In this document: piece after piece, positions 1 to 64,000 of the stretch
How positions within the stretch are numbered: the stretch's first letter is position 1
How the letters are laid out: each line of letters begins with the position of its first letter
Source of the DNA: an uncultured bacterium
GTDB taxonomy: Bacteria; Babelota; Babeliae; Babelales; Babelaceae
NCBI GenBank assembly: GCA_963824495.1
Contig: CAWGPQ010000011.1
Location: 32,001-96,000 of the forward strand
DNA length: 64,000 nucleotides
Direction: 5' to 3'
The notes under the pieces: generated by a model
Databases searched by the model: none
Told to the model about the DNA's origin: nothing
The model's input: only the letters and a program-made list of their open reading frames with translations
Program-made: the position numbers and the translations under genes

Positions 1-464
1 TTATTTGACAATATTTTACAATGCGGCGTTACTACTCTCGTTCAACTTTTTTAAAGAGCTTGGTCTTTCGTGATCCATCTCTTTGTGTGTCTAGTTATTC
101 GACTGTTATCTTCTATCTCTTCTGCTGATGAGGCAATGCTTAAGTATATGCTTATGTGATTTGTAACAGGGACGTTACAAGCTATAGTATTGCCTCTGAA
201 ACAATGCTGTAATTAACAGTTTGCTGAAAATTTTATTTTTTTCAAATGCTCGTGTGTGCCCTCTAGATAGCTCTAGATAGCTTTAGATATCATAAGAAGC
301 AGCTCATAGTTTTTGACTCTATTTTTGCCAAAAATCCTATGAGCTTAGCCATAATTGGTGCAATTGCCCTTTTGCTCTTTGTAAAACTATTGACATTTTT
401 TGTTATTAATTTCTATTATATAATATAGCACATTACATAATTCCTAAGATCCTAAGGAAATGCC

Positions 465-1400
465 ATGAACAAGCTAGTGGTACTCACTTTGCTCATATTC
501 TTAATCATGCAAAGTGTAATTTTTAATGGAGAAGAGGGCAAGGGGATTATCTTACCATCTTCTGAGCAAATGGGACAGCTGCTTTTTGAGCAACCTATGC
601 CCGAGCCGACAGAAATATATCGTCTGCCACAACAAGAACCAATCAGTAGTCAACCAGAACTTACATTAGAGATGGCTCAAAGGAGACTAACACACGGGAG
701 ACAAGGGAAAACAGAAATCCTGACAGTTACCCCTCCGCCTGCTGAAGCTCCTCGAGCTGAAGAGGAACGAGCACCCTCGAAAACGCCAACTATTATTTTA
801 GAACCTATATCCCGGCGTGCAGCTCTACAAACTACACCAAAGCTACCCCAAGAGCAACCAATAAATTTCTATGCTCGATTAAGCCAAGCATTCTCCAGGC
901 TTGCTGGCTACGTAAAATTTTTAGCGCGTCCCACCCCGGCTGATTTGCAAAACATCGCCAACGGTATAGTTAGTGCACTTAGGTTAGAGCGAACGGTAGA
1001 AGATATGAGCAATGATGCGCTTGCATCAGGTAATCAGTCTATCAATCAAGCTATTGATATGCAAGACAGAATTAAAACTCCCGGTGAAACAATAACGCCA
1101 CAGGAAATTGATATTCGACGTCGCAGCTTAACTACAAATTTAAGCAGACTTACGCAAATCGGAAGCTATATTGAAGCAATAACAAAAAATGAACAGTTTA
1201 ACGAAGATCTCAAAAGCCTTCGTAGTTCATTGGCAAAATATAGTGCGACAGCTATTGGAGAGGAAGCATCTCGTACATTTGTTTTACTTGATGCGCGCGT
1301 TAACCGCTTGACGTCTGAACTTTTACCGGAGCTGAATTCTACGATTAAGGGCTTAGAAGAACAACAGAAAGCACTTGGAGAACTTACGCCAAATGTATAA
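465..1400 (+). CDS. Secreted hypothetical protein; short paralog of the two downstream genes, without the J-like domain
   Basis: Signal peptide followed by GEEG (SAEGE/GAEGE in the paralogs), Pro/Gln-rich linker, amphipathic FYARLSQAFSRL matching WFARIRQGWKRI and LFARVEQDWANL, then coiled coil. TTGACA at ~390 and AAGGA before the ATG. Confidence 0.7.
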   Translation: MNKLVVLTLLIFLIMQSVIFNGEEGKGIILPSSEQMGQLLFEQPMPEPTEIYRLPQQEPISSQPELTLEMAQRRLTHGRQGKTEILTVTPPPAEAPRAEEERAPSKTPTIILEPISRRAALQTTPKLPQEQPINFYARLSQAFSRLAGYVKFLARPTPADLQNIANGIVSALRLERTVEDMSNDALASGNQSINQAIDMQDRIKTPGETITPQEIDIRRRSLTTNLSRLTQIGSYIEAITKNEQFNEDLKSLRSSLAKYSATAIGEEASRTFVLLDARVNRLTSELLPELNSTIKGLEEQQKALGELTPNV

Positions 1401-3357
1401 AAGCATAAAAAAAGGGAGTAAGAATATTAAAAAGTGCAATCGCAAAATCCCACTGAGCCTATTAGGGGTAGTTATATCACTCAATATAAGTCTGACACTG
1501 CGAAGTGCTGAAGGTGAGGGAGAGAAAGTGCCTTCGGGGAAAACTGAAACTCAGGAACAACTAGAGCAGGAGCAAGAAGTGCTTCAAAAAGCCGAAGCAG
1601 AAAGGCAGGCTCAAGCTTCTGCTTCAGTTAAGACCGGTACAGGATCAACGCTTGCACCTCAAGCTGGAGAGGAAGCTGGTACTCGGCCTTCAGGCAGATC
1701 GGTAACAGAAGTTACGCCTCCACCAGGAGCTCAAGAGAATATACCAGGGACAAGTACCGAGCAGCAGGTTCCCACGCTTCCTGCTCTTGCTCCCCCTGTT
1801 GGTCAAGAAGCGCGAACGGGATCTCAAGCTCTAGCAGATCAAGTGGCAAGCAGACTTCAGGATATAACTACTTTAAGTGCTGAGAATATACCTGAACTTT
1901 CTAAGGCTATAGAAGATTATCAGCTTGCCAGCAATGAGAATCCAAATACTGTTCTTGAACAATTCGATACTATTAAAACAGCAGTGCAAGAAGCATTAAG
2001 TAAAGCCGGTCAAGCTGAGAATAAGCAAGCGATTGACCTACTTGTTTCTTTGCAATTGACAGCAGTCTATAAAGATCGCGATATGCGCTATGCTATCATT
2101 GTGCCCCAGGCTCAGGAGGCTATTCACGCTCCCATTATAGCTCAAAGTAACCCTGATCAATTGATAACGCTTTTTAAAGAGCTTGAAGCACTTAACCGAG
2201 AACTGGAATACCTTAAAAATGGCTTTGGATATATTGATATTTCTCGAGTTCCATCATCAGGTGGTATTTACAGTCAGTTTACCGATAGCGAAAATAAATT
2301 ACTTGGTATACTAGGGTCATATACTGCTCAACAGCTCTATAAGCTCTTGGGTCTTTCTGATTATGCTACAACTCAAGAAGTTAAAGATGCAGTCGCCAAG
2401 ATCGTAGCGCAGCATCCTACAGAGGAAAATGATCTATTGGGTCTAGCTGCACGTGAAGCCGGTAATCTTATCGGTAATCCAATCTCAAAAGCTTTTTATG
2501 ATGCTTATTTAGCGGCCGAGGGAAGTGACCGAATAAAAAGTTTTAATGACACTGTACAAATTACTCAAGCAGCTCTTGAATTTAGTTTTGAGAAGTCCCG
2601 GGAAGCAGCTCAGCTACAACAGAGCATAAGTGAACTAAGAAATAGTGTTGATCAAGCTATGGTCGACAAGGGGAATGATCTGCCGCCTGACCAGCTTGTA
2701 ACAGCGCAGCCGGAAAGCTTAGGATGGTTTGCTCGAATAAGGCAGGGTTGGAAGAGAATTCTTACTTTTTTAACAAATTTAACAAGTTTTTTTAGAACCA
2801 AGACAATAGGTACCGCAACAATCCAGGCACTAGCACAAGCTGAACGTGTCATAAATGATATTAACAAAATAACACAAGATCTAACAAGCAATAATACTAT
2901 TTTGATACGTCAAACCAATGATCTTATTAACGAATTGGAAAATGAGCAGATAACAATCAGTAACATTATTACATTAACATATCGAACACCTAATGAGCCA
3001 TTATTATTGCTGGAAAGAACCGTGCTCGAGACGTTACAAAATCGTTTGTCAAATCAACGAAACCTGCTTGAAGATATACAAAAAGGCTTTGCCAAGCAAG
3101 TTCTTAATGCCGATATTATTAATGTTAGTAGTCGACTTGACGAAGCAATTGAATCATATCCTAACCAAAAGCCAAGCGATGTGACGTATAATGCGCTAAC
3201 TGAGTTATACGGTCAAGTACAAACTCTTGGTTTGAAAGCATCGCCCAATCTTATGCAGCAGCTTGATCCTGCAATTAATAATTTAAAACAAAAAGAGCAA
3301 GTAGTTGCAAGACTATTAAGTAGCCCAACTTTACAAGCTAGTACTCAAACGGGTTAA
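1393..3357 (+). CDS. Secreted coiled-coil protein with degenerate J-domain (HPT)
   Basis: LYKLLGLSDYATTQEVKDAVAKIVAQHPTE...EAGNLIGNPISKAFYD aligns by eye to the DnaJ J-domain pattern. N-terminal hydrophobic stretch. Start uncertain (ORF track 1375; in-frame ATG at 1393). Confidence 0.7.
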   Translation: MYKSIKKGSKNIKKCNRKIPLSLLGVVISLNISLTLRSAEGEGEKVPSGKTETQEQLEQEQEVLQKAEAERQAQASASVKTGTGSTLAPQAGEEAGTRPSGRSVTEVTPPPGAQENIPGTSTEQQVPTLPALAPPVGQEARTGSQALADQVASRLQDITTLSAENIPELSKAIEDYQLASNENPNTVLEQFDTIKTAVQEALSKAGQAENKQAIDLLVSLQLTAVYKDRDMRYAIIVPQAQEAIHAPIIAQSNPDQLITLFKELEALNRELEYLKNGFGYIDISRVPSSGGIYSQFTDSENKLLGILGSYTAQQLYKLLGLSDYATTQEVKDAVAKIVAQHPTEENDLLGLAAREAGNLIGNPISKAFYDAYLAAEGSDRIKSFNDTVQITQAALEFSFEKSREAAQLQQSISELRNSVDQAMVDKGNDLPPDQLVTAQPESLGWFARIRQGWKRILTFLTNLTSFFRTKTIGTATIQALAQAERVINDINKITQDLTSNNTILIRQTNDLINELENEQITISNIITLTYRTPNEPLLLLERTVLETLQNRLSNQRNLLEDIQKGFAKQVLNADIINVSSRLDEAIESYPNQKPSDVTYNALTELYGQVQTLGLKASPNLMQQLDPAINNLKQKEQVVARLLSSPTLQASTQTG

Positions 3358-3380
3358 GTCAATTTTTTTTAAAGAGTAAG

Positions 3381-5306
3381 ATGATGAAAAAGCGTAATGT
3401 TAAAAATTTATTGAGAGTGATGTGTTTATCTGTAGTAACATGTTCAAGGTTTTTGCTGCAGGGTGCCGAGGGCGAGGAGATACTTTTGTCGCCGGATCAG
3501 TCTGATCAGCCTCAAACTCAAGAGCTTATAGAACAAGAGCAGGAAGAACAAGAGCGCATGCAAGAGCACATGGAGGAGCCAAGTGATGCTCCACTACGTA
3601 CAGGTAGGCTTATTGAGCAGTTACCACGGGGACAAGCAACAGCTGAGCAGACCCCAAGATCGAGTATCATGGTTATGTTGCCACTTGATATTCCAAGCAC
3701 TACCTCTTCTGGAGTAGTACAAGCTCCGGCACTATACAGTTCTTTAACTATTGGCAGTGCTCCACAGGAAGCTCGCCTTTCATCTGATGTGCTTGCTACG
3801 CGTATAGAGAATGTGCTACATAATATACGTACGTTAAGTCCCCAAGCAATAAACGATAGTATTGAGAACCTAAAAAATTACTATATAGATGATGAAGATC
3901 CAGATACCGTGCTTGAGCACTTTGATACTATTAAGGCAATGGTAGAATCGGCACTCGCTCGAGCTGCTCAAGCTGGTCATAAACAAGCAATCAAGCAACT
4001 TGTTGATTTGCAATTGGCAACGGTGTATAAGGATCGTCGCATACGCTATGCTCTGGTTGTGTCAGAGGCTGGTCTTGTACTCAAAAAGATTTTACCTGCT
4101 ACGCTAACTGGGAGCACTCCTGAACAATTGGCACAGTTACGTGCTCAACTTGACCTACTTAACGAACAACTCTCGTATTTAAAAGATGGTTTTGCAACTG
4201 ATATTTACCGCATTGTTGGACCGAACTATAGTAATATTTACAATCAGTTTACCAAGAACGAAGACGCATTGCTTCAGGGAATAGGTGTACCCTATACTGC
4301 TCAACAGCTCTATAAGCTCTTGGGTCTTTCTGATTATGCTACAACTCAAGAGGTTAAAGATGCAGTTGTCAAAATTGTAGCAGCTCACCCTACAGAAAAA
4401 ATAGATTCTTTAGGTTTAGCTGCACGCGAAGCTGGCAATCTTATTGGTAATCAAATTTCAAAAGCTTTTTATGATGCTTATTTGACAGCTGAGGGAGACG
4501 AAGGAATAGAAAAATTTAATACAGCGTTACAGATTACTCAAGAGGCTCTTGAGTCAAGTTCTGAGAAATCCCAGGAAGCGGCTCAATTACAAAATAGTAT
4601 AACTGATACTATGGTTAATGTCGAAAAAGCTATTGCTGATAACTATTATACTATGCCGCATGAGCAGCTTATACGAGTCCAACCAAATAATTTGGGCTTG
4701 TTTGCTCGAGTAGAGCAAGATTGGGCAAACCTTCTCACTACTTTGACACCAATTCTTAAGAGCAAGATAGTGCCGCAAACGTCAAGGACGGTGCTTGTGG
4801 AAGCTTCTCGTCGTATAGCTGATGTGCATAAGACCATTGAGGACGAGAGGACAAACACTATGTTCTTGCTCTCTCAAACAGAAGAACTACTTAATGAATT
4901 GGCAAATGAACGGATGACTATTGATAACATTAGTAAGTACCAGGGGCCTCATGAGTCGCTCTTGTCTTTGGAAAGAGTGGTGCTCAAGGATTTGCAGGCT
5001 CGCTTATCGCGACAACGAGCGTTGCTTGAAGATATACAGAGAGGTTTTAGAAAGCAGGTAGCTAACGCTGACATCCGTACTGTCTCTGACCAGCTTACTC
5101 AAGCAATTAACTCGTACCCCAAGAAAAAGCAGCATGACGCAACGTATAGTGATCTAGTAAATTTGCAAAAACAGGCACGTACGTTGGGCTTGGAGAAGCT
5201 GCCTCAGCTCATACGGCAGCTTGGACCGGTAATTACCCGTTTAAAAAAGCAAGAGCAGGTCGTTGTCGATCTGCTCAATAGTCCCTTATTACAAAGCGCA
5301 GCTTGA
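3381..5306 (+). CDS. Secreted coiled-coil protein with degenerate J-domain (HPT); paralog of the upstream gene
   Basis: Colinear similarity to 1393..3357 (PDTVLEHFDTIK, VYKDR, J-like block, LLEDIQ.GF.KQV); signal peptide ending GAEGE. Confidence 0.7.
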   Translation: MMKKRNVKNLLRVMCLSVVTCSRFLLQGAEGEEILLSPDQSDQPQTQELIEQEQEEQERMQEHMEEPSDAPLRTGRLIEQLPRGQATAEQTPRSSIMVMLPLDIPSTTSSGVVQAPALYSSLTIGSAPQEARLSSDVLATRIENVLHNIRTLSPQAINDSIENLKNYYIDDEDPDTVLEHFDTIKAMVESALARAAQAGHKQAIKQLVDLQLATVYKDRRIRYALVVSEAGLVLKKILPATLTGSTPEQLAQLRAQLDLLNEQLSYLKDGFATDIYRIVGPNYSNIYNQFTKNEDALLQGIGVPYTAQQLYKLLGLSDYATTQEVKDAVVKIVAAHPTEKIDSLGLAAREAGNLIGNQISKAFYDAYLTAEGDEGIEKFNTALQITQEALESSSEKSQEAAQLQNSITDTMVNVEKAIADNYYTMPHEQLIRVQPNNLGLFARVEQDWANLLTTLTPILKSKIVPQTSRTVLVEASRRIADVHKTIEDERTNTMFLLSQTEELLNELANERMTIDNISKYQGPHESLLSLERVVLKDLQARLSRQRALLEDIQRGFRKQVANADIRTVSDQLTQAINSYPKKKQHDATYSDLVNLQKQARTLGLEKLPQLIRQLGPVITRLKKQEQVVVDLLNSPLLQSAA

Positions 5307-5309
5307 ATC

Positions 5310-7220
5310 TTAATGTTGGTATCTTCCGCCAAGATGGCGTGCTAAGAATTTTTCAGCATGTGCGTAAAACTTCAAGCGATTTTTAGACTTGGCTAAATTA
5401 TGTCCTTCATCAGGAAACAGAAGATATTCATGAGGCATGTTGCGCTCTTTAAGAGCAGCAACCATTTGTTCAGCTTCAGCTTGCTTTACCCGCGGATCCT
5501 TGCCTCCTTGGGCAATTAATAGAGGTATTTTGATAGCATCCACACTAAAGAGAGGCGAGCGTGATTTTAAGAAATCTTGTTCAATCTCAGGATTGCCTAT
5601 TCTTGTGTATATACTTTGTTGCGCATGGATCCAATAGGCGGGTGCAGATCGTAGAAAAGTGAGCAAGTTGCTTGGTCCACAAATATCGATCGCGCAACGG
5701 AAAATATCGGGAGTAAATGTAGCGCCGCAGAGCGCAGCGTAACCACCATATGAACCACCATAAATAGCAACTTTCTTTGGGTCTGCGCTACCCTGATCTA
5801 TAAAATATTTCACCGTATCTATAAGATCATCGTGCATTTTGTTTCCCCATTCTTTATCTCCCGCATTGGTAAAGGTCTTACCATAGCCTGCAGAGCCTCT
5901 AAAGTTTACTTGAACACACATATAGCCTCTATTGGCAAGCCATTGAGCTTCTGGATTATAACCCCAGGTATTACGAGACCATGGCCCACCATGAACTTTT
6001 AGTACCATGGGCAAGTTATGTCGTTCGACACCGACAGGGTAGGTAACATATCCTTCGAGCTTAAGTCCATCACGAGCTTGTAGCGTAAAAGGTTCCATGT
6101 GAGCAAGAGAATATTTGGCAAGCTCTGGTCGACTTGCCCATAAAAGTGTTGCTTCTTGAGTTGCTCTTTTATAAAGATAATAATTTTTTGGGTTTGTATC
6201 TTTACTGATTGCCACAGTCCATACAGTATCTGCGTCATCACGGTCTATAATGTCAATTTCGCCATCTTCTGTCTGCTTAATTTTTTCTATGTCGTGCTTA
6301 ATTGAAGGATCGAGCACTATAACTTCTCTACGTGCTTTAGCAACTTGTACTGCTTGTATTTCGCCTGTCTTAGGATGTAGTATGGTACTTTTTATATCGT
6401 ACTGTGCATCGTGATACAAAACCGTTGTGTGACCGGTAGCACTATCAAGCTTTATAAGGCGCGTTGTAGTGCTCTTGTCCGGACTTACTAGAAAGATACT
6501 ATGACCATCACTGCTAAAACTTATAACTTGGCTTGCATCAGCGTCATCAGGGCTAAAAGCTATTACCACGTTCCATTCAGCAGTTGGTGTCTCTCGTATC
6601 CAAACTTGAATGCCGCCATCGTCAGATTGAATAACTTTGCCGCGAATGTTACCTTGATTGTCAGGTAACCAACTCATAACGTTGCCGGGATTTTTCTCAA
6701 GCAGTGTTAGCTCCCCCGAGACTATAGTAACATTATAGAGATCGTGCAAGGCTGGATTATCTTTGTTAAGTTCAATAAGTATATCATGAGGTTTCTGAGA
6801 ATTAACGTTAAGGATGCGTGCTTGTATATTCTCAAAGGGTGTTAAATTTTTTACCTCATGTGTTTCAAGGTTAATGGTATATATGCAATCATTTTCATCG
6901 CCATCATTATCTTGAAGATATGCTAGACCGCTACTGTCAGGCAACCAAATATATAAGCTCGTTCCTCTGGTTATAGCTCGATCGTCATCTTTGCCAATAG
7001 TTTTTACCCAGATATGAGGCTTTCCGTTAAAAGGGGCTCTATATGCAAGTTTCGTGCCATCAGGTGAAAGATGAGGCTCCCCTTTTTCTGGTGTACCAAA
7101 TAATACCTCACGTGGGATCAAGGGCACAGGAGATGCCTGTATTACTGATTCTTTCTTATATAAGAGCCAGCCTAACGCTAAGCTCATTATGATACATAAA
7201 AGCGGCCGTAAACTTTTCAT
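5310..7220 (-). CDS. S9-family (prolyl oligopeptidase/acylaminoacyl) peptidase
   Basis: VHGGP, NFRGSAGYG, nucleophile GGSYGG, DPRV and catalytic DEGH; N-terminal propeller-like region. Confidence 0.92.
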   Translation of the reverse strand: MKSLRPLLCIIMSLALGWLLYKKESVIQASPVPLIPREVLFGTPEKGEPHLSPDGTKLAYRAPFNGKPHIWVKTIGKDDDRAITRGTSLYIWLPDSSGLAYLQDNDGDENDCIYTINLETHEVKNLTPFENIQARILNVNSQKPHDILIELNKDNPALHDLYNVTIVSGELTLLEKNPGNVMSWLPDNQGNIRGKVIQSDDGGIQVWIRETPTAEWNVVIAFSPDDADASQVISFSSDGHSIFLVSPDKSTTTRLIKLDSATGHTTVLYHDAQYDIKSTILHPKTGEIQAVQVAKARREVIVLDPSIKHDIEKIKQTEDGEIDIIDRDDADTVWTVAISKDTNPKNYYLYKRATQEATLLWASRPELAKYSLAHMEPFTLQARDGLKLEGYVTYPVGVERHNLPMVLKVHGGPWSRNTWGYNPEAQWLANRGYMCVQVNFRGSAGYGKTFTNAGDKEWGNKMHDDLIDTVKYFIDQGSADPKKVAIYGGSYGGYAALCGATFTPDIFRCAIDICGPSNLLTFLRSAPAYWIHAQQSIYTRIGNPEIEQDFLKSRSPLFSVDAIKIPLLIAQGGKDPRVKQAEAEQMVAALKERNMPHEYLLFPDEGHNLAKSKNRLKFYAHAEKFLARHLGGRYQH

Positions 7221-7378
7221 TGATTGTTTCCCATCTTGATATCTAAATTTTTAAAATAACGGGTAATGCTTGGTAAAATAATTATTAATAATTACATAAT
7301 AAGTTTGTTATGTCAACTTGAATTTTAATTTAGATAGTAAGAAATTTGCTGCATAGTAGTGTTGTTATAAGATGAGAA

Positions 7379-7419
7379 AAAGAGAAGAGGCAGAGATTAA
7401 AACTCTGCCTCTTCTCTTT
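7379..7419 (-). terminator. Intrinsic terminator after dnaK
   Basis: Perfect 17-bp inverted repeat AAAGAGAAGAGGCAGAG-7nt-CTCTGCCTCTTCTCTTT, running into a T-tract on the minus strand. Confidence 0.85.
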
Positions 7420-7445
7420 GCTTAAGTTCAAAATTAGGAAGATAG

Positions 7446-9311
7446 TTATTCTTCGATTTCGGGCTCGATAGGGCCTTGCTCTCCCGCGCCAGGTCCTGCG
7501 CCACCTTGACCTTTATAGAGGGTCTCGGCGATCTTGTATGACGCTTGCAAGAGTTCGTCGGTTGCTTTTTGGAGCTCTTGAGGGTTGTTTTCGTGCTCTT
7601 TGAGTGCTTGTCGTGCTTTATCAAGTGCCGATTCAAGAGCAGTTATGTCATCCGGCGATAGTTTTTCACGGTTTTCGCGCAATGTTTTTTCAACATCGAG
7701 TATAAGGCCATCTAAACGATTGCGTTTTTCGATCGTTTCGCGTGCAGCACGATCTTCAGTTTCATGAGATTGAGCTTCTCTGACCATACGCTCAACCTCT
7801 TCTTTAGATAGTCCCGTGCTTGAGGTGATGGTGATCTTTTGCTCTTTGCCTGTTGCTTTATCTCGAGCTGATACGCTGACAATACCGTTAGCATCGATAT
7901 CAAAGGTTACTTCGATTTGTGGTACACCACGTGGGGCTGGCGGTATGCCTTCGAGTCTAAATTGACCCAAGAGTTTATTGTCTCTGGCAAATTCACGCTC
8001 TCCTTGAACAACTCTAATATCAACAGCTGTTTGGTTATCTTCGGCCGTGCTAAATACCTGTGATTTGCGTGTTGGAATAGTTGTATTGCGTTCTATTAAG
8101 CGTGTTGCGATACCGCCCATGGTTTCAATACCTAATGAAAGCGGTGTTACATCGAGCAAGAGGAGGCTTGTCACTTCACCGGCAAGAATAGCGCCTTGTA
8201 TTGCTGCACCGATAGCAACTACTTCGTCAGGGTTAACAGATTTATTAGGCTCTTTGCCAAAAAAGTCTTTAACCAGTTGCTGTACTTTGGGGATACGAGT
8301 TGAACCGCCGACTAAAATTACTTCATCGATTTTATCTTTGGTAAGTCCAGCATCTTCCATAGCACGCTTGCAGGGGACTAAGAGACGTTGAAAAATATCG
8401 CTGCAGAGTGATTCAAGTTTTGCACGTGAGATTTTTAGGCTCAAGTGTTTTGGCCCCGAGGCATCTGCAGTAATATAGGGCAGATTGACTTCGGTCTCAT
8501 CCAGCGTTGAAAGTTCTACTTTAGCTTTTTCTGCTGCTTCTCGTAGGCGCTGGAGTGCCATACGATCGTTGCGTAAATCGATGCCTTGTTCACGCTTAAA
8601 CTCGTCGATCATATAATTCATTAATACTTGATCGATATCATCGCCACCAAGATGCGTGTCGCCATTGGTTGCGCGCACTTCGATAACTCCATCATGGATC
8701 TCAAGAATTGAAATATCGAAGGTCCCACCACCAAAGTCAAATACGGCAATAGTGCCACTTTTCTTTTTATCAAAACCGTAGGCGAGTGCTGCTGCCGTTG
8801 GTTCGTTAATAATACGTTTGACATCGAGTCCAGCTATTCTGCCAGCGTCTTTTGTGGCTTGACGTTGTGCATCGTTAAAATAAGCAGGTACCGTAATAAC
8901 TGCTTGTGTAACTGCTTGGCCAAGGTAATCTTCTGCCGCACTTTTTAATTTAGCAAGTATTGCAGCCGATATTTCTTCTGGTGTGTACTCTTTGCCTTGT
9001 ACTTGAACGGCAACATCGCCATTACTACGCGGTATAAGCTTATAGGGTACAAGTTTTGCCTCGTTGCGGACTTGGTCATATTTTAGTCCAATAAAGCGTT
9101 TTATGGAGAAAATAGTATTTTCAGGATTTGTTACGGCTTGTCGTTTTGCAAGAATACCTACAAGTCGTTTTCCATCTTTGGTAAAGGCGACGACGGAGGG
9201 AGTCGTATTTTGTCCTTCTTGATTGGGGATAACTTTCGGTGTGCCTCCTTCTACGGCGGCGACAACCGAGTTGGTAGTTCCTAAGTCTATGCCTATGATT
9301 TTACTGGCCAT
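7446..9311 (-). CDS. dnaK: Chaperone DnaK (Hsp70)
   Basis: [37 protein letters not shown] and [11 protein letters not shown] signatures. Confidence 0.99.
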
Positions 9312-9385
9312 GCAAACCTTTCGACTTTTATTAGTTTCTGTTTCTAGCTAGTATATTTTTATTAAATTTTCATTAAAATGTCAAT

Positions 9386-9412
9386 AAAAGACTCAGATTT
9401 CTTGAGTGAAAG
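9386..9412 (-). promoter_or_regulatory. Degenerate CIRCE-like operator next to a TTGACA -35 upstream of dnaK
   Basis: Minus strand reads CTTTCACTC-N9-GAGTCTTTT (CIRCE is TTAGCACTC-N9-GAGTGCTAA); only the core matches. Confidence 0.3.
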
Positions 9413-9500
9413 AGACTCATATTTTTGTGGACGTAGTGTTGATGTAGTCAAGCCCCTCAGCTTTCTTGACACGAGCTTTGGGGTATGTGTGGTAAGGATG

Positions 9501-10997
9501 TTATACAGAGATCAAGCTTTGGGTTTGACTACGTGTGACAAGGGAAGCGATGATGGTGCTGTCGGTGACGGTAGAATATCTTTCAAGAGTAAGTAAAGAG
9601 CAGCAGATGGTACTAGCAATAGCTATGGACAGAATAGTATAGGGCTTGAGAGCTTGCCAGGGAAAATGACAAGCTGGCGTAGTGACGTATCTGCTACACT
9701 CAACGGAAAAAAGCGTTAGTAAGCTGCTGATTAATCGAGCAGCTTGTAGAATAAGAATGCATGAAACAACATGTATATATGTTTTATAAGCTAAAAATAG
9801 AGTAAGCACAAGCCCTATACTATAGGGAATGTACGAAATAAACAGGACGCGATACTGTGTGCTTATCTCAAGAAGTCGTTCATAGGGAGACAGCAATGTC
9901 TCAAGCAGATAGCTGCTGACTAAAACAAAAAAAATGATAGCACTCGTATAATGTGCTGGTTGTGTAGTATGTATAAAAATATGTATAAAAACAGGAAAAG
10001 CTACTGCACTTATAAGTGCCAAAAGGGGGATGCAGAGGCGAGCTATTTTGATGGAAAGCTCTGAAAATGAACGGGGAACGAGGATCATAAACTGAGGATC
10101 GGCGTAACTATGAGCGAGTAAGGCCGTATCGCTTACACCAATAGTCCTGACTACAATTCGATGAATGAGCAAGGCACCATCTTGAGAGACTTTATACGTG
10201 GCAGCTGCTGCTGGATCGAAAAAATGAGCAATAAGGGGTGTAACGACGTTACGCTCTGATAAGCTTTTTAAAAGCGTACTGAGCCACATAAAGAGCGAAT
10301 GCTTAATAAATGAAGGGGCTGGCTGTTCTTTGGGCTGCTCTCTGGTTTGAGAAAGCGGCTGCCATAAAAATTGCTGAAAGAGGGCAGGAAGGCTTAAGCA
10401 GCAAACAGCGATACTTAAAGCGGTTTTAATAAGTAATATGTGCGCCACGCTCAACGTATACCCCAAGCTCAGCACACTAAGTATGATAACAGATTCACAT
10501 AAGATGCAGGATGTCCATAGCATATTAAATTGCTTATTGCGAAATTGAGCATGATACACAAGCCGTAATAACGAGACAAGCCCTTCAGTGCAAAAAAGTA
10601 GAGCGGCGCATATGCTAATAGACCGTTCATAGGTGACATGAACAAAAGCAGCTAGTGATGGACCAGTTACCACAAAGAGTGTGGCAATCAGTGCCAAAAG
10701 AGTAGCATAACACCCAAGAAAAAGCGCAACGTAATACGGGTGGTTGCGACTTGTGAATAAGACTGTGCCATAGGAAGGGATAGATTTACGTAAGCCCCCG
10801 TCGAGCCACAAAAGGCACAAGTAGAGTATATTTTGAAGTGAGGCAAGTGTAACGAAGTCATTAACTGAAAGTGTATAATAGAGAAAAAATGTTGTGCAAG
10901 TTCCAGCACATTTAGAGATGCCATATGAGATACCATTCCAGGTGATACTTGTATTAAAACGTGCTATAAGATCATGATAGGCCATAGAAATGTGCAT
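9501..10997 (-). CDS. Multi-pass membrane protein, MOP/Wzx/Rft1-type flippase-like
   Basis: About 12 hydrophobic segments in ~500 aa; N-terminal 'ITWN' pattern typical of oligosaccharide flippases. Confidence 0.55.
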   Translation of the reverse strand: MHISMAYHDLIARFNTSITWNGISYGISKCAGTCTTFFLYYTLSVNDFVTLASLQNILYLCLLWLDGGLRKSIPSYGTVLFTSRNHPYYVALFLGCYATLLALIATLFVVTGPSLAAFVHVTYERSISICAALLFCTEGLVSLLRLVYHAQFRNKQFNMLWTSCILCESVIILSVLSLGYTLSVAHILLIKTALSIAVCCLSLPALFQQFLWQPLSQTREQPKEQPAPSFIKHSLFMWLSTLLKSLSERNVVTPLIAHFFDPAAAATYKVSQDGALLIHRIVVRTIGVSDTALLAHSYADPQFMILVPRSFSELSIKIARLCIPLLALISAVAFPVFIHIFIHTTQPAHYTSAIIFFVLVSSYLLETLLSPYERLLEISTQYRVLFISYIPYSIGLVLTLFLAYKTYIHVVSCILILQAARLISSLLTLFSVECSRYVTTPACHFPWQALKPYTILSIAIASTICCSLLTLERYSTVTDSTIIASLVTRSQTQSLISV

Positions 10998-11015
10998 CTC
11001 CTTCAGCGCAATAAT

Positions 11016-12371
11016 TTAGCGCAATAAGAGCGAGTAATACAGGATACTAGCGAGAATAAGTGCAGCGCCAACGGTACGCTTTTCTAAGCTCCATGATGGG
11101 TGTAATTGCCAGGTATAAGCTGCGCTGAGGGTAAGTGCACAGTAGAGGATGAGTCGGGCACCCGCCATAAGCATGAGAACTGTGCTGGGTGTGTGGTTTA
11201 AGCAGATAAGGGCATAAGCAAGTATAAGAGCGCACAGGCTATTAAGAGAAAATATAACATGAGATTTTTCTTCAATTATGTACCATTTTTCGTAGAGTGC
11301 AAGAAATCCTTCTATAAAGCTCATGCTCATGATCGAAACGGTAAATAATAAGAGATTGATATCGGATGATACAGTAAAAATATGAGATCTATTTATAACA
11401 AGAATCAGCAAAAGAGCATAGAGTACCTGATGTAATCTATGAGTTACAAAAGTAAAAATTTCTTTCTTTGTAGTCAGTGATACATTCTTAGTTTGTGATA
11501 AAAGGGCCATGCCTGTCATGCCAAAGATCTTATGGGCAACAAGCGTTATCCACTGTGCTATAGAACTTGCTATCTTAAGAGCACTTGCTGATTCTACACC
11601 CAGACGAAATGCAAAGAACGACACTAAAAAATTTACTGAAAAGAGTTGACTTACCAGCTGATTGCCCCCTGTAAAGATACGTGCTTTAATCATGCGTGTG
11701 GCAAGCGAATAAGTATGATAGTTGTGATAATTGTGATGAGGCACCGGGGGTAGCTGACGATGCCAATGTAAAACTCCCAAGCTCAAGATACTTGCTTGAA
11801 CTAACGAAACGCAGAGCAGCGTAGCAAAAGAACAGGTTAAACTTAGGGTACCTGTTATAAGGTACCATGCCCATATTCCTAAGCAATAGACAAGCATCCC
11901 AATAACTTCAGTAAGCGCGGTAACTGGTGTATATAACGTAAGCTGCAGAAAAACCTTGAAAGTTTTCTTAATGCTTTCGCTTATCAGAGCAAGCGTGAGG
12001 ACAAAGATGAGCAGAGGTTCAGCTCGCATGAACTCAGGGAGCGGAAGCATAGGGGATTGCCAACAGGCAAGCACAAGGCAACAACTTACAATAAGCCATT
12101 GTGTTAGTACGAGAGAAAAAAGAACATGTGCGTGTGCCCTACTTTGAGAGAAATAATTGATAAAGGGCCCCAGAGAAAGGTCCAGTCCCATATTAACGAA
12201 AACGAGTGCAAGATAAAATGACGATAAAAGCGTGCCAAATTGTCCATGAAAGTGTATACCCATGCATGAGCGCACAAGCATATGATGCCCAACGAGCAGG
12301 CCCTGGGTAATCAACGAGTCGAGAGCATTCCATCGTGCTCCCTGCGTAAATGCTCTCGAAAAATTAAGCAT
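11016..12371 (-). CDS. Multi-pass membrane protein, flippase-like; probable paralog of the adjacent gene
   Basis: N-terminal FTQGARWNAL, ~12 TM segments, same layout as 9501..10997. Confidence 0.55.
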   Translation of the reverse strand: MLNFSRAFTQGARWNALDSLITQGLLVGHHMLVRSCMGIHFHGQFGTLLSSFYLALVFVNMGLDLSLGPFINYFSQSRAHAHVLFSLVLTQWLIVSCCLVLACWQSPMLPLPEFMRAEPLLIFVLTLALISESIKKTFKVFLQLTLYTPVTALTEVIGMLVYCLGIWAWYLITGTLSLTCSFATLLCVSLVQASILSLGVLHWHRQLPPVPHHNYHNYHTYSLATRMIKARIFTGGNQLVSQLFSVNFLVSFFAFRLGVESASALKIASSIAQWITLVAHKIFGMTGMALLSQTKNVSLTTKKEIFTFVTHRLHQVLYALLLILVINRSHIFTVSSDINLLLFTVSIMSMSFIEGFLALYEKWYIIEEKSHVIFSLNSLCALILAYALICLNHTPSTVLMLMAGARLILYCALTLSAAYTWQLHPSWSLEKRTVGAALILASILYYSLLLR

Positions 12372-12545
12372 ATTCTTATCACTAGAGATAGTATGAGAAT
12401 AGTTATTAAAAAGTGTTTACTAACACTTTTAATACTATAGCACGTTGAAAGCCAGTCGACGAGATTTTTTTATGTGCTATACTATACTATAAGGGTAAAG
12501 GCTTTTTCGAAGGTCATTGGACCAATGCGAAAGAGGATTACCTCC

Positions 12546-13100
12546 ATGTTTTCCTTGTATGAAAAAGTTGTTTACCCGGGACATGGCGTTGCTCAAATCA
12601 ATCGTATTATAGAAAAAATGGTTGGCGGTCACTCTACTGCCTACTATGAGTTAACATTTTTAAATAAAGATGTAACGGTTCTTGTTCCTACCCATAACGT
12701 CCTTAGCGTAGGTATACGTCCTTTGAGCTCCCATGAAAATGTTAATGATGTTTTTAAAACTATTGCAGAACCAGCACGTAAAATTAATCACTATGAGTTT
12801 AATGCGAGTAATTGGAATAAGCGACACAAAGAGTATCAGGTGAAGCTCAGGACAGGAAATTTGCGAGAACTTTCTGAAATTTACCGTGACTTACGATTTA
12901 TAGAGACGCAAAAAGAGCTCTCGTTTGGCGAAAAAAACCTACTTAATCAAACTGAAGCTCTCTTGGTTGAGGAGATATCGCTTGTTGAAAAACTTGAGCA
13001 CTGTAAAACAATAGAGCACTTGCGTTCATTATGCGCAGCTCATCAGAGGAACCGCTTAGCTGAGCAGCAAGAAGTCAAAAGAAAGTTGGAGGGAGCGTAA
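12546..13100 (+). CDS. carD: CarD-family RNA polymerase-binding regulator
   Basis: MFSLYEKVVYPGHGVAQI, WNKRHKEY.KLRTG and LSFGEK motifs; AGAGGA RBS before the ATG at 12546. Confidence 0.92.
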   Translation: MFSLYEKVVYPGHGVAQINRIIEKMVGGHSTAYYELTFLNKDVTVLVPTHNVLSVGIRPLSSHENVNDVFKTIAEPARKINHYEFNASNWNKRHKEYQVKLRTGNLRELSEIYRDLRFIETQKELSFGEKNLLNQTEALLVEEISLVEKLEHCKTIEHLRSLCAAHQRNRLAEQQEVKRKLEGA

Positions 13101-13128
13101 GCTCCCCCATAGTCTCTTGTTATAAAGG

Positions 13129-14148
13129 GTGATAAAAAAAGGTGATAAAACAGTTATGAATTTGGATTGTGCCGATCGTTTTTGTATTATGGTGCTTGGA
13201 CCTACAGGTGTTGGCAAAAGTGATTTTGCTCTCCAGCTTTCATATAAGGTGCCGGCAGAGATTATTAACTGCGATGTTTGCCAGTTTTATCAGCCTTTGA
13301 CTATAGGTACAGCAAAACCTGACTGGAAAGTACATGGTACCCCTCATCATGGGTATGACCTACTTACGCAACCGGTACAGTATGACGTTGTACGTTATCG
13401 TGAGTATCTGCTATCGATCATGAATGAGATATGGTCCCGTGGGAAAATACCCATACTTGTTGGTGGGTCACTTTTTTATAGCTACTCGCTCCTATTTCCG
13501 CCAGGCAGCTCTCTTTCGGGCAGGGTGTATGCTGCCGATCAAAAGACGACATATGAGCTTTGGCAAGAGCTTCATGTTCGCGATGAGAAGCGTGCCTTGG
13601 CTATCCACCTTCATGATCGCTATCGTATAGTACGAGCACTTTCAATTCTTGATGGTACTGGTATAAAACCGTCAGATATAAGACCAGCGTTTAGCCCGCC
13701 TTTTAGGAGCTTGATCTTGTTTCTCGATCGAGAACGCTCTGATCTTTATGATCGTATTAATAAACGGGTGGTTACTATGTTTCAGGAAGGCTGGCTCGAT
13801 GAAGTACAGGCCCTAACAGAACCATGGCGTATATTTTTAAAAACAAAAAAATGTATTGGTTATCCAGAAATTATTGATTTTCTTGAGCAGAAACAGCAGG
13901 AGAATATGCAGGAAAATGAGTATGCCTATAGTCAGCTTATGGCACGTATCCAGCGAAAAACAAGAAATTATGCCAAGCGGCAACTTACTTACTGGCGTAT
14001 GCTCAAGCGCCAGCTTACCCAAGCTCAAGCAGGATTGGGGGTACAGCCTATTGAGATCCAAGAGCTCAACTTGACTTTCTTGGATGTTGCTTTATACATA
14101 AGGCAATTATCTGATAAACTTATGCATAACGTTCGATGTTCCTTATGA
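13129..14148 (+). CDS. miaA: tRNA dimethylallyltransferase
   Basis: GPTGVGKS, IGTAKP, VGGSLFY, IGYPE, TRNYAKRQLTY. Confidence 0.95.
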   Translation: MIKKGDKTVMNLDCADRFCIMVLGPTGVGKSDFALQLSYKVPAEIINCDVCQFYQPLTIGTAKPDWKVHGTPHHGYDLLTQPVQYDVVRYREYLLSIMNEIWSRGKIPILVGGSLFYSYSLLFPPGSSLSGRVYAADQKTTYELWQELHVRDEKRALAIHLHDRYRIVRALSILDGTGIKPSDIRPAFSPPFRSLILFLDRERSDLYDRINKRVVTMFQEGWLDEVQALTEPWRIFLKTKKCIGYPEIIDFLEQKQQENMQENEYAYSQLMARIQRKTRNYAKRQLTYWRMLKRQLTQAQAGLGVQPIEIQELNLTFLDVALYIRQLSDKLMHNVRCSL

Positions 14149-14723
14149 AACAAGATGAAACAAGCAAAAAACTAAATTATACTGTTGATCTCACGCATGT
14201 TCATATGAGCCGCATAAGCGCACTTGGTATCTTAGGAGCGTTTTTTATTTTTATGGCAGGTTACTATTGGGGAAAAAAGGGTGCTGCTGAAGACTTGACG
14301 CATATGGTTGCTCATGAATCATTGGCAGATAAAGTATATAGCTCAGTATGCTCACGCTATAAACCTCAAGCAGAGCAGTCCGGAGATGCCGAAGGTGCTC
14401 ATGAGGTGCGAGAGGCACAAGAGGCAGCGTTATCTGAATCAGCTAGTAACCAGCTTCCTTTTAAGCGATTTTCTGCAGAATTAATAGGATTTGGCTCACG
14501 TAAAGCTGCAGGTGATTATGTAAAGCGATTGGCTGCACGTGGTATTGCAGCTGAAAGTGTTGAACGTGTAAGCAGGACAGCACAGGGCAAGCGTCGAATT
14601 TGGTATCAAGTGGTTACGCCACCCATGGGCTATGAGGAACTTTGTTCATTGGTGGCTATGCTGAAAACTGTTGATCATCTTACCGGTGAAAAAATCATTG
14701 AACTAGCTTCTGAAACATCATGA
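14136..14723 (+). CDS. Membrane-anchored SPOR-like domain protein
   Basis: Single N-terminal TM (FFIFMAGYYWGK); C-terminal GF.SRKAA...L...G...WYQV pattern. Confidence 0.55.
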   Translation: MFLMKQDETSKKLNYTVDLTHVHMSRISALGILGAFFIFMAGYYWGKKGAAEDLTHMVAHESLADKVYSSVCSRYKPQAEQSGDAEGAHEVREAQEAALSESASNQLPFKRFSAELIGFGSRKAAGDYVKRLAARGIAAESVERVSRTAQGKRRIWYQVVTPPMGYEELCSLVAMLKTVDHLTGEKIIELASETS

Positions 14724-14744
14724 ATAAAAAGATAATGAAAGGTT

Positions 14745-16439
14745 TTGTGTATGATAGCTCTTATACGTAGACGCATTAGCCAAAAAGCTTATAAAGCTCT
14801 TTTATGGGTTACGGTATTTTCGCTTGTAGGATTCTCTACCATAACAAGTCTTTTTAAGCGACTGGGCAGTGGAAGCCCTCGGGAGATCGCTGAAGTTAAC
14901 GGTTATGAAATTTCTCCTCGTGAATTTCGTCGTAAAACGGCAGAAGAAGAGCGACGGCTTCAGAGCTTTAAGCAGCGCTTTGGCGATAGCGCACTCGCAA
15001 TGCTTCAATCAATGGGGATAAGCGGTAAGCCTGAAGAGCTGGCATTGCAATCATTAGTGCATGAAAAACTGCTTATAGAAACTGCCGATAAGCTCAAACT
15101 TCGTCTCGCACCGGAGTATGTTGCGATGAAAATGCGTGACCCGGTATTTATGATTCAAGCATTAAGTGATTTAATTCCTCCATTTGCCTTTACCGAAGCA
15201 GGCATAGATTACCCAACGTTATTTAAGTATTTACAGCGCCAAGGCATTTCAGTCAATGATTTTGATGAGTTGGTAGAGAATGCGATCAAGCAGCATCTTG
15301 TACTTGAACTCGCACAAGGTGCTTTGTATGTACCGGAGGCTGCGCTTAAAGAACGGTTTATCCGCGATTATCTTAAAAAGAAATATGCTCTTATGACTAT
15401 TCCACTTTCCTATTATAGTCAAGAGGTTACACAAGAGTCTGGGGTAAAAGTGGTAAAACCTGAAGAACTACAGGAGTTCTTTACGCAAGAAAATGCTCTA
15501 CGCAAACGTTACGTAGTACCTGAAAAGCGCAATGGTATAACATGGACATTTAAACCACAGGACTATGGCATTACTCTCTCAGATAAAGAAATCGAAGAAT
15601 ATTATCAGAAAAATAAGCAGCTTTTTATACGTAAAACGGAACAATTAGCTGAGCAAAAGAACGTACCGCAAGAAGCAAGCTATAAAGATTTGACAGAGGT
15701 GGGTAACGAGATTAAGCAACGCTTAGAACAAGAAAAGTTCAAAAAACAGTTTGCGGCCGATGCGCAGCGTACTATCAAGCAAGCGGAAGCATCACCGGAG
15801 CTATTTGATCAATTTGTACAAGCACATCATGGACAAAAATCTAATCTTGAGCATCAAGAGAAAACAAACTCTCGCAAAATTCAAAAGCTCTTTGATCTGT
15901 CTGAAGGCAAAAAAGCGTTCGTGCTTGAAGATGGCACCGGCTCTATTATGCAGCTCATAAATAGAGAAAAGAGCTATACGCCATCGCTTGATACTATTAA
16001 AGACCAGGTACTTCATGACCTTTATATTCAGCGAGCACGTGAAAGGCTTGCAGGTGATCTTGTACAGGTTTCTTCTCTTACGCTTGATCAACTACGTGAT
16101 TTTGCCAAAAAACATGGGGGAAGCGTAGAGGTAACTGACTGGCTTGCTCCTGATATGCAATCTGTCTGGTCATCACTTGAAAAGCGTGGCTTTCCCGGAC
16201 AAGCCATGATGGCTATGACGGTTACAGGGGCTCACGCTGATCTGCTTACGCCTGAAGCAGGACAGTATGCTCAAGCTATTGAAATAGAGCCCTTTGATAG
16301 CGCACGTTTTAATGAGCGCAAAAATGATCTATGGCGTGCTCTGTATGCAGAAGAGGCCCAGCAATTTTCTTATGGTCTTATTGCTTCTTTACAGAAAAAT
16401 GCTACAATTAAAATTAATAGCTCAGCAGTACGTTATTAA
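14745..16439 (+). CDS. SurA-N domain / PpiD-like periplasmic chaperone
   Basis: N-terminal TM, IAEVNGYEISPREF, IEEYYQKNK, C-terminal L.KNATIKIN. Confidence 0.75.
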   Translation: MCMIALIRRRISQKAYKALLWVTVFSLVGFSTITSLFKRLGSGSPREIAEVNGYEISPREFRRKTAEEERRLQSFKQRFGDSALAMLQSMGISGKPEELALQSLVHEKLLIETADKLKLRLAPEYVAMKMRDPVFMIQALSDLIPPFAFTEAGIDYPTLFKYLQRQGISVNDFDELVENAIKQHLVLELAQGALYVPEAALKERFIRDYLKKKYALMTIPLSYYSQEVTQESGVKVVKPEELQEFFTQENALRKRYVVPEKRNGITWTFKPQDYGITLSDKEIEEYYQKNKQLFIRKTEQLAEQKNVPQEASYKDLTEVGNEIKQRLEQEKFKKQFAADAQRTIKQAEASPELFDQFVQAHHGQKSNLEHQEKTNSRKIQKLFDLSEGKKAFVLEDGTGSIMQLINREKSYTPSLDTIKDQVLHDLYIQRARERLAGDLVQVSSLTLDQLRDFAKKHGGSVEVTDWLAPDMQSVWSSLEKRGFPGQAMMAMTVTGAHADLLTPEAGQYAQAIEIEPFDSARFNERKNDLWRALYAEEAQQFSYGLIASLQKNATIKINSSAVRY

Positions 16440-16475
16440 GTACATATCATCAAAGATTGCTTTATAGGTGAATCA

Positions 16476-17513
16476 GTGACTCGAGAATCAGAAATAGTTG
16501 CCAAGAAAAAGGCACTTGAGGTTACCTTTTCCCAAATCGATAAGCAATATGGTAAGGGATCCGTTATGCTGCTCGGACAGACAGCCGCACAGCACATTGA
16601 CGCAATTTCAACCGGATCACTTCTTATTGATCAAGCGATAGGTATAAAAGGTTTTCCTCGTGGACGTATTGTTGAGATTTATGGGCCTGAAGCATCAGGC
16701 AAAACTACTCTTGCTCTGCAAGCTATAGCGCAAGCTCAAAAGGCAGGAGGTATCTGTGCATTTATAGATGCTGAGCATGCCCTTGATCCACTCTATGCAA
16801 CAAAGCTTGGAATTAATATAAACGATCTTGTTATATCCCAGCCAGACTATGGCGAACAGGCACTCGATATCGCAGAAAAGCTTACCCGTTCAGGCGCGGT
16901 CGATATTATTGTTATTGACTCAGTTGCAGCGCTCGTGCCAAAAGCTGAACTCGATGGTGATATGGGTGATGTGCATGTTGGGCTTCAAGCACGCCTTATG
17001 TCACAAGCCTTGCGCAAGCTAACGCCTGTTGTTCACCAATCGAAAACCGTGTTACTGTTTATTAATCAAATACGTCATAATATTAACGCTATGGCATTTG
17101 CCTCAAAAGAAGTAACAACGGGAGGTCAAGCACTTAAATTTTATGCTTCGCTACGTATTGACGTGCGTAGAATTGAAAGCATTAAAGATAAAGATGGATC
17201 ACATAAAGGCAATAGGGTACGCGTTAAGATTGCCAAAAATAAGATGGCACCACCATTTAAATGCGTTGAGCTTGATCTCTTATTTGGTGAGGGAATCAGT
17301 AAAGAACTTGAAATGATCGATGCGGCATTAACCCATCGGATCATAACCCAGTCAGGCTCATGGTTCTCCTTTAATGGTGAAAAAATCGCACAGGGAAGAG
17401 AGCACGTATTTTCGGTCCTCAAGACTGATGCAGAACTTGCGCACAAAATTGAAACACAAGTGCATGCAGCGCTAGCTGCTGGTGCTAATATTGAAACATT
17501 AGCAGAAGAATAA
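16476..17513 (+). CDS. recA: Recombinase RecA
   Basis: [43 protein letters not shown]. Confidence 0.99.
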
Positions 17514-17533
17514 GGAGTAGATAAACGGTACCT

Positions 17534-18085
17534 ATGACGCTGAAAGCAAGAACCGACATAACGACACCCTTGATTAATGAAAAAATACGTTTTGATCGTA
17601 TGCAACTTATTTCCCATGAAGGAAAAAACGTTGGTATAGTATCGCGTGAAGAGGCACTACGCATGGCACGTCAAGCTAGTCTTGATCTTGTTATTATTGC
17701 AGAAAGTGGCAGCGAGGGATACCCTGTAGCTAAGGTTATGGATTTCGGTAAAGCTAGCTATGCCAAAAAAAAGCAGCAGACAGAGGCTAAGAAAAAACAG
17801 CAAGTAATTCAAATTAAAGAATTAAAAATCCGTCCTAAGATCGGTGAGCATGATTTTCAAACTAAAATGAACCAAGGCTTGCAGTTTCTTAACGAGGGTA
17901 AACGTCTTAAAATTACGCTTATGTTTCGGGGCCGTGAGATTTCAATGAAAGAAGAGCGTGGCACTGAGATTTTTAATAAAATACAGGGCATGTTCGATCA
18001 AGCGGGGCTCAGTAAATATCTTGTTCAAGAAAAAGATCTTAAAACACCGCAGCTATGGAGCCGTGTCTATTATCTTAAGAAGTAG
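17534..18085 (+). CDS. infC: Translation initiation factor IF-3
   Basis: INEKIR, LDLV, KVMDFGK, KELKIRPKIGEHD, MFRGRE; followed by rpmI-rplT. Confidence 0.97.
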   Translation: MTLKARTDITTPLINEKIRFDRMQLISHEGKNVGIVSREEALRMARQASLDLVIIAESGSEGYPVAKVMDFGKASYAKKKQQTEAKKKQQVIQIKELKIRPKIGEHDFQTKMNQGLQFLNEGKRLKITLMFRGREISMKEERGTEIFNKIQGMFDQAGLSKYLVQEKDLKTPQLWSRVYYLKK

Positions 18086-18093
18086 GATACCTC

Positions 18094-18288
18094 ATGCCTA
18101 AAGTAAAAACCCATTCTGGGGCTAAAAAAAGAATTAAAAAACTTAAAAGTGCTCTCTTTAAAGCAGCACACCCTTACCGCCGTAAGCACTTGACACAAAA
18201 ATCGGGGCATAAGAAACGTCATTTGCGTAAAGCTTTCTATATTAGCAAAGCAGATGCTCGGCATATTGCCCATTTGATGCCATATTAG
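18094..18288 (+). CDS. rpmI: 50S ribosomal protein L35
   Basis: MPKVKTHSGAKKR and operon position. Confidence 0.97.
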   Translation: MPKVKTHSGAKKRIKKLKSALFKAAHPYRRKHLTQKSGHKKRHLRKAFYISKADARHIAHLMPY

Positions 18289-18300
18289 AAGGATAGCGTT

Positions 18301-18648
18301 ATGACTCGAGTAAAACGTGGTATAGTTACCAAAAAGCGCCACAAGAGATTATTAAAGCAAACAAAGAGTTACTGGGGCCAGCGTAAAAATATCTTTAAAC
18401 GTGCTAAAGAAACCCTGGTGCGTGCTCTAGCATTTGCATATAGAGGGCGTAAGCTTAAAAAGCGTGACATGCGAGCACTGTTTATTATGCGGATTAAAGC
18501 AGCTGCTGAAGCTCATGACATGAAATATAATACGTTAATGCATGGGCTTAAAAAAGCAGATGTACAACTTAATCGTAAAATGCTGAGCCAATTGGCTATT
18601 TATGATCCAGAAGTATTTACGCAGATCGTTAAAATAACGCAACGGTAA
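18301..18648 (+). CDS. rplT: 50S ribosomal protein L20
   Basis: MTRVKRG, AYRGRKLKKRDMR, LNRKMLSQLA. Confidence 0.98.
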   Translation: MTRVKRGIVTKKRHKRLLKQTKSYWGQRKNIFKRAKETLVRALAFAYRGRKLKKRDMRALFIMRIKAAAEAHDMKYNTLMHGLKKADVQLNRKMLSQLAIYDPEVFTQIVKITQR

Positions 18649-18669
18649 TCCCTTTTTTATAACGTCTTC

Positions 18670-18699
18670 TTGACAAGCGTTGGTTCTTATTATTACAAT
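18670..18699 (+). promoter_or_regulatory. Sigma70-type promoter for the zapB-like/zapA genes
   Basis: TTGACA-N18-TACAAT. Confidence 0.5.
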
Positions 18700-18762
18700 C
18701 AACCTCGTGTAGATGAAGTCAGCATGATAGCTATCATGCGTGTAGGAAAAAAGGAGATTTTC

Positions 18763-19101
18763 ATGCAAAAACTCAATATTCTTGAACAAAAGATAGCAGA
18801 TTTGATTGAGCGTATAAAAGAACTTCGAGCAGATGTTGCTCAAAAAGCCGCGGAAAACTCAGCACTTAAAGAGCAACTTGAAAAAAGGGTTGAAGAGCAA
18901 CTCAATCTCCAAGATCAAGTTGAAAAGCTGGAGAGCTCATTGCTTGTGCAGCATCAAAAACTAGAAAAGCTTGAGAACTCATTGCTTGCGCAGCATCAGA
19001 ATATCGAGACTCTCAGCCAAGAACGCGAGATGACCCTGGCAGCCCTCGATAATGTGATAGAGAGTATTAATTTTCTTGTCGAGCATGAGCCACAACAATG
19101 A
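18763..19101 (+). CDS. ZapB-like coiled-coil protein
   Basis: MQKLNILEQKIADLIERIKELR heptads, AAGGAG RBS, overlaps zapA start; internal 42-bp (14-aa) tandem duplication at ~18922-19005. Confidence 0.7.
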   Translation: MQKLNILEQKIADLIERIKELRADVAQKAAENSALKEQLEKRVEEQLNLQDQVEKLESSLLVQHQKLEKLENSLLAQHQNIETLSQEREMTLAALDNVIESINFLVEHEPQQ

Positions 19102-19358
19102 GCAACGAAGTTAAAAAATATAAAGTCTCTATTTTTGGGGAGACTTATACACTTGTAAGCGATGAGACAGATGAGCAGATTATAGCAGCTGCTCATGCTG
19201 TCGATATACTTATGAGAGAAATATCAGAGAAGTCCCATCTGGCTGACCCTAAGCGCATCTCAATACTTGCCGCGCTTCAATTGGCAAGTCAGTTGAAAAT
19301 GATTGAATCAGAGCATATGCGATTGAGTAGCCATATTGATCAGGTATTTTTGAGATAA
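19098..19358 (+). CDS. zapA: Cell division protein ZapA
   Basis: VSIFGETYTL...VD..MREI...ILAALQLA; zapA-rny synteny. Confidence 0.9.
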   Translation: MSNEVKKYKVSIFGETYTLVSDETDEQIIAAAHAVDILMREISEKSHLADPKRISILAALQLASQLKMIESEHMRLSSHIDQVFLR

Positions 19359-19363
19359 TTATC

Positions 19364-19550
19364 GTGCTATCGTCCTGCTTTCTAAAGGATGATAGCACCC
19401 CGTCTGAGCGCATTCTACGTGTGCTTAAAACACAAGCTATATCAAAAAATTCTATAGTTTGCTAAACTGTTATCATAAACTATTATCATGAATAGCTATA
19501 TATACCCGCTCTCTTGGGCATGAAGTGCCGAGAGCTTTTAATGCTTAGAT
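19364..19550 (+). ncRNA. Candidate structured RNA (possible 6S/SsrS) between zapA and rny
   Basis: Position typical of ssrS; pairings GTGCTATCGTCCT/AGGATGATAGCAC, TCTGAGC.CATT/AATGCTTAGA, AGCTAT/ATAGCT and GCTCTC/GAGAGC. Confidence 0.4.
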
Positions 19551-19563
19551 AGGAAGAACCAAC

Positions 19564-21123
19564 ATGATTGTTTTATTTAGCGTACTAGGGGCGGCAGCCC
19601 TTACAGTAGGTAGTGTACTCATGACACTATTTACCCAAAGAAAATTTACAAGAGCACACTACCTCTTACTTGAAGCCCGGCAAACACGTGAAAATATTAA
19701 AAAAGAGATTGATGCAGAGCGCAGAGAAGCGCTTATCAAACTCAAAGATGAATTATACAAAAAACGTAATGAATTTGATCTTGACATAAAACGCGAGCGC
19801 CTTGAGCTTGAGCGATTTCAAACAAAGCTTAACGTTAAATATGATAGTATTGAAAAAAAAGAACAGCGCCTTGAAGAGCTCCAACGAGAACTTCAGCAAA
19901 AAGAGCGGTCGATCTCTCGTACTACAGATCAGCTGAGGCTGAATGAGCAGCGGCTTAAAGCTCTCTATGATGAGCTTATAGCAAAGCTCGAAAACGTTAC
20001 GAACATGACAAAAGATGAAGCACGACAAGCCCTTGTCGACACCCTTCAAGCTGAAGTTCGTCATACGCAAGAAAAATGGATACAGAAAGTTGAAGAAGAA
20101 GCACGACAAACTGCCAAAGAAAAATCTATCCAAATTATTGCCAATGCTATGCAGCGTTATTCAGCTGATCAAGTGTCGCCTCATTCCTCAGGTATTGTGC
20201 ATCTGCCTAATGATGAGATGAAAGGTCGGATTATCGGCAAAGAGGGACGTAATATCAAGGCCCTTGAGGGAAGAACAGGCATGGAGTTTGTTATCGGTGA
20301 TACTCCCGAAATAATCACCATTTCTGGTTTTAACCCTGTCAGACGTGAAGTTGCTCGTCGGGCTCTCGAAAAACTTATCGCTGATGGTCGTATTAATCCA
20401 ACACGTATTGAAGAAACGGTGGATCAATGCGAAAAAGAAATTGAAGAAATGATCGAAGAACATGGTAAACAGGCAATTCTTCAGTTTAATCTTCAAGGAG
20501 TAAAGCCTGAGCTTGTTTCTATGCTTGGTAGACTTTACTTTCGTACAAGCTTCTCGCAAAATGTTCTATCACATAGTATAGAGGTTGGAATTTTTGCTCG
20601 TATGCTTGCTGAAGAATTAGGGTTGCCTCATCCCGAAATTGCCCTACGCGGCGGCCTATTTCATGATATTGGTAAGGCACTATCCGCTGAACATGAAGGT
20701 CCTCATGCGCTTATCGGTGCTGATATAGCAAAACGTTGTGGTGAAGATCCACTTGTTGTTAATGCCATCGCAGCACATCATGAAGAGGTTCCCTTCAGCT
20801 CTATTTATAGCATCCTCGTCACTGTTGCTGACGGTATATCAGCTGCTCGCCCTGGAGCGCGACGAGAAACGCTTTCTACGTATATTAAGCGTCTTGAAAA
20901 GCTTGAAGAAATTGCCCAAGCATTTGAAGGTGTTAAAAAAGCCTTTGCTGTTCAAGCTGGCCGAGAAATTCGCGTTATTGTTGAAGAAGACGTTCTTGAT
21001 GATGATAGAACGCTGGCTCTTGCACGCGATATCGCCTATAAAATCGAACGGGAGATGTCCTTTCCTGGTCAAATTAAAGTGAATGTTATTCGAGAAAAGC
21101 GTGCTATCGAGTATGCTCGCTAA
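19564..21123 (+). CDS. rny: Ribonuclease Y
   Basis: N-terminal TM, coiled coil, KH domain (MKGRIIGKEGRNI), HD domain (HDIGK, AAHH), SAARPGARRE. Confidence 0.98.
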   Translation: MIVLFSVLGAAALTVGSVLMTLFTQRKFTRAHYLLLEARQTRENIKKEIDAERREALIKLKDELYKKRNEFDLDIKRERLELERFQTKLNVKYDSIEKKEQRLEELQRELQQKERSISRTTDQLRLNEQRLKALYDELIAKLENVTNMTKDEARQALVDTLQAEVRHTQEKWIQKVEEEARQTAKEKSIQIIANAMQRYSADQVSPHSSGIVHLPNDEMKGRIIGKEGRNIKALEGRTGMEFVIGDTPEIITISGFNPVRREVARRALEKLIADGRINPTRIEETVDQCEKEIEEMIEEHGKQAILQFNLQGVKPELVSMLGRLYFRTSFSQNVLSHSIEVGIFARMLAEELGLPHPEIALRGGLFHDIGKALSAEHEGPHALIGADIAKRCGEDPLVVNAIAAHHEEVPFSSIYSILVTVADGISAARPGARRETLSTYIKRLEKLEEIAQAFEGVKKAFAVQAGREIRVIVEEDVLDDDRTLALARDIAYKIEREMSFPGQIKVNVIREKRAIEYAR

Positions 21124-21154
21124 CGGTACTTCTAGCAGTACTCTGGATATTTAA

Positions 21155-21985
21155 ATGGATACTATTCGTGTTTTACTCTTGGGTGATATTGTTGGGATTC
21201 CCGGTCGGGCTATGCTTCAAAAGCATTTAGCCTCTCTTAAGCAGAAGCACGCTATCGATGCTGTTATTGTTAACGGTGAGAATAGTGCTGGAGATGGTCG
21301 AGGTATTACGCCCCGTATCATGAAGTTTTTTAAGCATAACGGTGTTAATATTGTCACAAGTGGCAATCATATTTGGCAAAAAAAAGATATCTATCCGTAT
21401 CTTTCTGAGCATCGCGACTTGCTGCGTCCTGCTAATTTTCCGAGTGCCTGTCCCGGGGTAGGGTTTACAACGTTTATGGTTCGTAATATCTCGATTGGCG
21501 TTATTAACTTACAGGGGCGTGTCTTTATGCGCGAGCTTGTTGCATGCCCTTTTAGAACTGCTGAAACAGCGATTACCCTTTTAAAGCCCAAGACTTCACT
21601 TATTCTTGTTGATATGCATGCTGAAACATCAGCTGAAAAAATGGGAGTTGCTTATTTTCTTGATGGCCAAGTAAGCGCCGTTGTTGGCACACACACGCAT
21701 GTTCAGACTGCCGATAACCATATATTGCCGAATGGTACAGCCTATGTTACCGATCTTGGTATGGCAGGAGCAGTAAACTCTCTTATTGGCATGAAGAAAG
21801 AGCCCTTAATTCAAAACATGCTTACGCAAATGCCAGTTAAGTTTGTTGTTGAAACACAAGGTCCCATGATGCTATCGGGGGTTTGGGTTGATATTGACGT
21901 TATAAGTGGCAAAGCTCGTGCCATCGAACGTATTCGTATTATTGATGATCAATTACGATTTGATAGTCACGATATGGGTGATTAA
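21155..21985 (+). CDS. ymdB: YmdB-family metallophosphoesterase
   Basis: GDIVG.PGR, NGEN, TSGNH, DMHAETSAEK, GTHTHVQTAD; directly after rny. Confidence 0.93.
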   Translation: MDTIRVLLLGDIVGIPGRAMLQKHLASLKQKHAIDAVIVNGENSAGDGRGITPRIMKFFKHNGVNIVTSGNHIWQKKDIYPYLSEHRDLLRPANFPSACPGVGFTTFMVRNISIGVINLQGRVFMRELVACPFRTAETAITLLKPKTSLILVDMHAETSAEKMGVAYFLDGQVSAVVGTHTHVQTADNHILPNGTAYVTDLGMAGAVNSLIGMKKEPLIQNMLTQMPVKFVVETQGPMMLSGVWVDIDVISGKARAIERIRIIDDQLRFDSHDMGD

Positions 21986-22075
21986 TCTTTCAGTTTGCCC
22001 AATTGCTCTTTAGACTTTATGCTTGATATTGACAAATAAAGTTAAATTAAAGTAATCTAATAATCAAGACCAGAT

Positions 22076-23194
22076 TTGATTAAGTATAATTTTAACTATG
22101 GACAAGATGTGAACTATAAAAAACCATTGAGCATAATTTTTACTGCATTCTTTACGGTTGTTACCGTAGTCGGGCAACCAAGCAATAGGGAAAGACAAGA
22201 GGAATGGAGAAAGAATGAGGAAAAAATCTGGTATCAGTTAGGTATTACTAACCCTTTAAAGCAGCAGGAAAGCTTACTTGATCGTATCACTGTTGGCTTT
22301 GGTAGTCCTGAATATTGGTTCGGGACAGTTAGCGCATACAATTACTTGAGAGACCTGCGTGTCAACGATCCTACTACCCCTCCAGCTCCAGCAACATCAC
22401 TCGATACTATCGATACAGATTGGGTTAACAAAGTTAGTCGTGAAGTTAGATACAAGCTGGAAATAGCAAGATGGCAAGAGCAGAAGCAAGAAGATTGGCG
22501 TAAAGAAGGTATTACTACTTCTTTACAACAGCAGGAATATTTGCTTTCTTACATTAATTACGGCCTTAGTAAGCCTGAGGTTTTTTCAACTTACGCTACT
22601 AATGCCTACAATGACTTAAGGGAAATACTTAAAGGAGATCCTAATACTCCTAAAAAGCCAGCCACATCACTTGATACTATTGATAAAAATTGGGTTAATA
22701 AACTTAACTATGAGGTATGGAAAGAGCAAAAGCAAGAAAAATGGCGTAAAGAGGGTATCACTAACCCTTTAGAACAACAAGACGATTTACTATTTAAAAT
22801 AAATTATGGCTTAAAAAATCCTAAAGATACCTATTATTTTACTGAAGCTGTTTACGCATACAATTACTTGAGGGAGCTGCATAGCAACGACGCAACAGTG
22901 CCCCAAGCCGCTACATCGCTAAGTGATATTAATAAAACTTGGCTTGAATCTATTAAGTCGGGTTTGCGTGTGCAACCTACGGTAGAGCTCAAATTACCGA
23001 AAGCTCAGATCAGCCTAAGGCTTTACGCATTAGCACTTAAGAATGCATCACCAGCTGATATTCAAAAACATGATCAACTTAAAGCTCTTTATAACCAGCT
23101 CCCTACAACTACGGCCACACAGCAGAAGATAAAAAAGATGGCACGAGAGAAGTTTAAAGAAAAATTTAATGTTCATCCCAATCACCATAACTAG
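22076..23194 (+). CDS. Secreted protein with three ~80-aa tandem repeats, unknown function
   Basis: Repeat unit WRKEGITNPL.QQ..LL..I.YGL..P...AYNYLR.L..ND...P..ATSLDTID..WVNK; own TTGACA at ~22029. Confidence 0.75.
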   Translation: MIKYNFNYGQDVNYKKPLSIIFTAFFTVVTVVGQPSNRERQEEWRKNEEKIWYQLGITNPLKQQESLLDRITVGFGSPEYWFGTVSAYNYLRDLRVNDPTTPPAPATSLDTIDTDWVNKVSREVRYKLEIARWQEQKQEDWRKEGITTSLQQQEYLLSYINYGLSKPEVFSTYATNAYNDLREILKGDPNTPKKPATSLDTIDKNWVNKLNYEVWKEQKQEKWRKEGITNPLEQQDDLLFKINYGLKNPKDTYYFTEAVYAYNYLRELHSNDATVPQAATSLSDINKTWLESIKSGLRVQPTVELKLPKAQISLRLYALALKNASPADIQKHDQLKALYNQLPTTTATQQKIKKMAREKFKEKFNVHPNHHN

Positions 23195-23195
23195 C

Positions 23196-23286
23196 GATGT
23201 TCTCGGGCGTCGGTTGATATTGGCATTATACGTGACAAAGCCCGTGCCATCGGGCGTATTCTTAGTCACGATATGGGTGATTGATC
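23196..23286 (+). repeat. Degenerate direct duplicate of the ymdB 3' end (21868..21987)
   Basis: GGTTGATATTG...CAAAGC.CGTGCCATCG..CGTATTC...TAGTCACGATATGGGTGATT in both copies; this copy lacks ~27 nt internally. Confidence 0.85.
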
Positions 23287-23288
23287 CA

Positions 23289-24541
23289 TTATTCTGTCAA
23301 CAATGAGGCAAGCGCTGCATCCTGTCGAGAAATTGCTATTGTCAAGGCAGTATTATTATACCTAGCAGTATGGGTAACATCGGCTTTGTTTTCTATCAAA
23401 AACTTTGCCATAGCTTTATCGCCATTTTTAGCTGCCCATATGAGAGGCGTATAGCCATCACTATCGGCACAATTAACATCAGCCCCATGCGCCACCAAGA
23501 GTTTTGCTACATCTTCATTGCCACGTACAGCAGCCCACATAAGCGGAGTGTAGCCGCTATCGGTAGCTTGGTTGACGTTGGCACCAGACTCTACCAAAAG
23601 CTTTACCATAGCCTCATGACCACTTTCAGCTGCAAGCATAAGGGGATTGAGGCCATCTTGTCTAGCATAATCGAGAGCAGCTTTATACTTTATCAGAAGT
23701 CTTGCTACAGCTTTATGGCAATTTTTAGCCGCTGCCGCAAGAGGGTCATGCCATCATTATCTCTATAATTAACACGAGCGTGATGTTTAAGTAAAAAATC
23801 AACCATTTCGTCCTTTCCTTGGCTAGCAGCTTGTAATAAACTTTTATCAAGATTACGTACAAGATTGCCGCGAGCATCACGAACTGTCCATTCTGCTCCA
23901 TGCTCAAGCAGTAGTCCTATACTGTCTTCAGCACCGCGAGCTACAGCCCAGTCAAGTGCCGTCATATCAAAGCTATCTCGCTCATTGACAATAGAAGAAG
24001 GCACAGAATAATAGGCATCACTCTTTGAGGTTGAAAGAGCAGATTGTAATACCTGATAAACCTCTTTGCTGTCTCCAAATACTAATGCTAGAGAAAGCGG
24101 TGACATCACATGTTTTTCTGCAAATAACGTTTTTATTTCTACTATCTTCTCAGGAGATGGGGTTGCACCATGACGCAAAAGCAGTGCACATAAATCTGCA
24201 TGACCCTTTTCAGCTACTTTTACTGCCTCTGTAAAGGCAGTAGTGCCATAATTATTGCTAAGATTAACGTCAGCTCCATGTTCTATTAAAAACTTTGCCA
24301 TGAGTTCGTCGCCATTTCTAGCTGACTCTATAAGAGCAGTCCAGCCAAGAAAACCAACACAACCATTGACATCGGCACCTTGGCCAAGCAGAGATTCAGC
24401 TACCGGTAGATCCGTTCTGCCTACTGCTTTTAGGAACTCTGCATTAAGTTCAGGGTGTTCTACAGCATTAAGCAGTATCGTGTTACTTAGATATATCACG
24501 ATGCCTATACTCATCACGATACCGTCATATGCTCTCTTCAT
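23289..24541 (-). pseudogene. Secreted ankyrin-repeat gene split by a 1-nt frameshift (or a sequencing error)
   Basis: Adding one C to the CCC run at ~23743-23745 restores GMTPLAAAAKNCHKAVARLL...GLNPLMLAAESG, joining ORFs 23705..24541 and 23289..23639. Confidence 0.8.
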
Positions 24542-24641
24542 TCTTGGCTCCTTTTAAGCTATAAAATCGTGAGTGGAATATACTATATGCAAATTATCTG
24601 TATTACAAGTGCCTTCTAATATAGCTTAAGTCAGCCATACT

Positions 24642-25592
24642 TTACAGTACTCGATAGTGTGACATCGCATGTAATGCTACATATGCTCCTAATGCATAAC
24701 TAAGAAACTTAGGCAGATCATTGGGTAGATCTTTACCAAAAATTTCATCAGTGAAAAGATATGCCATAAGATTAGAGCCAAATAGAGCCCCAGCATAAAA
24801 ACCCTTGGATGTATTAGATCTCAGAGAAGATAAAAGACTAAGCTTTACTGCGATAGTCATGCATAGCTGAACTGCAGCAGTACAACCAGTGGTTGTACTG
24901 AGGCCACGAGCAAACTGCCAAAGTCTTGTATACCGTATACTTGACTGCAGCTCTTTCTGTAAAGCAGCAGCATTACCAGCGCTATAGTTTTTTTGATGGG
25001 CTATTAGAAACGCTTCATATTCTTCAGCGAGCTTCTTAAAAACTTTTTGCGTTTCTGCACTACGTCCGGGATTACTCAGAAAGTATTCAAGTTTTAGTAG
25101 TGTTTCTAATCTACCCAACATCGCAGCATTAAATTCTTGAAGTCTTGTGGTTAAGAGTTCAACTTGTTGAGTTTCAAGTTCCCCTATAACTTTCTTTAAT
25201 CCCAAAATTTCATAAGTTGTGCTTACTTGATCTTCGTTAAATTGCTTTAAAAGTTCAAACGATTGCGATAGAGGATTCAAGCTTTTAGTAGATGAACTTT
25301 GTATCTCAGGCATACTTTCTGCTTTATGTATAACTTCATTAATAAGCACGCGTATTTTTTCGTTGTTTGAGTCGCGTGTAGCAATATGTTGTTCAAGTGT
25401 ACGAGCAATCTCGGTAATACCAGACCACCAGTCATGATCCAACTGCTTAAGTGCTTGGAGTGCCTCTACTAGTCCGGGAGAATTAAACAAATGGAGCTCT
25501 TTGTTCAAGCCGAGTATAACGGTAACGCTTTTGACGTTACTTACTGCTACTACATTACAGATTATAAGAAAGAGCATTAACATTCTTTTCAT
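24642..25592 (-). CDS. Secreted/membrane coiled-coil protein with C-terminal hydrophobic segments
   Basis: Signal peptide, helical body, 2-3 C-terminal hydrophobic stretches. Confidence 0.6.
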   Translation of the reverse strand: MKRMLMLFLIICNVVAVSNVKSVTVILGLNKELHLFNSPGLVEALQALKQLDHDWWSGITEIARTLEQHIATRDSNNEKIRVLINEVIHKAESMPEIQSSSTKSLNPLSQSFELLKQFNEDQVSTTYEILGLKKVIGELETQQVELLTTRLQEFNAAMLGRLETLLKLEYFLSNPGRSAETQKVFKKLAEEYEAFLIAHQKNYSAGNAAALQKELQSSIRYTRLWQFARGLSTTTGCTAAVQLCMTIAVKLSLLSSLRSNTSKGFYAGALFGSNLMAYLFTDEIFGKDLPNDLPKFLSYALGAYVALHAMSHYRVL

Positions 25593-26617
25593 GCGACAGA
25601 CCCCAATAGATTCTCAAAAAAGCGTAAATCCTCCAGGATTGCATCCATGTCACCCCTTGCCGCATGATGGGTCATTCTTGAGGTCAATACAAGATTGAAT
25701 GCTACCCCTCCCGCATACCCAAGGCTTGATGTAAGAGTAACTTTACCGGGAAGTACCTGAGATAAGCAATACCCTATAATGCTAGAACTGACTGTAGCGC
25801 CCAAATAAGAGCCCCAAAACCAATCAAAGTCTCTTTGTGACGCGAGGCCAAGTTTTATGCTGAACGCCATAATAATTGGTAATAATTGAGCCATTAATAC
25901 CGTAATACAGGCAACACAACCCTGTCTAAGAACTCGTTTGCTCTGAACTACCTGCTTAAAACTATTGCTTATTCGATCGGTATTACTTGTATAGATAGTC
26001 GATAAGAAAAGCTCAGATCTTTGGTCTAATGCTTTAAATATAGAGTCAACCTCTTTTAATCCTTCAAGTTCAGAAAGAGCGTTTCGTCTACAAAGTACGT
26101 CTTCCTTAAGTGCTTTATAAGCTTTAATGCTCTTTGAATAAGCTTGCTGTACTGTGTCATCTATTAAGCTGCTTAATACAAGAACCTTAGATAATTTGCT
26201 TACCAAAGATTGATGAGCGTCTTTGACGTCCTCAGGTGCTGATGTTAGCTTGCCTAAGGCAATTCTATTGAGTTTGCCATTATCTACGAGCAAAGGTCTT
26301 TCTCCATAATCTTCGTAGAGCTCAGCCTGCTTAGATCCAATCTCCTTAATTAAGCTTTCTGCTTCACTGATATTGATGGTAAGCGTTTCTGCCAAAAGGT
26401 CATCTTCAAGCTGCTGTTTAATGGCTGCAAGGCCATCGCACCATGTAGAGACCAGTTTTTTGAGCGCTTGCTTAAGCTCTGTTGCTGTTGCTTTTGGTGA
26501 ACTTGGTAAGATGAGCATCTCAATAAGGTTAATGTGCGTGGTGGTTATTGTAGAGGGGTCATCAGCTAAAAGTATATTACAGGTAGCAAGAATGACCCAA
26601 AAAATCCTTATCAGCAC
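25589..26617 (-). CDS. Secreted/membrane coiled-coil protein; probable paralog of 24642..25592
   Basis: Same architecture; QALKKLVSTWCDGLAAI resembles QALKQLDHDWWSGITEI; 4-nt overlap between the genes. Confidence 0.6.
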   Translation of the reverse strand: MLIRIFWVILATCNILLADDPSTITTTHINLIEMLILPSSPKATATELKQALKKLVSTWCDGLAAIKQQLEDDLLAETLTINISEAESLIKEIGSKQAELYEDYGERPLLVDNGKLNRIALGKLTSAPEDVKDAHQSLVSKLSKVLVLSSLIDDTVQQAYSKSIKAYKALKEDVLCRRNALSELEGLKEVDSIFKALDQRSELFLSTIYTSNTDRISNSFKQVVQSKRVLRQGCVACITVLMAQLLPIIMAFSIKLGLASQRDFDWFWGSYLGATVSSSIIGYCLSQVLPGKVTLTSSLGYAGGVAFNLVLTSRMTHHAARGDMDAILEDLRFFENLLGSVA

Positions 26618-26751
26618 TTTTGCCTCAAAAAGTAAAGTATATACGTAGTTGAGTGATTATGTATAGCACATAATGGTCATAAAGTAAACTCACTGTTTAT
26701 AGGCAAGAGCTATATATATGCTATACTATACATTATTAGTGAGATTAAACT

Positions 26752-28650
26752 ATGATACAGCTTAAAAATATATCATTATCGTATGGTGATCAGGATATCT
26801 TCAAAGATATTTCGTGTATCTTTAACGAGCAGCAGCATATTGGTGTTGTTGGGAGAAATGGTGCTGGTAAGTCAACATTGCTTAAGGCGATAGCAGGAGC
26901 TATTAATCTTGATGAGGGCAGTATTGCCCTTGAGCGTGGTAAAAAGATTGCTTTTATGCCGCAAGAGATTGTCTTGCTATCAGAACAATCAGTGTTTGAT
27001 GAAGCCTACTCGGCTTTTGCCGGTGTTATTGATGTAGAAAAAGAAAAAGATCAACTTGAGCAACTTTTATTGGCTGAACAACATGAGGCCGTCCCTCTCG
27101 ATGATGTAGTAGAACGATATGCTCTTGTGCAGGAACAACTTGCTCAACATGATACTATCGCCTATAAGAATCAGACTGAAAAAATACTTAAGGGCTTAGG
27201 CTTTACGCATGAGTCTTTTTCAAAAAAAGTTTCAGAGCTGAGTGTCGGCTGGAAAATGCGTATAGTGCTTGCTAAGTTGCTCTTATTGAGAGCTGACTTT
27301 TATCTCTTCGACGAGCCGACCAACCACCTTGATATTGTAAGCAAAGAATGGTTTTTTGACTTCTTAAAGAATACACGAGCCGGTTTCTTACTGGTAACTC
27401 ATGATCGTTATTATCTTGAACAAGCATGTGATTATATCTTTGCGCTTGAACGAGGCATTGGTAGACTCTATGTAGGCAATTTTGGTGCTTATATAGCATG
27501 CAAAGAGCATGAAGCAGCTGCACGACAAGCAGCATATGTACAGCAACAAAAAGAAATAAGCCGTAAGCAAGCAACAATTGAGCGGTTTCGGGCGTCAGCA
27601 ACAAAAGCACGCATGGCTCAATCTATGATTAAGCAATTGGACAAAATTGAGCTGATAGAGCCAGAACCAACTTTCCCATCGGCCACATTTAAATTTCCAG
27701 CCTCACCACGAGCTTGCTCAGTTGTTTTGAATTTTAACGATCTTGCTTGTAGTTTTAATGGCAGACGTGTCTTTGAAAAGATCTCTGGACGGATACAGAG
27801 AGAAGAGAAAGTAGCCCTTGTTGCTCCCAATGGCATGGGAAAGACTACCCTATTTAAACTTCTTGCTGGTAAATATCCGCTTACACATGGCTCTGTGCTA
27901 TTTGGCCATACTGTTTCATATGCTATTTTTGAGCAAGATCAAGTGGCTGCACTCAGTATGACCAATACCGTGCTTGAAGAAGTAGTCGGTGCGTGTCCTC
28001 AAGTTGACCAGATAACCATGCGTAAATTTTTAGGCTCTTTTCTATTCTCTGGCGATGATGTACATAAAAAAATTGAGGTGCTCAGTGGAGGTGAGCGAGG
28101 GAGAGTTGCACTTGTTAAATTATTGCTCCAGAAAGCTAATTTTCTCTTGCTTGATGAGCCAACGAATCACTTAGATATTTATGCTAAAGAGGTTTTGCTT
28201 CAAGCACTCCAACAGTATGACGGGACCCTTATGATCGTTTCGCATGATCACGATTTTATTCAAAGACTAGCAACTCGTATTGTAGAATTAACACCAACGG
28301 CACTTTATAGCTATCCAGGAACTTATGAATCATATCTCGCTCAAAAAAAGCATAGTGAAGATATACAGGCACATACAACTCAAGCTGCGCAGGCATCTAC
28401 TCAAGCTCCATCGAGCTCTCGCATCGACCACAAAGAGTCACAAGCACTCCGTAAAGAACTCACGTCGCTTGAAAAAAAAATAACTCGTCTCGAAAAAAAA
28501 ATTCAGGAAATCCATGAGCTTTTCACGCACTGTGCTTACGGTACGCCAGCATATACTGACGCTGTTACGCAACTCAGCGCTACGCAAAAAGACCTTGATA
28601 CTGCCTTAGAGCAGTGGGAAGCACTTGAGCGTGCTCGAAAATATTCTTGA
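26752..28650 (+). CDS. ABC-F family ATPase
   Basis: Two ABC domains (GRNGAGKST, LSVGWKMR, DEPTNHLD; PNGMGKTT, LSGGERGR, DEPTNHLD), no TM segments, C-terminal coiled coil. Confidence 0.95.
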   Translation: MIQLKNISLSYGDQDIFKDISCIFNEQQHIGVVGRNGAGKSTLLKAIAGAINLDEGSIALERGKKIAFMPQEIVLLSEQSVFDEAYSAFAGVIDVEKEKDQLEQLLLAEQHEAVPLDDVVERYALVQEQLAQHDTIAYKNQTEKILKGLGFTHESFSKKVSELSVGWKMRIVLAKLLLLRADFYLFDEPTNHLDIVSKEWFFDFLKNTRAGFLLVTHDRYYLEQACDYIFALERGIGRLYVGNFGAYIACKEHEAAARQAAYVQQQKEISRKQATIERFRASATKARMAQSMIKQLDKIELIEPEPTFPSATFKFPASPRACSVVLNFNDLACSFNGRRVFEKISGRIQREEKVALVAPNGMGKTTLFKLLAGKYPLTHGSVLFGHTVSYAIFEQDQVAALSMTNTVLEEVVGACPQVDQITMRKFLGSFLFSGDDVHKKIEVLSGGERGRVALVKLLLQKANFLLLDEPTNHLDIYAKEVLLQALQQYDGTLMIVSHDHDFIQRLATRIVELTPTALYSYPGTYESYLAQKKHSEDIQAHTTQAAQASTQAPSSSRIDHKESQALRKELTSLEKKITRLEKKIQEIHELFTHCAYGTPAYTDAVTQLSATQKDLDTALEQWEALERARKYS

Positions 28651-28655
28651 TATAG

Positions 28656-29696
28656 TTGCTTGTACATAAAAAAACTGTTGTTTATTTGTCCAATATTCGT
28701 ATAATGATTATCAATGACACCAAGAAATTACAGAACTGTTTTGGTGTAGTCATGAGGGATATAGAAGGGATACAGGTATTAATGCTATTTCTTATTCTGC
28801 TTGTTAATGCCCTTTTTTCTGTAATATTTCCCTTAGGAAAAATTACGTTACAATATTGTCCTCCGTTCTTTATTATTGGCCTACGTATGTTACTTGGTGG
28901 AGCTCTATTGCTCTGCTATCAATATAGTTTTAGGCGCTCCCATTTTTATGTTCCAAAGCGCTATTGGTGGTCAATATTTCTGCTATCTCTTTTTAATATT
29001 TACCTACAAAATGCCTATGAATTCTGGGGCTTACAGTATATGTCATCAGCTAAGACAGCGTTTATTTATAATCTTGCGCCATTTTTTTCTGCTTTTTTTG
29101 CGTATCTTCATTTTGACGAACGAATGACCGTTAAAAAATGGAGTGGGCTTATTATAAGCTTTTTGGGTTTTATACCGATTATACTTTCAGGATCGGCAGA
29201 AGAAAAAGCTCTTAAGCACTATCTTTTTCTATCATCTGCTGAATGGGCACTGGTTGTTGCTACTATTGCTATGGTCTACGGTTGGATTATCATGCAAGAA
29301 GTTGTACGAAAAAGACACTATGATCCTATTATGGGTAATGGCTTAAGCATGGTCGGTGGGGGGATCATGTCTGTCATACACTCCTGGTTTGTTGAGCAGC
29401 CATGTCATATGCCAATGAGTAGCTGGGTTACTTTTTTAGGGTGGATAGTGCTTATTGTCGTAATATCAAATATCATTTGTTACACGTTATATGCTGAATT
29501 GCTTAAAAAGTATACGGCAACATTTTTAGCATTTACTGGATTAACGGGGCCGCTCTTTGCCGCATTCTATGATTGGATTCTTTTTGGTATTAGCGTCTCT
29601 CGGAATTTTTATGTAGCAACAGCACTGATAACGTTTGGATTATATCTTTTTTACAAGGAGGAGCTTAGGCAGGGACCTATACTTAAAAATCCATAA
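28656..29696 (+). CDS. EamA/DMT family transporter (true start probably further downstream)
   Basis: About 10 TMs; PPFFIIGLR, GLQYMSSAKTAFI, ERMT.KKW.G. Confidence 0.88.
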   Translation: MLVHKKTVVYLSNIRIMIINDTKKLQNCFGVVMRDIEGIQVLMLFLILLVNALFSVIFPLGKITLQYCPPFFIIGLRMLLGGALLLCYQYSFRRSHFYVPKRYWWSIFLLSLFNIYLQNAYEFWGLQYMSSAKTAFIYNLAPFFSAFFAYLHFDERMTVKKWSGLIISFLGFIPIILSGSAEEKALKHYLFLSSAEWALVVATIAMVYGWIIMQEVVRKRHYDPIMGNGLSMVGGGIMSVIHSWFVEQPCHMPMSSWVTFLGWIVLIVVISNIICYTLYAELLKKYTATFLAFTGLTGPLFAAFYDWILFGISVSRNFYVATALITFGLYLFYKEELRQGPILKNP

Positions 29697-29803
29697 TATA
29701 TATTTTTCTACTAATTACTAGGTAGTTGACAAGATTTTGCTTTCTGCTACTTTTTTAAACGTAGGGTTAGTTATAGACAACCACACAACTATAAGGAAAT
29801 GCT

Positions 29804-30652
29804 ATGAAGAGGATAGCTTTATTTGCGCTGAGTGCATTAATGGCAACATCAGCACTACAAGTTTCAGCATTACAAATTGCTGCAACTAACATTAACCCAC
29901 TTTTGCCATTCCGCGGGGCATATTGGAATCCAAATCAAAACCTAGAGGGTCGACGTCTTAAGAAGCAATTTGCGCGCCTTATTGATGAGGGCAAATTTAC
30001 TGACGCTTACGATCTACTCAAAGATCGCAAGTACAATGTTTTTGCAGCATCGGACTATGAAAAATTCAAGCGCGACTTGATATTAGAATTGGATTCTCTT
30101 GAGAATTCTATCTCTAATGTGAATAATGATTCTTGGTCCTATAAAATGCGCAACATTTCGTTTAGTGGTGCAGGAGTTGCAGCCCTTACTGCACTTTACC
30201 AAGCCTATCAAATAAAGAAGCTCATGAATACGCAGAAAAAGGTTTCAGCGGCAGATCTGAAAGATATGCATGCCCTAGGCTTGAACCCAGCTATCTTTAA
30301 TTTGCACACACTCAAGGCGCTTGGAGCTTTGTGGACTGCAGCAAATCTCGTTGATTATGGATGGGCCGGCTCATCACAAACAAGTGACTTAGAGAAAGAA
30401 AAGGTAACAATCCAGAAGTTGGTAGATCTATTAGATTTACGCCTTGCTCGATGGAATGTTGCTCCAAAGACAGCTAAAGTGGAACCTGTGCTGACAACTT
30501 CAGCTATCCCTACAGAATCAACTACTACTGTAAATGTAGCTGTAGAGACTAATGAAGAAGAAGGCGATATATATCAAGAAGAAGAAGAAGATGATGATGA
30601 TGATATTGTTGCCCCACAGGCACCATTTATTATACTGCCAATCAAGGCTTAA
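29804..30652 (+). CDS. Secreted hypothetical protein with acidic tail
   Basis: Signal peptide MKRIALFALSALMATSA, AAGGA RBS, poly-E/D near the C-terminus. Confidence 0.7.
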   Translation: MKRIALFALSALMATSALQVSALQIAATNINPLLPFRGAYWNPNQNLEGRRLKKQFARLIDEGKFTDAYDLLKDRKYNVFAASDYEKFKRDLILELDSLENSISNVNNDSWSYKMRNISFSGAGVAALTALYQAYQIKKLMNTQKKVSAADLKDMHALGLNPAIFNLHTLKALGALWTAANLVDYGWAGSSQTSDLEKEKVTIQKLVDLLDLRLARWNVAPKTAKVEPVLTTSAIPTESTTTVNVAVETNEEEGDIYQEEEEDDDDDIVAPQAPFIILPIKA

Positions 30653-30686
30653 GTATTCTTGATACTTTTGCTCATAAGTAATTATA

Positions 30687-30715
30687 TACCCCCATGACAT
30701 AAGTCATGGGGGTAT
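30687..30715 (+). terminator. Intrinsic terminator
   Basis: TACCCCCATGAC-ATAA-GTCATGGGGGTA followed by TTTT. Confidence 0.85.
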
Positions 30716-30854
30716 TTTGTATCTTTACGAGTAAATTTTTCTATTTTAAATTATATTATTTTTACGAAATAGTTCTTGATATTTTTTAAACATTAAGTAT
30801 ATTTAAAAGAGTAAAACATCATACTCTACAATTTTTTACATAAAGGATTTACTT

Positions 30855-31514
30855 ATGATACAAACAAGCAAAATGCTTACGGTAGCATTACTCTGTGGTA
30901 GCTTGGCATGTCCAGCTTTGACCCAAGCGTGTCAGGGTGGGAGCAGGCATCGTGAGCAAGAACGCTCAATAGCATCTGCTTCACATTGTGCTTCAGGTTG
31001 TGGTAAAGCACGACGAAGCAGTACGCCAGAAGCGACCTCCCAAGAGAGTGATCAGGATGAGAAATGTCAAGGGTTTTGGGACAAAGTTAATCCTGTAAAG
31101 TGGTTTGGTTCTGATGAAGAAGAAGGCGCCAGTGAACACCATAAACGATGCAATAAGGCTCGCCGACGCTGCCATCGTGACATGAAACGCTGCCAGGGGA
31201 CTCGTGCTGCCACCCCGACATCAACAAGATACGCAACAAGATCTGGTAAAAAAACTACCGCTGTTGTAGAAAACGTACTTGAAGCTGATGGACAAGGGGA
31301 AGTTGTACAGCCTATCGGCAGTGATCAAGCAGCAAAAATCAGCACCATTATGCAAGCTGCTGAAAAACATACGCAGCTTAAGCAACAAGCACAAGATGCT
31401 GCTGAACCTCAAGAAACTGCTTCAAACACACGTAGCTCCGTACGCCGCTCTACACGCAGCTCTGCCAAAAAAGGCAAAAAAGACTGCCATTGGGAATGTC
31501 GTTGCGTGTGCTAA
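30855..31514 (+). CDS. Secreted low-complexity Cys/Arg-rich hypothetical protein
   Basis: Signal peptide, AAAGGA RBS, basic tracts, C-terminal CHWECRCVC. Confidence 0.65.
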   Translation: MIQTSKMLTVALLCGSLACPALTQACQGGSRHREQERSIASASHCASGCGKARRSSTPEATSQESDQDEKCQGFWDKVNPVKWFGSDEEEGASEHHKRCNKARRRCHRDMKRCQGTRAATPTSTRYATRSGKKTTAVVENVLEADGQGEVVQPIGSDQAAKISTIMQAAEKHTQLKQQAQDAAEPQETASNTRSSVRRSTRSSAKKGKKDCHWECRCVC

Positions 31515-31540
31515 ACAAGTATAAGCAATTATGATACTAC

Positions 31541-31573
31541 TACCGGTTGGGGCTATGCCCCCCCGGTATTTTT
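31541..31573 (+). terminator. Probable terminator hairpin between convergent genes
   Basis: TACCGG..GGGGC-TAT-GCCCC..CCGGTA followed by TTTTT. Confidence 0.6.
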
Positions 31574-31591
31574 GTTTTCTAAGATTTAGGG

Positions 31592-31939
31592 TTAGTGAAA
31601 TTTACGCCGCTCTTCTGGGGAGAGTTGTTCAAGTTCTTTATTGAGAAAATAGCTTAAAAATATTCGAATAACTACTAATCCTCCAAGAATTCCTAAATCA
31701 TAATAATCCGGTCTAACTATCGACTCCACGGCATCAGCTGCAACAATAAACTCAAGGCCTAAAATAATACCATAGCCTAATTGCAATCTTATCTGATTAA
31801 TAGTAAGAGCATTCTCTTTGCGATAGAAATAAGCAAGAATAACATGTGCTATTGCAACTAAAGCGCTGATAAGGATAACAAGTATGCCTGCAAAGGCGAT
31901 AGCCATGCGGATTAAGCTGATGGGCACTAACGTAGGCAT
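31592..31939 (-). CDS. DUF1622-type small membrane protein
   Basis: RLQLGYGIILGLEFIVAAD...LGGLVVIRIFLSYFL.KE motif. Confidence 0.85.
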   Translation of the reverse strand: MPTLVPISLIRMAIAFAGILVILISALVAIAHVILAYFYRKENALTINQIRLQLGYGIILGLEFIVAADAVESIVRPDYYDLGILGGLVVIRIFLSYFLNKELEQLSPEERRKFH

Positions 31940-31948
31940 AGAAGAGTC

Positions 31949-32323
31949 TTAATAGCTACCGGTTGCATCAGGCTTTTCGCTATCGACCATTTCGCGTAGC
32001 TTACGCGCAGCATCGGCGATATCGTTATGTCCCTGAGCACCTGCTTCTTTTTCTATCGATACTAAAGCATTTCTGTGAACTATTTTAAGATCACCATAGG
32101 GAAATACATAATAACGCATGCTTTCGGGCTCTTGGTTAGTATCAATACCTAAAAACCACTGGCCATATTCTTGTACATAGTGTGTTTCAATAAATTTGTC
32201 TTGTTCATCAAGCGTGGCGCGGTGTTCGTTCCAATTCCATTGCTTGCCGTGCTCAACGCTTTTTCCTTCTTTGATAAGCTTTTGTGCATGCAGATAACCG
32301 CGACTATTAAGCAGTATCGCCAT
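31949..32323 (-). CDS. Conserved hypothetical protein
   Basis: Globular 124-aa ORF with EYGQWFLGID and YVFPYGD..VHR motifs; GAGGGG RBS. Confidence 0.7.
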   Translation of the reverse strand: MAILLNSRGYLHAQKLIKEGKSVEHGKQWNWNEHRATLDEQDKFIETHYVQEYGQWFLGIDTNQEPESMRYYVFPYGDLKIVHRNALVSIEKEAGAQGHNDIADAARKLREMVDSEKPDATGSY

Positions 32324-32573
32324 AGTGTTCCCCTCACGTGTGAGATAGCCTGTCTGTTTTTTATAGTAGCTTATAGCGTACAGAGCAACAAAATCAACAG
32401 ATTATAGTATGGCTCAAAAATATCTCTACTTTGTCAATTGTAAGCTTAAAAGATGCTTATTTGGTTGATAATTAAAATAACTAAATAATACTGTTGTTTT
32501 TTAAGCACATTTGCATATAAAGTAGTACTAATATATTGAGCTATTGATCTGATGATACAAAGGGGGGGCAGCG

Positions 32574-33545
32574 ATGGCCGGCGTAGGAATCGCTCGACAT
32601 ATAACAGTACTTATTGTATTGGTGATGGTAGGAGAGTTCTGTGTTGCACAGCCCAAAAAATGGTGCAAAGAGTTCCCACGGCATCCCATTAATAATATAG
32701 CACATCTTTCTACTACGTATGAAAAAATAACGGTATATATTCATGGTAGTCTTCCGCCACCTCTCTCAAGCTTGGCGCGCCTTATTGCACCAAAAACACC
32801 TTATGGCCTCGTACCGGCACGTCAAATACCTCAACGGTGTTCACATAGTAGAGTTGGCCATGTACTGCATAAGGCCTGTCCTGAAAGATTCCCTCTGGAT
32901 TCATTCTATCTTTTTGGCTGGTCAGGTACTTTAAGCTTTGAGGCGCGGGAAGAAGCTGCTGAAGAACTCTATTTAGGGCTAAGAGGTTATCGAGGGAAAA
33001 TAGATATTGTAGCTATCAGTCATGGTGGCAATGTTGCGCTTAATCTAGAAAAAATAGCTGAAAAGTATAATGATCAAGAATTTTGTATTGATACGCTCAT
33101 TTTGTTAGCAACCCCTGTGCAAAAAGCAACAGAACAGTATGTACAATCTGCTCTATTTAAAAGTGTTTTTTCTTTTTACTCATGTGGTGATCTTTTTCAA
33201 GTGGTCGATCCACAAGGTCTGTATAAAAATGGTAAAAAGCTTGAAGATACATCGGTGCCACTTTTTTCTGATCGAATTTTTCCCCCTGCTCCTAATATTA
33301 TACAAACGCGTTTATTTATTAGTAAGCGCAATCCCTATCATATAGATTTTGCTATGAAAAAGTTTTACAAGAATTTACCTGCCTTGCTTGAGTTGCTTGA
33401 AACCTCTCGGCATAATGCCCTTATTGACAATAACATGGGAACTTTTTCAGTTAACATACCCCCAAAAAATGGCTGCCCTCATTTTTGGGTCAAAACTTAC
33501 TGTAGTTGTACAGGTAAATCTTGCCAAGAAAGAGGTGCCAGATGA
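32574..33545 (+). CDS. Alpha/beta-hydrolase-fold protein
   Basis: VYIHG, FGWSG, nucleophile elbow AISHGGN, LILLATPV. Confidence 0.7.
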   Translation: MAGVGIARHITVLIVLVMVGEFCVAQPKKWCKEFPRHPINNIAHLSTTYEKITVYIHGSLPPPLSSLARLIAPKTPYGLVPARQIPQRCSHSRVGHVLHKACPERFPLDSFYLFGWSGTLSFEAREEAAEELYLGLRGYRGKIDIVAISHGGNVALNLEKIAEKYNDQEFCIDTLILLATPVQKATEQYVQSALFKSVFSFYSCGDLFQVVDPQGLYKNGKKLEDTSVPLFSDRIFPPAPNIIQTRLFISKRNPYHIDFAMKKFYKNLPALLELLETSRHNALIDNNMGTFSVNIPPKNGCPHFWVKTYCSCTGKSCQERGAR

Positions 33546-33985
33546 AAGTTATACGTAGCATTGTGCTGGGCATTAGTTATGGTGCATTCGCGATAGCTTC
33601 AGCTCAGCAAGAGATAGACTGGATTAACGTGGGCCATGTAATTACTAGTGAATCCAATGGTAGAATTGCTCAACTTGAGTTGCCTGGAAAAACATGTTTG
33701 CCTTATAGTATTATAGATGCTCGACTTTACTATACTGATGATGCCAGTATATTGCCTGCACAAGTAAGCTTGGGCAGAAAAGATGATCAGGTAGATATGC
33801 ATCGTCCACCCCATGGCGGTGTTTTTATTGGCAAAGTTCATCTAGCGCCGCATGAAGCTTGTACATTAAGCACGCCGGGTAAATTATTTGATACCTATTT
33901 TGTGTTCCAGGATTTTGAAGATGCTTATGCAAACCCTTCAATTACACAACAAAGAGGCTTTACTGGTCAGCCTGGCACGTATTAA
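33542..33985 (+). CDS. Secreted hypothetical protein
   Basis: ATG overlaps the upstream stop (ATGA); signal peptide ending IASA. Confidence 0.55.
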   Translation: MKVIRSIVLGISYGAFAIASAQQEIDWINVGHVITSESNGRIAQLELPGKTCLPYSIIDARLYYTDDASILPAQVSLGRKDDQVDMHRPPHGGVFIGKVHLAPHEACTLSTPGKLFDTYFVFQDFEDAYANPSITQQRGFTGQPGTY

Positions 33986-35819
33986 CTTTTTTTAACTCAT
34001 TTGTAGTGAGCGTGAGTGCCCCTAGAAGATCCTTGATTTGCGGGTCTGCAAGTTCAGCCTGATTGGATTTTTCTTTACGAGTTTCATTGACTAATAATCT
34101 TATTTCTCTAATCGTTAATTCCAAAAGAAGCTTTAATGGAGCGAGCGGCATACGCTGAGCTCCATCAAGTATGCGTTTTACTGCAGCAGTATACTCTGGC
34201 CGTTCTTTTTGCTGTTCAAAGAATAAGAGAGAAATATCAGTATCTGACATCTTATGCTTTTGATATACGACTTTACCCAAAAGTCTTTCTACAAGAACAG
34301 GATTGCTTGTACCACCAATGCTATGCATGGAGCATATTGCTAGCAGATAGGATGCTCTATGATCATTTCCTTGATCTCCAGCACGAAGTAACTGCATCCC
34401 CTCTTGTATCTTACGGGCGTCTTTTTCTTGAATTAACAAATATCCTAAATCATACGGCGAACCTGGTATATTTTGCTCAATGGATTCACGTAAAAAGAGT
34501 TCCAATTCAGTCAATCTGCCCGCTAACCTATAACAACGACCGAGCAAGTACCGTGAATCTTTATAGTTAGTATCAGCCAAAGGTATTAACTGCTCGATTG
34601 CTTGTGTGTAGTCGTTTTTTGCTATGTACGATAAGCTGAGCAGATAGTGAGCTTTAATATTCTGGGTCAATGCTGTATCTTCAAGCAAAGATATGGCATT
34701 ATCATAATGTTTATCGGTATAGAGAGATTGAGCGTAATCTAAGAGTTCATCTACATTTCCAACTTGAGCAGCCATCTTAAAGTATTTCATAGCCTCAGAT
34801 ATACTTATCTTGCATCCAAAGCCATAGCCTAAGCAATTTCCTAATTTTTCGTATGCTTTACTACAGCCTAAATCTGCTGCTTGTTTAAAAAACTTTAGGC
34901 TTTGGGGCCGGTTATTTTCTAGGTCTATCCAAAGTTGAGCTAGATAGTATGCACCTTTACCTAAGTCTTCAGCTGGACCAGCAAGAGGCTTTTGATCAAA
35001 GGCATGGCAAAGCCATTTAAAAGCCTTCTTTTTTATTTTTCGTTCTTGAGAACTCTCATAATACCAAATACCTAGTTTTAACTGTGCCAAGCCATAGTTA
35101 TTACCGGCCATTTTTTTGAGTAAAGCTTGAGCTGCGCTATGATCCTGAGACATAGCTTTGTCGAGAGCATATATAGCTTGCTGTACATTATACTCCCTTT
35201 CGTTGTTAATACTCGGCTGTTTGCACAGTAGGAGTCCGAGGTTATACTGACCGTCCGGATCATTCTGTTCAGCTGACCATTCAAAGTACTTTAAGGCGAT
35301 ATCCGGATTACTTGTGGTAAATGCACAGCCTAGATTATTAAGTGCTTGTCCATATCCAGGACGCTGTAGGTCTGGGTAAAGAATTTTTTCGGCAAGCATT
35401 TCTTTCCACCAATAACAGGCTATGTCGAGCTGTCCGCGCTCATAATACATTACGCCGGTGGCGTATTGAGCACGATGATTCCCCATGCCTGCTGAAGCTA
35501 GTAGAAATTTGAGTGCTTTGGATTGGTCTTCGCTTACGCCATGGCCTAAGAGATGTGATATACCAAGCGTATAAATGCTTTCTTTGTCACCTCCAAAAGC
35601 TTGAGCTTCAATCATTTTAAGCTGATGATTATTATAGAAAGCCGGCGAAGCTGCTTGATCAACGTTTCCTATAATACGGGGCCCAAGACTATAATTACTC
35701 TCGTCAATAAATTTTTTAAGGCTTGGCTGCATAGAAAGCAAACAGGTATATTTACCTCCATAAGCAAAAGATATACTAAGAAAAATAAGTAACGATTGAG
35801 AGTTGCGTATGATTATCAT
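33960..35819 (-). CDS. Sel1-like repeat protein
   Basis: Repeated AQY.LG..Y..G.G...D..KA..W...AA..G motifs; signal peptide. Confidence 0.9.
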   Translation of the reverse strand: MIIIRNSQSLLIFLSISFAYGGKYTCLLSMQPSLKKFIDESNYSLGPRIIGNVDQAASPAFYNNHQLKMIEAQAFGGDKESIYTLGISHLLGHGVSEDQSKALKFLLASAGMGNHRAQYATGVMYYERGQLDIACYWWKEMLAEKILYPDLQRPGYGQALNNLGCAFTTSNPDIALKYFEWSAEQNDPDGQYNLGLLLCKQPSINNEREYNVQQAIYALDKAMSQDHSAAQALLKKMAGNNYGLAQLKLGIWYYESSQERKIKKKAFKWLCHAFDQKPLAGPAEDLGKGAYYLAQLWIDLENNRPQSLKFFKQAADLGCSKAYEKLGNCLGYGFGCKISISEAMKYFKMAAQVGNVDELLDYAQSLYTDKHYDNAISLLEDTALTQNIKAHYLLSLSYIAKNDYTQAIEQLIPLADTNYKDSRYLLGRCYRLAGRLTELELFLRESIEQNIPGSPYDLGYLLIQEKDARKIQEGMQLLRAGDQGNDHRASYLLAICSMHSIGGTSNPVLVERLLGKVVYQKHKMSDTDISLLFFEQQKERPEYTAAVKRILDGAQRMPLAPLKLLLELTIREIRLLVNETRKEKSNQAELADPQIKDLLGALTLTTNELKKVNTCQADQ

Positions 35820-35940
35820 GGTAAAACACTAAGCGCTGCATCAATAAGAATTTGATTTTTAATAGTTATCAGATACTACTATACTATAAATATCAAAAAC
35901 CTTGAAGATTACTTGATTCTGAAAATATCGCTCATGTGTA

Positions 35941-36636
35941 TTACCAAGGTATCGGCTTGCCTTCATACGTAAAAAAGAATTGATCCAAAGAGATTGGTTG
36001 TTCAGCAATAACTTTTCTCAGGCCGCTTACGCTTGTGGTAACATCAATGGGAGCTTCAGCGCCGCCGAGTGCAGTTCTTACCCATCCTGGATGAAGAAGA
36101 ATGAGCCTTATTCCTCTGTCTTGTGTAGTAAGCGCAATGTTTTTCATAATCATATTGAGTGCTGTCTTGCCCGTACGATAGGCATAACTTCCATCATCTT
36201 TATTAAGCGCAATGCTGCTCATGATAGTACTGACCGTAGCAATAGTCTTCAGCTTGCTATCCGTTACGTGGTCAAGAAAGGCACGTGTTACTAAGAGTGG
36301 GCCGAGTGCATTGGTTAAAAAAAGCCGCTGCATAGTATCTATGCTAACGGTCTGAAGCTCTTGGTCTTTTTCATTAACATTAATACCTGCGTTGTTAATA
36401 AGAACATCAATGGCTTCGCCTGCGAGCTTGTGTGCTGCATTAAGAACTTCTTTTTCATGGGTGATATCTAATGGTATGAGCGTAACCTGCCCATTATGTG
36501 CAGCTAGTTGTCGTAAGTCATCAATATTGCCTGCTGGAAAATATGCAGCAAAAACTCGCCATCCAGCAGCTGCATATTGACGTGCAAATTCTAACCCTAT
36601 GCCGCTATTTGTCCCTGTTATAAGTACCGTTGGCAT
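35941..36636 (-). CDS. Short-chain dehydrogenase/reductase (CsgA/C-factor-like)
   Basis: TGTNSGIG, NNAG, YRTGK (YxxxK), LHPGWVRT. Confidence 0.92.
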   Translation of the reverse strand: MPTVLITGTNSGIGLEFARQYAAAGWRVFAAYFPAGNIDDLRQLAAHNGQVTLIPLDITHEKEVLNAAHKLAGEAIDVLINNAGINVNEKDQELQTVSIDTMQRLFLTNALGPLLVTRAFLDHVTDSKLKTIATVSTIMSSIALNKDDGSYAYRTGKTALNMIMKNIALTTQDRGIRLILLHPGWVRTALGGAEAPIDVTTSVSGLRKVIAEQPISLDQFFFTYEGKPIPW

Positions 36637-36774
36637 AATTAATATCTCCTATTAATTATTTTAATATGTTTCTATTTTTAATTATGACATAAATGTGACA
36701 AGGTAAGCAAGAGATTGTGCACATTATTTATAGGATAACCAGCATAATAGCGATTGTAATTATAGGTATCGAGC

Positions 36775-37389
36775 TTAAGAGGACGATTCCGATGGAGGTA
36801 TATGGCCGGGAGCCAGAGCAAATTGGGCAATTATGTCAGCTATCTCAGGCGGAAGAGGTTGCTGCTGACCTGCTGGTTGCCATGCAAACTCCCCGACTCG
36901 ACCTGCTCGTGATATTCTGCCAAATACAACTCTGCCAGCTTCTCTTTCTAAGAATGCAGCAACATCAGGGTGATAATATCTATAGGCAAGGGTGATAGGT
37001 ACATCACCGTTCGCATTAGCAAGAGCAGGGTTAGCACCACGTGCCATCAAAAGTTGAACTGTACTTAGCTTGCCATTACGAGCTGCCAAGTGTAACGGAG
37101 TGTTACCCTCTGCATTTTGTAGGTTAATATTTGCACCATGATCAAGTAATAGTTTTACGACATCGTCTTGTTGCTGCCCATATAAGAGCAGTGGCAGTAT
37201 TGCCATATTTATCGACATAATTAACATCAGCACCAGCGTTGAGTGCAGTTTCTACTGCTTGGGGGTCGCCAGCTTCGACTGCTCTTCGTAATTTAAAGCT
37301 GGCGGGATTAGTTGGCTCTTGGACTTGCATAGACTCTAAGGACATAGCGTGAGATAATGATAGGCCAATCTTGTAATATTTTTAATCAC
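36775..37389 (-). pseudogene. Ankyrin cassette copy A; internally deleted and frameshifted
   Basis: 5' end matches copy D except for a 10-nt deletion in the signal peptide; jumps from repeat 2 to DDVVKLLLDHG; retains the LPPEIADIIAQF tail. Confidence 0.85.
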
Positions 37390-37592
37390 AGTCTGTCCAT
37401 TCCTATTTATTAGCTATTAACTTTATTTTTAATTATTGCATAAATATAGCAAGATAGTCAAGAAATAAAATGCAAAAAATTACCTCACAAGATGATAAAG
37501 CTTTATAGTCGAGCTAAAAAAGCTGCTGAGTTTTCGGGCAATCGCCTGTGCTGATTGAATCTTATTTGACGCTCGGATGGGCTGCGGGCCGA
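37205..37592. repeat. Direct repeat of ~42275..42670 (5' end and upstream region of copies A and D)
   Basis: Near-identical sequence from ATCGACATAATTAACATC through GATGGGCTGCGGGCC. Confidence 0.9.
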
Positions 37593-37642
37593 ATCAACCT
37601 GGCCAAATAAGAAAGACAATTCATGATAAAGTTAAACAATTA

Positions 37643-37769
37643 CAGGATATAACATGTATGTCTTGCAAATATCTCTTGTCTATGTATAAAAGCTTTAATT
37701 GAGCAAGACGTAATTAATCATTTTTTCTTACTACCGAAACATACTTGTGCTAATAAGCCAAGAAACTTA
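37643..37769. repeat. Array 3' flank; inverted copy of 55981..56108
   Basis: AAGAAAAAATGATTAATTACGTCTTGCTCAAT...GACATACATGTT follows the terminal intact gene of both arrays (copies B and G). Confidence 0.85.
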
Positions 37770-39332
37770 CTAGCGTGACCCTGATGGAGGTATATGGCCG
37801 GCGGCCTGAGCAAACTGGGCAATTTGTCTCGCAACTTCAGGCGGAAGAAGCTCACCACCTGTAGGCTGCCATGCAAAGCCTCCTCTACGACCTAATTGTG
37901 ACACTCTACCAAACACAGCACGACCAGCTTCTCTTGCTAATAAGTCAACAATAGCAGAACGATGGTATTGCCGGGCGAGAGCTAGAGGAGTCTGACCTTG
38001 TCGGTTAACAATAGTAGCATTAGCACCACGTGCAAGTAAGAGTCTAACGGTAGTTAAATTACCGTTGCGAGCTGCTAAATGTAACGGTGTATTACCCTCT
38101 GCATTTTGTAGGTTAATATTTGCACCAAGATCAAGTAATAGTTTTACGATATCGTCATGTCCTTGAGCAGCAGCCCAATGTAATGCTGTCATACCATGAC
38201 TATCTTGATGGTTAATGTTAATTTGAGGGGGTATCATTGGGGGCAGTATGGCATAAGAAGCAAGCAGCTTACGCAACTGAGCAAGCAATGGCTCTGCTTG
38301 CGGTAGAGTGGAAAGTAATTCTACCACGTGCTTAGTATCTCCCCGGGCTGCTGCATAAGCAAGCTCGTTGCCTTCAAATACAGCACTTAAAGCTTGTAAG
38401 ACGCGTTGTTTTAGGTTGCCAGCGTTTGGTATTCTTGCTCCATGCTCTATGAGCACTCGAGCAGTTGCCAGTAGTCTGGGTCTAGATGAAGCAATGGTTA
38501 TCGACTTTAAAAGAGTAGACATAAGGATAGTGTTACCACCACTATCTACGCGATTAACATCAGCACCATGCTCTATAAGTAACTCAACTACGTTTCTATG
38601 TCCATTTATAGCTGCCTCCCCAAGAGCAGTATTACCATAATGAGGTGTATAATTAACATCAGCTCCATATTCTATAAGTAATCTAACTGTATCTGTATGT
38701 CCACCACGAGCTGCAGCCATAAGAGCAGTTTGCCCATACCTATCAGCACGATTAACATCAGCACCATGCTCTATAAGCACTCTAACTATATCTGTATATC
38801 GCCCTGGCCCTGCAGCTGCCAACATAAGGGCAGTATTATCATCATTATTAGCACGATTAACATCAGCACCATGCTCTATAAGCAATCTAACTGTTTCTGT
38901 CTTTCCATAACCAGCTGCCAAGATAAGAGCAGTATAACCATCACTGTCAGCATGATTAACATCAGCACCATATTTTATAAGTAATCTAACTATCTCTATA
39001 CGCCCATTTAGAGCTGCGAGTGAAAGAGCAGTATCACCTTTACTATTGGTATGATTAACATCAGCACTGTGCTCTATTAAGTATTGAACTACTTGGGTCT
39101 CTCCCCTCATGGTTTCCACTATGAGAGCAGTATAGCCAAGAGTATCAGCGTAATTAACATCAGCACCAGCATTGAGTGCAGCTTCAACTTCTTCAGCATT
39201 TCCATTATAGGCTGCATTTATCAATTCTTGATTGGCAGGGTTTGCTGGTCCTTGTACGTGCATACACTCTAAGAGCAGAACATTAGATAACGACAAGCCA
39301 ATCATGAGTAATTTTATAGCAACTTTAATCAT
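37770..39332 (-). CDS. Secreted ankyrin cassette copy B (8 variable repeats, constant block, F-box-like tail)
   Basis: Signal MIKVAIKLLMIGLSLSNVLLLEC; G.TAL..AA..G...VRLLIEHGADVN repeats; tail LLPPEVARQIAQF. Confidence 0.92.
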   Translation of the reverse strand: MIKVAIKLLMIGLSLSNVLLLECMHVQGPANPANQELINAAYNGNAEEVEAALNAGADVNYADTLGYTALIVETMRGETQVVQYLIEHSADVNHTNSKGDTALSLAALNGRIEIVRLLIKYGADVNHADSDGYTALILAAGYGKTETVRLLIEHGADVNRANNDDNTALMLAAAGPGRYTDIVRVLIEHGADVNRADRYGQTALMAAARGGHTDTVRLLIEYGADVNYTPHYGNTALGEAAINGHRNVVELLIEHGADVNRVDSGGNTILMSTLLKSITIASSRPRLLATARVLIEHGARIPNAGNLKQRVLQALSAVFEGNELAYAAARGDTKHVVELLSTLPQAEPLLAQLRKLLASYAILPPMIPPQININHQDSHGMTALHWAAAQGHDDIVKLLLDLGANINLQNAEGNTPLHLAARNGNLTTVRLLLARGANATIVNRQGQTPLALARQYHRSAIVDLLAREAGRAVFGRVSQLGRRGGFAWQPTGGELLPPEVARQIAQFAQAAGHIPPSGSR

Positions 39333-39504
39333 ACTATAATTCTTTCCATTAAGATCTTATATTTCTATTTTTGATTATATCAAAAGCCAAGCAATATAAT
39401 CAATACTTTAACGATTTTTAACTTTGCATGCTTTAGGACATACTTTTGAGCACTGTTTGCTTAAGCTGCTTATCCTTGCCAATAGCTCACAGTATAGGTT
39501 ACTC
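39333..39504 (-). repeat. Conserved ~172-bp inter-cassette spacer (copy 1 of 5)
   Basis: GAGTAACCTATACTGTGAGC...TTTTGATATAATCAAAA...GGAAAGAATTATAGT read on the minus strand. Confidence 0.95.
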
Positions 39505-41004
39505 TCATGCTGACCCTGATGGAGGTATATGGCCGGCGGCCTGAGCAAACTGGGCAATTTGTCTCGCAACTTCAGGCGGAAGAAGCTCACCTGCAGGCTG
39601 CCATTCAAACTCTCCGACTCGACCTGCTCGTGATACTCTACCAAACACAGCACGACCAGCTTCTCTTGCTAATAAGTCAACAATAGCAGAACGATGGTAT
39701 TGCCGGGCGAGAGCTAGAGGAGTCTGACCTTGTCGGTTAACAATAGTAGCATTAGCACCACGTGCGAGTAAGAGTCTAACGGTAGTTAAATTACCGTTGC
39801 GAGCTGCTAAATGTAACGGTGTATTACCCTCTGCATTTTGTAGGTTAATATTTGCACCAAGATCAAGTAATAGTTTTACGATATCGTCATGTCCTTGAGC
39901 AGCAGCCCAATGTAACGCTGTCATACCATGACTATCTTGATGGTTAATAGTAAGTGGTTGAGCTTGCGGTAGAGTGGAAAGTAATTCTACCACGTGCTTA
40001 GTATCTCCCCGGGCTGCTGCATAAGCAAGCTCGTTGCCTTCAAATACAGCACTTAAAGCAGCACTTAAAGCTTGTAAGACGCGTTGTTTTAGGTTGCCAG
40101 CGTTTGGTATTCTTGCTCCATGCTCTATGAGCACTCGAGCAGTTGCCAGTAGTCTGGGTCTAGATGAAGCAATGGTTATCGACTTTAAAAGAGTAGACAT
40201 AAGGATAGTGTTACCACCACTATCTACGCGATTAACATCAGCACCATGCTCTATAAGTAACTCAACTACGTTTCTATGTCCATTTATAGCTGCCTCCCCA
40301 AGAGCAGTATTACCATAATGAGGTGTATAATTAACATCAGCTCCATATTCTATAAGTAATCTAACTGTATCTGTATGTCCACCACGAGCTGCAGCCATAA
40401 GAGCAGTTTGCCCATACCTATCAGCATGATTAACATCAGCACCATGCTCTATAAGCAATCTAACTGTTTCTGTCTTTCCATAACCAGCTGCCAACATAAG
40501 GGCAGTATTATCACCATTATTAGCACGATTAACATCAGCACCATGCTCTATGAGTAACTCAGCTGTGTTTCTACGTCCACCTCTAGCTGCCTCCATAAGA
40601 GCAGTATTGCCATAATTATCAGCATGATTAACATCAGCACCATATTTTATAAGTAATCTAACTATCTCTATGTAGCCATTTAGAGCTGCGAGTGAAAGAG
40701 CAGTATCACCTTCACTATTGGTATGATTAACATCAGCACTGTGCTCTATTAAGTATTGAACTACTTGGGTCTCTCCCCTCATGGTTTCCACTATGAGAGC
40801 AGTATAGCCAAGAGTATCAGCGTAATTAACGTCAGCACCAGCATTGAGTGCAGCTTCAACTTCTTCAGCATTTCCATTATAGGCTGCATTTATCAATTCT
40901 TGGTTGGCAGGGTTTGCTGGTCCTTGTACGTGCATACACTCTAAGAGCAGAACATTAGATAACGACAAGCCAATCATGAGTAATTTTATAGCAACTTTAA
41001 TCAT
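39505..41004 (-). CDS. Secreted ankyrin cassette copy C (8 variable repeats)
   Basis: As copy B; 12-nt duplication giving ALSAALSA; hybrid tail. Confidence 0.92.
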   Translation of the reverse strand: MIKVAIKLLMIGLSLSNVLLLECMHVQGPANPANQELINAAYNGNAEEVEAALNAGADVNYADTLGYTALIVETMRGETQVVQYLIEHSADVNHTNSEGDTALSLAALNGYIEIVRLLIKYGADVNHADNYGNTALMEAARGGRRNTAELLIEHGADVNRANNGDNTALMLAAGYGKTETVRLLIEHGADVNHADRYGQTALMAAARGGHTDTVRLLIEYGADVNYTPHYGNTALGEAAINGHRNVVELLIEHGADVNRVDSGGNTILMSTLLKSITIASSRPRLLATARVLIEHGARIPNAGNLKQRVLQALSAALSAVFEGNELAYAAARGDTKHVVELLSTLPQAQPLTINHQDSHGMTALHWAAAQGHDDIVKLLLDLGANINLQNAEGNTPLHLAARNGNLTTVRLLLARGANATIVNRQGQTPLALARQYHRSAIVDLLAREAGRAVFGRVSRAGRVGEFEWQPAGELLPPEVARQIAQFAQAAGHIPPSGSA

Positions 41005-41177
41005 ACTATAATTCTTTCCATTAAGATCTTATTATTTCTATTTTTGATTATATCAAAAGCCAAGCAATATAATCAATACTTTAACGATTTTTAACTCTGC
41101 ATGCTTTAGGACATACTTTTGAGCACTGTTTGCTTAAGCTGCTTATCCTTGCCAATAGCTCACAGTATAGGTTACTC
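41005..41177 (-). repeat. Conserved inter-cassette spacer (copy 2)
   Basis: Near-identical to 39333..39504. Confidence 0.95.
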
Positions 41178-42467
41178 TCACACTGACCCTGATGGAGGTA
41201 TATGGCCGGCGGCCTGAGCAAACTGGGCAATTTGTCTCGCAACTTCAGGCGGAAGAAGCTCACCACCTGTAGGCTGCCATGCAAAGCCTCCTCTACGACC
41301 TAATTGTGACACTCTACCAAACACAGCACGACCTGCTTGTGCTTCTAAGAAAGCGACAACATTAGGATGATGATACCTATAGGCAAGAGCCAAAGCAGTC
41401 TGACCTTGTCGGTTAACAACAGTAGCATTAGCGCCACGCGCAAGTAACAGTCTAACGGTACTCAAGTTGCCATTACGAGCTGCTAAGTGTAACGGTGTAT
41501 TACCCTGTGCATTTTGTAGATCAATATTTGCACCAAACTCAAGTAATAGTTTTATTATATCGTCATGTCCTTGAGCAGCAGCCCAATGTAACGCTGTTAT
41601 ACCATGACTATCTTGACGATTAATAGTAATAGAAGGTATTATTGGTGGTAGTATGGCATAAGAAGCAAGCAGCTTATGCAACCGAGCAAGCAACGATTTG
41701 GCCTGAGGTGATTGTGGTTGAGCCTGGGGTAAAGTAGAAAGTAGTCCTACTACAAGCTTAGTATTACCCAGAGCTGCTGCATAAGCGAGTGGGTTGCCCT
41801 CAAATATAGCATTTAAAACTCGCCTTACGGCTTGCTCTGCATTAGGAGCGTTAGGAAAACTTTGAGGAAACCTTTGAAGCTCTTCTTCAGTTGGTATTGT
41901 TGCTCCATGCTCTATAAGTAATCCAGCTATATCAGCACGCCGCCTAGCCAGTGCCCATATAAGTGGAGTCTTGCCATCATTATTAGCACGATTAACATCA
42001 GCGTTATGATCTATAAGAATTCTAATTATATCAACATGTCCCTCCCTGGCGGCTAATGTAAGGGCAGTACTGCCATGGACATTAGCACGATTAACATCAG
42101 CACCATTCTGCAAGAGCAATATCACTATATCTTCATGTCCACCTCTAGCTGCCTCCATAAGAGCAGTATAGCCAGTATTATTTGCATAATTAACATCAGC
42201 CTTATGCGCTATAAGTAGTCTAACTATATCTGTATGTCCATTTAGGGCTGCCCACATAAGGGCAGTATAGCCAGCATTATCGACATAATTAACATCGGCA
42301 CCAGCGTTGAGTGCAGCTTCTACTGCTTGGGGGTCGCCAGCTTCGACTGCTCTTTGTAATTTAAAGCTGGCGGGGTTAGTTGGCTCTTGGACTTGCATAG
42401 ACTCTAAGGACATAGCGTGAGATAATGATAGGCCAATCAGGAGTAATCTTGTAATAATTTTAATCAC
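41178..42467 (-). CDS. Secreted ankyrin cassette copy D (5 variable repeats)
   Basis: Variant signal MIKIITRLLLIGLSLSHAMSLES; same constant block and tail. Confidence 0.92.
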   Translation of the reverse strand: MIKIITRLLLIGLSLSHAMSLESMQVQEPTNPASFKLQRAVEAGDPQAVEAALNAGADVNYVDNAGYTALMWAALNGHTDIVRLLIAHKADVNYANNTGYTALMEAARGGHEDIVILLLQNGADVNRANVHGSTALTLAAREGHVDIIRILIDHNADVNRANNDGKTPLIWALARRRADIAGLLIEHGATIPTEEELQRFPQSFPNAPNAEQAVRRVLNAIFEGNPLAYAAALGNTKLVVGLLSTLPQAQPQSPQAKSLLARLHKLLASYAILPPIIPSITINRQDSHGITALHWAAAQGHDDIIKLLLEFGANIDLQNAQGNTPLHLAARNGNLSTVRLLLARGANATVVNRQGQTALALAYRYHHPNVVAFLEAQAGRAVFGRVSQLGRRGGFAWQPTGGELLPPEVARQIAQFAQAAGHIPPSGSV

Positions 42468-42721
42468 AGTCTGCCCATTTCTATTTATTAGCTATTAACT
42501 TTATTTTTAATTATTGCATAAATATAGCAAGATAGTCAAGAAATAAAATGCAAAAAATTACCCCACAAGATGATAAAGCTTTATAGTCGAGCTAAAAAAG
42601 CTGCTAAATTTTCGAGCAATCACCTGTGCTGATTGAATCTTATTTGACGCTCAGATGGGCTGCGGGCCAAATAAAGTTAAATAATTACGTGAGCCTACTG
42701 CACATCCAGTGCTCATTGTTT

Positions 42722-43639
42722 TCAAATAAGCTTGTCATTTTTATAAGAATGCCAAGTGATTGTATCGGGGTCAGCACCATGACTCATAAGAATCTGTGCT
42801 GTTTTTTTATTATTATGCAAAACTGCATTACTAAGAGGCGTATTGCCTTTATTATCTTTAAGATTAACATCAGCATTATGACATCTTATAAGTAATTCTA
42901 CTAGTTGATGCTTGCCGTTTAAAGCAGCAAGATGAAGCGGGGCCCTACCTTGTTTGTCAGGAAGATTGACGTTAAAACTATGGTCTATTATAAGTCTTAA
43001 CACACGACCTATTTCGCCTTTGGCTGCTGCTTTATGAAGAGCAGTGGTACCGCTTCTATTGAGCCCATTGATTGCAATTCCATGATAGGATTTATGCGTG
43101 CTTACTGATGTATTATGTGCTAGATTTATATTTTCAGGAAGGGGTAACTTGTGTTTCTCATATGCACTGGTAACGCCTCCTCCGTTTTCTATGAGAAAAT
43201 TAGCAATGATGCTATTATTGCTATATAGAGCAGTCATGAGGGGCGTATTGCCTTTTTTATCCTGACTATTAACATTAGCACCATAGTGCATAAGTAGCTT
43301 GATAATTTCAATTTGGTCACTAAGGGCAGCAATATGTAGGGGGCTCTTGCCACCTGCATTAGGAAGATTAACATCAAACTTATATTTTTCTATAAGGTCT
43401 TTTACACGATTTATTTCGCCTTTGGCTGCTGCTTTATGAAGAGCAGTTGTACCGTTGCTATTGAGAGCATTAACTTTAAAATTCCCATAACAAACTCTTT
43501 TCACTATAGGGTCTGTTGATGCTTCGGATTCAGGTTTACGCTTTTTGGTGGGCTGCTCCTCCATGCTTACAATTTTTTGACACGTAAAAGCTAGCACAAT
43601 ACTACTAAAAATAAAAAACCTGCAGTTTAAGTTTTGCAT
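42722..43639 (-). CDS. Secreted ankyrin protein (different family) with internal duplication and NLS-like motif
   Basis: Signal peptide followed by SMEEQPTKKRKP; two copies of N.LN..GTTALHKAAAKGEI.RV..LI; start probably ATG 43639 (ORF track 43666). Confidence 0.85.
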   Translation of the reverse strand: MQNLNCRFFIFSSIVLAFTCQKIVSMEEQPTKKRKPESEASTDPIVKRVCYGNFKVNALNSNGTTALHKAAAKGEINRVKDLIEKYKFDVNLPNAGGKSPLHIAALSDQIEIIKLLMHYGANVNSQDKKGNTPLMTALYSNNSIIANFLIENGGGVTSAYEKHKLPLPENINLAHNTSVSTHKSYHGIAINGLNRSGTTALHKAAAKGEIGRVLRLIIDHSFNVNLPDKQGRAPLHLAALNGKHQLVELLIRCHNADVNLKDNKGNTPLSNAVLHNNKKTAQILMSHGADPDTITWHSYKNDKLI

Positions 43640-43870
43640 GGGTGATTCTTTCTTATAATGGTGCATGTTAAGCTACTAACGTACATTAATATACCATTTA
43701 ACCATAAAACAGTATTTTATTAAAGCAAGAAAAACCGGATACCCAACAAGCAAATCAATTTTAAATTGCTAAAATAAAAAATTATCGAAAAAATTAGGAT
43801 TAGTATGCTATGCTTAGTACAGAGATGGGTAGTAGCAAGAAAACTGAGCGCGAGAAAGGCACTCTCCACT

Positions 43871-45316
43871 ATGAAAAAAATTATCTTTATTGGTACTGCT
43901 ACAAGCATTATTATTGCCAGCATTATGTTCTCAGCTGGCTGCCAGCAACTTTGGCGGAACTGGTCAGGCTGTCAACGATGTAGCCCCTTATATATCTTTC
44001 AGCCAAACAATCTTCAAGAACTTCGTGAAATTATATTACGAGCTACTTCAAGCAATCGCAAGATTCGTGCTTACGGCTCTTCGTACTCATGGAGTCCTAT
44101 AGTCTGCACTGACTACCTCATTAATACTGACAAGCTTAATCGCATACTGCGTGTCGATACCGCTACAAACTGCGTACGAGTAGAAGCCGGCATTAAGCTA
44201 TACGAGCTTAATCACGAACTTGCCAAGATTGGGCTTGCTTTGCCAAATCAATCGTTTACACAAGCACAAAGTTTGGCTGGTGCACTCGCGACTGCAACCC
44301 ACGGAACAGGCCACACGGGTACACTTTCTGATTTTGCAATACAGATAGAGCTTGTAACTGCTGATGGTCGAGTTCACCTATTAACTCCACAAACTGCACC
44401 CGAAGAATTTGCCGCTGCGCGTGTCAATATTGGCGCACTAGGCATTATCTATGCGATAACTCTTCAGTGCACACCCCTATTTAAGGTGAGTCATGCACGA
44501 ACAGTTCTTGATTGGAATACGTTACGCAAAAGTTACCTAAGATTATATAATGACCACGACTACTTTATGTTTTATTGGAATCCTTATACCAATAAAGTCA
44601 TTACCTATACCTGGGACAAAGTTCCTGAAGCAACTCCGTCAACCACTTCATTTTTTCATCTCATACAAGAGAAGGTGCTTTTGGGGCCATGGATAAACAG
44701 TCTATGTGCACGTTTAGTTGATTGGTTTCCGCATGTAACACCTTATCTTGGTGATATTTTTTATAAAGCAACCACGGTTTCTCATCAAATAGCCTACCCT
44801 CACGATAGCATGTGCTCTTCGGGTAAAGCGCCGTATGAGCTTTTTTATGGAAAAGAAGCAACAAATATCCCTATCGAGTCAGCAGAAATTGCTATTCCCA
44901 TCGAAAAGCTTGTTGATGCCGCTGGTGATATTCACAGACTTGTTAAAAAATATTTGAAGCTGGGTCATTATATTTTTATGTGTGGTATCTTGTTTAGGTT
45001 TGTTAATGCTGAAGAGAACACGTACTTAAGCCCTGCCGCAGGTCAGAATGTAGTATTTGTCAATATCACAAGCAGCCGCATGCCCGAAGATTTTTATCGT
45101 GAATTTGAAGAGCTCATGCTCAACTATAATGGACGTCCTCATTGGGGCAAGATTAACTTTTTAGATTATGAACGTACTCATAAACTTTATGGAGAAAAGC
45201 TTGATGAGTTTAACCGAGTTCGAATGCAGCTTGATCCTCATGGCACTTTCTCTAACCCTTATGTTCAAAAAGTCTGTACACCGGGACACTTTATGCCAAC
45301 TACAGTTTTTTCATAG
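43871..45316 (+). CDS. FAD-linked aldonolactone oxidase (GULO/ALO family)
   Basis: FAD-binding-4 pattern (VRVEAGIKL, SLAGALATATHGTG, GALGII) and C-terminal GRPHWGK; probable start MKKIIF at 43871. Confidence 0.85.
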   Translation: MKKIIFIGTATSIIIASIMFSAGCQQLWRNWSGCQRCSPLYIFQPNNLQELREIILRATSSNRKIRAYGSSYSWSPIVCTDYLINTDKLNRILRVDTATNCVRVEAGIKLYELNHELAKIGLALPNQSFTQAQSLAGALATATHGTGHTGTLSDFAIQIELVTADGRVHLLTPQTAPEEFAAARVNIGALGIIYAITLQCTPLFKVSHARTVLDWNTLRKSYLRLYNDHDYFMFYWNPYTNKVITYTWDKVPEATPSTTSFFHLIQEKVLLGPWINSLCARLVDWFPHVTPYLGDIFYKATTVSHQIAYPHDSMCSSGKAPYELFYGKEATNIPIESAEIAIPIEKLVDAAGDIHRLVKKYLKLGHYIFMCGILFRFVNAEENTYLSPAAGQNVVFVNITSSRMPEDFYREFEELMLNYNGRPHWGKINFLDYERTHKLYGEKLDEFNRVRMQLDPHGTFSNPYVQKVCTPGHFMPTTVFS

Positions 45317-46793
45317 GTGATGTGACAAAAAAAAGCCCGAGCGTTTTTTCAGCAAAGTCCTGATATGACCATTCTGTTATAAATTCAATTACGCTATAGT
45401 TATACATCTCTCTCAGTTTTTCTATAATATCTTTTTTACGATACAGCACTGCGCCAAGAGAATTGGGATAGCTCCATACGTTACTACCAGCAGTAAGATG
45501 CCATGCTCGTAGATTTTCAGATAACCGTATACAGGTTGTCCTTGGATCTTCTTGAAGTGTCAAATAGAAACCATACGCATATGTTCTTTCTAACTCTCTG
45601 ATGCAATAGGTAAGATTACATTCTCGAGCAGCTCCGACTGTTGGAACAGCTAAGACTATATGCTCTTCCCGTACCTGCTGAATAAGCTCACTCAAGAATA
45701 ACGGAAAATTATCTCTCATGGCAGGGCTATAGCGAATAAGCGTTGTGCGAGGAAATGCTTGAACAAGCTTTCTATAGACATCAGTTTTTTTACTCGAAGG
45801 TCCGTAAATAACTATAATCTTGCCGATACCTTGAACACGAGCACGGAGTGATGCAAGACAGGGCTTCAGTAATGGCACCGTTCTATCGGAAACGAAAAGC
45901 ATATAACAGACTTTACTATGCATATAGTTCTTAATAAGCTCTTGCTTGTGGGACATCAAGCGAGCATACTGTGGCCATGAGTAAATGGTAAGTCCAAGTT
46001 CCCATTGCCGGGTAGCGCTTAATCGATGTTGACTGATAGGATTAGCTTGGTTCCATATGTATACAGGTGGTTTTGGTGGTATTTCATAGACATGATCGGC
46101 TCCCGCCATTTCTAGCATAGGAAGCATAAGGGCGGTATCGGGACTTGGGGCAACAGGAGCAAAACTGCTTGCTATAGTAAGATCTTCAAGTTTAACCTTT
46201 TTAAAAAGCCATGCACGAAATGTACGTAAGTGAGAATATAAAAACGGAGCTTGTCTCACGTTATTTTCATTAATCCTAAGCGATGCAAGCCTGCTCAAAG
46301 ATAGGTTTAGAAAGTTTCCCCCACTTGGCCACCACTCAGCCCCACCATAGGTTATCCACACATTACCGTTACGCATGTAAATATCATTAACTAATGTAAG
46401 CACGCCAGGATGAGCAAGCCAATCATCACCATCAAGGTGAACAATAATCTCATGGTCGTCACACATATGAGCTGCCAGGTAATGATTAGCCATACCACCA
46501 ACCCACTCTTTATTACGTATAAGTACTGTGCGATGCTCTTGTTTTTTTTCTTTGATATAGAGCTCTACGTGCTCGCCTGTACCATCTGATGATGCGTCAT
46601 CAACATAGATGACTCGATAATTATGATAATTTTGAGAAAACACTGAATCTAAGTTGCGTCGATACCAATCATTATTATTATATGACGTTATAATAACAAC
46701 AAGAGGAAGTTCGCCTTTTTGAGCTTGAGGAACTCTACCGTATATCGATAGTCCAAACAACAAGAAACTTGCCCACATAAAGTACATGCTCAT
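45300..46793 (-). CDS. GT2-family glycosyltransferase with signal/anchor
   Basis: ITSYNN, SQNY.NYRVIYVDDASSDGT, LDGDDW. Confidence 0.88.
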   Translation of the reverse strand: MSMYFMWASFLLFGLSIYGRVPQAQKGELPLVVIITSYNNNDWYRRNLDSVFSQNYHNYRVIYVDDASSDGTGEHVELYIKEKKQEHRTVLIRNKEWVGGMANHYLAAHMCDDHEIIVHLDGDDWLAHPGVLTLVNDIYMRNGNVWITYGGAEWWPSGGNFLNLSLSRLASLRINENNVRQAPFLYSHLRTFRAWLFKKVKLEDLTIASSFAPVAPSPDTALMLPMLEMAGADHVYEIPPKPPVYIWNQANPISQHRLSATRQWELGLTIYSWPQYARLMSHKQELIKNYMHSKVCYMLFVSDRTVPLLKPCLASLRARVQGIGKIIVIYGPSSKKTDVYRKLVQAFPRTTLIRYSPAMRDNFPLFLSELIQQVREEHIVLAVPTVGAARECNLTYCIRELERTYAYGFYLTLQEDPRTTCIRLSENLRAWHLTAGSNVWSYPNSLGAVLYRKKDIIEKLREMYNYSVIEFITEWSYQDFAEKTLGLFFVTSPMKKL

Positions 46794-48316
46794 GTTCTGC
46801 CCTTGATATCCTTCATGGGAGACTCTTTAAAAAAAAGCCCCAACGTTTTTTCAGTACAGCTTTGATGCGACCAAGATATCAGGAATTCGCTCAAGCTTGA
46901 ACAATGCATATATCTCAGTTTTTTTATAATGTCTTTTTTACGATACAGTACTGCACCAAGAGAATTGGGATAGCGCCATACGTTGCTACCAGCGGCAAGA
47001 TGCCATGCTCGAAGCCGGTCCGACAAGGGTGCATACACTAAAGCTGGGCTTTCATTACGTGTCAAATAAAAGCCGTACGCATACGTTCTTTCTAGCTCTT
47101 GTATACAATACGTAAGATTACATGTTTGAGCTACGCCTACCGTTGGCAATGCTAAAACAACATGCTCTTCGGGCAGATTTTTCAGGATGTCATGCAAAAA
47201 TAATGAGAAGCTTTTACCCATAGCAGGACTATGCCGCATAAGCTTAAGTCGGGGGAACTGATGAACAAGCATGCTATAGGCATCTGCTTTATGGGTATTG
47301 GAGCCATATATACCTATAATTCTACCGATACCTTGAGCGCGGGCATGAAGAGACTTCAAGCACATGGCTAGCAAAGACGCTGTTGTATCTGAAACAAAAA
47401 GAACGTAACTTACTTTGTTCCGTTCATAACTTTTAATTATCTGTTCATCGGACGACAGGCTTGGATATTTAGGCCATGAATCTATCAGATCACCTAATGT
47501 GTACTGCCCAGCACTATTAATGCGTATCTGACTCAGGGGATTAAGCATATTCCATATATAAACTGGTTGGTCTATTTGATAGCTATGACGCCATCCTGCC
47601 ATTTCTAGCATAGGCCGCATAAAAGCACCATCAGGACCTGGAGTCATGGGATAGAAGCTGCTTGTTATCATAAGATCTTCAAGCTTAAGTTTTTTAAAGA
47701 GCCATGCATAGAATGTACGAAGATGACCATAAAGAAATGGCCGACTTCTCAGGTCGTTGTTTTTGATCTTAAGCTGAGCAATTAAACCGGTGCTCTCTGG
47801 CTTGAGAAATACCTCACCGCTTGGCCAAAATACCCCTCCACCATAGGTAATCCATGTGTCCAGAGTATGCGTTGAATAAATAGTGTTAACTAATTCCAGA
47901 ACGTGCGGGTGAGCAAACCAATCATCACCATCGAGCTGGACAATAATTTCGTTGTCATCGCACCTATGGACAGCTTTATAGTGATTAGCCATCTGGCTTT
48001 CCCAGGATGTATTACGTAGTAAGACTACGCGTTCTTCCTGATGTTTTTCTTGTATATACTGCTCTACAAGCTCACCGGTACCATCGGGTGATGCGTCATC
48101 GATATAGATAACTCGATAATTATGATACTTTTGAGAAAAAACAGAGTCTAAATTACGCTGATACCAATTTTTATTATTATAGGACGTTATTACTACTACT
48201 AAGGGTTTTTCTTCAATAAAGCCATGCGTGCTTGGTAGTATCAAGCACAAGACACTGCTCAACCAACCAATATATATGTTTTTATTCATGAGTTTCAGAA
48301 CCGCTTTCTTGTGCAC
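46790..48316 (-). CDS. GT2-family glycosyltransferase; tandem paralog
   Basis: ITSYNN, YIDDASPDGT, LDGDDW; colinear with the downstream copy. Confidence 0.88.
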   Translation of the reverse strand: MHKKAVLKLMNKNIYIGWLSSVLCLILPSTHGFIEEKPLVVVITSYNNKNWYQRNLDSVFSQKYHNYRVIYIDDASPDGTGELVEQYIQEKHQEERVVLLRNTSWESQMANHYKAVHRCDDNEIIVQLDGDDWFAHPHVLELVNTIYSTHTLDTWITYGGGVFWPSGEVFLKPESTGLIAQLKIKNNDLRSRPFLYGHLRTFYAWLFKKLKLEDLMITSSFYPMTPGPDGAFMRPMLEMAGWRHSYQIDQPVYIWNMLNPLSQIRINSAGQYTLGDLIDSWPKYPSLSSDEQIIKSYERNKVSYVLFVSDTTASLLAMCLKSLHARAQGIGRIIGIYGSNTHKADAYSMLVHQFPRLKLMRHSPAMGKSFSLFLHDILKNLPEEHVVLALPTVGVAQTCNLTYCIQELERTYAYGFYLTRNESPALVYAPLSDRLRAWHLAAGSNVWRYPNSLGAVLYRKKDIIKKLRYMHCSSLSEFLISWSHQSCTEKTLGLFFKESPMKDIKGRT

Positions 48317-48562
48317 TACGTTTGGTCAATGATTATAATGGTTATAGCGTAATAATTACCCATAACCTTTCTCAACACTTGAGTTTTTAAAAATTTTATG
48401 AAGTTCGTGCCTTCGGTAAAAACCCTTACGGCCACGGCATAGTTCGTGCAATTAAGCTGCCTAATTAAAATCTTTTATTGTTTTATTTTTTAAACAAATT
48501 GTATAATATTAATAATTAAGAAACTAGGTAACGTAGAATAAGTTAAAAACAAAGGACAAACC

Positions 48563-49429
48563 ATGCTTAGACGGATCAATTTTCTAAATAAGTTTTTTAC
48601 GATTACGATTACGCTTGGCTTACTTTTCCCGTCCTATGGACAAAAATCAATCACTGCTCAGCAGGCTGCATATGCTGCGCTTGGTATGGGCGCTGCATGG
48701 CTAGCAGATCAAGCAGGTTGCCTTACAAGCAATGAAAAGCTTATAAATCAAGCAATTCAATACTATATTCCTCAACAGTTACAATGGTTAAATATAGGCA
48801 CTCTTATCAGCAATCAAAACAAATTGCTGTATGGGCATCTCTTAGAAACGTTATTTCTTGATCCAACGTACGAGGAGCGCTACAATGACTTTTATATGAG
48901 CGGCCTTAAGTCACTTGGACTCATTCAGGTACTTAAGAGTGCTTTGGACGCATGGGAAGCATCACCAAATCTTATTACATCACAAGCACAAGAAACTCCT
49001 ATTACATGCCCTTCAGGTGAAATTCTACCCGCTCGCGTATGTGGTATAAGAGGGGTTTCAGGTCCGGGTAGAGGCACTTTTGTTTCTGAAGAAGATATCG
49101 TTTGCCCTTGGTCAGACGGTACTTATGCACAGCACATTAACGAGGATTTCATTAAGCAAGCAATTTTTTCGGCACTTTCTGGTTACTTCTTAAGCCCCCT
49201 AGCTCTTGGTCTTGCAAAACAAATAACCCCGACCATGCATCCCTTAGTTTATAGAATTATTACAACGGATATTGCCTATATTATTACTACGGCTATATGG
49301 AATGCGCTTCTGTCAAACGTGCTTAAGGAACCACGAAATATCCTGTATGAAAAACTTTATGCCTTAGGTGGCAAAGTAGCCCGATCAAGTGATAGCTTAG
49401 CCGCCTGGAGAAAAGCATTACAAGCATGA
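48563..49429 (+). CDS. Secreted/membrane hypothetical protein
   Basis: AAAGGA RBS, signal peptide, hydrophobic C-terminal segments. Confidence 0.6.
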   Translation: MLRRINFLNKFFTITITLGLLFPSYGQKSITAQQAAYAALGMGAAWLADQAGCLTSNEKLINQAIQYYIPQQLQWLNIGTLISNQNKLLYGHLLETLFLDPTYEERYNDFYMSGLKSLGLIQVLKSALDAWEASPNLITSQAQETPITCPSGEILPARVCGIRGVSGPGRGTFVSEEDIVCPWSDGTYAQHINEDFIKQAIFSALSGYFLSPLALGLAKQITPTMHPLVYRIITTDIAYIITTAIWNALLSNVLKEPRNILYEKLYALGGKVARSSDSLAAWRKALQA

Positions 49430-49440
49430 AGCTTCCCTCC

Positions 49441-49737
49441 TTATGGAAGGATCTTAAGTATCCAATCAGGTGCTAAATTTCTTGTCTAGGTATCGAAAGA
49501 AACTCCGATTAAAACAACCTTTTTCTTTCTGCCCAAAAATCTTTCGTAATACTTTTTATCTTCTATTTGCCGAAGCGTCGTGGACAGGATAAAAGGTGAT
49601 TCTTGTTTCAGCAACATACATAGCCCACGGGAAAGGTGCTTGATTTTTGCACACTGTCATTTTCTATCGCGAGGTTTTACAGAACGTCGTAATTCCAATG
49701 TATGAAAATCACTTATACCTATAGGAAGCTTTTTCAT
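49441..49737 (-). pseudogene. Remnant of an AAA-ATPase/PD-(D/E)XK gene (only the termini survive)
   Basis: Minus strand starts MKKLPIGISDF and ends TLRQIEDKKYYERFLGRKKKVVLIGVSFDT*...DWILKILP*. Confidence 0.75.
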
Positions 49738-49910
49738 AATTCTTAAGGCAACCTTTCACTTTTGAACACAAGGCAACATAGATAAGTACTTAGTATATAC
49801 TAGAAAGCTTTACGCTGAAATAGAATAATTTTATTTTGCAAATAAATTATTGAGGTATTATTTTCAGCTGTGCTATCTTAATAAAGAACCATAAAAAATG
49901 AGGGGGAAAA

Positions 49911-50327
49911 ATGGCGCAAGAGAGACCAATCGATGTCGTAGACAGATTAGAAGTCATACATATACTCGATGAAGAACATTATAGAGATTGTCATATCAAA
50001 GGATCGGTCAATGTTCCCTTAAGCAGAGTTGAAGCATTTGCTCGTGCCTTGCCCAAAGAGGTAGAAGTTGTCGTATATGGCACTCACTATAGTTGCACGC
50101 TAAGCCGTGAGGCATGGTTTCTTTTTAGGCAATTGGGCTTTGAAAACGTTAAACTCTATGAAGGTGGCATACAAGATTGGTTTGACAAGGGATATCCTGT
50201 CGAGGGTCCTTGCAAAAATGTTCAATCTAAGCAGCCATCTGCTAACTCTACTCGGAGAGATACCACCATCAAAACTATAAGCGCTCAAGATTTGTTGCAT
50301 CTTATGCAAAAGAATAACCTACTATGA
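49911..50327 (+). CDS. Rhodanese-like domain protein
   Basis: HIKGSVNVP, VVVYG, LGFENVKLYEGGIQDW. Confidence 0.85.
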   Translation: MAQERPIDVVDRLEVIHILDEEHYRDCHIKGSVNVPLSRVEAFARALPKEVEVVVYGTHYSCTLSREAWFLFRQLGFENVKLYEGGIQDWFDKGYPVEGPCKNVQSKQPSANSTRRDTTIKTISAQDLLHLMQKNNLL

Positions 50328-51829
50328 AAAAATTGCCTATCGGCATACAAGATATAGTAACAATACTTCATGAAAATTATATATATGTTGACAAGACTCA
50401 GCACATATATAAGTTAATTACTGAAGGTCGCAATTATTTTCTTTCTCGTCCACGGCGTTTTGGTAAGTCACTCTTGATTTCGACGCTTAAAGAGATTTTC
50501 TCGGGCAATAAAGAGCTCTTTGCTGACCTATGGATTAGTTCAAGTGACTATAACTGGAATACCTACCCTATTATTCATATTGATTTTTCATCAATATCAC
50601 ACGAAACACCAGAAGATTTAAAAATTAACCTGTCATGGCTCCTTGAATGGAAAGCTCGACAAGCAGGAATAAGCCTTGGTGATGCGCCATCATTAGAAGC
50701 CAAGCTTTACGCATTAGTAACACAATTATCACAACAGGGCAAAGTTGTTATTCTTGTCGATGAGTACGACCATCCCCTTCTATCTCATTTACACAATTAT
50801 CAAGTAGCACATGAGCAGCAAAGTATACTAAAAGACTTTTATACTGCTATCAAAAGCCTCAGTGCTTATATTCGCTTTGTATTTTTGACCGGTATTAGTA
50901 AATTTTCAAAAACATCAGTATTTACCGGTATCAATAATCTTGAAGATATTAGCAATAGTCAAGAGTATGGAACCTTAGTTGGCTTTACTCAAGAAGAACT
51001 TTTACTGTTTTTTGACCACTATCTTGCACGTTTTGCTGATAAAGAAAAGACTACACTACCAGAACTTGTCCATAACATGCAAGCTTGGTATAACGGCTAT
51101 CGATTTGCAGCATATTCTGAGCAGGTATATAATCCTTTTTCGGTATTGCTTGCTTTAAAAAATAAGAGATTTAGTAACTATTGGTTTGAAACTGGCACAC
51201 CATCATTTCTGAAAGATCTTTTTAGGCATAATCTTATGCTTGCATCAGAACTTGATGGTAAAAAAGTTTCTGAGTTTTCTCTTGGTTCGGTTGACCTTGA
51301 GCCGCTCCCTCTTTTTGCTCTTCTCTACCAAAGTGGCTATGTAACGATCAAAGATTATAGCCCTCGGGATGGTGAGTATACTGTCGGATATCCTAATTTA
51401 GAAGTTCATGCATCATTTATTCATGCGTTGATAGATGCCTTTGCTCGTATAGATAAAGCACTTCTTGATAACTATCTTTCTCAGTTGCGGGATGCTTTAC
51501 GCAATGAAGATCTTAACCTTTTTTTAAGCATGCTCAGTAACTTTTACGGTTCTTTACCTGAAAGCGCTACTATTAATCACCCTAAAAATTACGAAGCTCT
51601 TTTTTATCTTATTCTTGAATTCATAAATCTAACGCTCTACCAACAATCTCCAGGTAAAGGCTTATTTATAACACCTCAACGACAGTATGTTTTTGAATTT
51701 AAAGCCAACGGCAATAAGCACAATCTTCAAGCACGGTGTGCTCAAGAATCAGCAAAGCCTACAACATGCGTAGCGCTCTCTTTTGCTGTTCAAAGCCATA
51801 CATTAAACTGGCACATAGAAAATACTTGA
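50324..51829 (+). CDS. AAA-ATPase-like protein (PD-(D/E)XK-9-associated family); nuclease end looks degenerate
   Basis: MKKLPIGIQD, YVDKT, RPRRFGKSL, LVDEYD, WYNGYRF, NYWFETGTP. Confidence 0.9.
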   Translation: MKKLPIGIQDIVTILHENYIYVDKTQHIYKLITEGRNYFLSRPRRFGKSLLISTLKEIFSGNKELFADLWISSSDYNWNTYPIIHIDFSSISHETPEDLKINLSWLLEWKARQAGISLGDAPSLEAKLYALVTQLSQQGKVVILVDEYDHPLLSHLHNYQVAHEQQSILKDFYTAIKSLSAYIRFVFLTGISKFSKTSVFTGINNLEDISNSQEYGTLVGFTQEELLLFFDHYLARFADKEKTTLPELVHNMQAWYNGYRFAAYSEQVYNPFSVLLALKNKRFSNYWFETGTPSFLKDLFRHNLMLASELDGKKVSEFSLGSVDLEPLPLFALLYQSGYVTIKDYSPRDGEYTVGYPNLEVHASFIHALIDAFARIDKALLDNYLSQLRDALRNEDLNLFLSMLSNFYGSLPESATINHPKNYEALFYLILEFINLTLYQQSPGKGLFITPQRQYVFEFKANGNKHNLQARCAQESAKPTTCVALSFAVQSHTLNWHIENT

Positions 51830-51963
51830 AAATTTTATCATAGGCTTATTTTAATAGTAAAACAAGTTTTGTTAACATTCTTGCACAAAACTTGTTTATT
51901 TTTATAAATCAATTATAATTATTAGTATAGTTTTTATTTATAAATTCAAAGAAAGATAATAGC

Positions 51964-53454
51964 ACGATTAAAACATTATACTTCGCAGTAGTGCTTACAG
52001 TTGGTTTATCATTATCTCATGCTATACCATTAGGATGTATGGAACAAGCAAACCCTGCCAATCAAGAATTGATAAATGCAGCCTATAATGGAAATGCTGA
52101 AGAAGTTGAAGCTGCACTCAATGCTGGTGCTGATGTTAATTACGCTGATACTCTTGGCTATACTGCTCTCATAGTGGAAACCATGAGGGGAGAGACCCAA
52201 GTAGTTCAATACTTAATAGAGCACAGTGCTGATGTTAATCATACCAATAGTAAAGGTGATACTGCTCTTTCACTCGCAGCTCTAAATGGGCGTATAGAGA
52301 TAGTTAGATTACTTATAAAATATGGTGCTGATGTTAATCATGCTGACAGTGATGGTTATACTGCTCTTATCTTGGCAGCTGGTTATGGAAAGACAGAAAC
52401 AGTTAGATTGCTTATAGAGCATGGTGCTGATGTTAATCGTGCTAATAATGATGATAATACTGCCCTTATGTTGGCAGCTGCAGGGCCAGGGCGATATACA
52501 GATATAGTTAGAGTGCTTATAGAGCATGGTGCTGATGTTAATCGTGCTGATAGGTATGGGCAAACTGCTCTTATGGCTGCAGCTCGTGGTGGACATACAG
52601 ATACAGTTAGATTACTTATAGAATATGGAGCTGATGTTAATTATACACCTCATTATGGTAATACTGCTCTTGGGGAGGCAGCTATAAATGGACATAGAAA
52701 CGTAGTTGAGTTACTTATAGAGCATGGTGCTGATGTTAATCGCGTAGATAGTGGTGGTAACACTATCCTTATGTCTACTCTTTTAAAGTCGATAACCATT
52801 GCTTCATCTAGACCCAGACTACTGGCAACTGCTCGAGTGCTCATAGAGCATGGAGCAAGAATACCAAACGCTGGCAACCTAAAACAACGCGTCTTACAAG
52901 CTTTAAGTGCTGTATTTGAAGGCAACGAGCTTGCTTATGCAGCAGCCCGGGGAGATACTAAGCACGTGGTAGAATTACTTTCCACTCTACCGCAAGCTCA
53001 ACCACTTACTATTAACCATCAAGATAGTCATGGTATGACAGCGTTACATTGGGCTGCTGCTCAAGGACATGACGATATCGTAAAACTATTACTTGATCTT
53101 GGTGCAAATATTAACCTACAAAATGCAGAGGGTAATACACCGTTACATTTAGCAGCTCGCAACGGTAATTTAACTACCGTTAGACTCTTACTTGCACGTG
53201 GTGCTAATGCTACTATTGTTAACCGACAAGGTCAGACTCCTCTAGCTCTCGCCCGGCAATACCATCGTTCTGCTATTGTTGACTTATTAGCAAGAGAAGC
53301 TGGTCGTGCTGTGTTTGGTAGAGTATCACGAGCAGGTCGAGTCGGAGAGTTTGCATGGCGGCCTACAGGCGCTACCGTTCCCCCTGAGATAGTTGACATA
53401 ATTGCCCAGTTTGCTCAGGCCGCCGGCCATATACCTCCATCAGGGTCAGCATGA
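51964..53454 (+). CDS. Secreted ankyrin cassette copy E (8 variable repeats, same as B)
   Basis: Homologous start position reads ACG-ATT-AAA at 51964 (ORF track starts at GTG 51991); tail VPPEIVDIIAQF. Confidence 0.9.
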   Translation, partial: TIKTLYFAVVLTVGLSLSHAIPLGCMEQANPANQELINAAYNGNAEEVEAALNAGADVNYADTLGYTALIVETMRGETQVVQYLIEHSADVNHTNSKGDTALSLAALNGRIEIVRLLIKYGADVNHADSDGYTALILAAGYGKTETVRLLIEHGADVNRANNDDNTALMLAAAGPGRYTDIVRVLIEHGADVNRADRYGQTALMAAARGGHTDTVRLLIEYGADVNYTPHYGNTALGEAAINGHRNVVELLIEHGADVNRVDSGGNTILMSTLLKSITIASSRPRLLATARVLIEHGARIPNAGNLKQRVLQALSAVFEGNELAYAAARGDTKHVVELLSTLPQAQPLTINHQDSHGMTALHWAAAQGHDDIVKLLLDLGANINLQNAEGNTPLHLAARNGNLTTVRLLLARGANATIVNRQGQTPLALARQYHRSAIVDLLAREAGRAVFGRVSRAGRVGEFAWRPTGATVPPEIVDIIAQFAQAAGHIPPSGSA

Positions 53455-53627
53455 GAGTAACCTATACTGTGAGCTATTGGCAAGGATAAGCAGCTTAAGC
53501 AAACAGTGCTCAAAAGTATGTCCTAAAGCATGCAGAGTTAAAAATCGTTAACGTATTGATTATATTGCTTGGCTTTTGATATAATCAAAAATAGAAATAA
53601 TAAGATCTTAATGGAAAGAATTATAGT
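53455..53627 (+). repeat. Conserved inter-cassette spacer (copy 3)
   Basis: Near-identical to the other four copies. Confidence 0.95.
53556..53590 (+). promoter_or_regulatory. Extended -10 promoter overlapped by a palindrome (present in every spacer)
   Basis: TTGATT-N18-TATAAT with TGn before the -10; TTTTGAT-ATA-ATCAAAA at 53574..53590. Confidence 0.6.
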
Positions 53628-54818
53628 GTGATTAAAGTTGCTATAAAATTACTCATGATTGGCTTGTCGTTATCTAATGTTCTGCTCTTGGAGTGTATGC
53701 ACGTACAAGGACTAGCAAGCCCTGCCAACCAAGAATTGATAAATGCAGCAAAGAATGGCAATCTTGAAGGAGTCGAAGCTGCCCTCAATGCTGGCGTTGA
53801 TGTTAATTATGCTGATAGTGATGGTTATACTGCTCTTATGTGGGCAGCTGTTTATGAACATACAGAGATGGTTAGATTGCTTATAGAGCAGGGTGCTGAT
53901 GTTAATCGTGCTAATAATAATGGCACTACTGCTCTTATGTGGGCAGCTGTTTATGGACATACAGATATAGTTAGATTGCTTATAGAGCAGGGTGCTGAAG
54001 TTAATCGTGCTAATAATTATGGCAGTACTGCTCTCATATGGGCAGCTCTATATGAGCGCATAAATACAGCTAGAGTGCTTATAGGGCATGGGGCAAGAAT
54101 ACCCACTGAAGGGGATCTTCAAAGATTTGCTCAAGGGGTTCCTGACTTTCCTGCGGCTCTACAACGGACCAGGCAAGCTTTAAGTGCTGTATTTGAAGGT
54201 AATGAGCTTGCTTATGCGGCCGCCCGGGGCGATACCAAGCGCGTGGTAGTATTACTTTCTACTTTACCCCAGGCTCAACCACAATCACCTCAGACCAAAT
54301 CGTTGATTGCTCAATTGCGTAAACTGCTTGCTTCTTATGCCATACTGGCCCCAATGATACCCCCTCAAATTAACATTAACCATCCAGATAGTCATGGTAT
54401 GACAGCGTTACATTGGGCTGCTGCTCAAGGATATAACGATATAATAAAACTATTACTTGATTTTGGTGCAAATATTAACCCACAAAATGCAGAGGGTAAT
54501 ACACCGTTACACTTAGCAGCTCGCAACGGCAACCTGAGTGTGGTTAAACTTTTGCTTGCGCGTGGCGCTAATGCTACTGTTGTTAACCGACAAGGTCAGA
54601 CTGCTTTGGCTCTTGCCTATAGGTATCATCATCCTAATGTTGTCGCTTTCTTAGAAGCACAAGCAGGTCGTGCTGTGTTTGGTAGAGTGTCACGAGCAGG
54701 TCGAGTCGGAGGGTTTGCATGGCAGCCTACAGGCACTACCCTTCCCCCTGAGATAGTTGACATAATTGCCCAGTTTGCTCAGGCCGCCGGCCATATACCT
54801 CCATCAGGGTCAGCATGA
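53628..54818 (+). CDS. Secreted ankyrin cassette copy F (4 variable repeats)
   Basis: Constant signal, constant block and LPPEIVDIIAQF tail. Confidence 0.92.
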   Translation: MIKVAIKLLMIGLSLSNVLLLECMHVQGLASPANQELINAAKNGNLEGVEAALNAGVDVNYADSDGYTALMWAAVYEHTEMVRLLIEQGADVNRANNNGTTALMWAAVYGHTDIVRLLIEQGAEVNRANNYGSTALIWAALYERINTARVLIGHGARIPTEGDLQRFAQGVPDFPAALQRTRQALSAVFEGNELAYAAARGDTKRVVVLLSTLPQAQPQSPQTKSLIAQLRKLLASYAILAPMIPPQININHPDSHGMTALHWAAAQGYNDIIKLLLDFGANINPQNAEGNTPLHLAARNGNLSVVKLLLARGANATVVNRQGQTALALAYRYHHPNVVAFLEAQAGRAVFGRVSRAGRVGGFAWQPTGTTLPPEIVDIIAQFAQAAGHIPPSGSA

Positions 54819-54990
54819 GAGTAACCTATACTGTGAGCTATTGGCAAGGATAAGCAGCTTAAGCAAACAGTGCTCAAAAGTATGTCCTAAAGCATGCAGA
54901 GTTAAAAATCGTTAAAGTATTGATTATATTGCTTGGCTTTTGATATAATCAAAAATAGAAATATAAGATCTTAATGGAAAGAATTATAGT
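54819..54990 (+). repeat. Conserved inter-cassette spacer (copy 4)
   Basis: Near-identical to the other copies. Confidence 0.95.
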
Positions 54991-55980
54991 ATGATTAAAG
55001 TTGCTATAAAATTACTCATGATTGGCTTGTCGTTATCTAATGTTCTGCTCTTAGAGTGTATGCACGTACAAGGACCAGCAAACCCTGCCAACCAAGAATT
55101 GATAAATGCAGCAGAGAATGGCAATCTTGAAGGAGTCGAAGCTGCCCTCAGTGCTGGCGTTGATGTTAATTATGCCGATGTTCATGGCAATACTGCTCTT
55201 ATCTTGGCAGCTGCTTATGGACATACAGAGATGGTTAGATTGCTTATAGAGCATGGTGCTGATGTTAATCGTGCTAATAATTATGGCAATACTGCTCTTA
55301 CATGGGCAGCTCTATATGGCTACACAGAGATAGCTAGAGTACTTATAGAGCATGGGGCAAGAATACCCACTGGAGAACATCTTCAAAGATTTGCTCTGCA
55401 GCTACGCGCAAGGCAGGTTTTAAGTGCTGTATTTGAGGGTAACGAGCTTGCTTATGCAGCAGCTCGAGGAGATACTAAGCGCGTGGTAGAATTACTTTCC
55501 ACTCTACCGCAAGCTCAACCACTTACTATTAACCATCAAGATGGCCATGGTATGACAGCGTTACATTGGGCTGCTGCTCAAGGACATGACGATATAATAA
55601 AACTATTACTTGAGTTTGGTGCAAATATTAATCTACAAAATGCACAGGGTGATACACCGTTACACTTAGCAGCTCGTAATGGTAACTTAAGTACCGTTAG
55701 ACTCTTACTTGCACGTGGTGCTAATGTTACTATGGTTAACCGACAGGGTCAGACTCCTCTGGTTCTTGCCCAACAATATCATCGTTCTGCTATTGTTGAC
55801 CTATTGGCAAGACAGGCAGGGCGCGCTGTGTTTGGTAGAGTATCACGAGCAGGTCGAGCAGGAGAGTTTGCATGGCAGCCTACACCCACCGGCGCTACCC
55901 TCCCCCCCGAGATAGCTGACATAATTGCCCAGTTTGCTCAGGCCCCGGGCCATATGCCTCCATCAGGGTCATCTTCTTAA
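54991..55980 (+). CDS. Secreted ankyrin cassette copy G (3 variable repeats)
   Basis: Constant signal, constant block and LPPEIADIIAQF tail. Confidence 0.92.
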   Translation: MIKVAIKLLMIGLSLSNVLLLECMHVQGPANPANQELINAAENGNLEGVEAALSAGVDVNYADVHGNTALILAAAYGHTEMVRLLIEHGADVNRANNYGNTALTWAALYGYTEIARVLIEHGARIPTGEHLQRFALQLRARQVLSAVFEGNELAYAAARGDTKRVVELLSTLPQAQPLTINHQDGHGMTALHWAAAQGHDDIIKLLLEFGANINLQNAQGDTPLHLAARNGNLSTVRLLLARGANVTMVNRQGQTPLVLAQQYHRSAIVDLLARQAGRAVFGRVSRAGRAGEFAWQPTPTGATLPPEIADIIAQFAQAPGHMPPSGSSS

Positions 55981-56599
55981 GTTTCTTGAGCTTATAAGTA
56001 CGAGTATGTTTTGGTAGCAAGAAAAAATGATTAATTACGTCTTGCTCAATCAAAGCTTTTTTGTATAGACAAGGGATGTATTTGCAGGACATACATGTTG
56101 TATCCTGATTTAGTATAATTAAAAATTGCTTTGTCCTCGGCTTATTAATAAATTACTGAAAATTTTTTAGCTTAAATTATTTTAAATCAATTATTTTGAA
56201 GCCGCTTTGCTTTTTAGTGTACGCGCAAGGAGAAGGAAAGCTTAGCGCAGGCGAGTGAGTCTGTTGTGCGCATAATAAGCCTTTTTTTCTATGTCAATAA
56301 ATTATGAATTGTTGACATACACCATTTTTGACCCTATCTTTTGTTCCAAAATGGAGAACCAACGTAAGAATTATCTAGAAACCACCGAAATAACACGCTT
56401 TCTAAGATCAACGATGTTGCACGATTATCGTATGGTTCATTTATAACTTATTGATGAACCCATTTCTGATATCCATGCTTATATTTATTTATAACTGTTC
56501 TGCCGATGTGCCAAAAATTAATAGTATAATTATTTTTTGGTGAATTTTATTTTATTCTATTTAAAGATGGGCTTTAGCTAGCCTGGGTCATTGTGCCTA

Positions 56600-56628
56600 A
56601 AAGAGGAGGTATATTACATCTCCTCTTT
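56600..56628 (-). terminator. Hairpin downstream of the 56648..57222 gene
   Basis: AAAGAGGAG-11nt-CTCCTCTTT. Confidence 0.55.
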
Positions 56629-56647
56629 CTTGTGGTTAAACCTCTCA

Positions 56648-57222
56648 CTAAGTAATCACCAATTTTTTGAACCCATATCCTTGAGGTGCATTTTCATCGT
56701 CGGCTAGAGTTAGGGTATAGGTATATCCATTTTCAAACACTACACAAGGCAAAGGCTTTAGTGGAACAGAAGACGGCACCCACGCACGGGGTATCGTTGC
56801 CTCTTCATAAGATAAATAAGCTACCGCTTCTATGTATCCAGCCGGTCCAACCTGTGGCAAGATACAACCGTGAGCATAACCAGTTGCGGTAGTCTTCAAA
56901 ATATTTTCCCATGATTTTCCTGCCCATGCTTTATTAGTAAAAGAATAGGGTGAGATAAGTTTATGCTTTGCTTCGATAACTACACTCGGCTCTCCTGCTA
57001 TCAAACTAACAGTAACTGATGGCTGAAATCCAGCTCCCCTCCCTGTTTTCCAGTTGCTGGAGTGGTGACGTAAAAGGTAAATGCGCTGTCTTGAAGCCCG
57101 GTTTTATTGACAAAGTGTATGATATAATCATTTTGAGCTTGTGCAAAATGCATTTGGCAAAAGCATAGCCACCGAAGCCATGAGCATATGGTATACTTTC
57201 TATTAATAGATATTATTATCAT
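56648..57222 (-). pseudogene. Frameshifted secreted protein; paralog of 59334..59960
   Basis: Shared AQN.Y.IHFVN.T.L and F.NG.TYTLTLADDE..P.GYGFKKLVIT; one G missing in the GGAGGGG run (~57025-57033); compensating -1/+1 shifts in the signal region. Confidence 0.8.
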
Positions 57223-57656
57223 TACTATTCTCCTTTTTTTACACGAATTAAACAAGTAAACTAGGTCAGGCCTTGTTGCATAAATACCTAATCTATTTTT
57301 AATATATAAAAACATAAATACAAGTTGTCAATAAGAAGTTACATAAAGACAGGGTAATCGCACCAATTATGGTGAAATAAAGGCATTTTGCTGAAAAGTT
57401 AGAATGTAAGCTAGAAATGAGAAGAAAGAGCAAAGAGTTATTATTAAAATCATTTATAATTTTTTGTATTTCATCCACACAATATCAATATGGTACACTT
57501 TCCGCGTCAATATAACTGGAAATCTTGTTGTAGTAAGATAAAAATCTTGCACTATATTATAGCAATTATGTATAAAGGTACTAGCACATTGACGCACTGT
57601 TCAAAAATGAAAGCACCACAAAGATATATAAAATTTAAATTAATCATAATTATTTT

Positions 57657-58697
57657 ATGAAATATCACACTAAGTCTGGCCGCGTAAAAAAGCTTATTAT
57701 CTATATCTATAGCACGTTTTTTCTTTCTTTGTTTATGAGTAAATTAGCGCAAGCGCATGGATTTGGTGAATACGCCCACATAAAGGTAGTAGGAGGTTGG
57801 AAGAGAATTAAACAGCTCTATGAAAATCAATTCAACCACAAGCAATCAGTAACAAGTTATGACCTACACTTAGGCAAACACGTTAAAGGCTGTGTAAAAG
57901 CAAGTGGCATGAGTAAAACGAATTGTTACTTTAGGGTTGGCTTTGATAAAAATTCTAACAATGATATTTTGTGCACACCAACTCAAAAATTTTACGTACC
58001 CTCGAAAAAGGCATGGGTTTCTGCATATAAGTTACAACCGGGTGATTTTTTATTAAGCAGTGGCATTAAATTGATACCAATTACTTATATAAAGTTCATA
58101 AAAAAACCACTTAGAGTTTACTCAATTGAACTTGAAGGCTATCACACTTATTTATTGGGCGACTATGAGATCTTGACACATAACATGACCTTACCCATTG
58201 CTGCTGGCATGAGCATAGCTATTGCATTTGGCGAGGGAGCGACAGCAGGAGGGGCTGCCGGGGCATTCTTTGGTCCTCCAGTAATTATAGCAGGTGTAGT
58301 AGTTGGTGGCGCAATCGGTCTTGTCATACAAGCCATGGCAAACAACAGAGAGAAAGCAGCGTACCATTTAGATTTTAATATTAAAGATATTACAAGGTTT
58401 CTCAAAGAACGTGATAACATTGAAAGAGAAAGCAGCAACAAAAATGAAGATGCACAAGCTCCTGGAAAGCCCACTGAAAAAGACGGCTATATTCCTGCCA
58501 AAAGCTGGGATGGAAAAAAGGTAAAGAATCCAAATGGTCCTGGATATGGCTGGCCAGACAAAAAGGGAAATATATGGGTACCTTCAGGCCCAAATGGTCA
58601 TGGCGGTCCGCATTGGGATGTTGAATATTCCGGTAAAAGCAAAGATTACGATAATGTTTTTCCAGGCGGAAAAGCCCGTCCTGGTAGAAAAAAATAG
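57657..58697 (+). CDS. Polymorphic toxin: signal peptide, Hint domain, Gly-rich hydrophobic segment, C-terminal nuclease-like (Ntox37-like) domain
   Basis: Hint motifs CTPTQKF, WVSAYKLQPGD, VYSIEL...HTY...THN; toxin tip GWPDKKGNIWVP...HGGPHWDV. Confidence 0.8.
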   Translation: MKYHTKSGRVKKLIIYIYSTFFLSLFMSKLAQAHGFGEYAHIKVVGGWKRIKQLYENQFNHKQSVTSYDLHLGKHVKGCVKASGMSKTNCYFRVGFDKNSNNDILCTPTQKFYVPSKKAWVSAYKLQPGDFLLSSGIKLIPITYIKFIKKPLRVYSIELEGYHTYLLGDYEILTHNMTLPIAAGMSIAIAFGEGATAGGAAGAFFGPPVIIAGVVVGGAIGLVIQAMANNREKAAYHLDFNIKDITRFLKERDNIERESSNKNEDAQAPGKPTEKDGYIPAKSWDGKKVKNPNGPGYGWPDKKGNIWVPSGPNGHGGPHWDVEYSGKSKDYDNVFPGGKARPGRKK

Positions 58698-58706
58698 GTT
58701 TTAAAA

Positions 58707-59018
58707 ATGGAAAACAGCCACATTGTTCTTGAATGTAAGCGCGTTAAATTTTTTTCACGACGTGATGAAGACGCATTTTTTGAATGGGCAAAGAAAATTA
58801 AAAGCATAAAATTAATTAAAGGCGTAGGCGATAAGATACAGCTTTACGTAGGCAAACAAGAAATAAGCAACGAAGATTTTAGAGATATCATAGCTTTATT
58901 TAATAGGTACAAAGTTGATATGAAACAGTTAGAACTTTTCTTAAACGAGAGCAATGAGCACCTGTATTATGAATATAAAAAGAGGTATTTGATTAATATT
59001 TACCCTTCAGGTCAATAG
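58707..59018 (+). CDS. Probable cognate immunity protein
   Basis: 103-aa ORF without a signal peptide, 9 nt after the toxin stop; FFS..DE.AFFEW motif. Confidence 0.7.
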   Translation: MENSHIVLECKRVKFFSRRDEDAFFEWAKKIKSIKLIKGVGDKIQLYVGKQEISNEDFRDIIALFNRYKVDMKQLELFLNESNEHLYYEYKKRYLINIYPSGQ

Positions 59019-59333
59019 CTACTTTCTATTAATCTGCTTTCGTAGATTGAAATAGGCTACTTCCAACTAAAAAATACGAGAAGCTCCATAGAATTTTTTT
59101 GTTGATAAAATGTTGCCCAAGCCTAGACTATCTGCCAACTCTTTGATACGCTATAGTATTATAGTATACTAATTTTGAGTAACATTTTTTCCTAAAGCTA
59201 AAGTTAACGTTCAAGTTTTGACATTATCCCTGACTATACGTATCATTATAATTAAACTTGCTGCTATATTTATAGAAGAATTAAATAATTTTTTACTGCA
59301 CACCGAAAAGCATTGACTAAATTGATAGCCCAG

Positions 59334-59960
59334 TTATATTATTGTGCTTGTAATACGCTTGCCATAGGTAATTACCAGTTTCTTAAACCCATATCCCTTG
59401 GGCTGGGCTTCATCATCGGCAAGAGTTAGGGTGTAGGTGTCGCCGTTTTTAAACGGAACACAGCTGGAAGGAATATATGATTGTGGAGTTAAGACGCTGG
59501 TCCCAAATCCTCCGGGCACCCCCTCGATCTCTTGTAGTGTGTACTGCTCAAGAACTTGAGGACTAACACAAGGCGTAAAGTAGGCAGCGGATGAAAGGTC
59601 AGGGACTGTAGGAGGTAATCCAATACAAGCACCTGTTTGTGACCAATCTATTGTCGTGAACCCTCTTCCCAACGGCCCATAGCTAAAGCCAAAAGGTTGA
59701 GACAGCGTGTAACTTACAAAAATTAGTATCTTTTCAGACGAAGTGGTAAGCGATAGTGGGAGGAAAGAAGATTTTACCTGGGGCGCACCATTGCTATCTA
59801 CAGACTGATAGATAACACAAAATTGAATTGCGGGCAGATCGGTGTTATTAACAAAGTGTATAGTATAATTATTTTGAGCTGGTGCGAATAAATTTATCAA
59901 AAGCATAGCAATTAAAGCCATAAGTATATGGTAGGGTTTTTTATTAATAGATAGTATCAT
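59334..59960 (-). CDS. Secreted hypothetical protein (beta-rich)
   Basis: AGAGGAG RBS, signal peptide; paralog at 56648..57222. Confidence 0.7.
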   Translation of the reverse strand: MILSINKKPYHILMALIAMLLINLFAPAQNNYTIHFVNNTDLPAIQFCVIYQSVDSNGAPQVKSSFLPLSLTTSSEKILIFVSYTLSQPFGFSYGPLGRGFTTIDWSQTGACIGLPPTVPDLSSAAYFTPCVSPQVLEQYTLQEIEGVPGGFGTSVLTPQSYIPSSCVPFKNGDTYTLTLADDEAQPKGYGFKKLVITYGKRITSTII

Positions 59961-60359
59961 TATATTCTCCTCTTCTTTATTTGCCCCCAGGCTTTTACTG
60001 ATTTTTCTTATTAAATTTATTATAGAAAGAAATTGATAAACAAAACAAGGGTTTTTTTATTTTAATTGAAAATTCTTGTAAGTCATTATGGCTTAATGAG
60101 CGATCATAATAAACAATTCCAAATCCTGCCTCTTAATATAGCCTTAAGCGTCAGATCTACGGAAAGCTCCGCAGGCAGCAGGATGTCTTGTCATATGAGC
60201 TGCAATGAGGTTAATAAAATTGTATCAGGGTTAAATCCTGGATAAAGTTGAAGTGTTTCTTGACGTGGCAATTCTTGAAAGGCTCTCTGTAAAACTTCTT
60301 GTGCTACTGGTATATTTGCATAATTGTGTACTACCAGACATCTTAAAACGCTAACAAAC

Positions 60360-61598
60360 TTACGAATGTGATCCCGATGGCAATGTAGGGTGGACAGGAG
60401 CCTGTGCAAGCTGGGCAATTTGTCTCGCAACTTCAGGCGGAAGAAGCTCACCTGTAGGCTGCCATGCAAAGCCTCCTCTACGACCTAATTGTGATACTCT
60501 GCCAAACACAGCCCGGCCTGCTTGTGCTTCTAAGAAAGCAAGAACATCAGGATGATGATACCTATAGGCAAGAGCCAAAGCAGTCTGACCTTGTCGGTTA
60601 ACAACAGTAGCATTAGCGCCACGCGCAAGCAAAAGTTTAACCACACTCAGGTTGCCGTTGCGAGCTGCTAAGTGTAACGGTGTATTGCCCTCTGCATTTT
60701 GTAGGTTAACATTTGCACCAAAATCAAGTAATAGTTTTACTATATTGTTATGTCCTTGAGCAGCAGCCCAATGTAACGCTGTCATACCTTGAGTATTTTG
60801 ATGGTTAATGTTAAGAGGTTGAGGTGGTATCGCTGGTGGCAGTATGGCACAAGAAGCAAGCAGCTTACGCAACTGAGCAATCAACGATTGCGCCTGAGGT
60901 GATTGTGGTTGAGCTTGGCTTGGAGTGGAAAGTAATTCTACCACGTGCTTAGTATCGCCTCGGGCTGCTGCATAAGCAAGCTCGTTACCCTCAAATACTT
61001 CACTTAGAAATTGCCTTGCCGGCTGCTCTAGGTTCGGAATGCCAAGATTTAGCTGGTTAGGTCTCTGCAGCTCTTCTGCAGTTGGTATTGTCGACTTGTA
61101 AATAACATAACTAAGAGTAGTAAACCCATCTCTATCAGCTACAAGATTAACGTCAGCCCCATGCTCTATAAGCAATCTAGCTATATCTTCATGTCCAGCG
61201 TTAGCTGCCAACATAAGAGCAGTATTGCCAGCATTATTTGCACCATTAACATCACCACCCCGCTCTATAAGCAATCTAACCATCTCTGTATGTTCATAAA
61301 CAGCTGCCCACATAAGAGCAGTATAGCCAAGAGTATCGGCATGATTAACATCAGCACCCTGCTCTAGAAACAGTCTAACTATATCTATATGTCCATAAAC
61401 AGCTGCCATCATAAGAGCTGTCCAACCATTACTGTCAGCATAATTGATATTGGCACCAGCATTGAGTGCAGCTTCTGCTGCATTTATCAATTCTTGGTCG
61501 GCAGGGTTTGCTGGTCCTTGTACGTGCATACACTCTAAGAGCAGAACATTAGATAACGACAAGCCAATCATGAGTAGTTTTATAGCAACTTTAATCAT
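60360..61598 (-). CDS. Secreted ankyrin cassette copy H (4-5 variable repeats; in-frame deletion in the first)
   Basis: Constant signal; ELINAAEAALNAG is 8 aa shorter than in the paralogs; tail LLPPEVARQIAQL. Confidence 0.9.
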   Translation of the reverse strand: MIKVAIKLLMIGLSLSNVLLLECMHVQGPANPADQELINAAEAALNAGANINYADSNGWTALMMAAVYGHIDIVRLFLEQGADVNHADTLGYTALMWAAVYEHTEMVRLLIERGGDVNGANNAGNTALMLAANAGHEDIARLLIEHGADVNLVADRDGFTTLSYVIYKSTIPTAEELQRPNQLNLGIPNLEQPARQFLSEVFEGNELAYAAARGDTKHVVELLSTPSQAQPQSPQAQSLIAQLRKLLASCAILPPAIPPQPLNINHQNTQGMTALHWAAAQGHNNIVKLLLDFGANVNLQNAEGNTPLHLAARNGNLSVVKLLLARGANATVVNRQGQTALALAYRYHHPDVLAFLEAQAGRAVFGRVSQLGRRGGFAWQPTGELLPPEVARQIAQLAQAPVHPTLPSGSHS

Positions 61599-61770
61599 AC
61601 TATAATTCTTTCCATTAAGATCTTATGTTTCTATTTTTGATTATATCAAAAGCCAAGCAATATAACCAACACTTTAATAATTTTTAACTCTGCATGCTTT
61701 AGGACATACTTTTGAGCACTGTTTGCTTAAGCTGCTTATCCTTGCCAATAGCTCACAGTATAGGTTACTC
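61599..61770 (-). repeat. Conserved inter-cassette spacer (copy 5)
   Basis: Near-identical to the other copies, with a few substitutions. Confidence 0.95.
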
Positions 61771-62939
61771 TCATGCTGACCCTGATGGAGGTATATGGCC
61801 GGCGGCCTGAGCAAACTGGGCAATTATGTCAACTATCTCAGGGGGAAGGGTAGCGCCCGTAGGCTGCCATGCAAACTCTCCGACTCGACCTGCTCGTGAC
61901 ACTCTACCAAACACAGCACGACCTGCTTCTCTTGCTAATAAGTCAACAATAGCAGAACGATGGTATTGCCGGGCGAGAGCTAGAGGAGTCTGACCTTGTC
62001 GGTTAACAATAGTAGCATTAGCACCACGTGCAAGTAAGAGTCTAACGGTACTCAAGTTGCCATTACGAGCTGCTAAGTGTAACGGTGTATTACCCTCTGC
62101 ATTTTGTGGGTTAATATTTGCACCAAAATCAAGTAATAGTTTTACGATATCGTTATATCCTTGAGCAGCAGCCCAATGTAACGCTGTCATACCATGACTA
62201 TCTGGATGGTTAATGTTAATTTGAGGGGGTATCATTGGGGGCAGTATGGCACAAGAAGCAAGCAGTTTACGCAATTGAGCAATCAATGGCTCTGCTTGAG
62301 TTGGAGTGGAAAGTAATACTACCACGCGCTTGGCATCGCCCCGGGCTGCTGCATAAGCAAGCTCATTGCCTTCAAATACAGCACTTAAAGCTTGCCTGGT
62401 CCGCTGTAGAGCCGCAGGAAAGTCAGGAACCCCTTGAGCAAATCTTTGAAGATCTCCTTCAGTGGGTATTCTTGCCCCATGCTCCATAAGCAACATCACT
62501 ATATCTTCATGTCCACGTCTAGCTGCCCAAATAAGAGCAGTATCGCCATGTATATTAGCACGATTAACATCGGCTACACGCCCTATAAGCAGTCTAACTG
62601 CCTTTGTATTGTCAATTTGAGCTGCTAATATAAGAGCAGTATTGCCATAATTATTAGCACAATTAACATCAGCACCATGCTCTAGAAGCAATCTAACTAT
62701 ATCTATATGCCTACCCCAAGCCATCCGGCTGAGAGCAGTATTGCCATTGCTGCCAGCATAATTAATATCAGCGCCAGCTTTAAGGGCAGCTTCAACTTCT
62801 TCAGCATTTCCATCATAGGCTGCATTTATCAATTCTTCGTTGGCAGGTTTGCTGGTCCTTGTACGTGCATACACTCTAAGAGCAGAACATTAGATAACGA
62901 CAAGCCAATCATGAGTAATTTTATAGCAACTTTAATCAC
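61771..62939 (-). pseudogene. Ankyrin cassette copy I (4 variable repeats) with a 1-nt frameshift just after the signal peptide
   Basis: GTG start at 62939 encodes the family signal; GCAAACCTGCC instead of GCAAACCCTGCC at ~62846 shifts the frame; the rest is intact. May be a sequencing error. Confidence 0.85.
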
Positions 62940-63129
62940 AGTATAATTCTTTGCATTAGGTTTTTATATTTCTATTTTTGATTATATCAAAAGTCAAGTA
63001 AGATAATTAATACTTTTGATTGATGGTTTGGGCGCAACTGCTCTCCACAATCATATTAAATTATATTTCTCTATTGGTATAAAATTGGAGATCAGGAGAA
63101 ACGACGCTCGCCCTAAGGTCAATTCATAA

Positions 63130-63495
63130 TCATATGCATTCACTCGTGCCCGTAGGATATTTTACCGTAATACCCTCTTTAGGGTCGCTGTTAATGAGAA
63201 GCGTTTGATCACCGGATCGGCTACACAGTGGTTTAGTATAATCTCTATTGTTTGTGATGTCTTTTACTTTTAAACCTGCTATAGCCCATTTATCACCCAG
63301 AGAAAAATGGATAGAATCCTGAGGATTAATCGTTCCAATAACTGCCGGGTTATTGTAATCAGTATAAAAAAATTTGTCTAAACCTACTTGGACCTTTAGC
63401 TGATTATCGGTTTGATTTTTTATCAGGTAATTGTAGCCAAAGGCAGGTAGTGGCAAAAAAGAAGCTACGGTTATAATGGTCAGCATATATTTCAT
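63130..63495 (-). CDS. Small secreted hypothetical protein
   Basis: GAGGAG RBS, signal peptide, Y.IKNQTD N-terminus. Confidence 0.7.
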   Translation of the reverse strand: MKYMLTIITVASFLPLPAFGYNYLIKNQTDNQLKVQVGLDKFFYTDYNNPAVIGTINPQDSIHFSLGDKWAIAGLKVKDITNNRDYTKPLCSRSGDQTLLINSDPKEGITVKYPTGTSECI

Positions 63496-63723
63496 GCTAT
63501 AGTCTCCTCGTGCTAAGTTTTAAGCTTAGCATTCTAGTCAGTAGCCTGGTTAATAGTCTATATCTTTATTAAGATACTATAATTTAATTCCTAAAGTAAA
63601 CATATTGCTAAATTTTTCTAATATTTAATAACAGTCTGTTAAGAAAATTATTGAAAAACTTTGCTAGTAGATGTTATTATTAGTTATTATAAATTCTTAA
63701 TTATTATTTAATAATGAGTGTTG

Positions 63724-64000
63724 ATGGAAGTAAATAGCTTTATTATCTTTGTACCCTTATTTTCCATAAACAGTTTGATATTTATCAAGACTGATATGGG
63801 TGATATTGAAAGCAAACTACGTCATGCTGGTCAGGAAATTGAACAGACAGCTACTCAAGCTGGACATTTTATTGGTAGATTATTCAGCTGTCCTGAAGGT
63901 CGGATCTATTGTTTCAAGAATGGTTACCCTCAAGATGAATCAATGCTTAAAAAAATGGGCACAAGTGCTGTGTGCAATCCTCATAAAACCATTTGTGCTC
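63724..64000 (+). CDS. Partial ORF running off the window; Cys-containing, probably secreted
   Basis: ATG at 63724, open to the end: MEVNSFIIFVPLFSINSLIFIKTDMGDIESKLRHAGQEIE... Confidence 0.45.
   Translation, partial: MEVNSFIIFVPLFSINSLIFIKTDMGDIESKLRHAGQEIEQTATQAGHFIGRLFSCPEGRIYCFKNGYPQDESMLKKMGTSAVCNPHKTICA

Follow-up and report, generated by a model that had tools for sequence, protein, structure and literature searches.

A tandemly amplified and probably exported ankyrin family with a variable first block and a conserved rear part in a Dependentiae genome

Dependentiae are widespread, nearly uncultured parasites of protists. The window analyzed here, a 64,000-nt stretch of contig C11 from a Babeliales-type member of the phylum, holds a run of related ankyrin genes, and it raises the question of whether these genes are a diversifying set of host-directed binders, with a variable recognition part and a constant effector part, or the product of duplication and decay. 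The original prediction placed nine copies, A–I, in the window, and all nine were found where it had put them:

36775-37597 (open frame 36775-37233), minus strand: copy A, a pseudogene
36775-37233, minus strand: 3′ part of copy A, still an open frame and coding for the final repeats plus the tail
37770-39332, minus strand: copy B, 520 aa, with leader, 8-repeat first block, second block with loop insert, and tail
39505-41004, minus strand: copy C, 499 aa, with 8-repeat first block and without the loop insert
41178-42467, minus strand: copy D, 429 aa, with variant leader, 5-repeat first block and loop insert
51991-53454, plus strand: copy E, 487 aa counted from GTG, with 8-repeat first block
53628-54818, plus strand: copy F, 396 aa, with 4-repeat first block and loop insert
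54991-55980, plus strand: copy G, 329 aa, shorter than any other intact copy, with 3-repeat first block
60360-61598, minus strand: copy H, 412 aa, with 3 internal repeats between a shortened N-cap and a degenerate C-cap, and with loop insert
61771-62874 (body; leader to 62939), minus strand: copy I, 367 aa from GTG, with 4-repeat first block

Six of the nine copies are fully intact; in the other three, A, E and I, the 5′ end is damaged. Three-frame translation of the 5′ remnant of copy A recovers a D-like leader and N-cap disrupted by frameshifts and an internal deletion, and two segments match the 5′ end of D and its upstream region, 37193-37370 with 96% and 37367-37597 with 95% identity. Copy E has ACG at the place where its relatives have ATG, and its frame opens at a GTG within the leader, which is shortened as a result. 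By the same kind of translation the leader of copy I lies in a different frame from the body, so that copy I is either frameshifted or contains a sequence error. The proposed common signal peptide is therefore intact in six copies, but it is broken in A, has lost its ATG in E and is out of frame in I.

All nine copies match only ankyrin families in Pfam (E values of 1e-13 to 1e-112), and two AlphaFold2 models, in which the helices are paired and reach pLDDT values above 90, agree with membership in the ankyrin repeat class. Each gene encodes a putative Sec-type leader and a first ankyrin domain, in which N- and C-caps enclose 3–8 near-consensus repeats. A constant second domain, about four repeats long and in some copies bearing a loop insert, comes next, and then a conserved tail. 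The tail is some 55 residues long, an Arg-rich helix and after it a short helix that carries the motif LP-x-E-I-A-x-x-I-A-Q-F. Cutting at the 33-residue register, with caps counted, gives first-block repeat numbers of 8 (B), 8 (C), 5 (D), 8 (E), 4 (F), 3 (G), ~4-5 (H) and 4 (I), which reproduces the predicted counts together with the common second block and tail. At the DNA level the repeat period is 99 nt and the repeats are far above chance. Copy G illustrates the layout:

54991-55077, plus strand: leader (aa 1-29)
55078-55374, plus strand: first block (aa 30-128)
55375-55539, plus strand: linker and repeat C0 (aa 129-183)
55540-55803, plus strand: repeats C1-C3 (aa 184-271)
55804-55977, plus strand: tail (aa 272-329)

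The model of copy G has a mean pLDDT of 82.1 and a pTM of 0.75, with residues 31-270 mostly above 90; that of copy F has a mean pLDDT of 80.7, with the helix of the insert (residues 221-236) at 57-68. The tail is modelled at low confidence in both (32-50 in G, 33-55 in F). Two ankyrin domains per protein are predicted by these models, and a Foldseek search with the whole model returned ankyrin proteins only, the best PDB folds being two-domain designed ankyrin fusions. The leader has a basic start, a hydrophobic run and the sequence L-x-[S/C]-M; 32 of the 53 tail-bearing ORFs described below pass a crude hydrophobicity rule, and this rule and a modelled N-terminal helix of low confidence are the basis on which the leader is called.

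An iterated tail model detects the tail in 53 of the 1990 genomic ORFs of at least 80 aa, 52 of which also contain ankyrin units, and the tail-bearing copies are spread over both strands and 13 contigs. Four further copies lie directly to the right of the window at 96.7-102.2 kb of C11, which brings to 13 the copies clustered within 68.8-102.2 kb of that contig. The family is thus larger than the nine members originally proposed. Across 261 genomes of the phylum, strong matches to the tail model are found in the source genome alone, which has 24 scored matches as against at most one weak match each in three of the 260 other genomes; the tail is nearly confined to the source genome. The weak matches P0028, P0034 and P0035 were judged spurious because they are repetitive and without ankyrin, and the match L024 is likewise spurious. 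As a separate observation, the tail motif occurs singly in two other Babeliales genera.

Searches for relatives of the tail led to no known family. The tail alone matched no Pfam family at E values up to 10, its top score in the ESM Atlas (0.78) was under the level of a lead, and every match of a cap-plus-tail profile against PDB sequences was confined to the ankyrin residues of the query (positions 2-41). Neither F-box-like (PF12937) nor PRANC (PF09372) domains were matched in the genome at E values up to 0.01 or up to 1. On these Pfam results for tail and genome the reading of the tail as an F-box or PRANC element was rejected, and only a loose likeness is left.

The repeats of the first block vary most at positions 13, 3, 14, 5, 2, 32, 10, 9 and 33. 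The six positions randomized in DARPin libraries (2, 3, 5, 13, 14 and 33, as given in the available part of PMC8248824) are all among these nine, and per-site variability bears out the prediction that the variable residues are the target-contacting positions randomized in DARPins. The first block has the marks of a DARPin-like scaffold: an N-cap, consensus internal repeats, a C-cap and variability at these six positions. The per-position profile, however, correlates with that of 284 unrelated ankyrin units of the same genome (rho 0.91), and the variability pattern alone is therefore generic and no mark of the family. The framework, described earlier as nearly fixed, is conserved, with entropy below 0.5 bit at positions 4, 6, 7, 8, 11, 12, 23 and 28, but it is not fixed, with a framework dN/dS of 0.5-0.8. 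Such an omega is high for a framework and, with three of nine copies damaged, is compatible with relaxed constraint.

Rates of change were estimated for the face and for the remainder of the unit. The estimates use 40 unique units from 48 that score at least 35 bits in 15 core genes, with caps, low scorers and units with indels left out. By counting, dN/dS is 1.48 at the six face positions against 0.64 elsewhere in the unit, and dividing face dN by global dS gives 1.96 (bootstrap range 1.63-2.43). Twenty disjoint nearest pairs give 1.41 for the face against 0.80 for the rest (Fisher P = 0.0025), and for a face value above 1 the independent pairs give P of 0.07-0.09. With site classes fitted apart on a scaled tree, GY94 omega comes to 1.17-1.25 on the face and to 0.57 at the remaining sites, and in likelihood terms the face does not differ from 1 (2ΔlnL 2.8, two parameters). 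By segment, dN/dS is 0.52 for the leader, 0.40 for the N-cap, 0.30 for the linker, 0.26 for C1 and C2, 0.41 for C3 and 0.38 for the tail. Patchwise exchange between copies inflates pairwise counts and breaks the assumptions of tree models. The ranges across methods are 1.2-2.0 for the six positions, 0.5-0.8 for the framework and 0.19-0.47 for the second block and tail. The other ankyrin genes of the genome have lower values (face 0.63-0.91, rest 0.44-0.46).

The face positions fit neutral-to-positive evolution, with values above 1 not formally demonstrated, and the second domain and tail are under purifying selection. The predicted division into a variable first block and a constant rear part is borne out by these ratios, and an even spread of change with dN/dS well below 1, which was checked for as the contrary pattern, is not what we found. 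An account of the same numbers that does without adaptation is birth and death, in which the family grew through tandem duplication and through drift in a population both small and isolated, the face varies only for want of structural constraint (omega ~1), and many copies are decaying. A face omega indistinguishable from 1 and a generic profile of variable positions agree with it, as do the face pN/pS of 0.63-0.91 in other ankyrin genes, which is near neutral everywhere, and the damage to A, E and I; a model of this kind has already been proposed, in the available text of PMC4209131, for F-box and BTB families of amoeba chlamydiae. It accords less well with face dN exceeding dS in every counting analysis (1.41-2.0, with the whole bootstrap range against global dS above 1), with face and rest both evolving faster than in the other ankyrin genes, with purifying selection on the rear part of the same genes, or with six fully intact copies and conserved promoter-like spacers. 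We regard non-adaptive birth and death as a serious alternative that is nevertheless rather unlikely. The idea of a diversifying family stands in part: counting gives ratios above 1, but the likelihood estimate does not significantly exceed 1, the independent pairs fall short at the P values given, and the profile is generic.

How the family changes can be read from the copies themselves. B and E, on opposite strands, share a 961-nt stretch at 100% identity, and E is a mosaic whose first block is of B type and whose rear part is of C type, with perfect runs of 951 nt shared with B and 648 nt shared with C. Perfect runs between copies of 951, 648 and 453 nt have P of 1e-8 or less, and in the comparison of C with B blocks without a mismatch adjoin stretches with 21 mismatches per 99 nt. 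The tandem array, the damaged copies A, E and I, and a copy number sharply unlike that of relatives are the hallmarks of birth-and-death evolution. Genes of the family are duplicated and decay, 99-nt units are gained and lost, copies exchange patches, and amino acids on the concave face of the first domain change fast.

An assembly across repeats of this kind may contain chimeras, and public contigs across the region are short. Eight soil-metagenome runs from two studies contain 8-57% of the sampled sequence words, and none of the sequencing runs listed as matching the region is an RNA run. In four runs the joints between contigs (~116-620 nt as listed) skip or step back by about 1.2-3.0 kb; these joints are uninformative on strain differences or assembly because the contigs are short and at least one joint (52987 to 54269) fits a paralog in the source genome, copy B.

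The spacers between units are ~170 nt long and 96-100% identical; the candidate promoters before G and F are:

54819-54990, plus strand: spacer between F and G, with a sigma-70-like site at 54920-54949 (TTGATT, 18 nt, TG, TATAAT)
53556-53585, plus strand: sigma-70-like site before F, the same as that before G and a match to the consensus

Each intact gene has its own promoter-like spacer, for which consensus matches suggest promoter function. This arrangement bears on antigenic or phase variation, in which silent cassettes would be copied into one expressed site. Patchwise exchange and perfect tracts of up to 961 nt are what such copying would leave, but all intact copies are full-length genes, each with a start, a leader and a promoter-like spacer of its own, and there is no single expression site of the kind that, with promoterless partial cassettes, defines a silent-cassette locus. 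Moreover, the copies occur on either strand and are scattered over 13 contigs, and the presumed protist hosts would lack adaptive immunity. We consider antigenic variation very improbable. As regards diversity-generating retroelements, a Pfam scan of 32 ORFs of the window turned up no reverse transcriptase.

The reading that we moderately favor is that of a lineage-specific, tandemly amplified, exported ankyrin multigene family in which the variable domain picks host proteins and the constant part provides a link. The proteins would exit the cytoplasm through Sec and arrive in the host by a secretin pathway or in vesicles, where they would serve as adaptors: the variable domain would select different host proteins, and the constant domain and tail would tether these to one common partner or place. 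A host-directed role, with the constant part as a putative effector module, is suggested by the leader peptides, the lifestyle of the group and published analogy (available part of PMC6561590). The genome has two secretins, and neither VirB4 (PF03135) nor VirD4 (PF02534) gave a match in this 96.85%-complete genome, for which reason type IV secretion effectors of the Legionella/Coxiella type were rejected.

A Sec-type leader alone reaches the periplasm only, and the proteins might instead remain in the envelope of the bacterium itself, for example as inhibitors of its own or incoming enzymes or toxins, with no delivery to a host. A polymorphic-toxin gene (PT-HINT and Ntox37) lies within the cluster, and a Bdellovibrio ankyrin self-protection protein, as described in the available part of PMC4686830, is a precedent. 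The toxin, however, has its own small downstream ORF in the usual place of an immunity gene, and the 53 ORFs with the tail, like the 144 with ankyrin that take up 11.4% of the genome, are many more than self-protection should require. Such proteins in the phylum have also been read as host manipulation in the available text of PMC6561590, a reading that is itself inferential. An envelope role appears improbable.

Within the favored reading of exported adaptors, the constant second domain and tail might be a docking module for one host machine, such as degradation, trafficking or an organelle surface, so that a binder-plus-adaptor set would send many host proteins to the same fate. This is a speculative extension that we think unlikely as it stands. 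If true, it would make the family a bacterial counterpart of ankyrin-SOCS-box and ankyrin-PRANC substrate receptors built on a new C-terminal motif.

The family is a new branch of the gene expansion already known in Dependentiae. The many ankyrin proteins of the phylum have been counted in papers and not understood, and the family offers a concrete handle on them, with a defined two-domain build as modelled, a fast surface set against a conserved, putative docking part, and a testable new tail motif. Should each variable domain turn out to have its own host target, the family would show how a tiny genome renews its binders through duplication, repeat shuffling and exchange, and it would also be a source of natural stable ankyrin binders with a known evolutionary history. 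If they do not, the family is a well-documented case of birth and death in a reduced genome.

The closest comparison is with the ankyrin expansions of other Dependentiae, Chromulinavorax destructans and Babela massiliensis, which share with the source genome the phylum-level lineage and a high frequency of putative leaders. The closest relatives of its DnaK, at 75-79% identity, include Babeliaceae and Dependentiae sequences. C. destructans has 98 ankyrin proteins, 78% with a signal peptide (available part of PMC6561590), and such expansions devote more than 10% of the genome to ankyrin genes, as the source genome does with 144 ORFs and 11.4%. In secretins without a type IV system the source genome also resembles published Dependentiae, TM6 having components of type II secretion and gspD in two copies (PMC6561590 and PMC4776705, available parts). 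The available portions of these two papers count the proteins and describe no subfamilies, two-domain build, C-terminal tail or per-site selection.

Designed ankyrins are the best PDB matches of the family by profile and by fold, and DARPins share with it the N-cap, near-consensus 33-residue internal repeats, the C-cap and the six variable positions, a likeness that is partly circular because the DARPin positions were chosen from natural variability. Unlike DARPins, the family also varies at positions 9, 10 and 32, has 3–8 repeats and carries a second, constant domain and a tail. Ankyrin proteins with a PRANC (F-box-like C-terminal) element occur in poxviruses, Orientia and Wolbachia, and they are similar in build, with a short conserved element at the C-terminus, after the variable repeats. 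The first helix of the F-box starts L-P-x-E-I. The tail helix of the family opens in the same way, but there is no room after the motif for helices 2 and 3. The NEX/PEX F-box and BTB-box families of the Parachlamydiaceae are also huge, lineage-specific and effector-type, with tandem arrays, pseudogenes and birth and death, and in the available text of PMC4209131 their global omega is 0.29-0.63, with purifying selection only and none that is positive. Unlike them, the ankyrin family belongs to another phylum and is built from other domains, and it has a site class with omega of at least 1 and evident exchange between copies.

The window spans C11:32001-96000 of a genome of 1,334,754 bases in 21 contigs, and its stretch between 36.7 and 63 kb contains nine related genes: E-G are encoded on the plus strand, A-D and H-I on the minus strand. 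The Pfam matches of all nine are to ankyrin families only. When cut at a 33-residue register, the proteins follow a common plan:

Leader: ~29 residues
First ankyrin domain: N-cap, one to six internal repeats and C-cap
Linker and second ankyrin domain: constant, four repeats (C0-C3)
Tail: ~55 residues

Cutting at this register also reproduces the first-block repeat counts originally predicted for B-I (8, 8, 5, 8, 4, 3, ~4-5 and 4). In the second domain, B, D, F, H and I carry a loop insert of ~20-30 residues that C, E and G lack. Three copies have damaged 5' ends: A carries frameshifts and an internal deletion, E has ACG at the position of its relatives' ATG, with a frame that opens at a GTG within the leader, and the leader and body of I lie in different frames. 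Other genes in the window are:

42722-43666 (-): ankyrin gene unrelated to the copies, within the cluster, 314 aa, with a leader; two similar halves, indicating internal duplication
43805-45316 (+): FAD/ALO-type oxidase with a hydrophobic N-terminus, adjoining the glycosyltransferase pair
45300-46793 (-) and 46790-48316 (-): paralogous family-2 glycosyltransferases with a 4-nt overlap and hydrophobic N-termini
57657-58697 (+): polymorphic-toxin-type gene within the ankyrin cluster, with a leader, PT-HINT and a C-terminal Ntox37
58707-59018 (+): 103-aa ORF, no Pfam match, 9 nt after the toxin-type gene, where an immunity gene is usually found
59334-59960 (-): intact member of a small exported family with no Pfam match, 208 aa
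56648-57315 (-): second copy of this family, split into ORFs of 104 and 118 aa that share N- and C-terminal motifs with the intact protein, and so probably frameshifted

Variability was measured on first-domain units of the 15 core genes, defined by the conserved linker. Units scoring at least 35 bits against a 33-position model without indels were kept, 48 in total with 40 unique sequences, to the exclusion of N-caps, degenerate C-caps and the 35-residue unit found in B and E. Entropy is highest at repeat positions 13, 3, 14, 5, 2, 32, 10, 9 and 33 and falls under 0.5 bit at 4, 6, 7, 8, 11, 12, 23 and 28. According to PMC8248824, DARPin libraries are randomised at positions 2, 3, 5, 13, 14 and 33, and the target may also be contacted by framework position 10. 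All six library positions are thus among the nine of highest entropy, in agreement with the original prediction that the variable residues are those randomised in DARPins. A matching entropy profile was obtained from 284 ankyrin units of tail-less genes (Spearman rho 0.91), as expected given that the DARPin positions came from natural variability, and the pattern by itself does not distinguish the tail-bearing family from other ankyrin units.

Substitution rates were compared between the face (the six library positions) and the rest of the 33-residue unit.

dN/dS at the face and the rest of first-domain units
Nei-Gojobori, all 780 pairs: face 1.48; rest 0.64
Face dN over global dS: 1.96 (bootstrap over units 1.63-2.43)
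GY94, fixed tree: face 1.17-1.25, not established as above 1 (2dlnL 2.8); rest 0.57, below 1 (2dlnL 45)
20 disjoint nearest pairs: face 1.41; rest 0.80; excess over neutral, binomial P 0.08; between classes, Fisher P 0.0025

Elsewhere in the protein, dN/dS was 0.52 for the leader, 0.40 for the N-cap, 0.30 for the linker plus C0, 0.26 for C1 plus C2 (0.47 and 0.19 alone, respectively), 0.41 for C3 and 0.38 for the tail. As controls, the nearest-pair count gave 0.91 (face) and 0.44 (rest) for tail-less ankyrin genes of the genome (42 pairs), and 0.63 and 0.46 for more distant tail-bearing genes (48 pairs). We read these values to mean that the first-domain face evolves at or above the neutral rate, and faster than every other part or ankyrin gene tested. 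The face rates fit diversifying selection but fall short of formal proof of an omega above 1 (GY94 2dlnL 2.8; binomial P 0.08).

The nucleotide sequences of the copies are patchy. The ~170-nt spacers are 96-100% identical between units, whereas first domains are 69-88% identical, and B and E, which lie on opposite strands, are identical over 961 bases. Beyond its B-like part, E resembles C, the second domain differing by 0-1 mismatches per 99 nt and the tail region containing a divergent patch of 21 mismatches. Between B and C, mismatch-free blocks adjoin divergent ones that centre on two middle repeats and have 21 mismatches per 99 nt. In most of 28 pairs the longest perfect runs are far above expectation (for example 951, 648 and 453 nt, P <=1e-8), to which uneven constraint contributes. 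Identical blocks beside divergent ones, together with the long perfect runs, indicate that the copies are mosaics formed by patchwise exchange and point change, with 99-nt units gained and lost. The assembly could in principle contain chimeras here, and public contigs across the region are short. Given the damaged copies as well, the family evolves by birth and death combined with gene conversion.

AlphaFold2 predicts two ankyrin domains with connecting helices in both G and F (mean pLDDT 82.1 and 80.7, respectively; pTM 0.75 for both), with G residues 31-270 mostly at pLDDT >90. By fold, the closest PDB structures are two-domain fusions of designed ankyrins, at low TM-scores (0.28-0.37). In the tail, the last helix is prolonged through an Arg-rich stretch and followed by a coil and a short helix over the motif L-P-x-E-I-A, all at pLDDT 32-55. 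The tail had no match in Pfam, PDB sequences or Atlas, and its conservation in a segment modelled with no confident fold suggests a peptide that would fold on a partner. The start of the motif resembles F-box helix 1; F-box-like and PRANC models gave no matches, and neither identity was retained. The loop insert (for example F residues 213-246), modelled as a low-confidence helix, weakly matches positions 25-51 of the tail model and may be a tail-derived segment.

With tblastn, the tail was found in four further copies at C11 96.7-102.2 kb, just right of the window, and on many other contigs. A tail model matched 40 ORFs in the first pass and, after one iteration, 53 of 1990 ORFs (>=80 aa), of which 52 contain ankyrin units. 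Genome-wide, 144 ORFs have ankyrin units, amounting to 11.4% of the genome. One 538-aa member (L001, contig C4:1464-3080) contains two sets of constant module and tail, with one tail inside the protein and the other at its end, and seems to be two neighbouring copies fused. A further tail subfamily, more distant (e.g. contigs C17:82420-83889 and C1:4476-5801), differs in its leader, has an extended Asn/Thr-rich stretch ahead of L-P-A-E-I and ends in N-P-N-S-N-S.

Outside the source genome the tail is nearly absent. A word-index protein search returned 11 proteins, nine from the source genome and two from JGI metagenomes. When 1.84 billion representatives were searched exhaustively with a profile, 27 proteins reached E <=0.001, most of which correspond, judged by length, to source-genome ORFs. 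Of ten inspected, the metagenome proteins P0004, P0006, P0015, P0024 and P0032 are genuine relatives with both ankyrin repeats and tail; P0028 and P0034 are repetitive sequences that match falsely. Within the phylum, four of 261 genomes match the tail model: the source genome, with 24 scored matches (best E 9e-33), and three others with one weak match each (E 8e-5 to 9e-4). One of the three is spurious; the other two, one in each of two other genera of the same family, are otherwise different proteins with the core motif close to the C-terminus:

L022, genome G009, contig C1, match 672525-672641: E-L-P-T-E-I-A-H-N-I-M-S-F
L023, genome G025, contig C14, match 1561-1701: E-L-P-S-E-V-A-R-V-I-A-R-F

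The spacer of each intact copy has a promoter-like site, identified by consensus matches only, and the leaders of intact copies end in L-x-[S/C]-M. Among ORFs with a leader-like start, an [S/C]-M pair ends the hydrophobic leader in 42 of the 75 that encode ankyrin repeats and in only 28 of the 610 others; it reflects either shared leader descent or an ankyrin-specific sorting or cleavage motif. Since the genome encodes two secretins and no type IV secretion system parts were found in it, the copies would likely leave via Sec and then a secretin pathway or vesicles, a route proposed for the phylum in PMC6561590. In the proposed steps after translation, the copies would act as adaptor-type effectors, in which the variable first domain would choose the target and the constant domain plus tail would engage a common partner. 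In the literature searched on Dependentiae/Babeliales ankyrins and on ankyrin selection in endosymbionts, we found no description of the tail, the two-domain build or site-class selection in the phylum. Exported ankyrin expansions in Dependentiae have already been published, and the source genome agrees with published Dependentiae in genome size, ankyrin load, two secretins and the lack of type IV parts (PMC6561590, PMC4776705).
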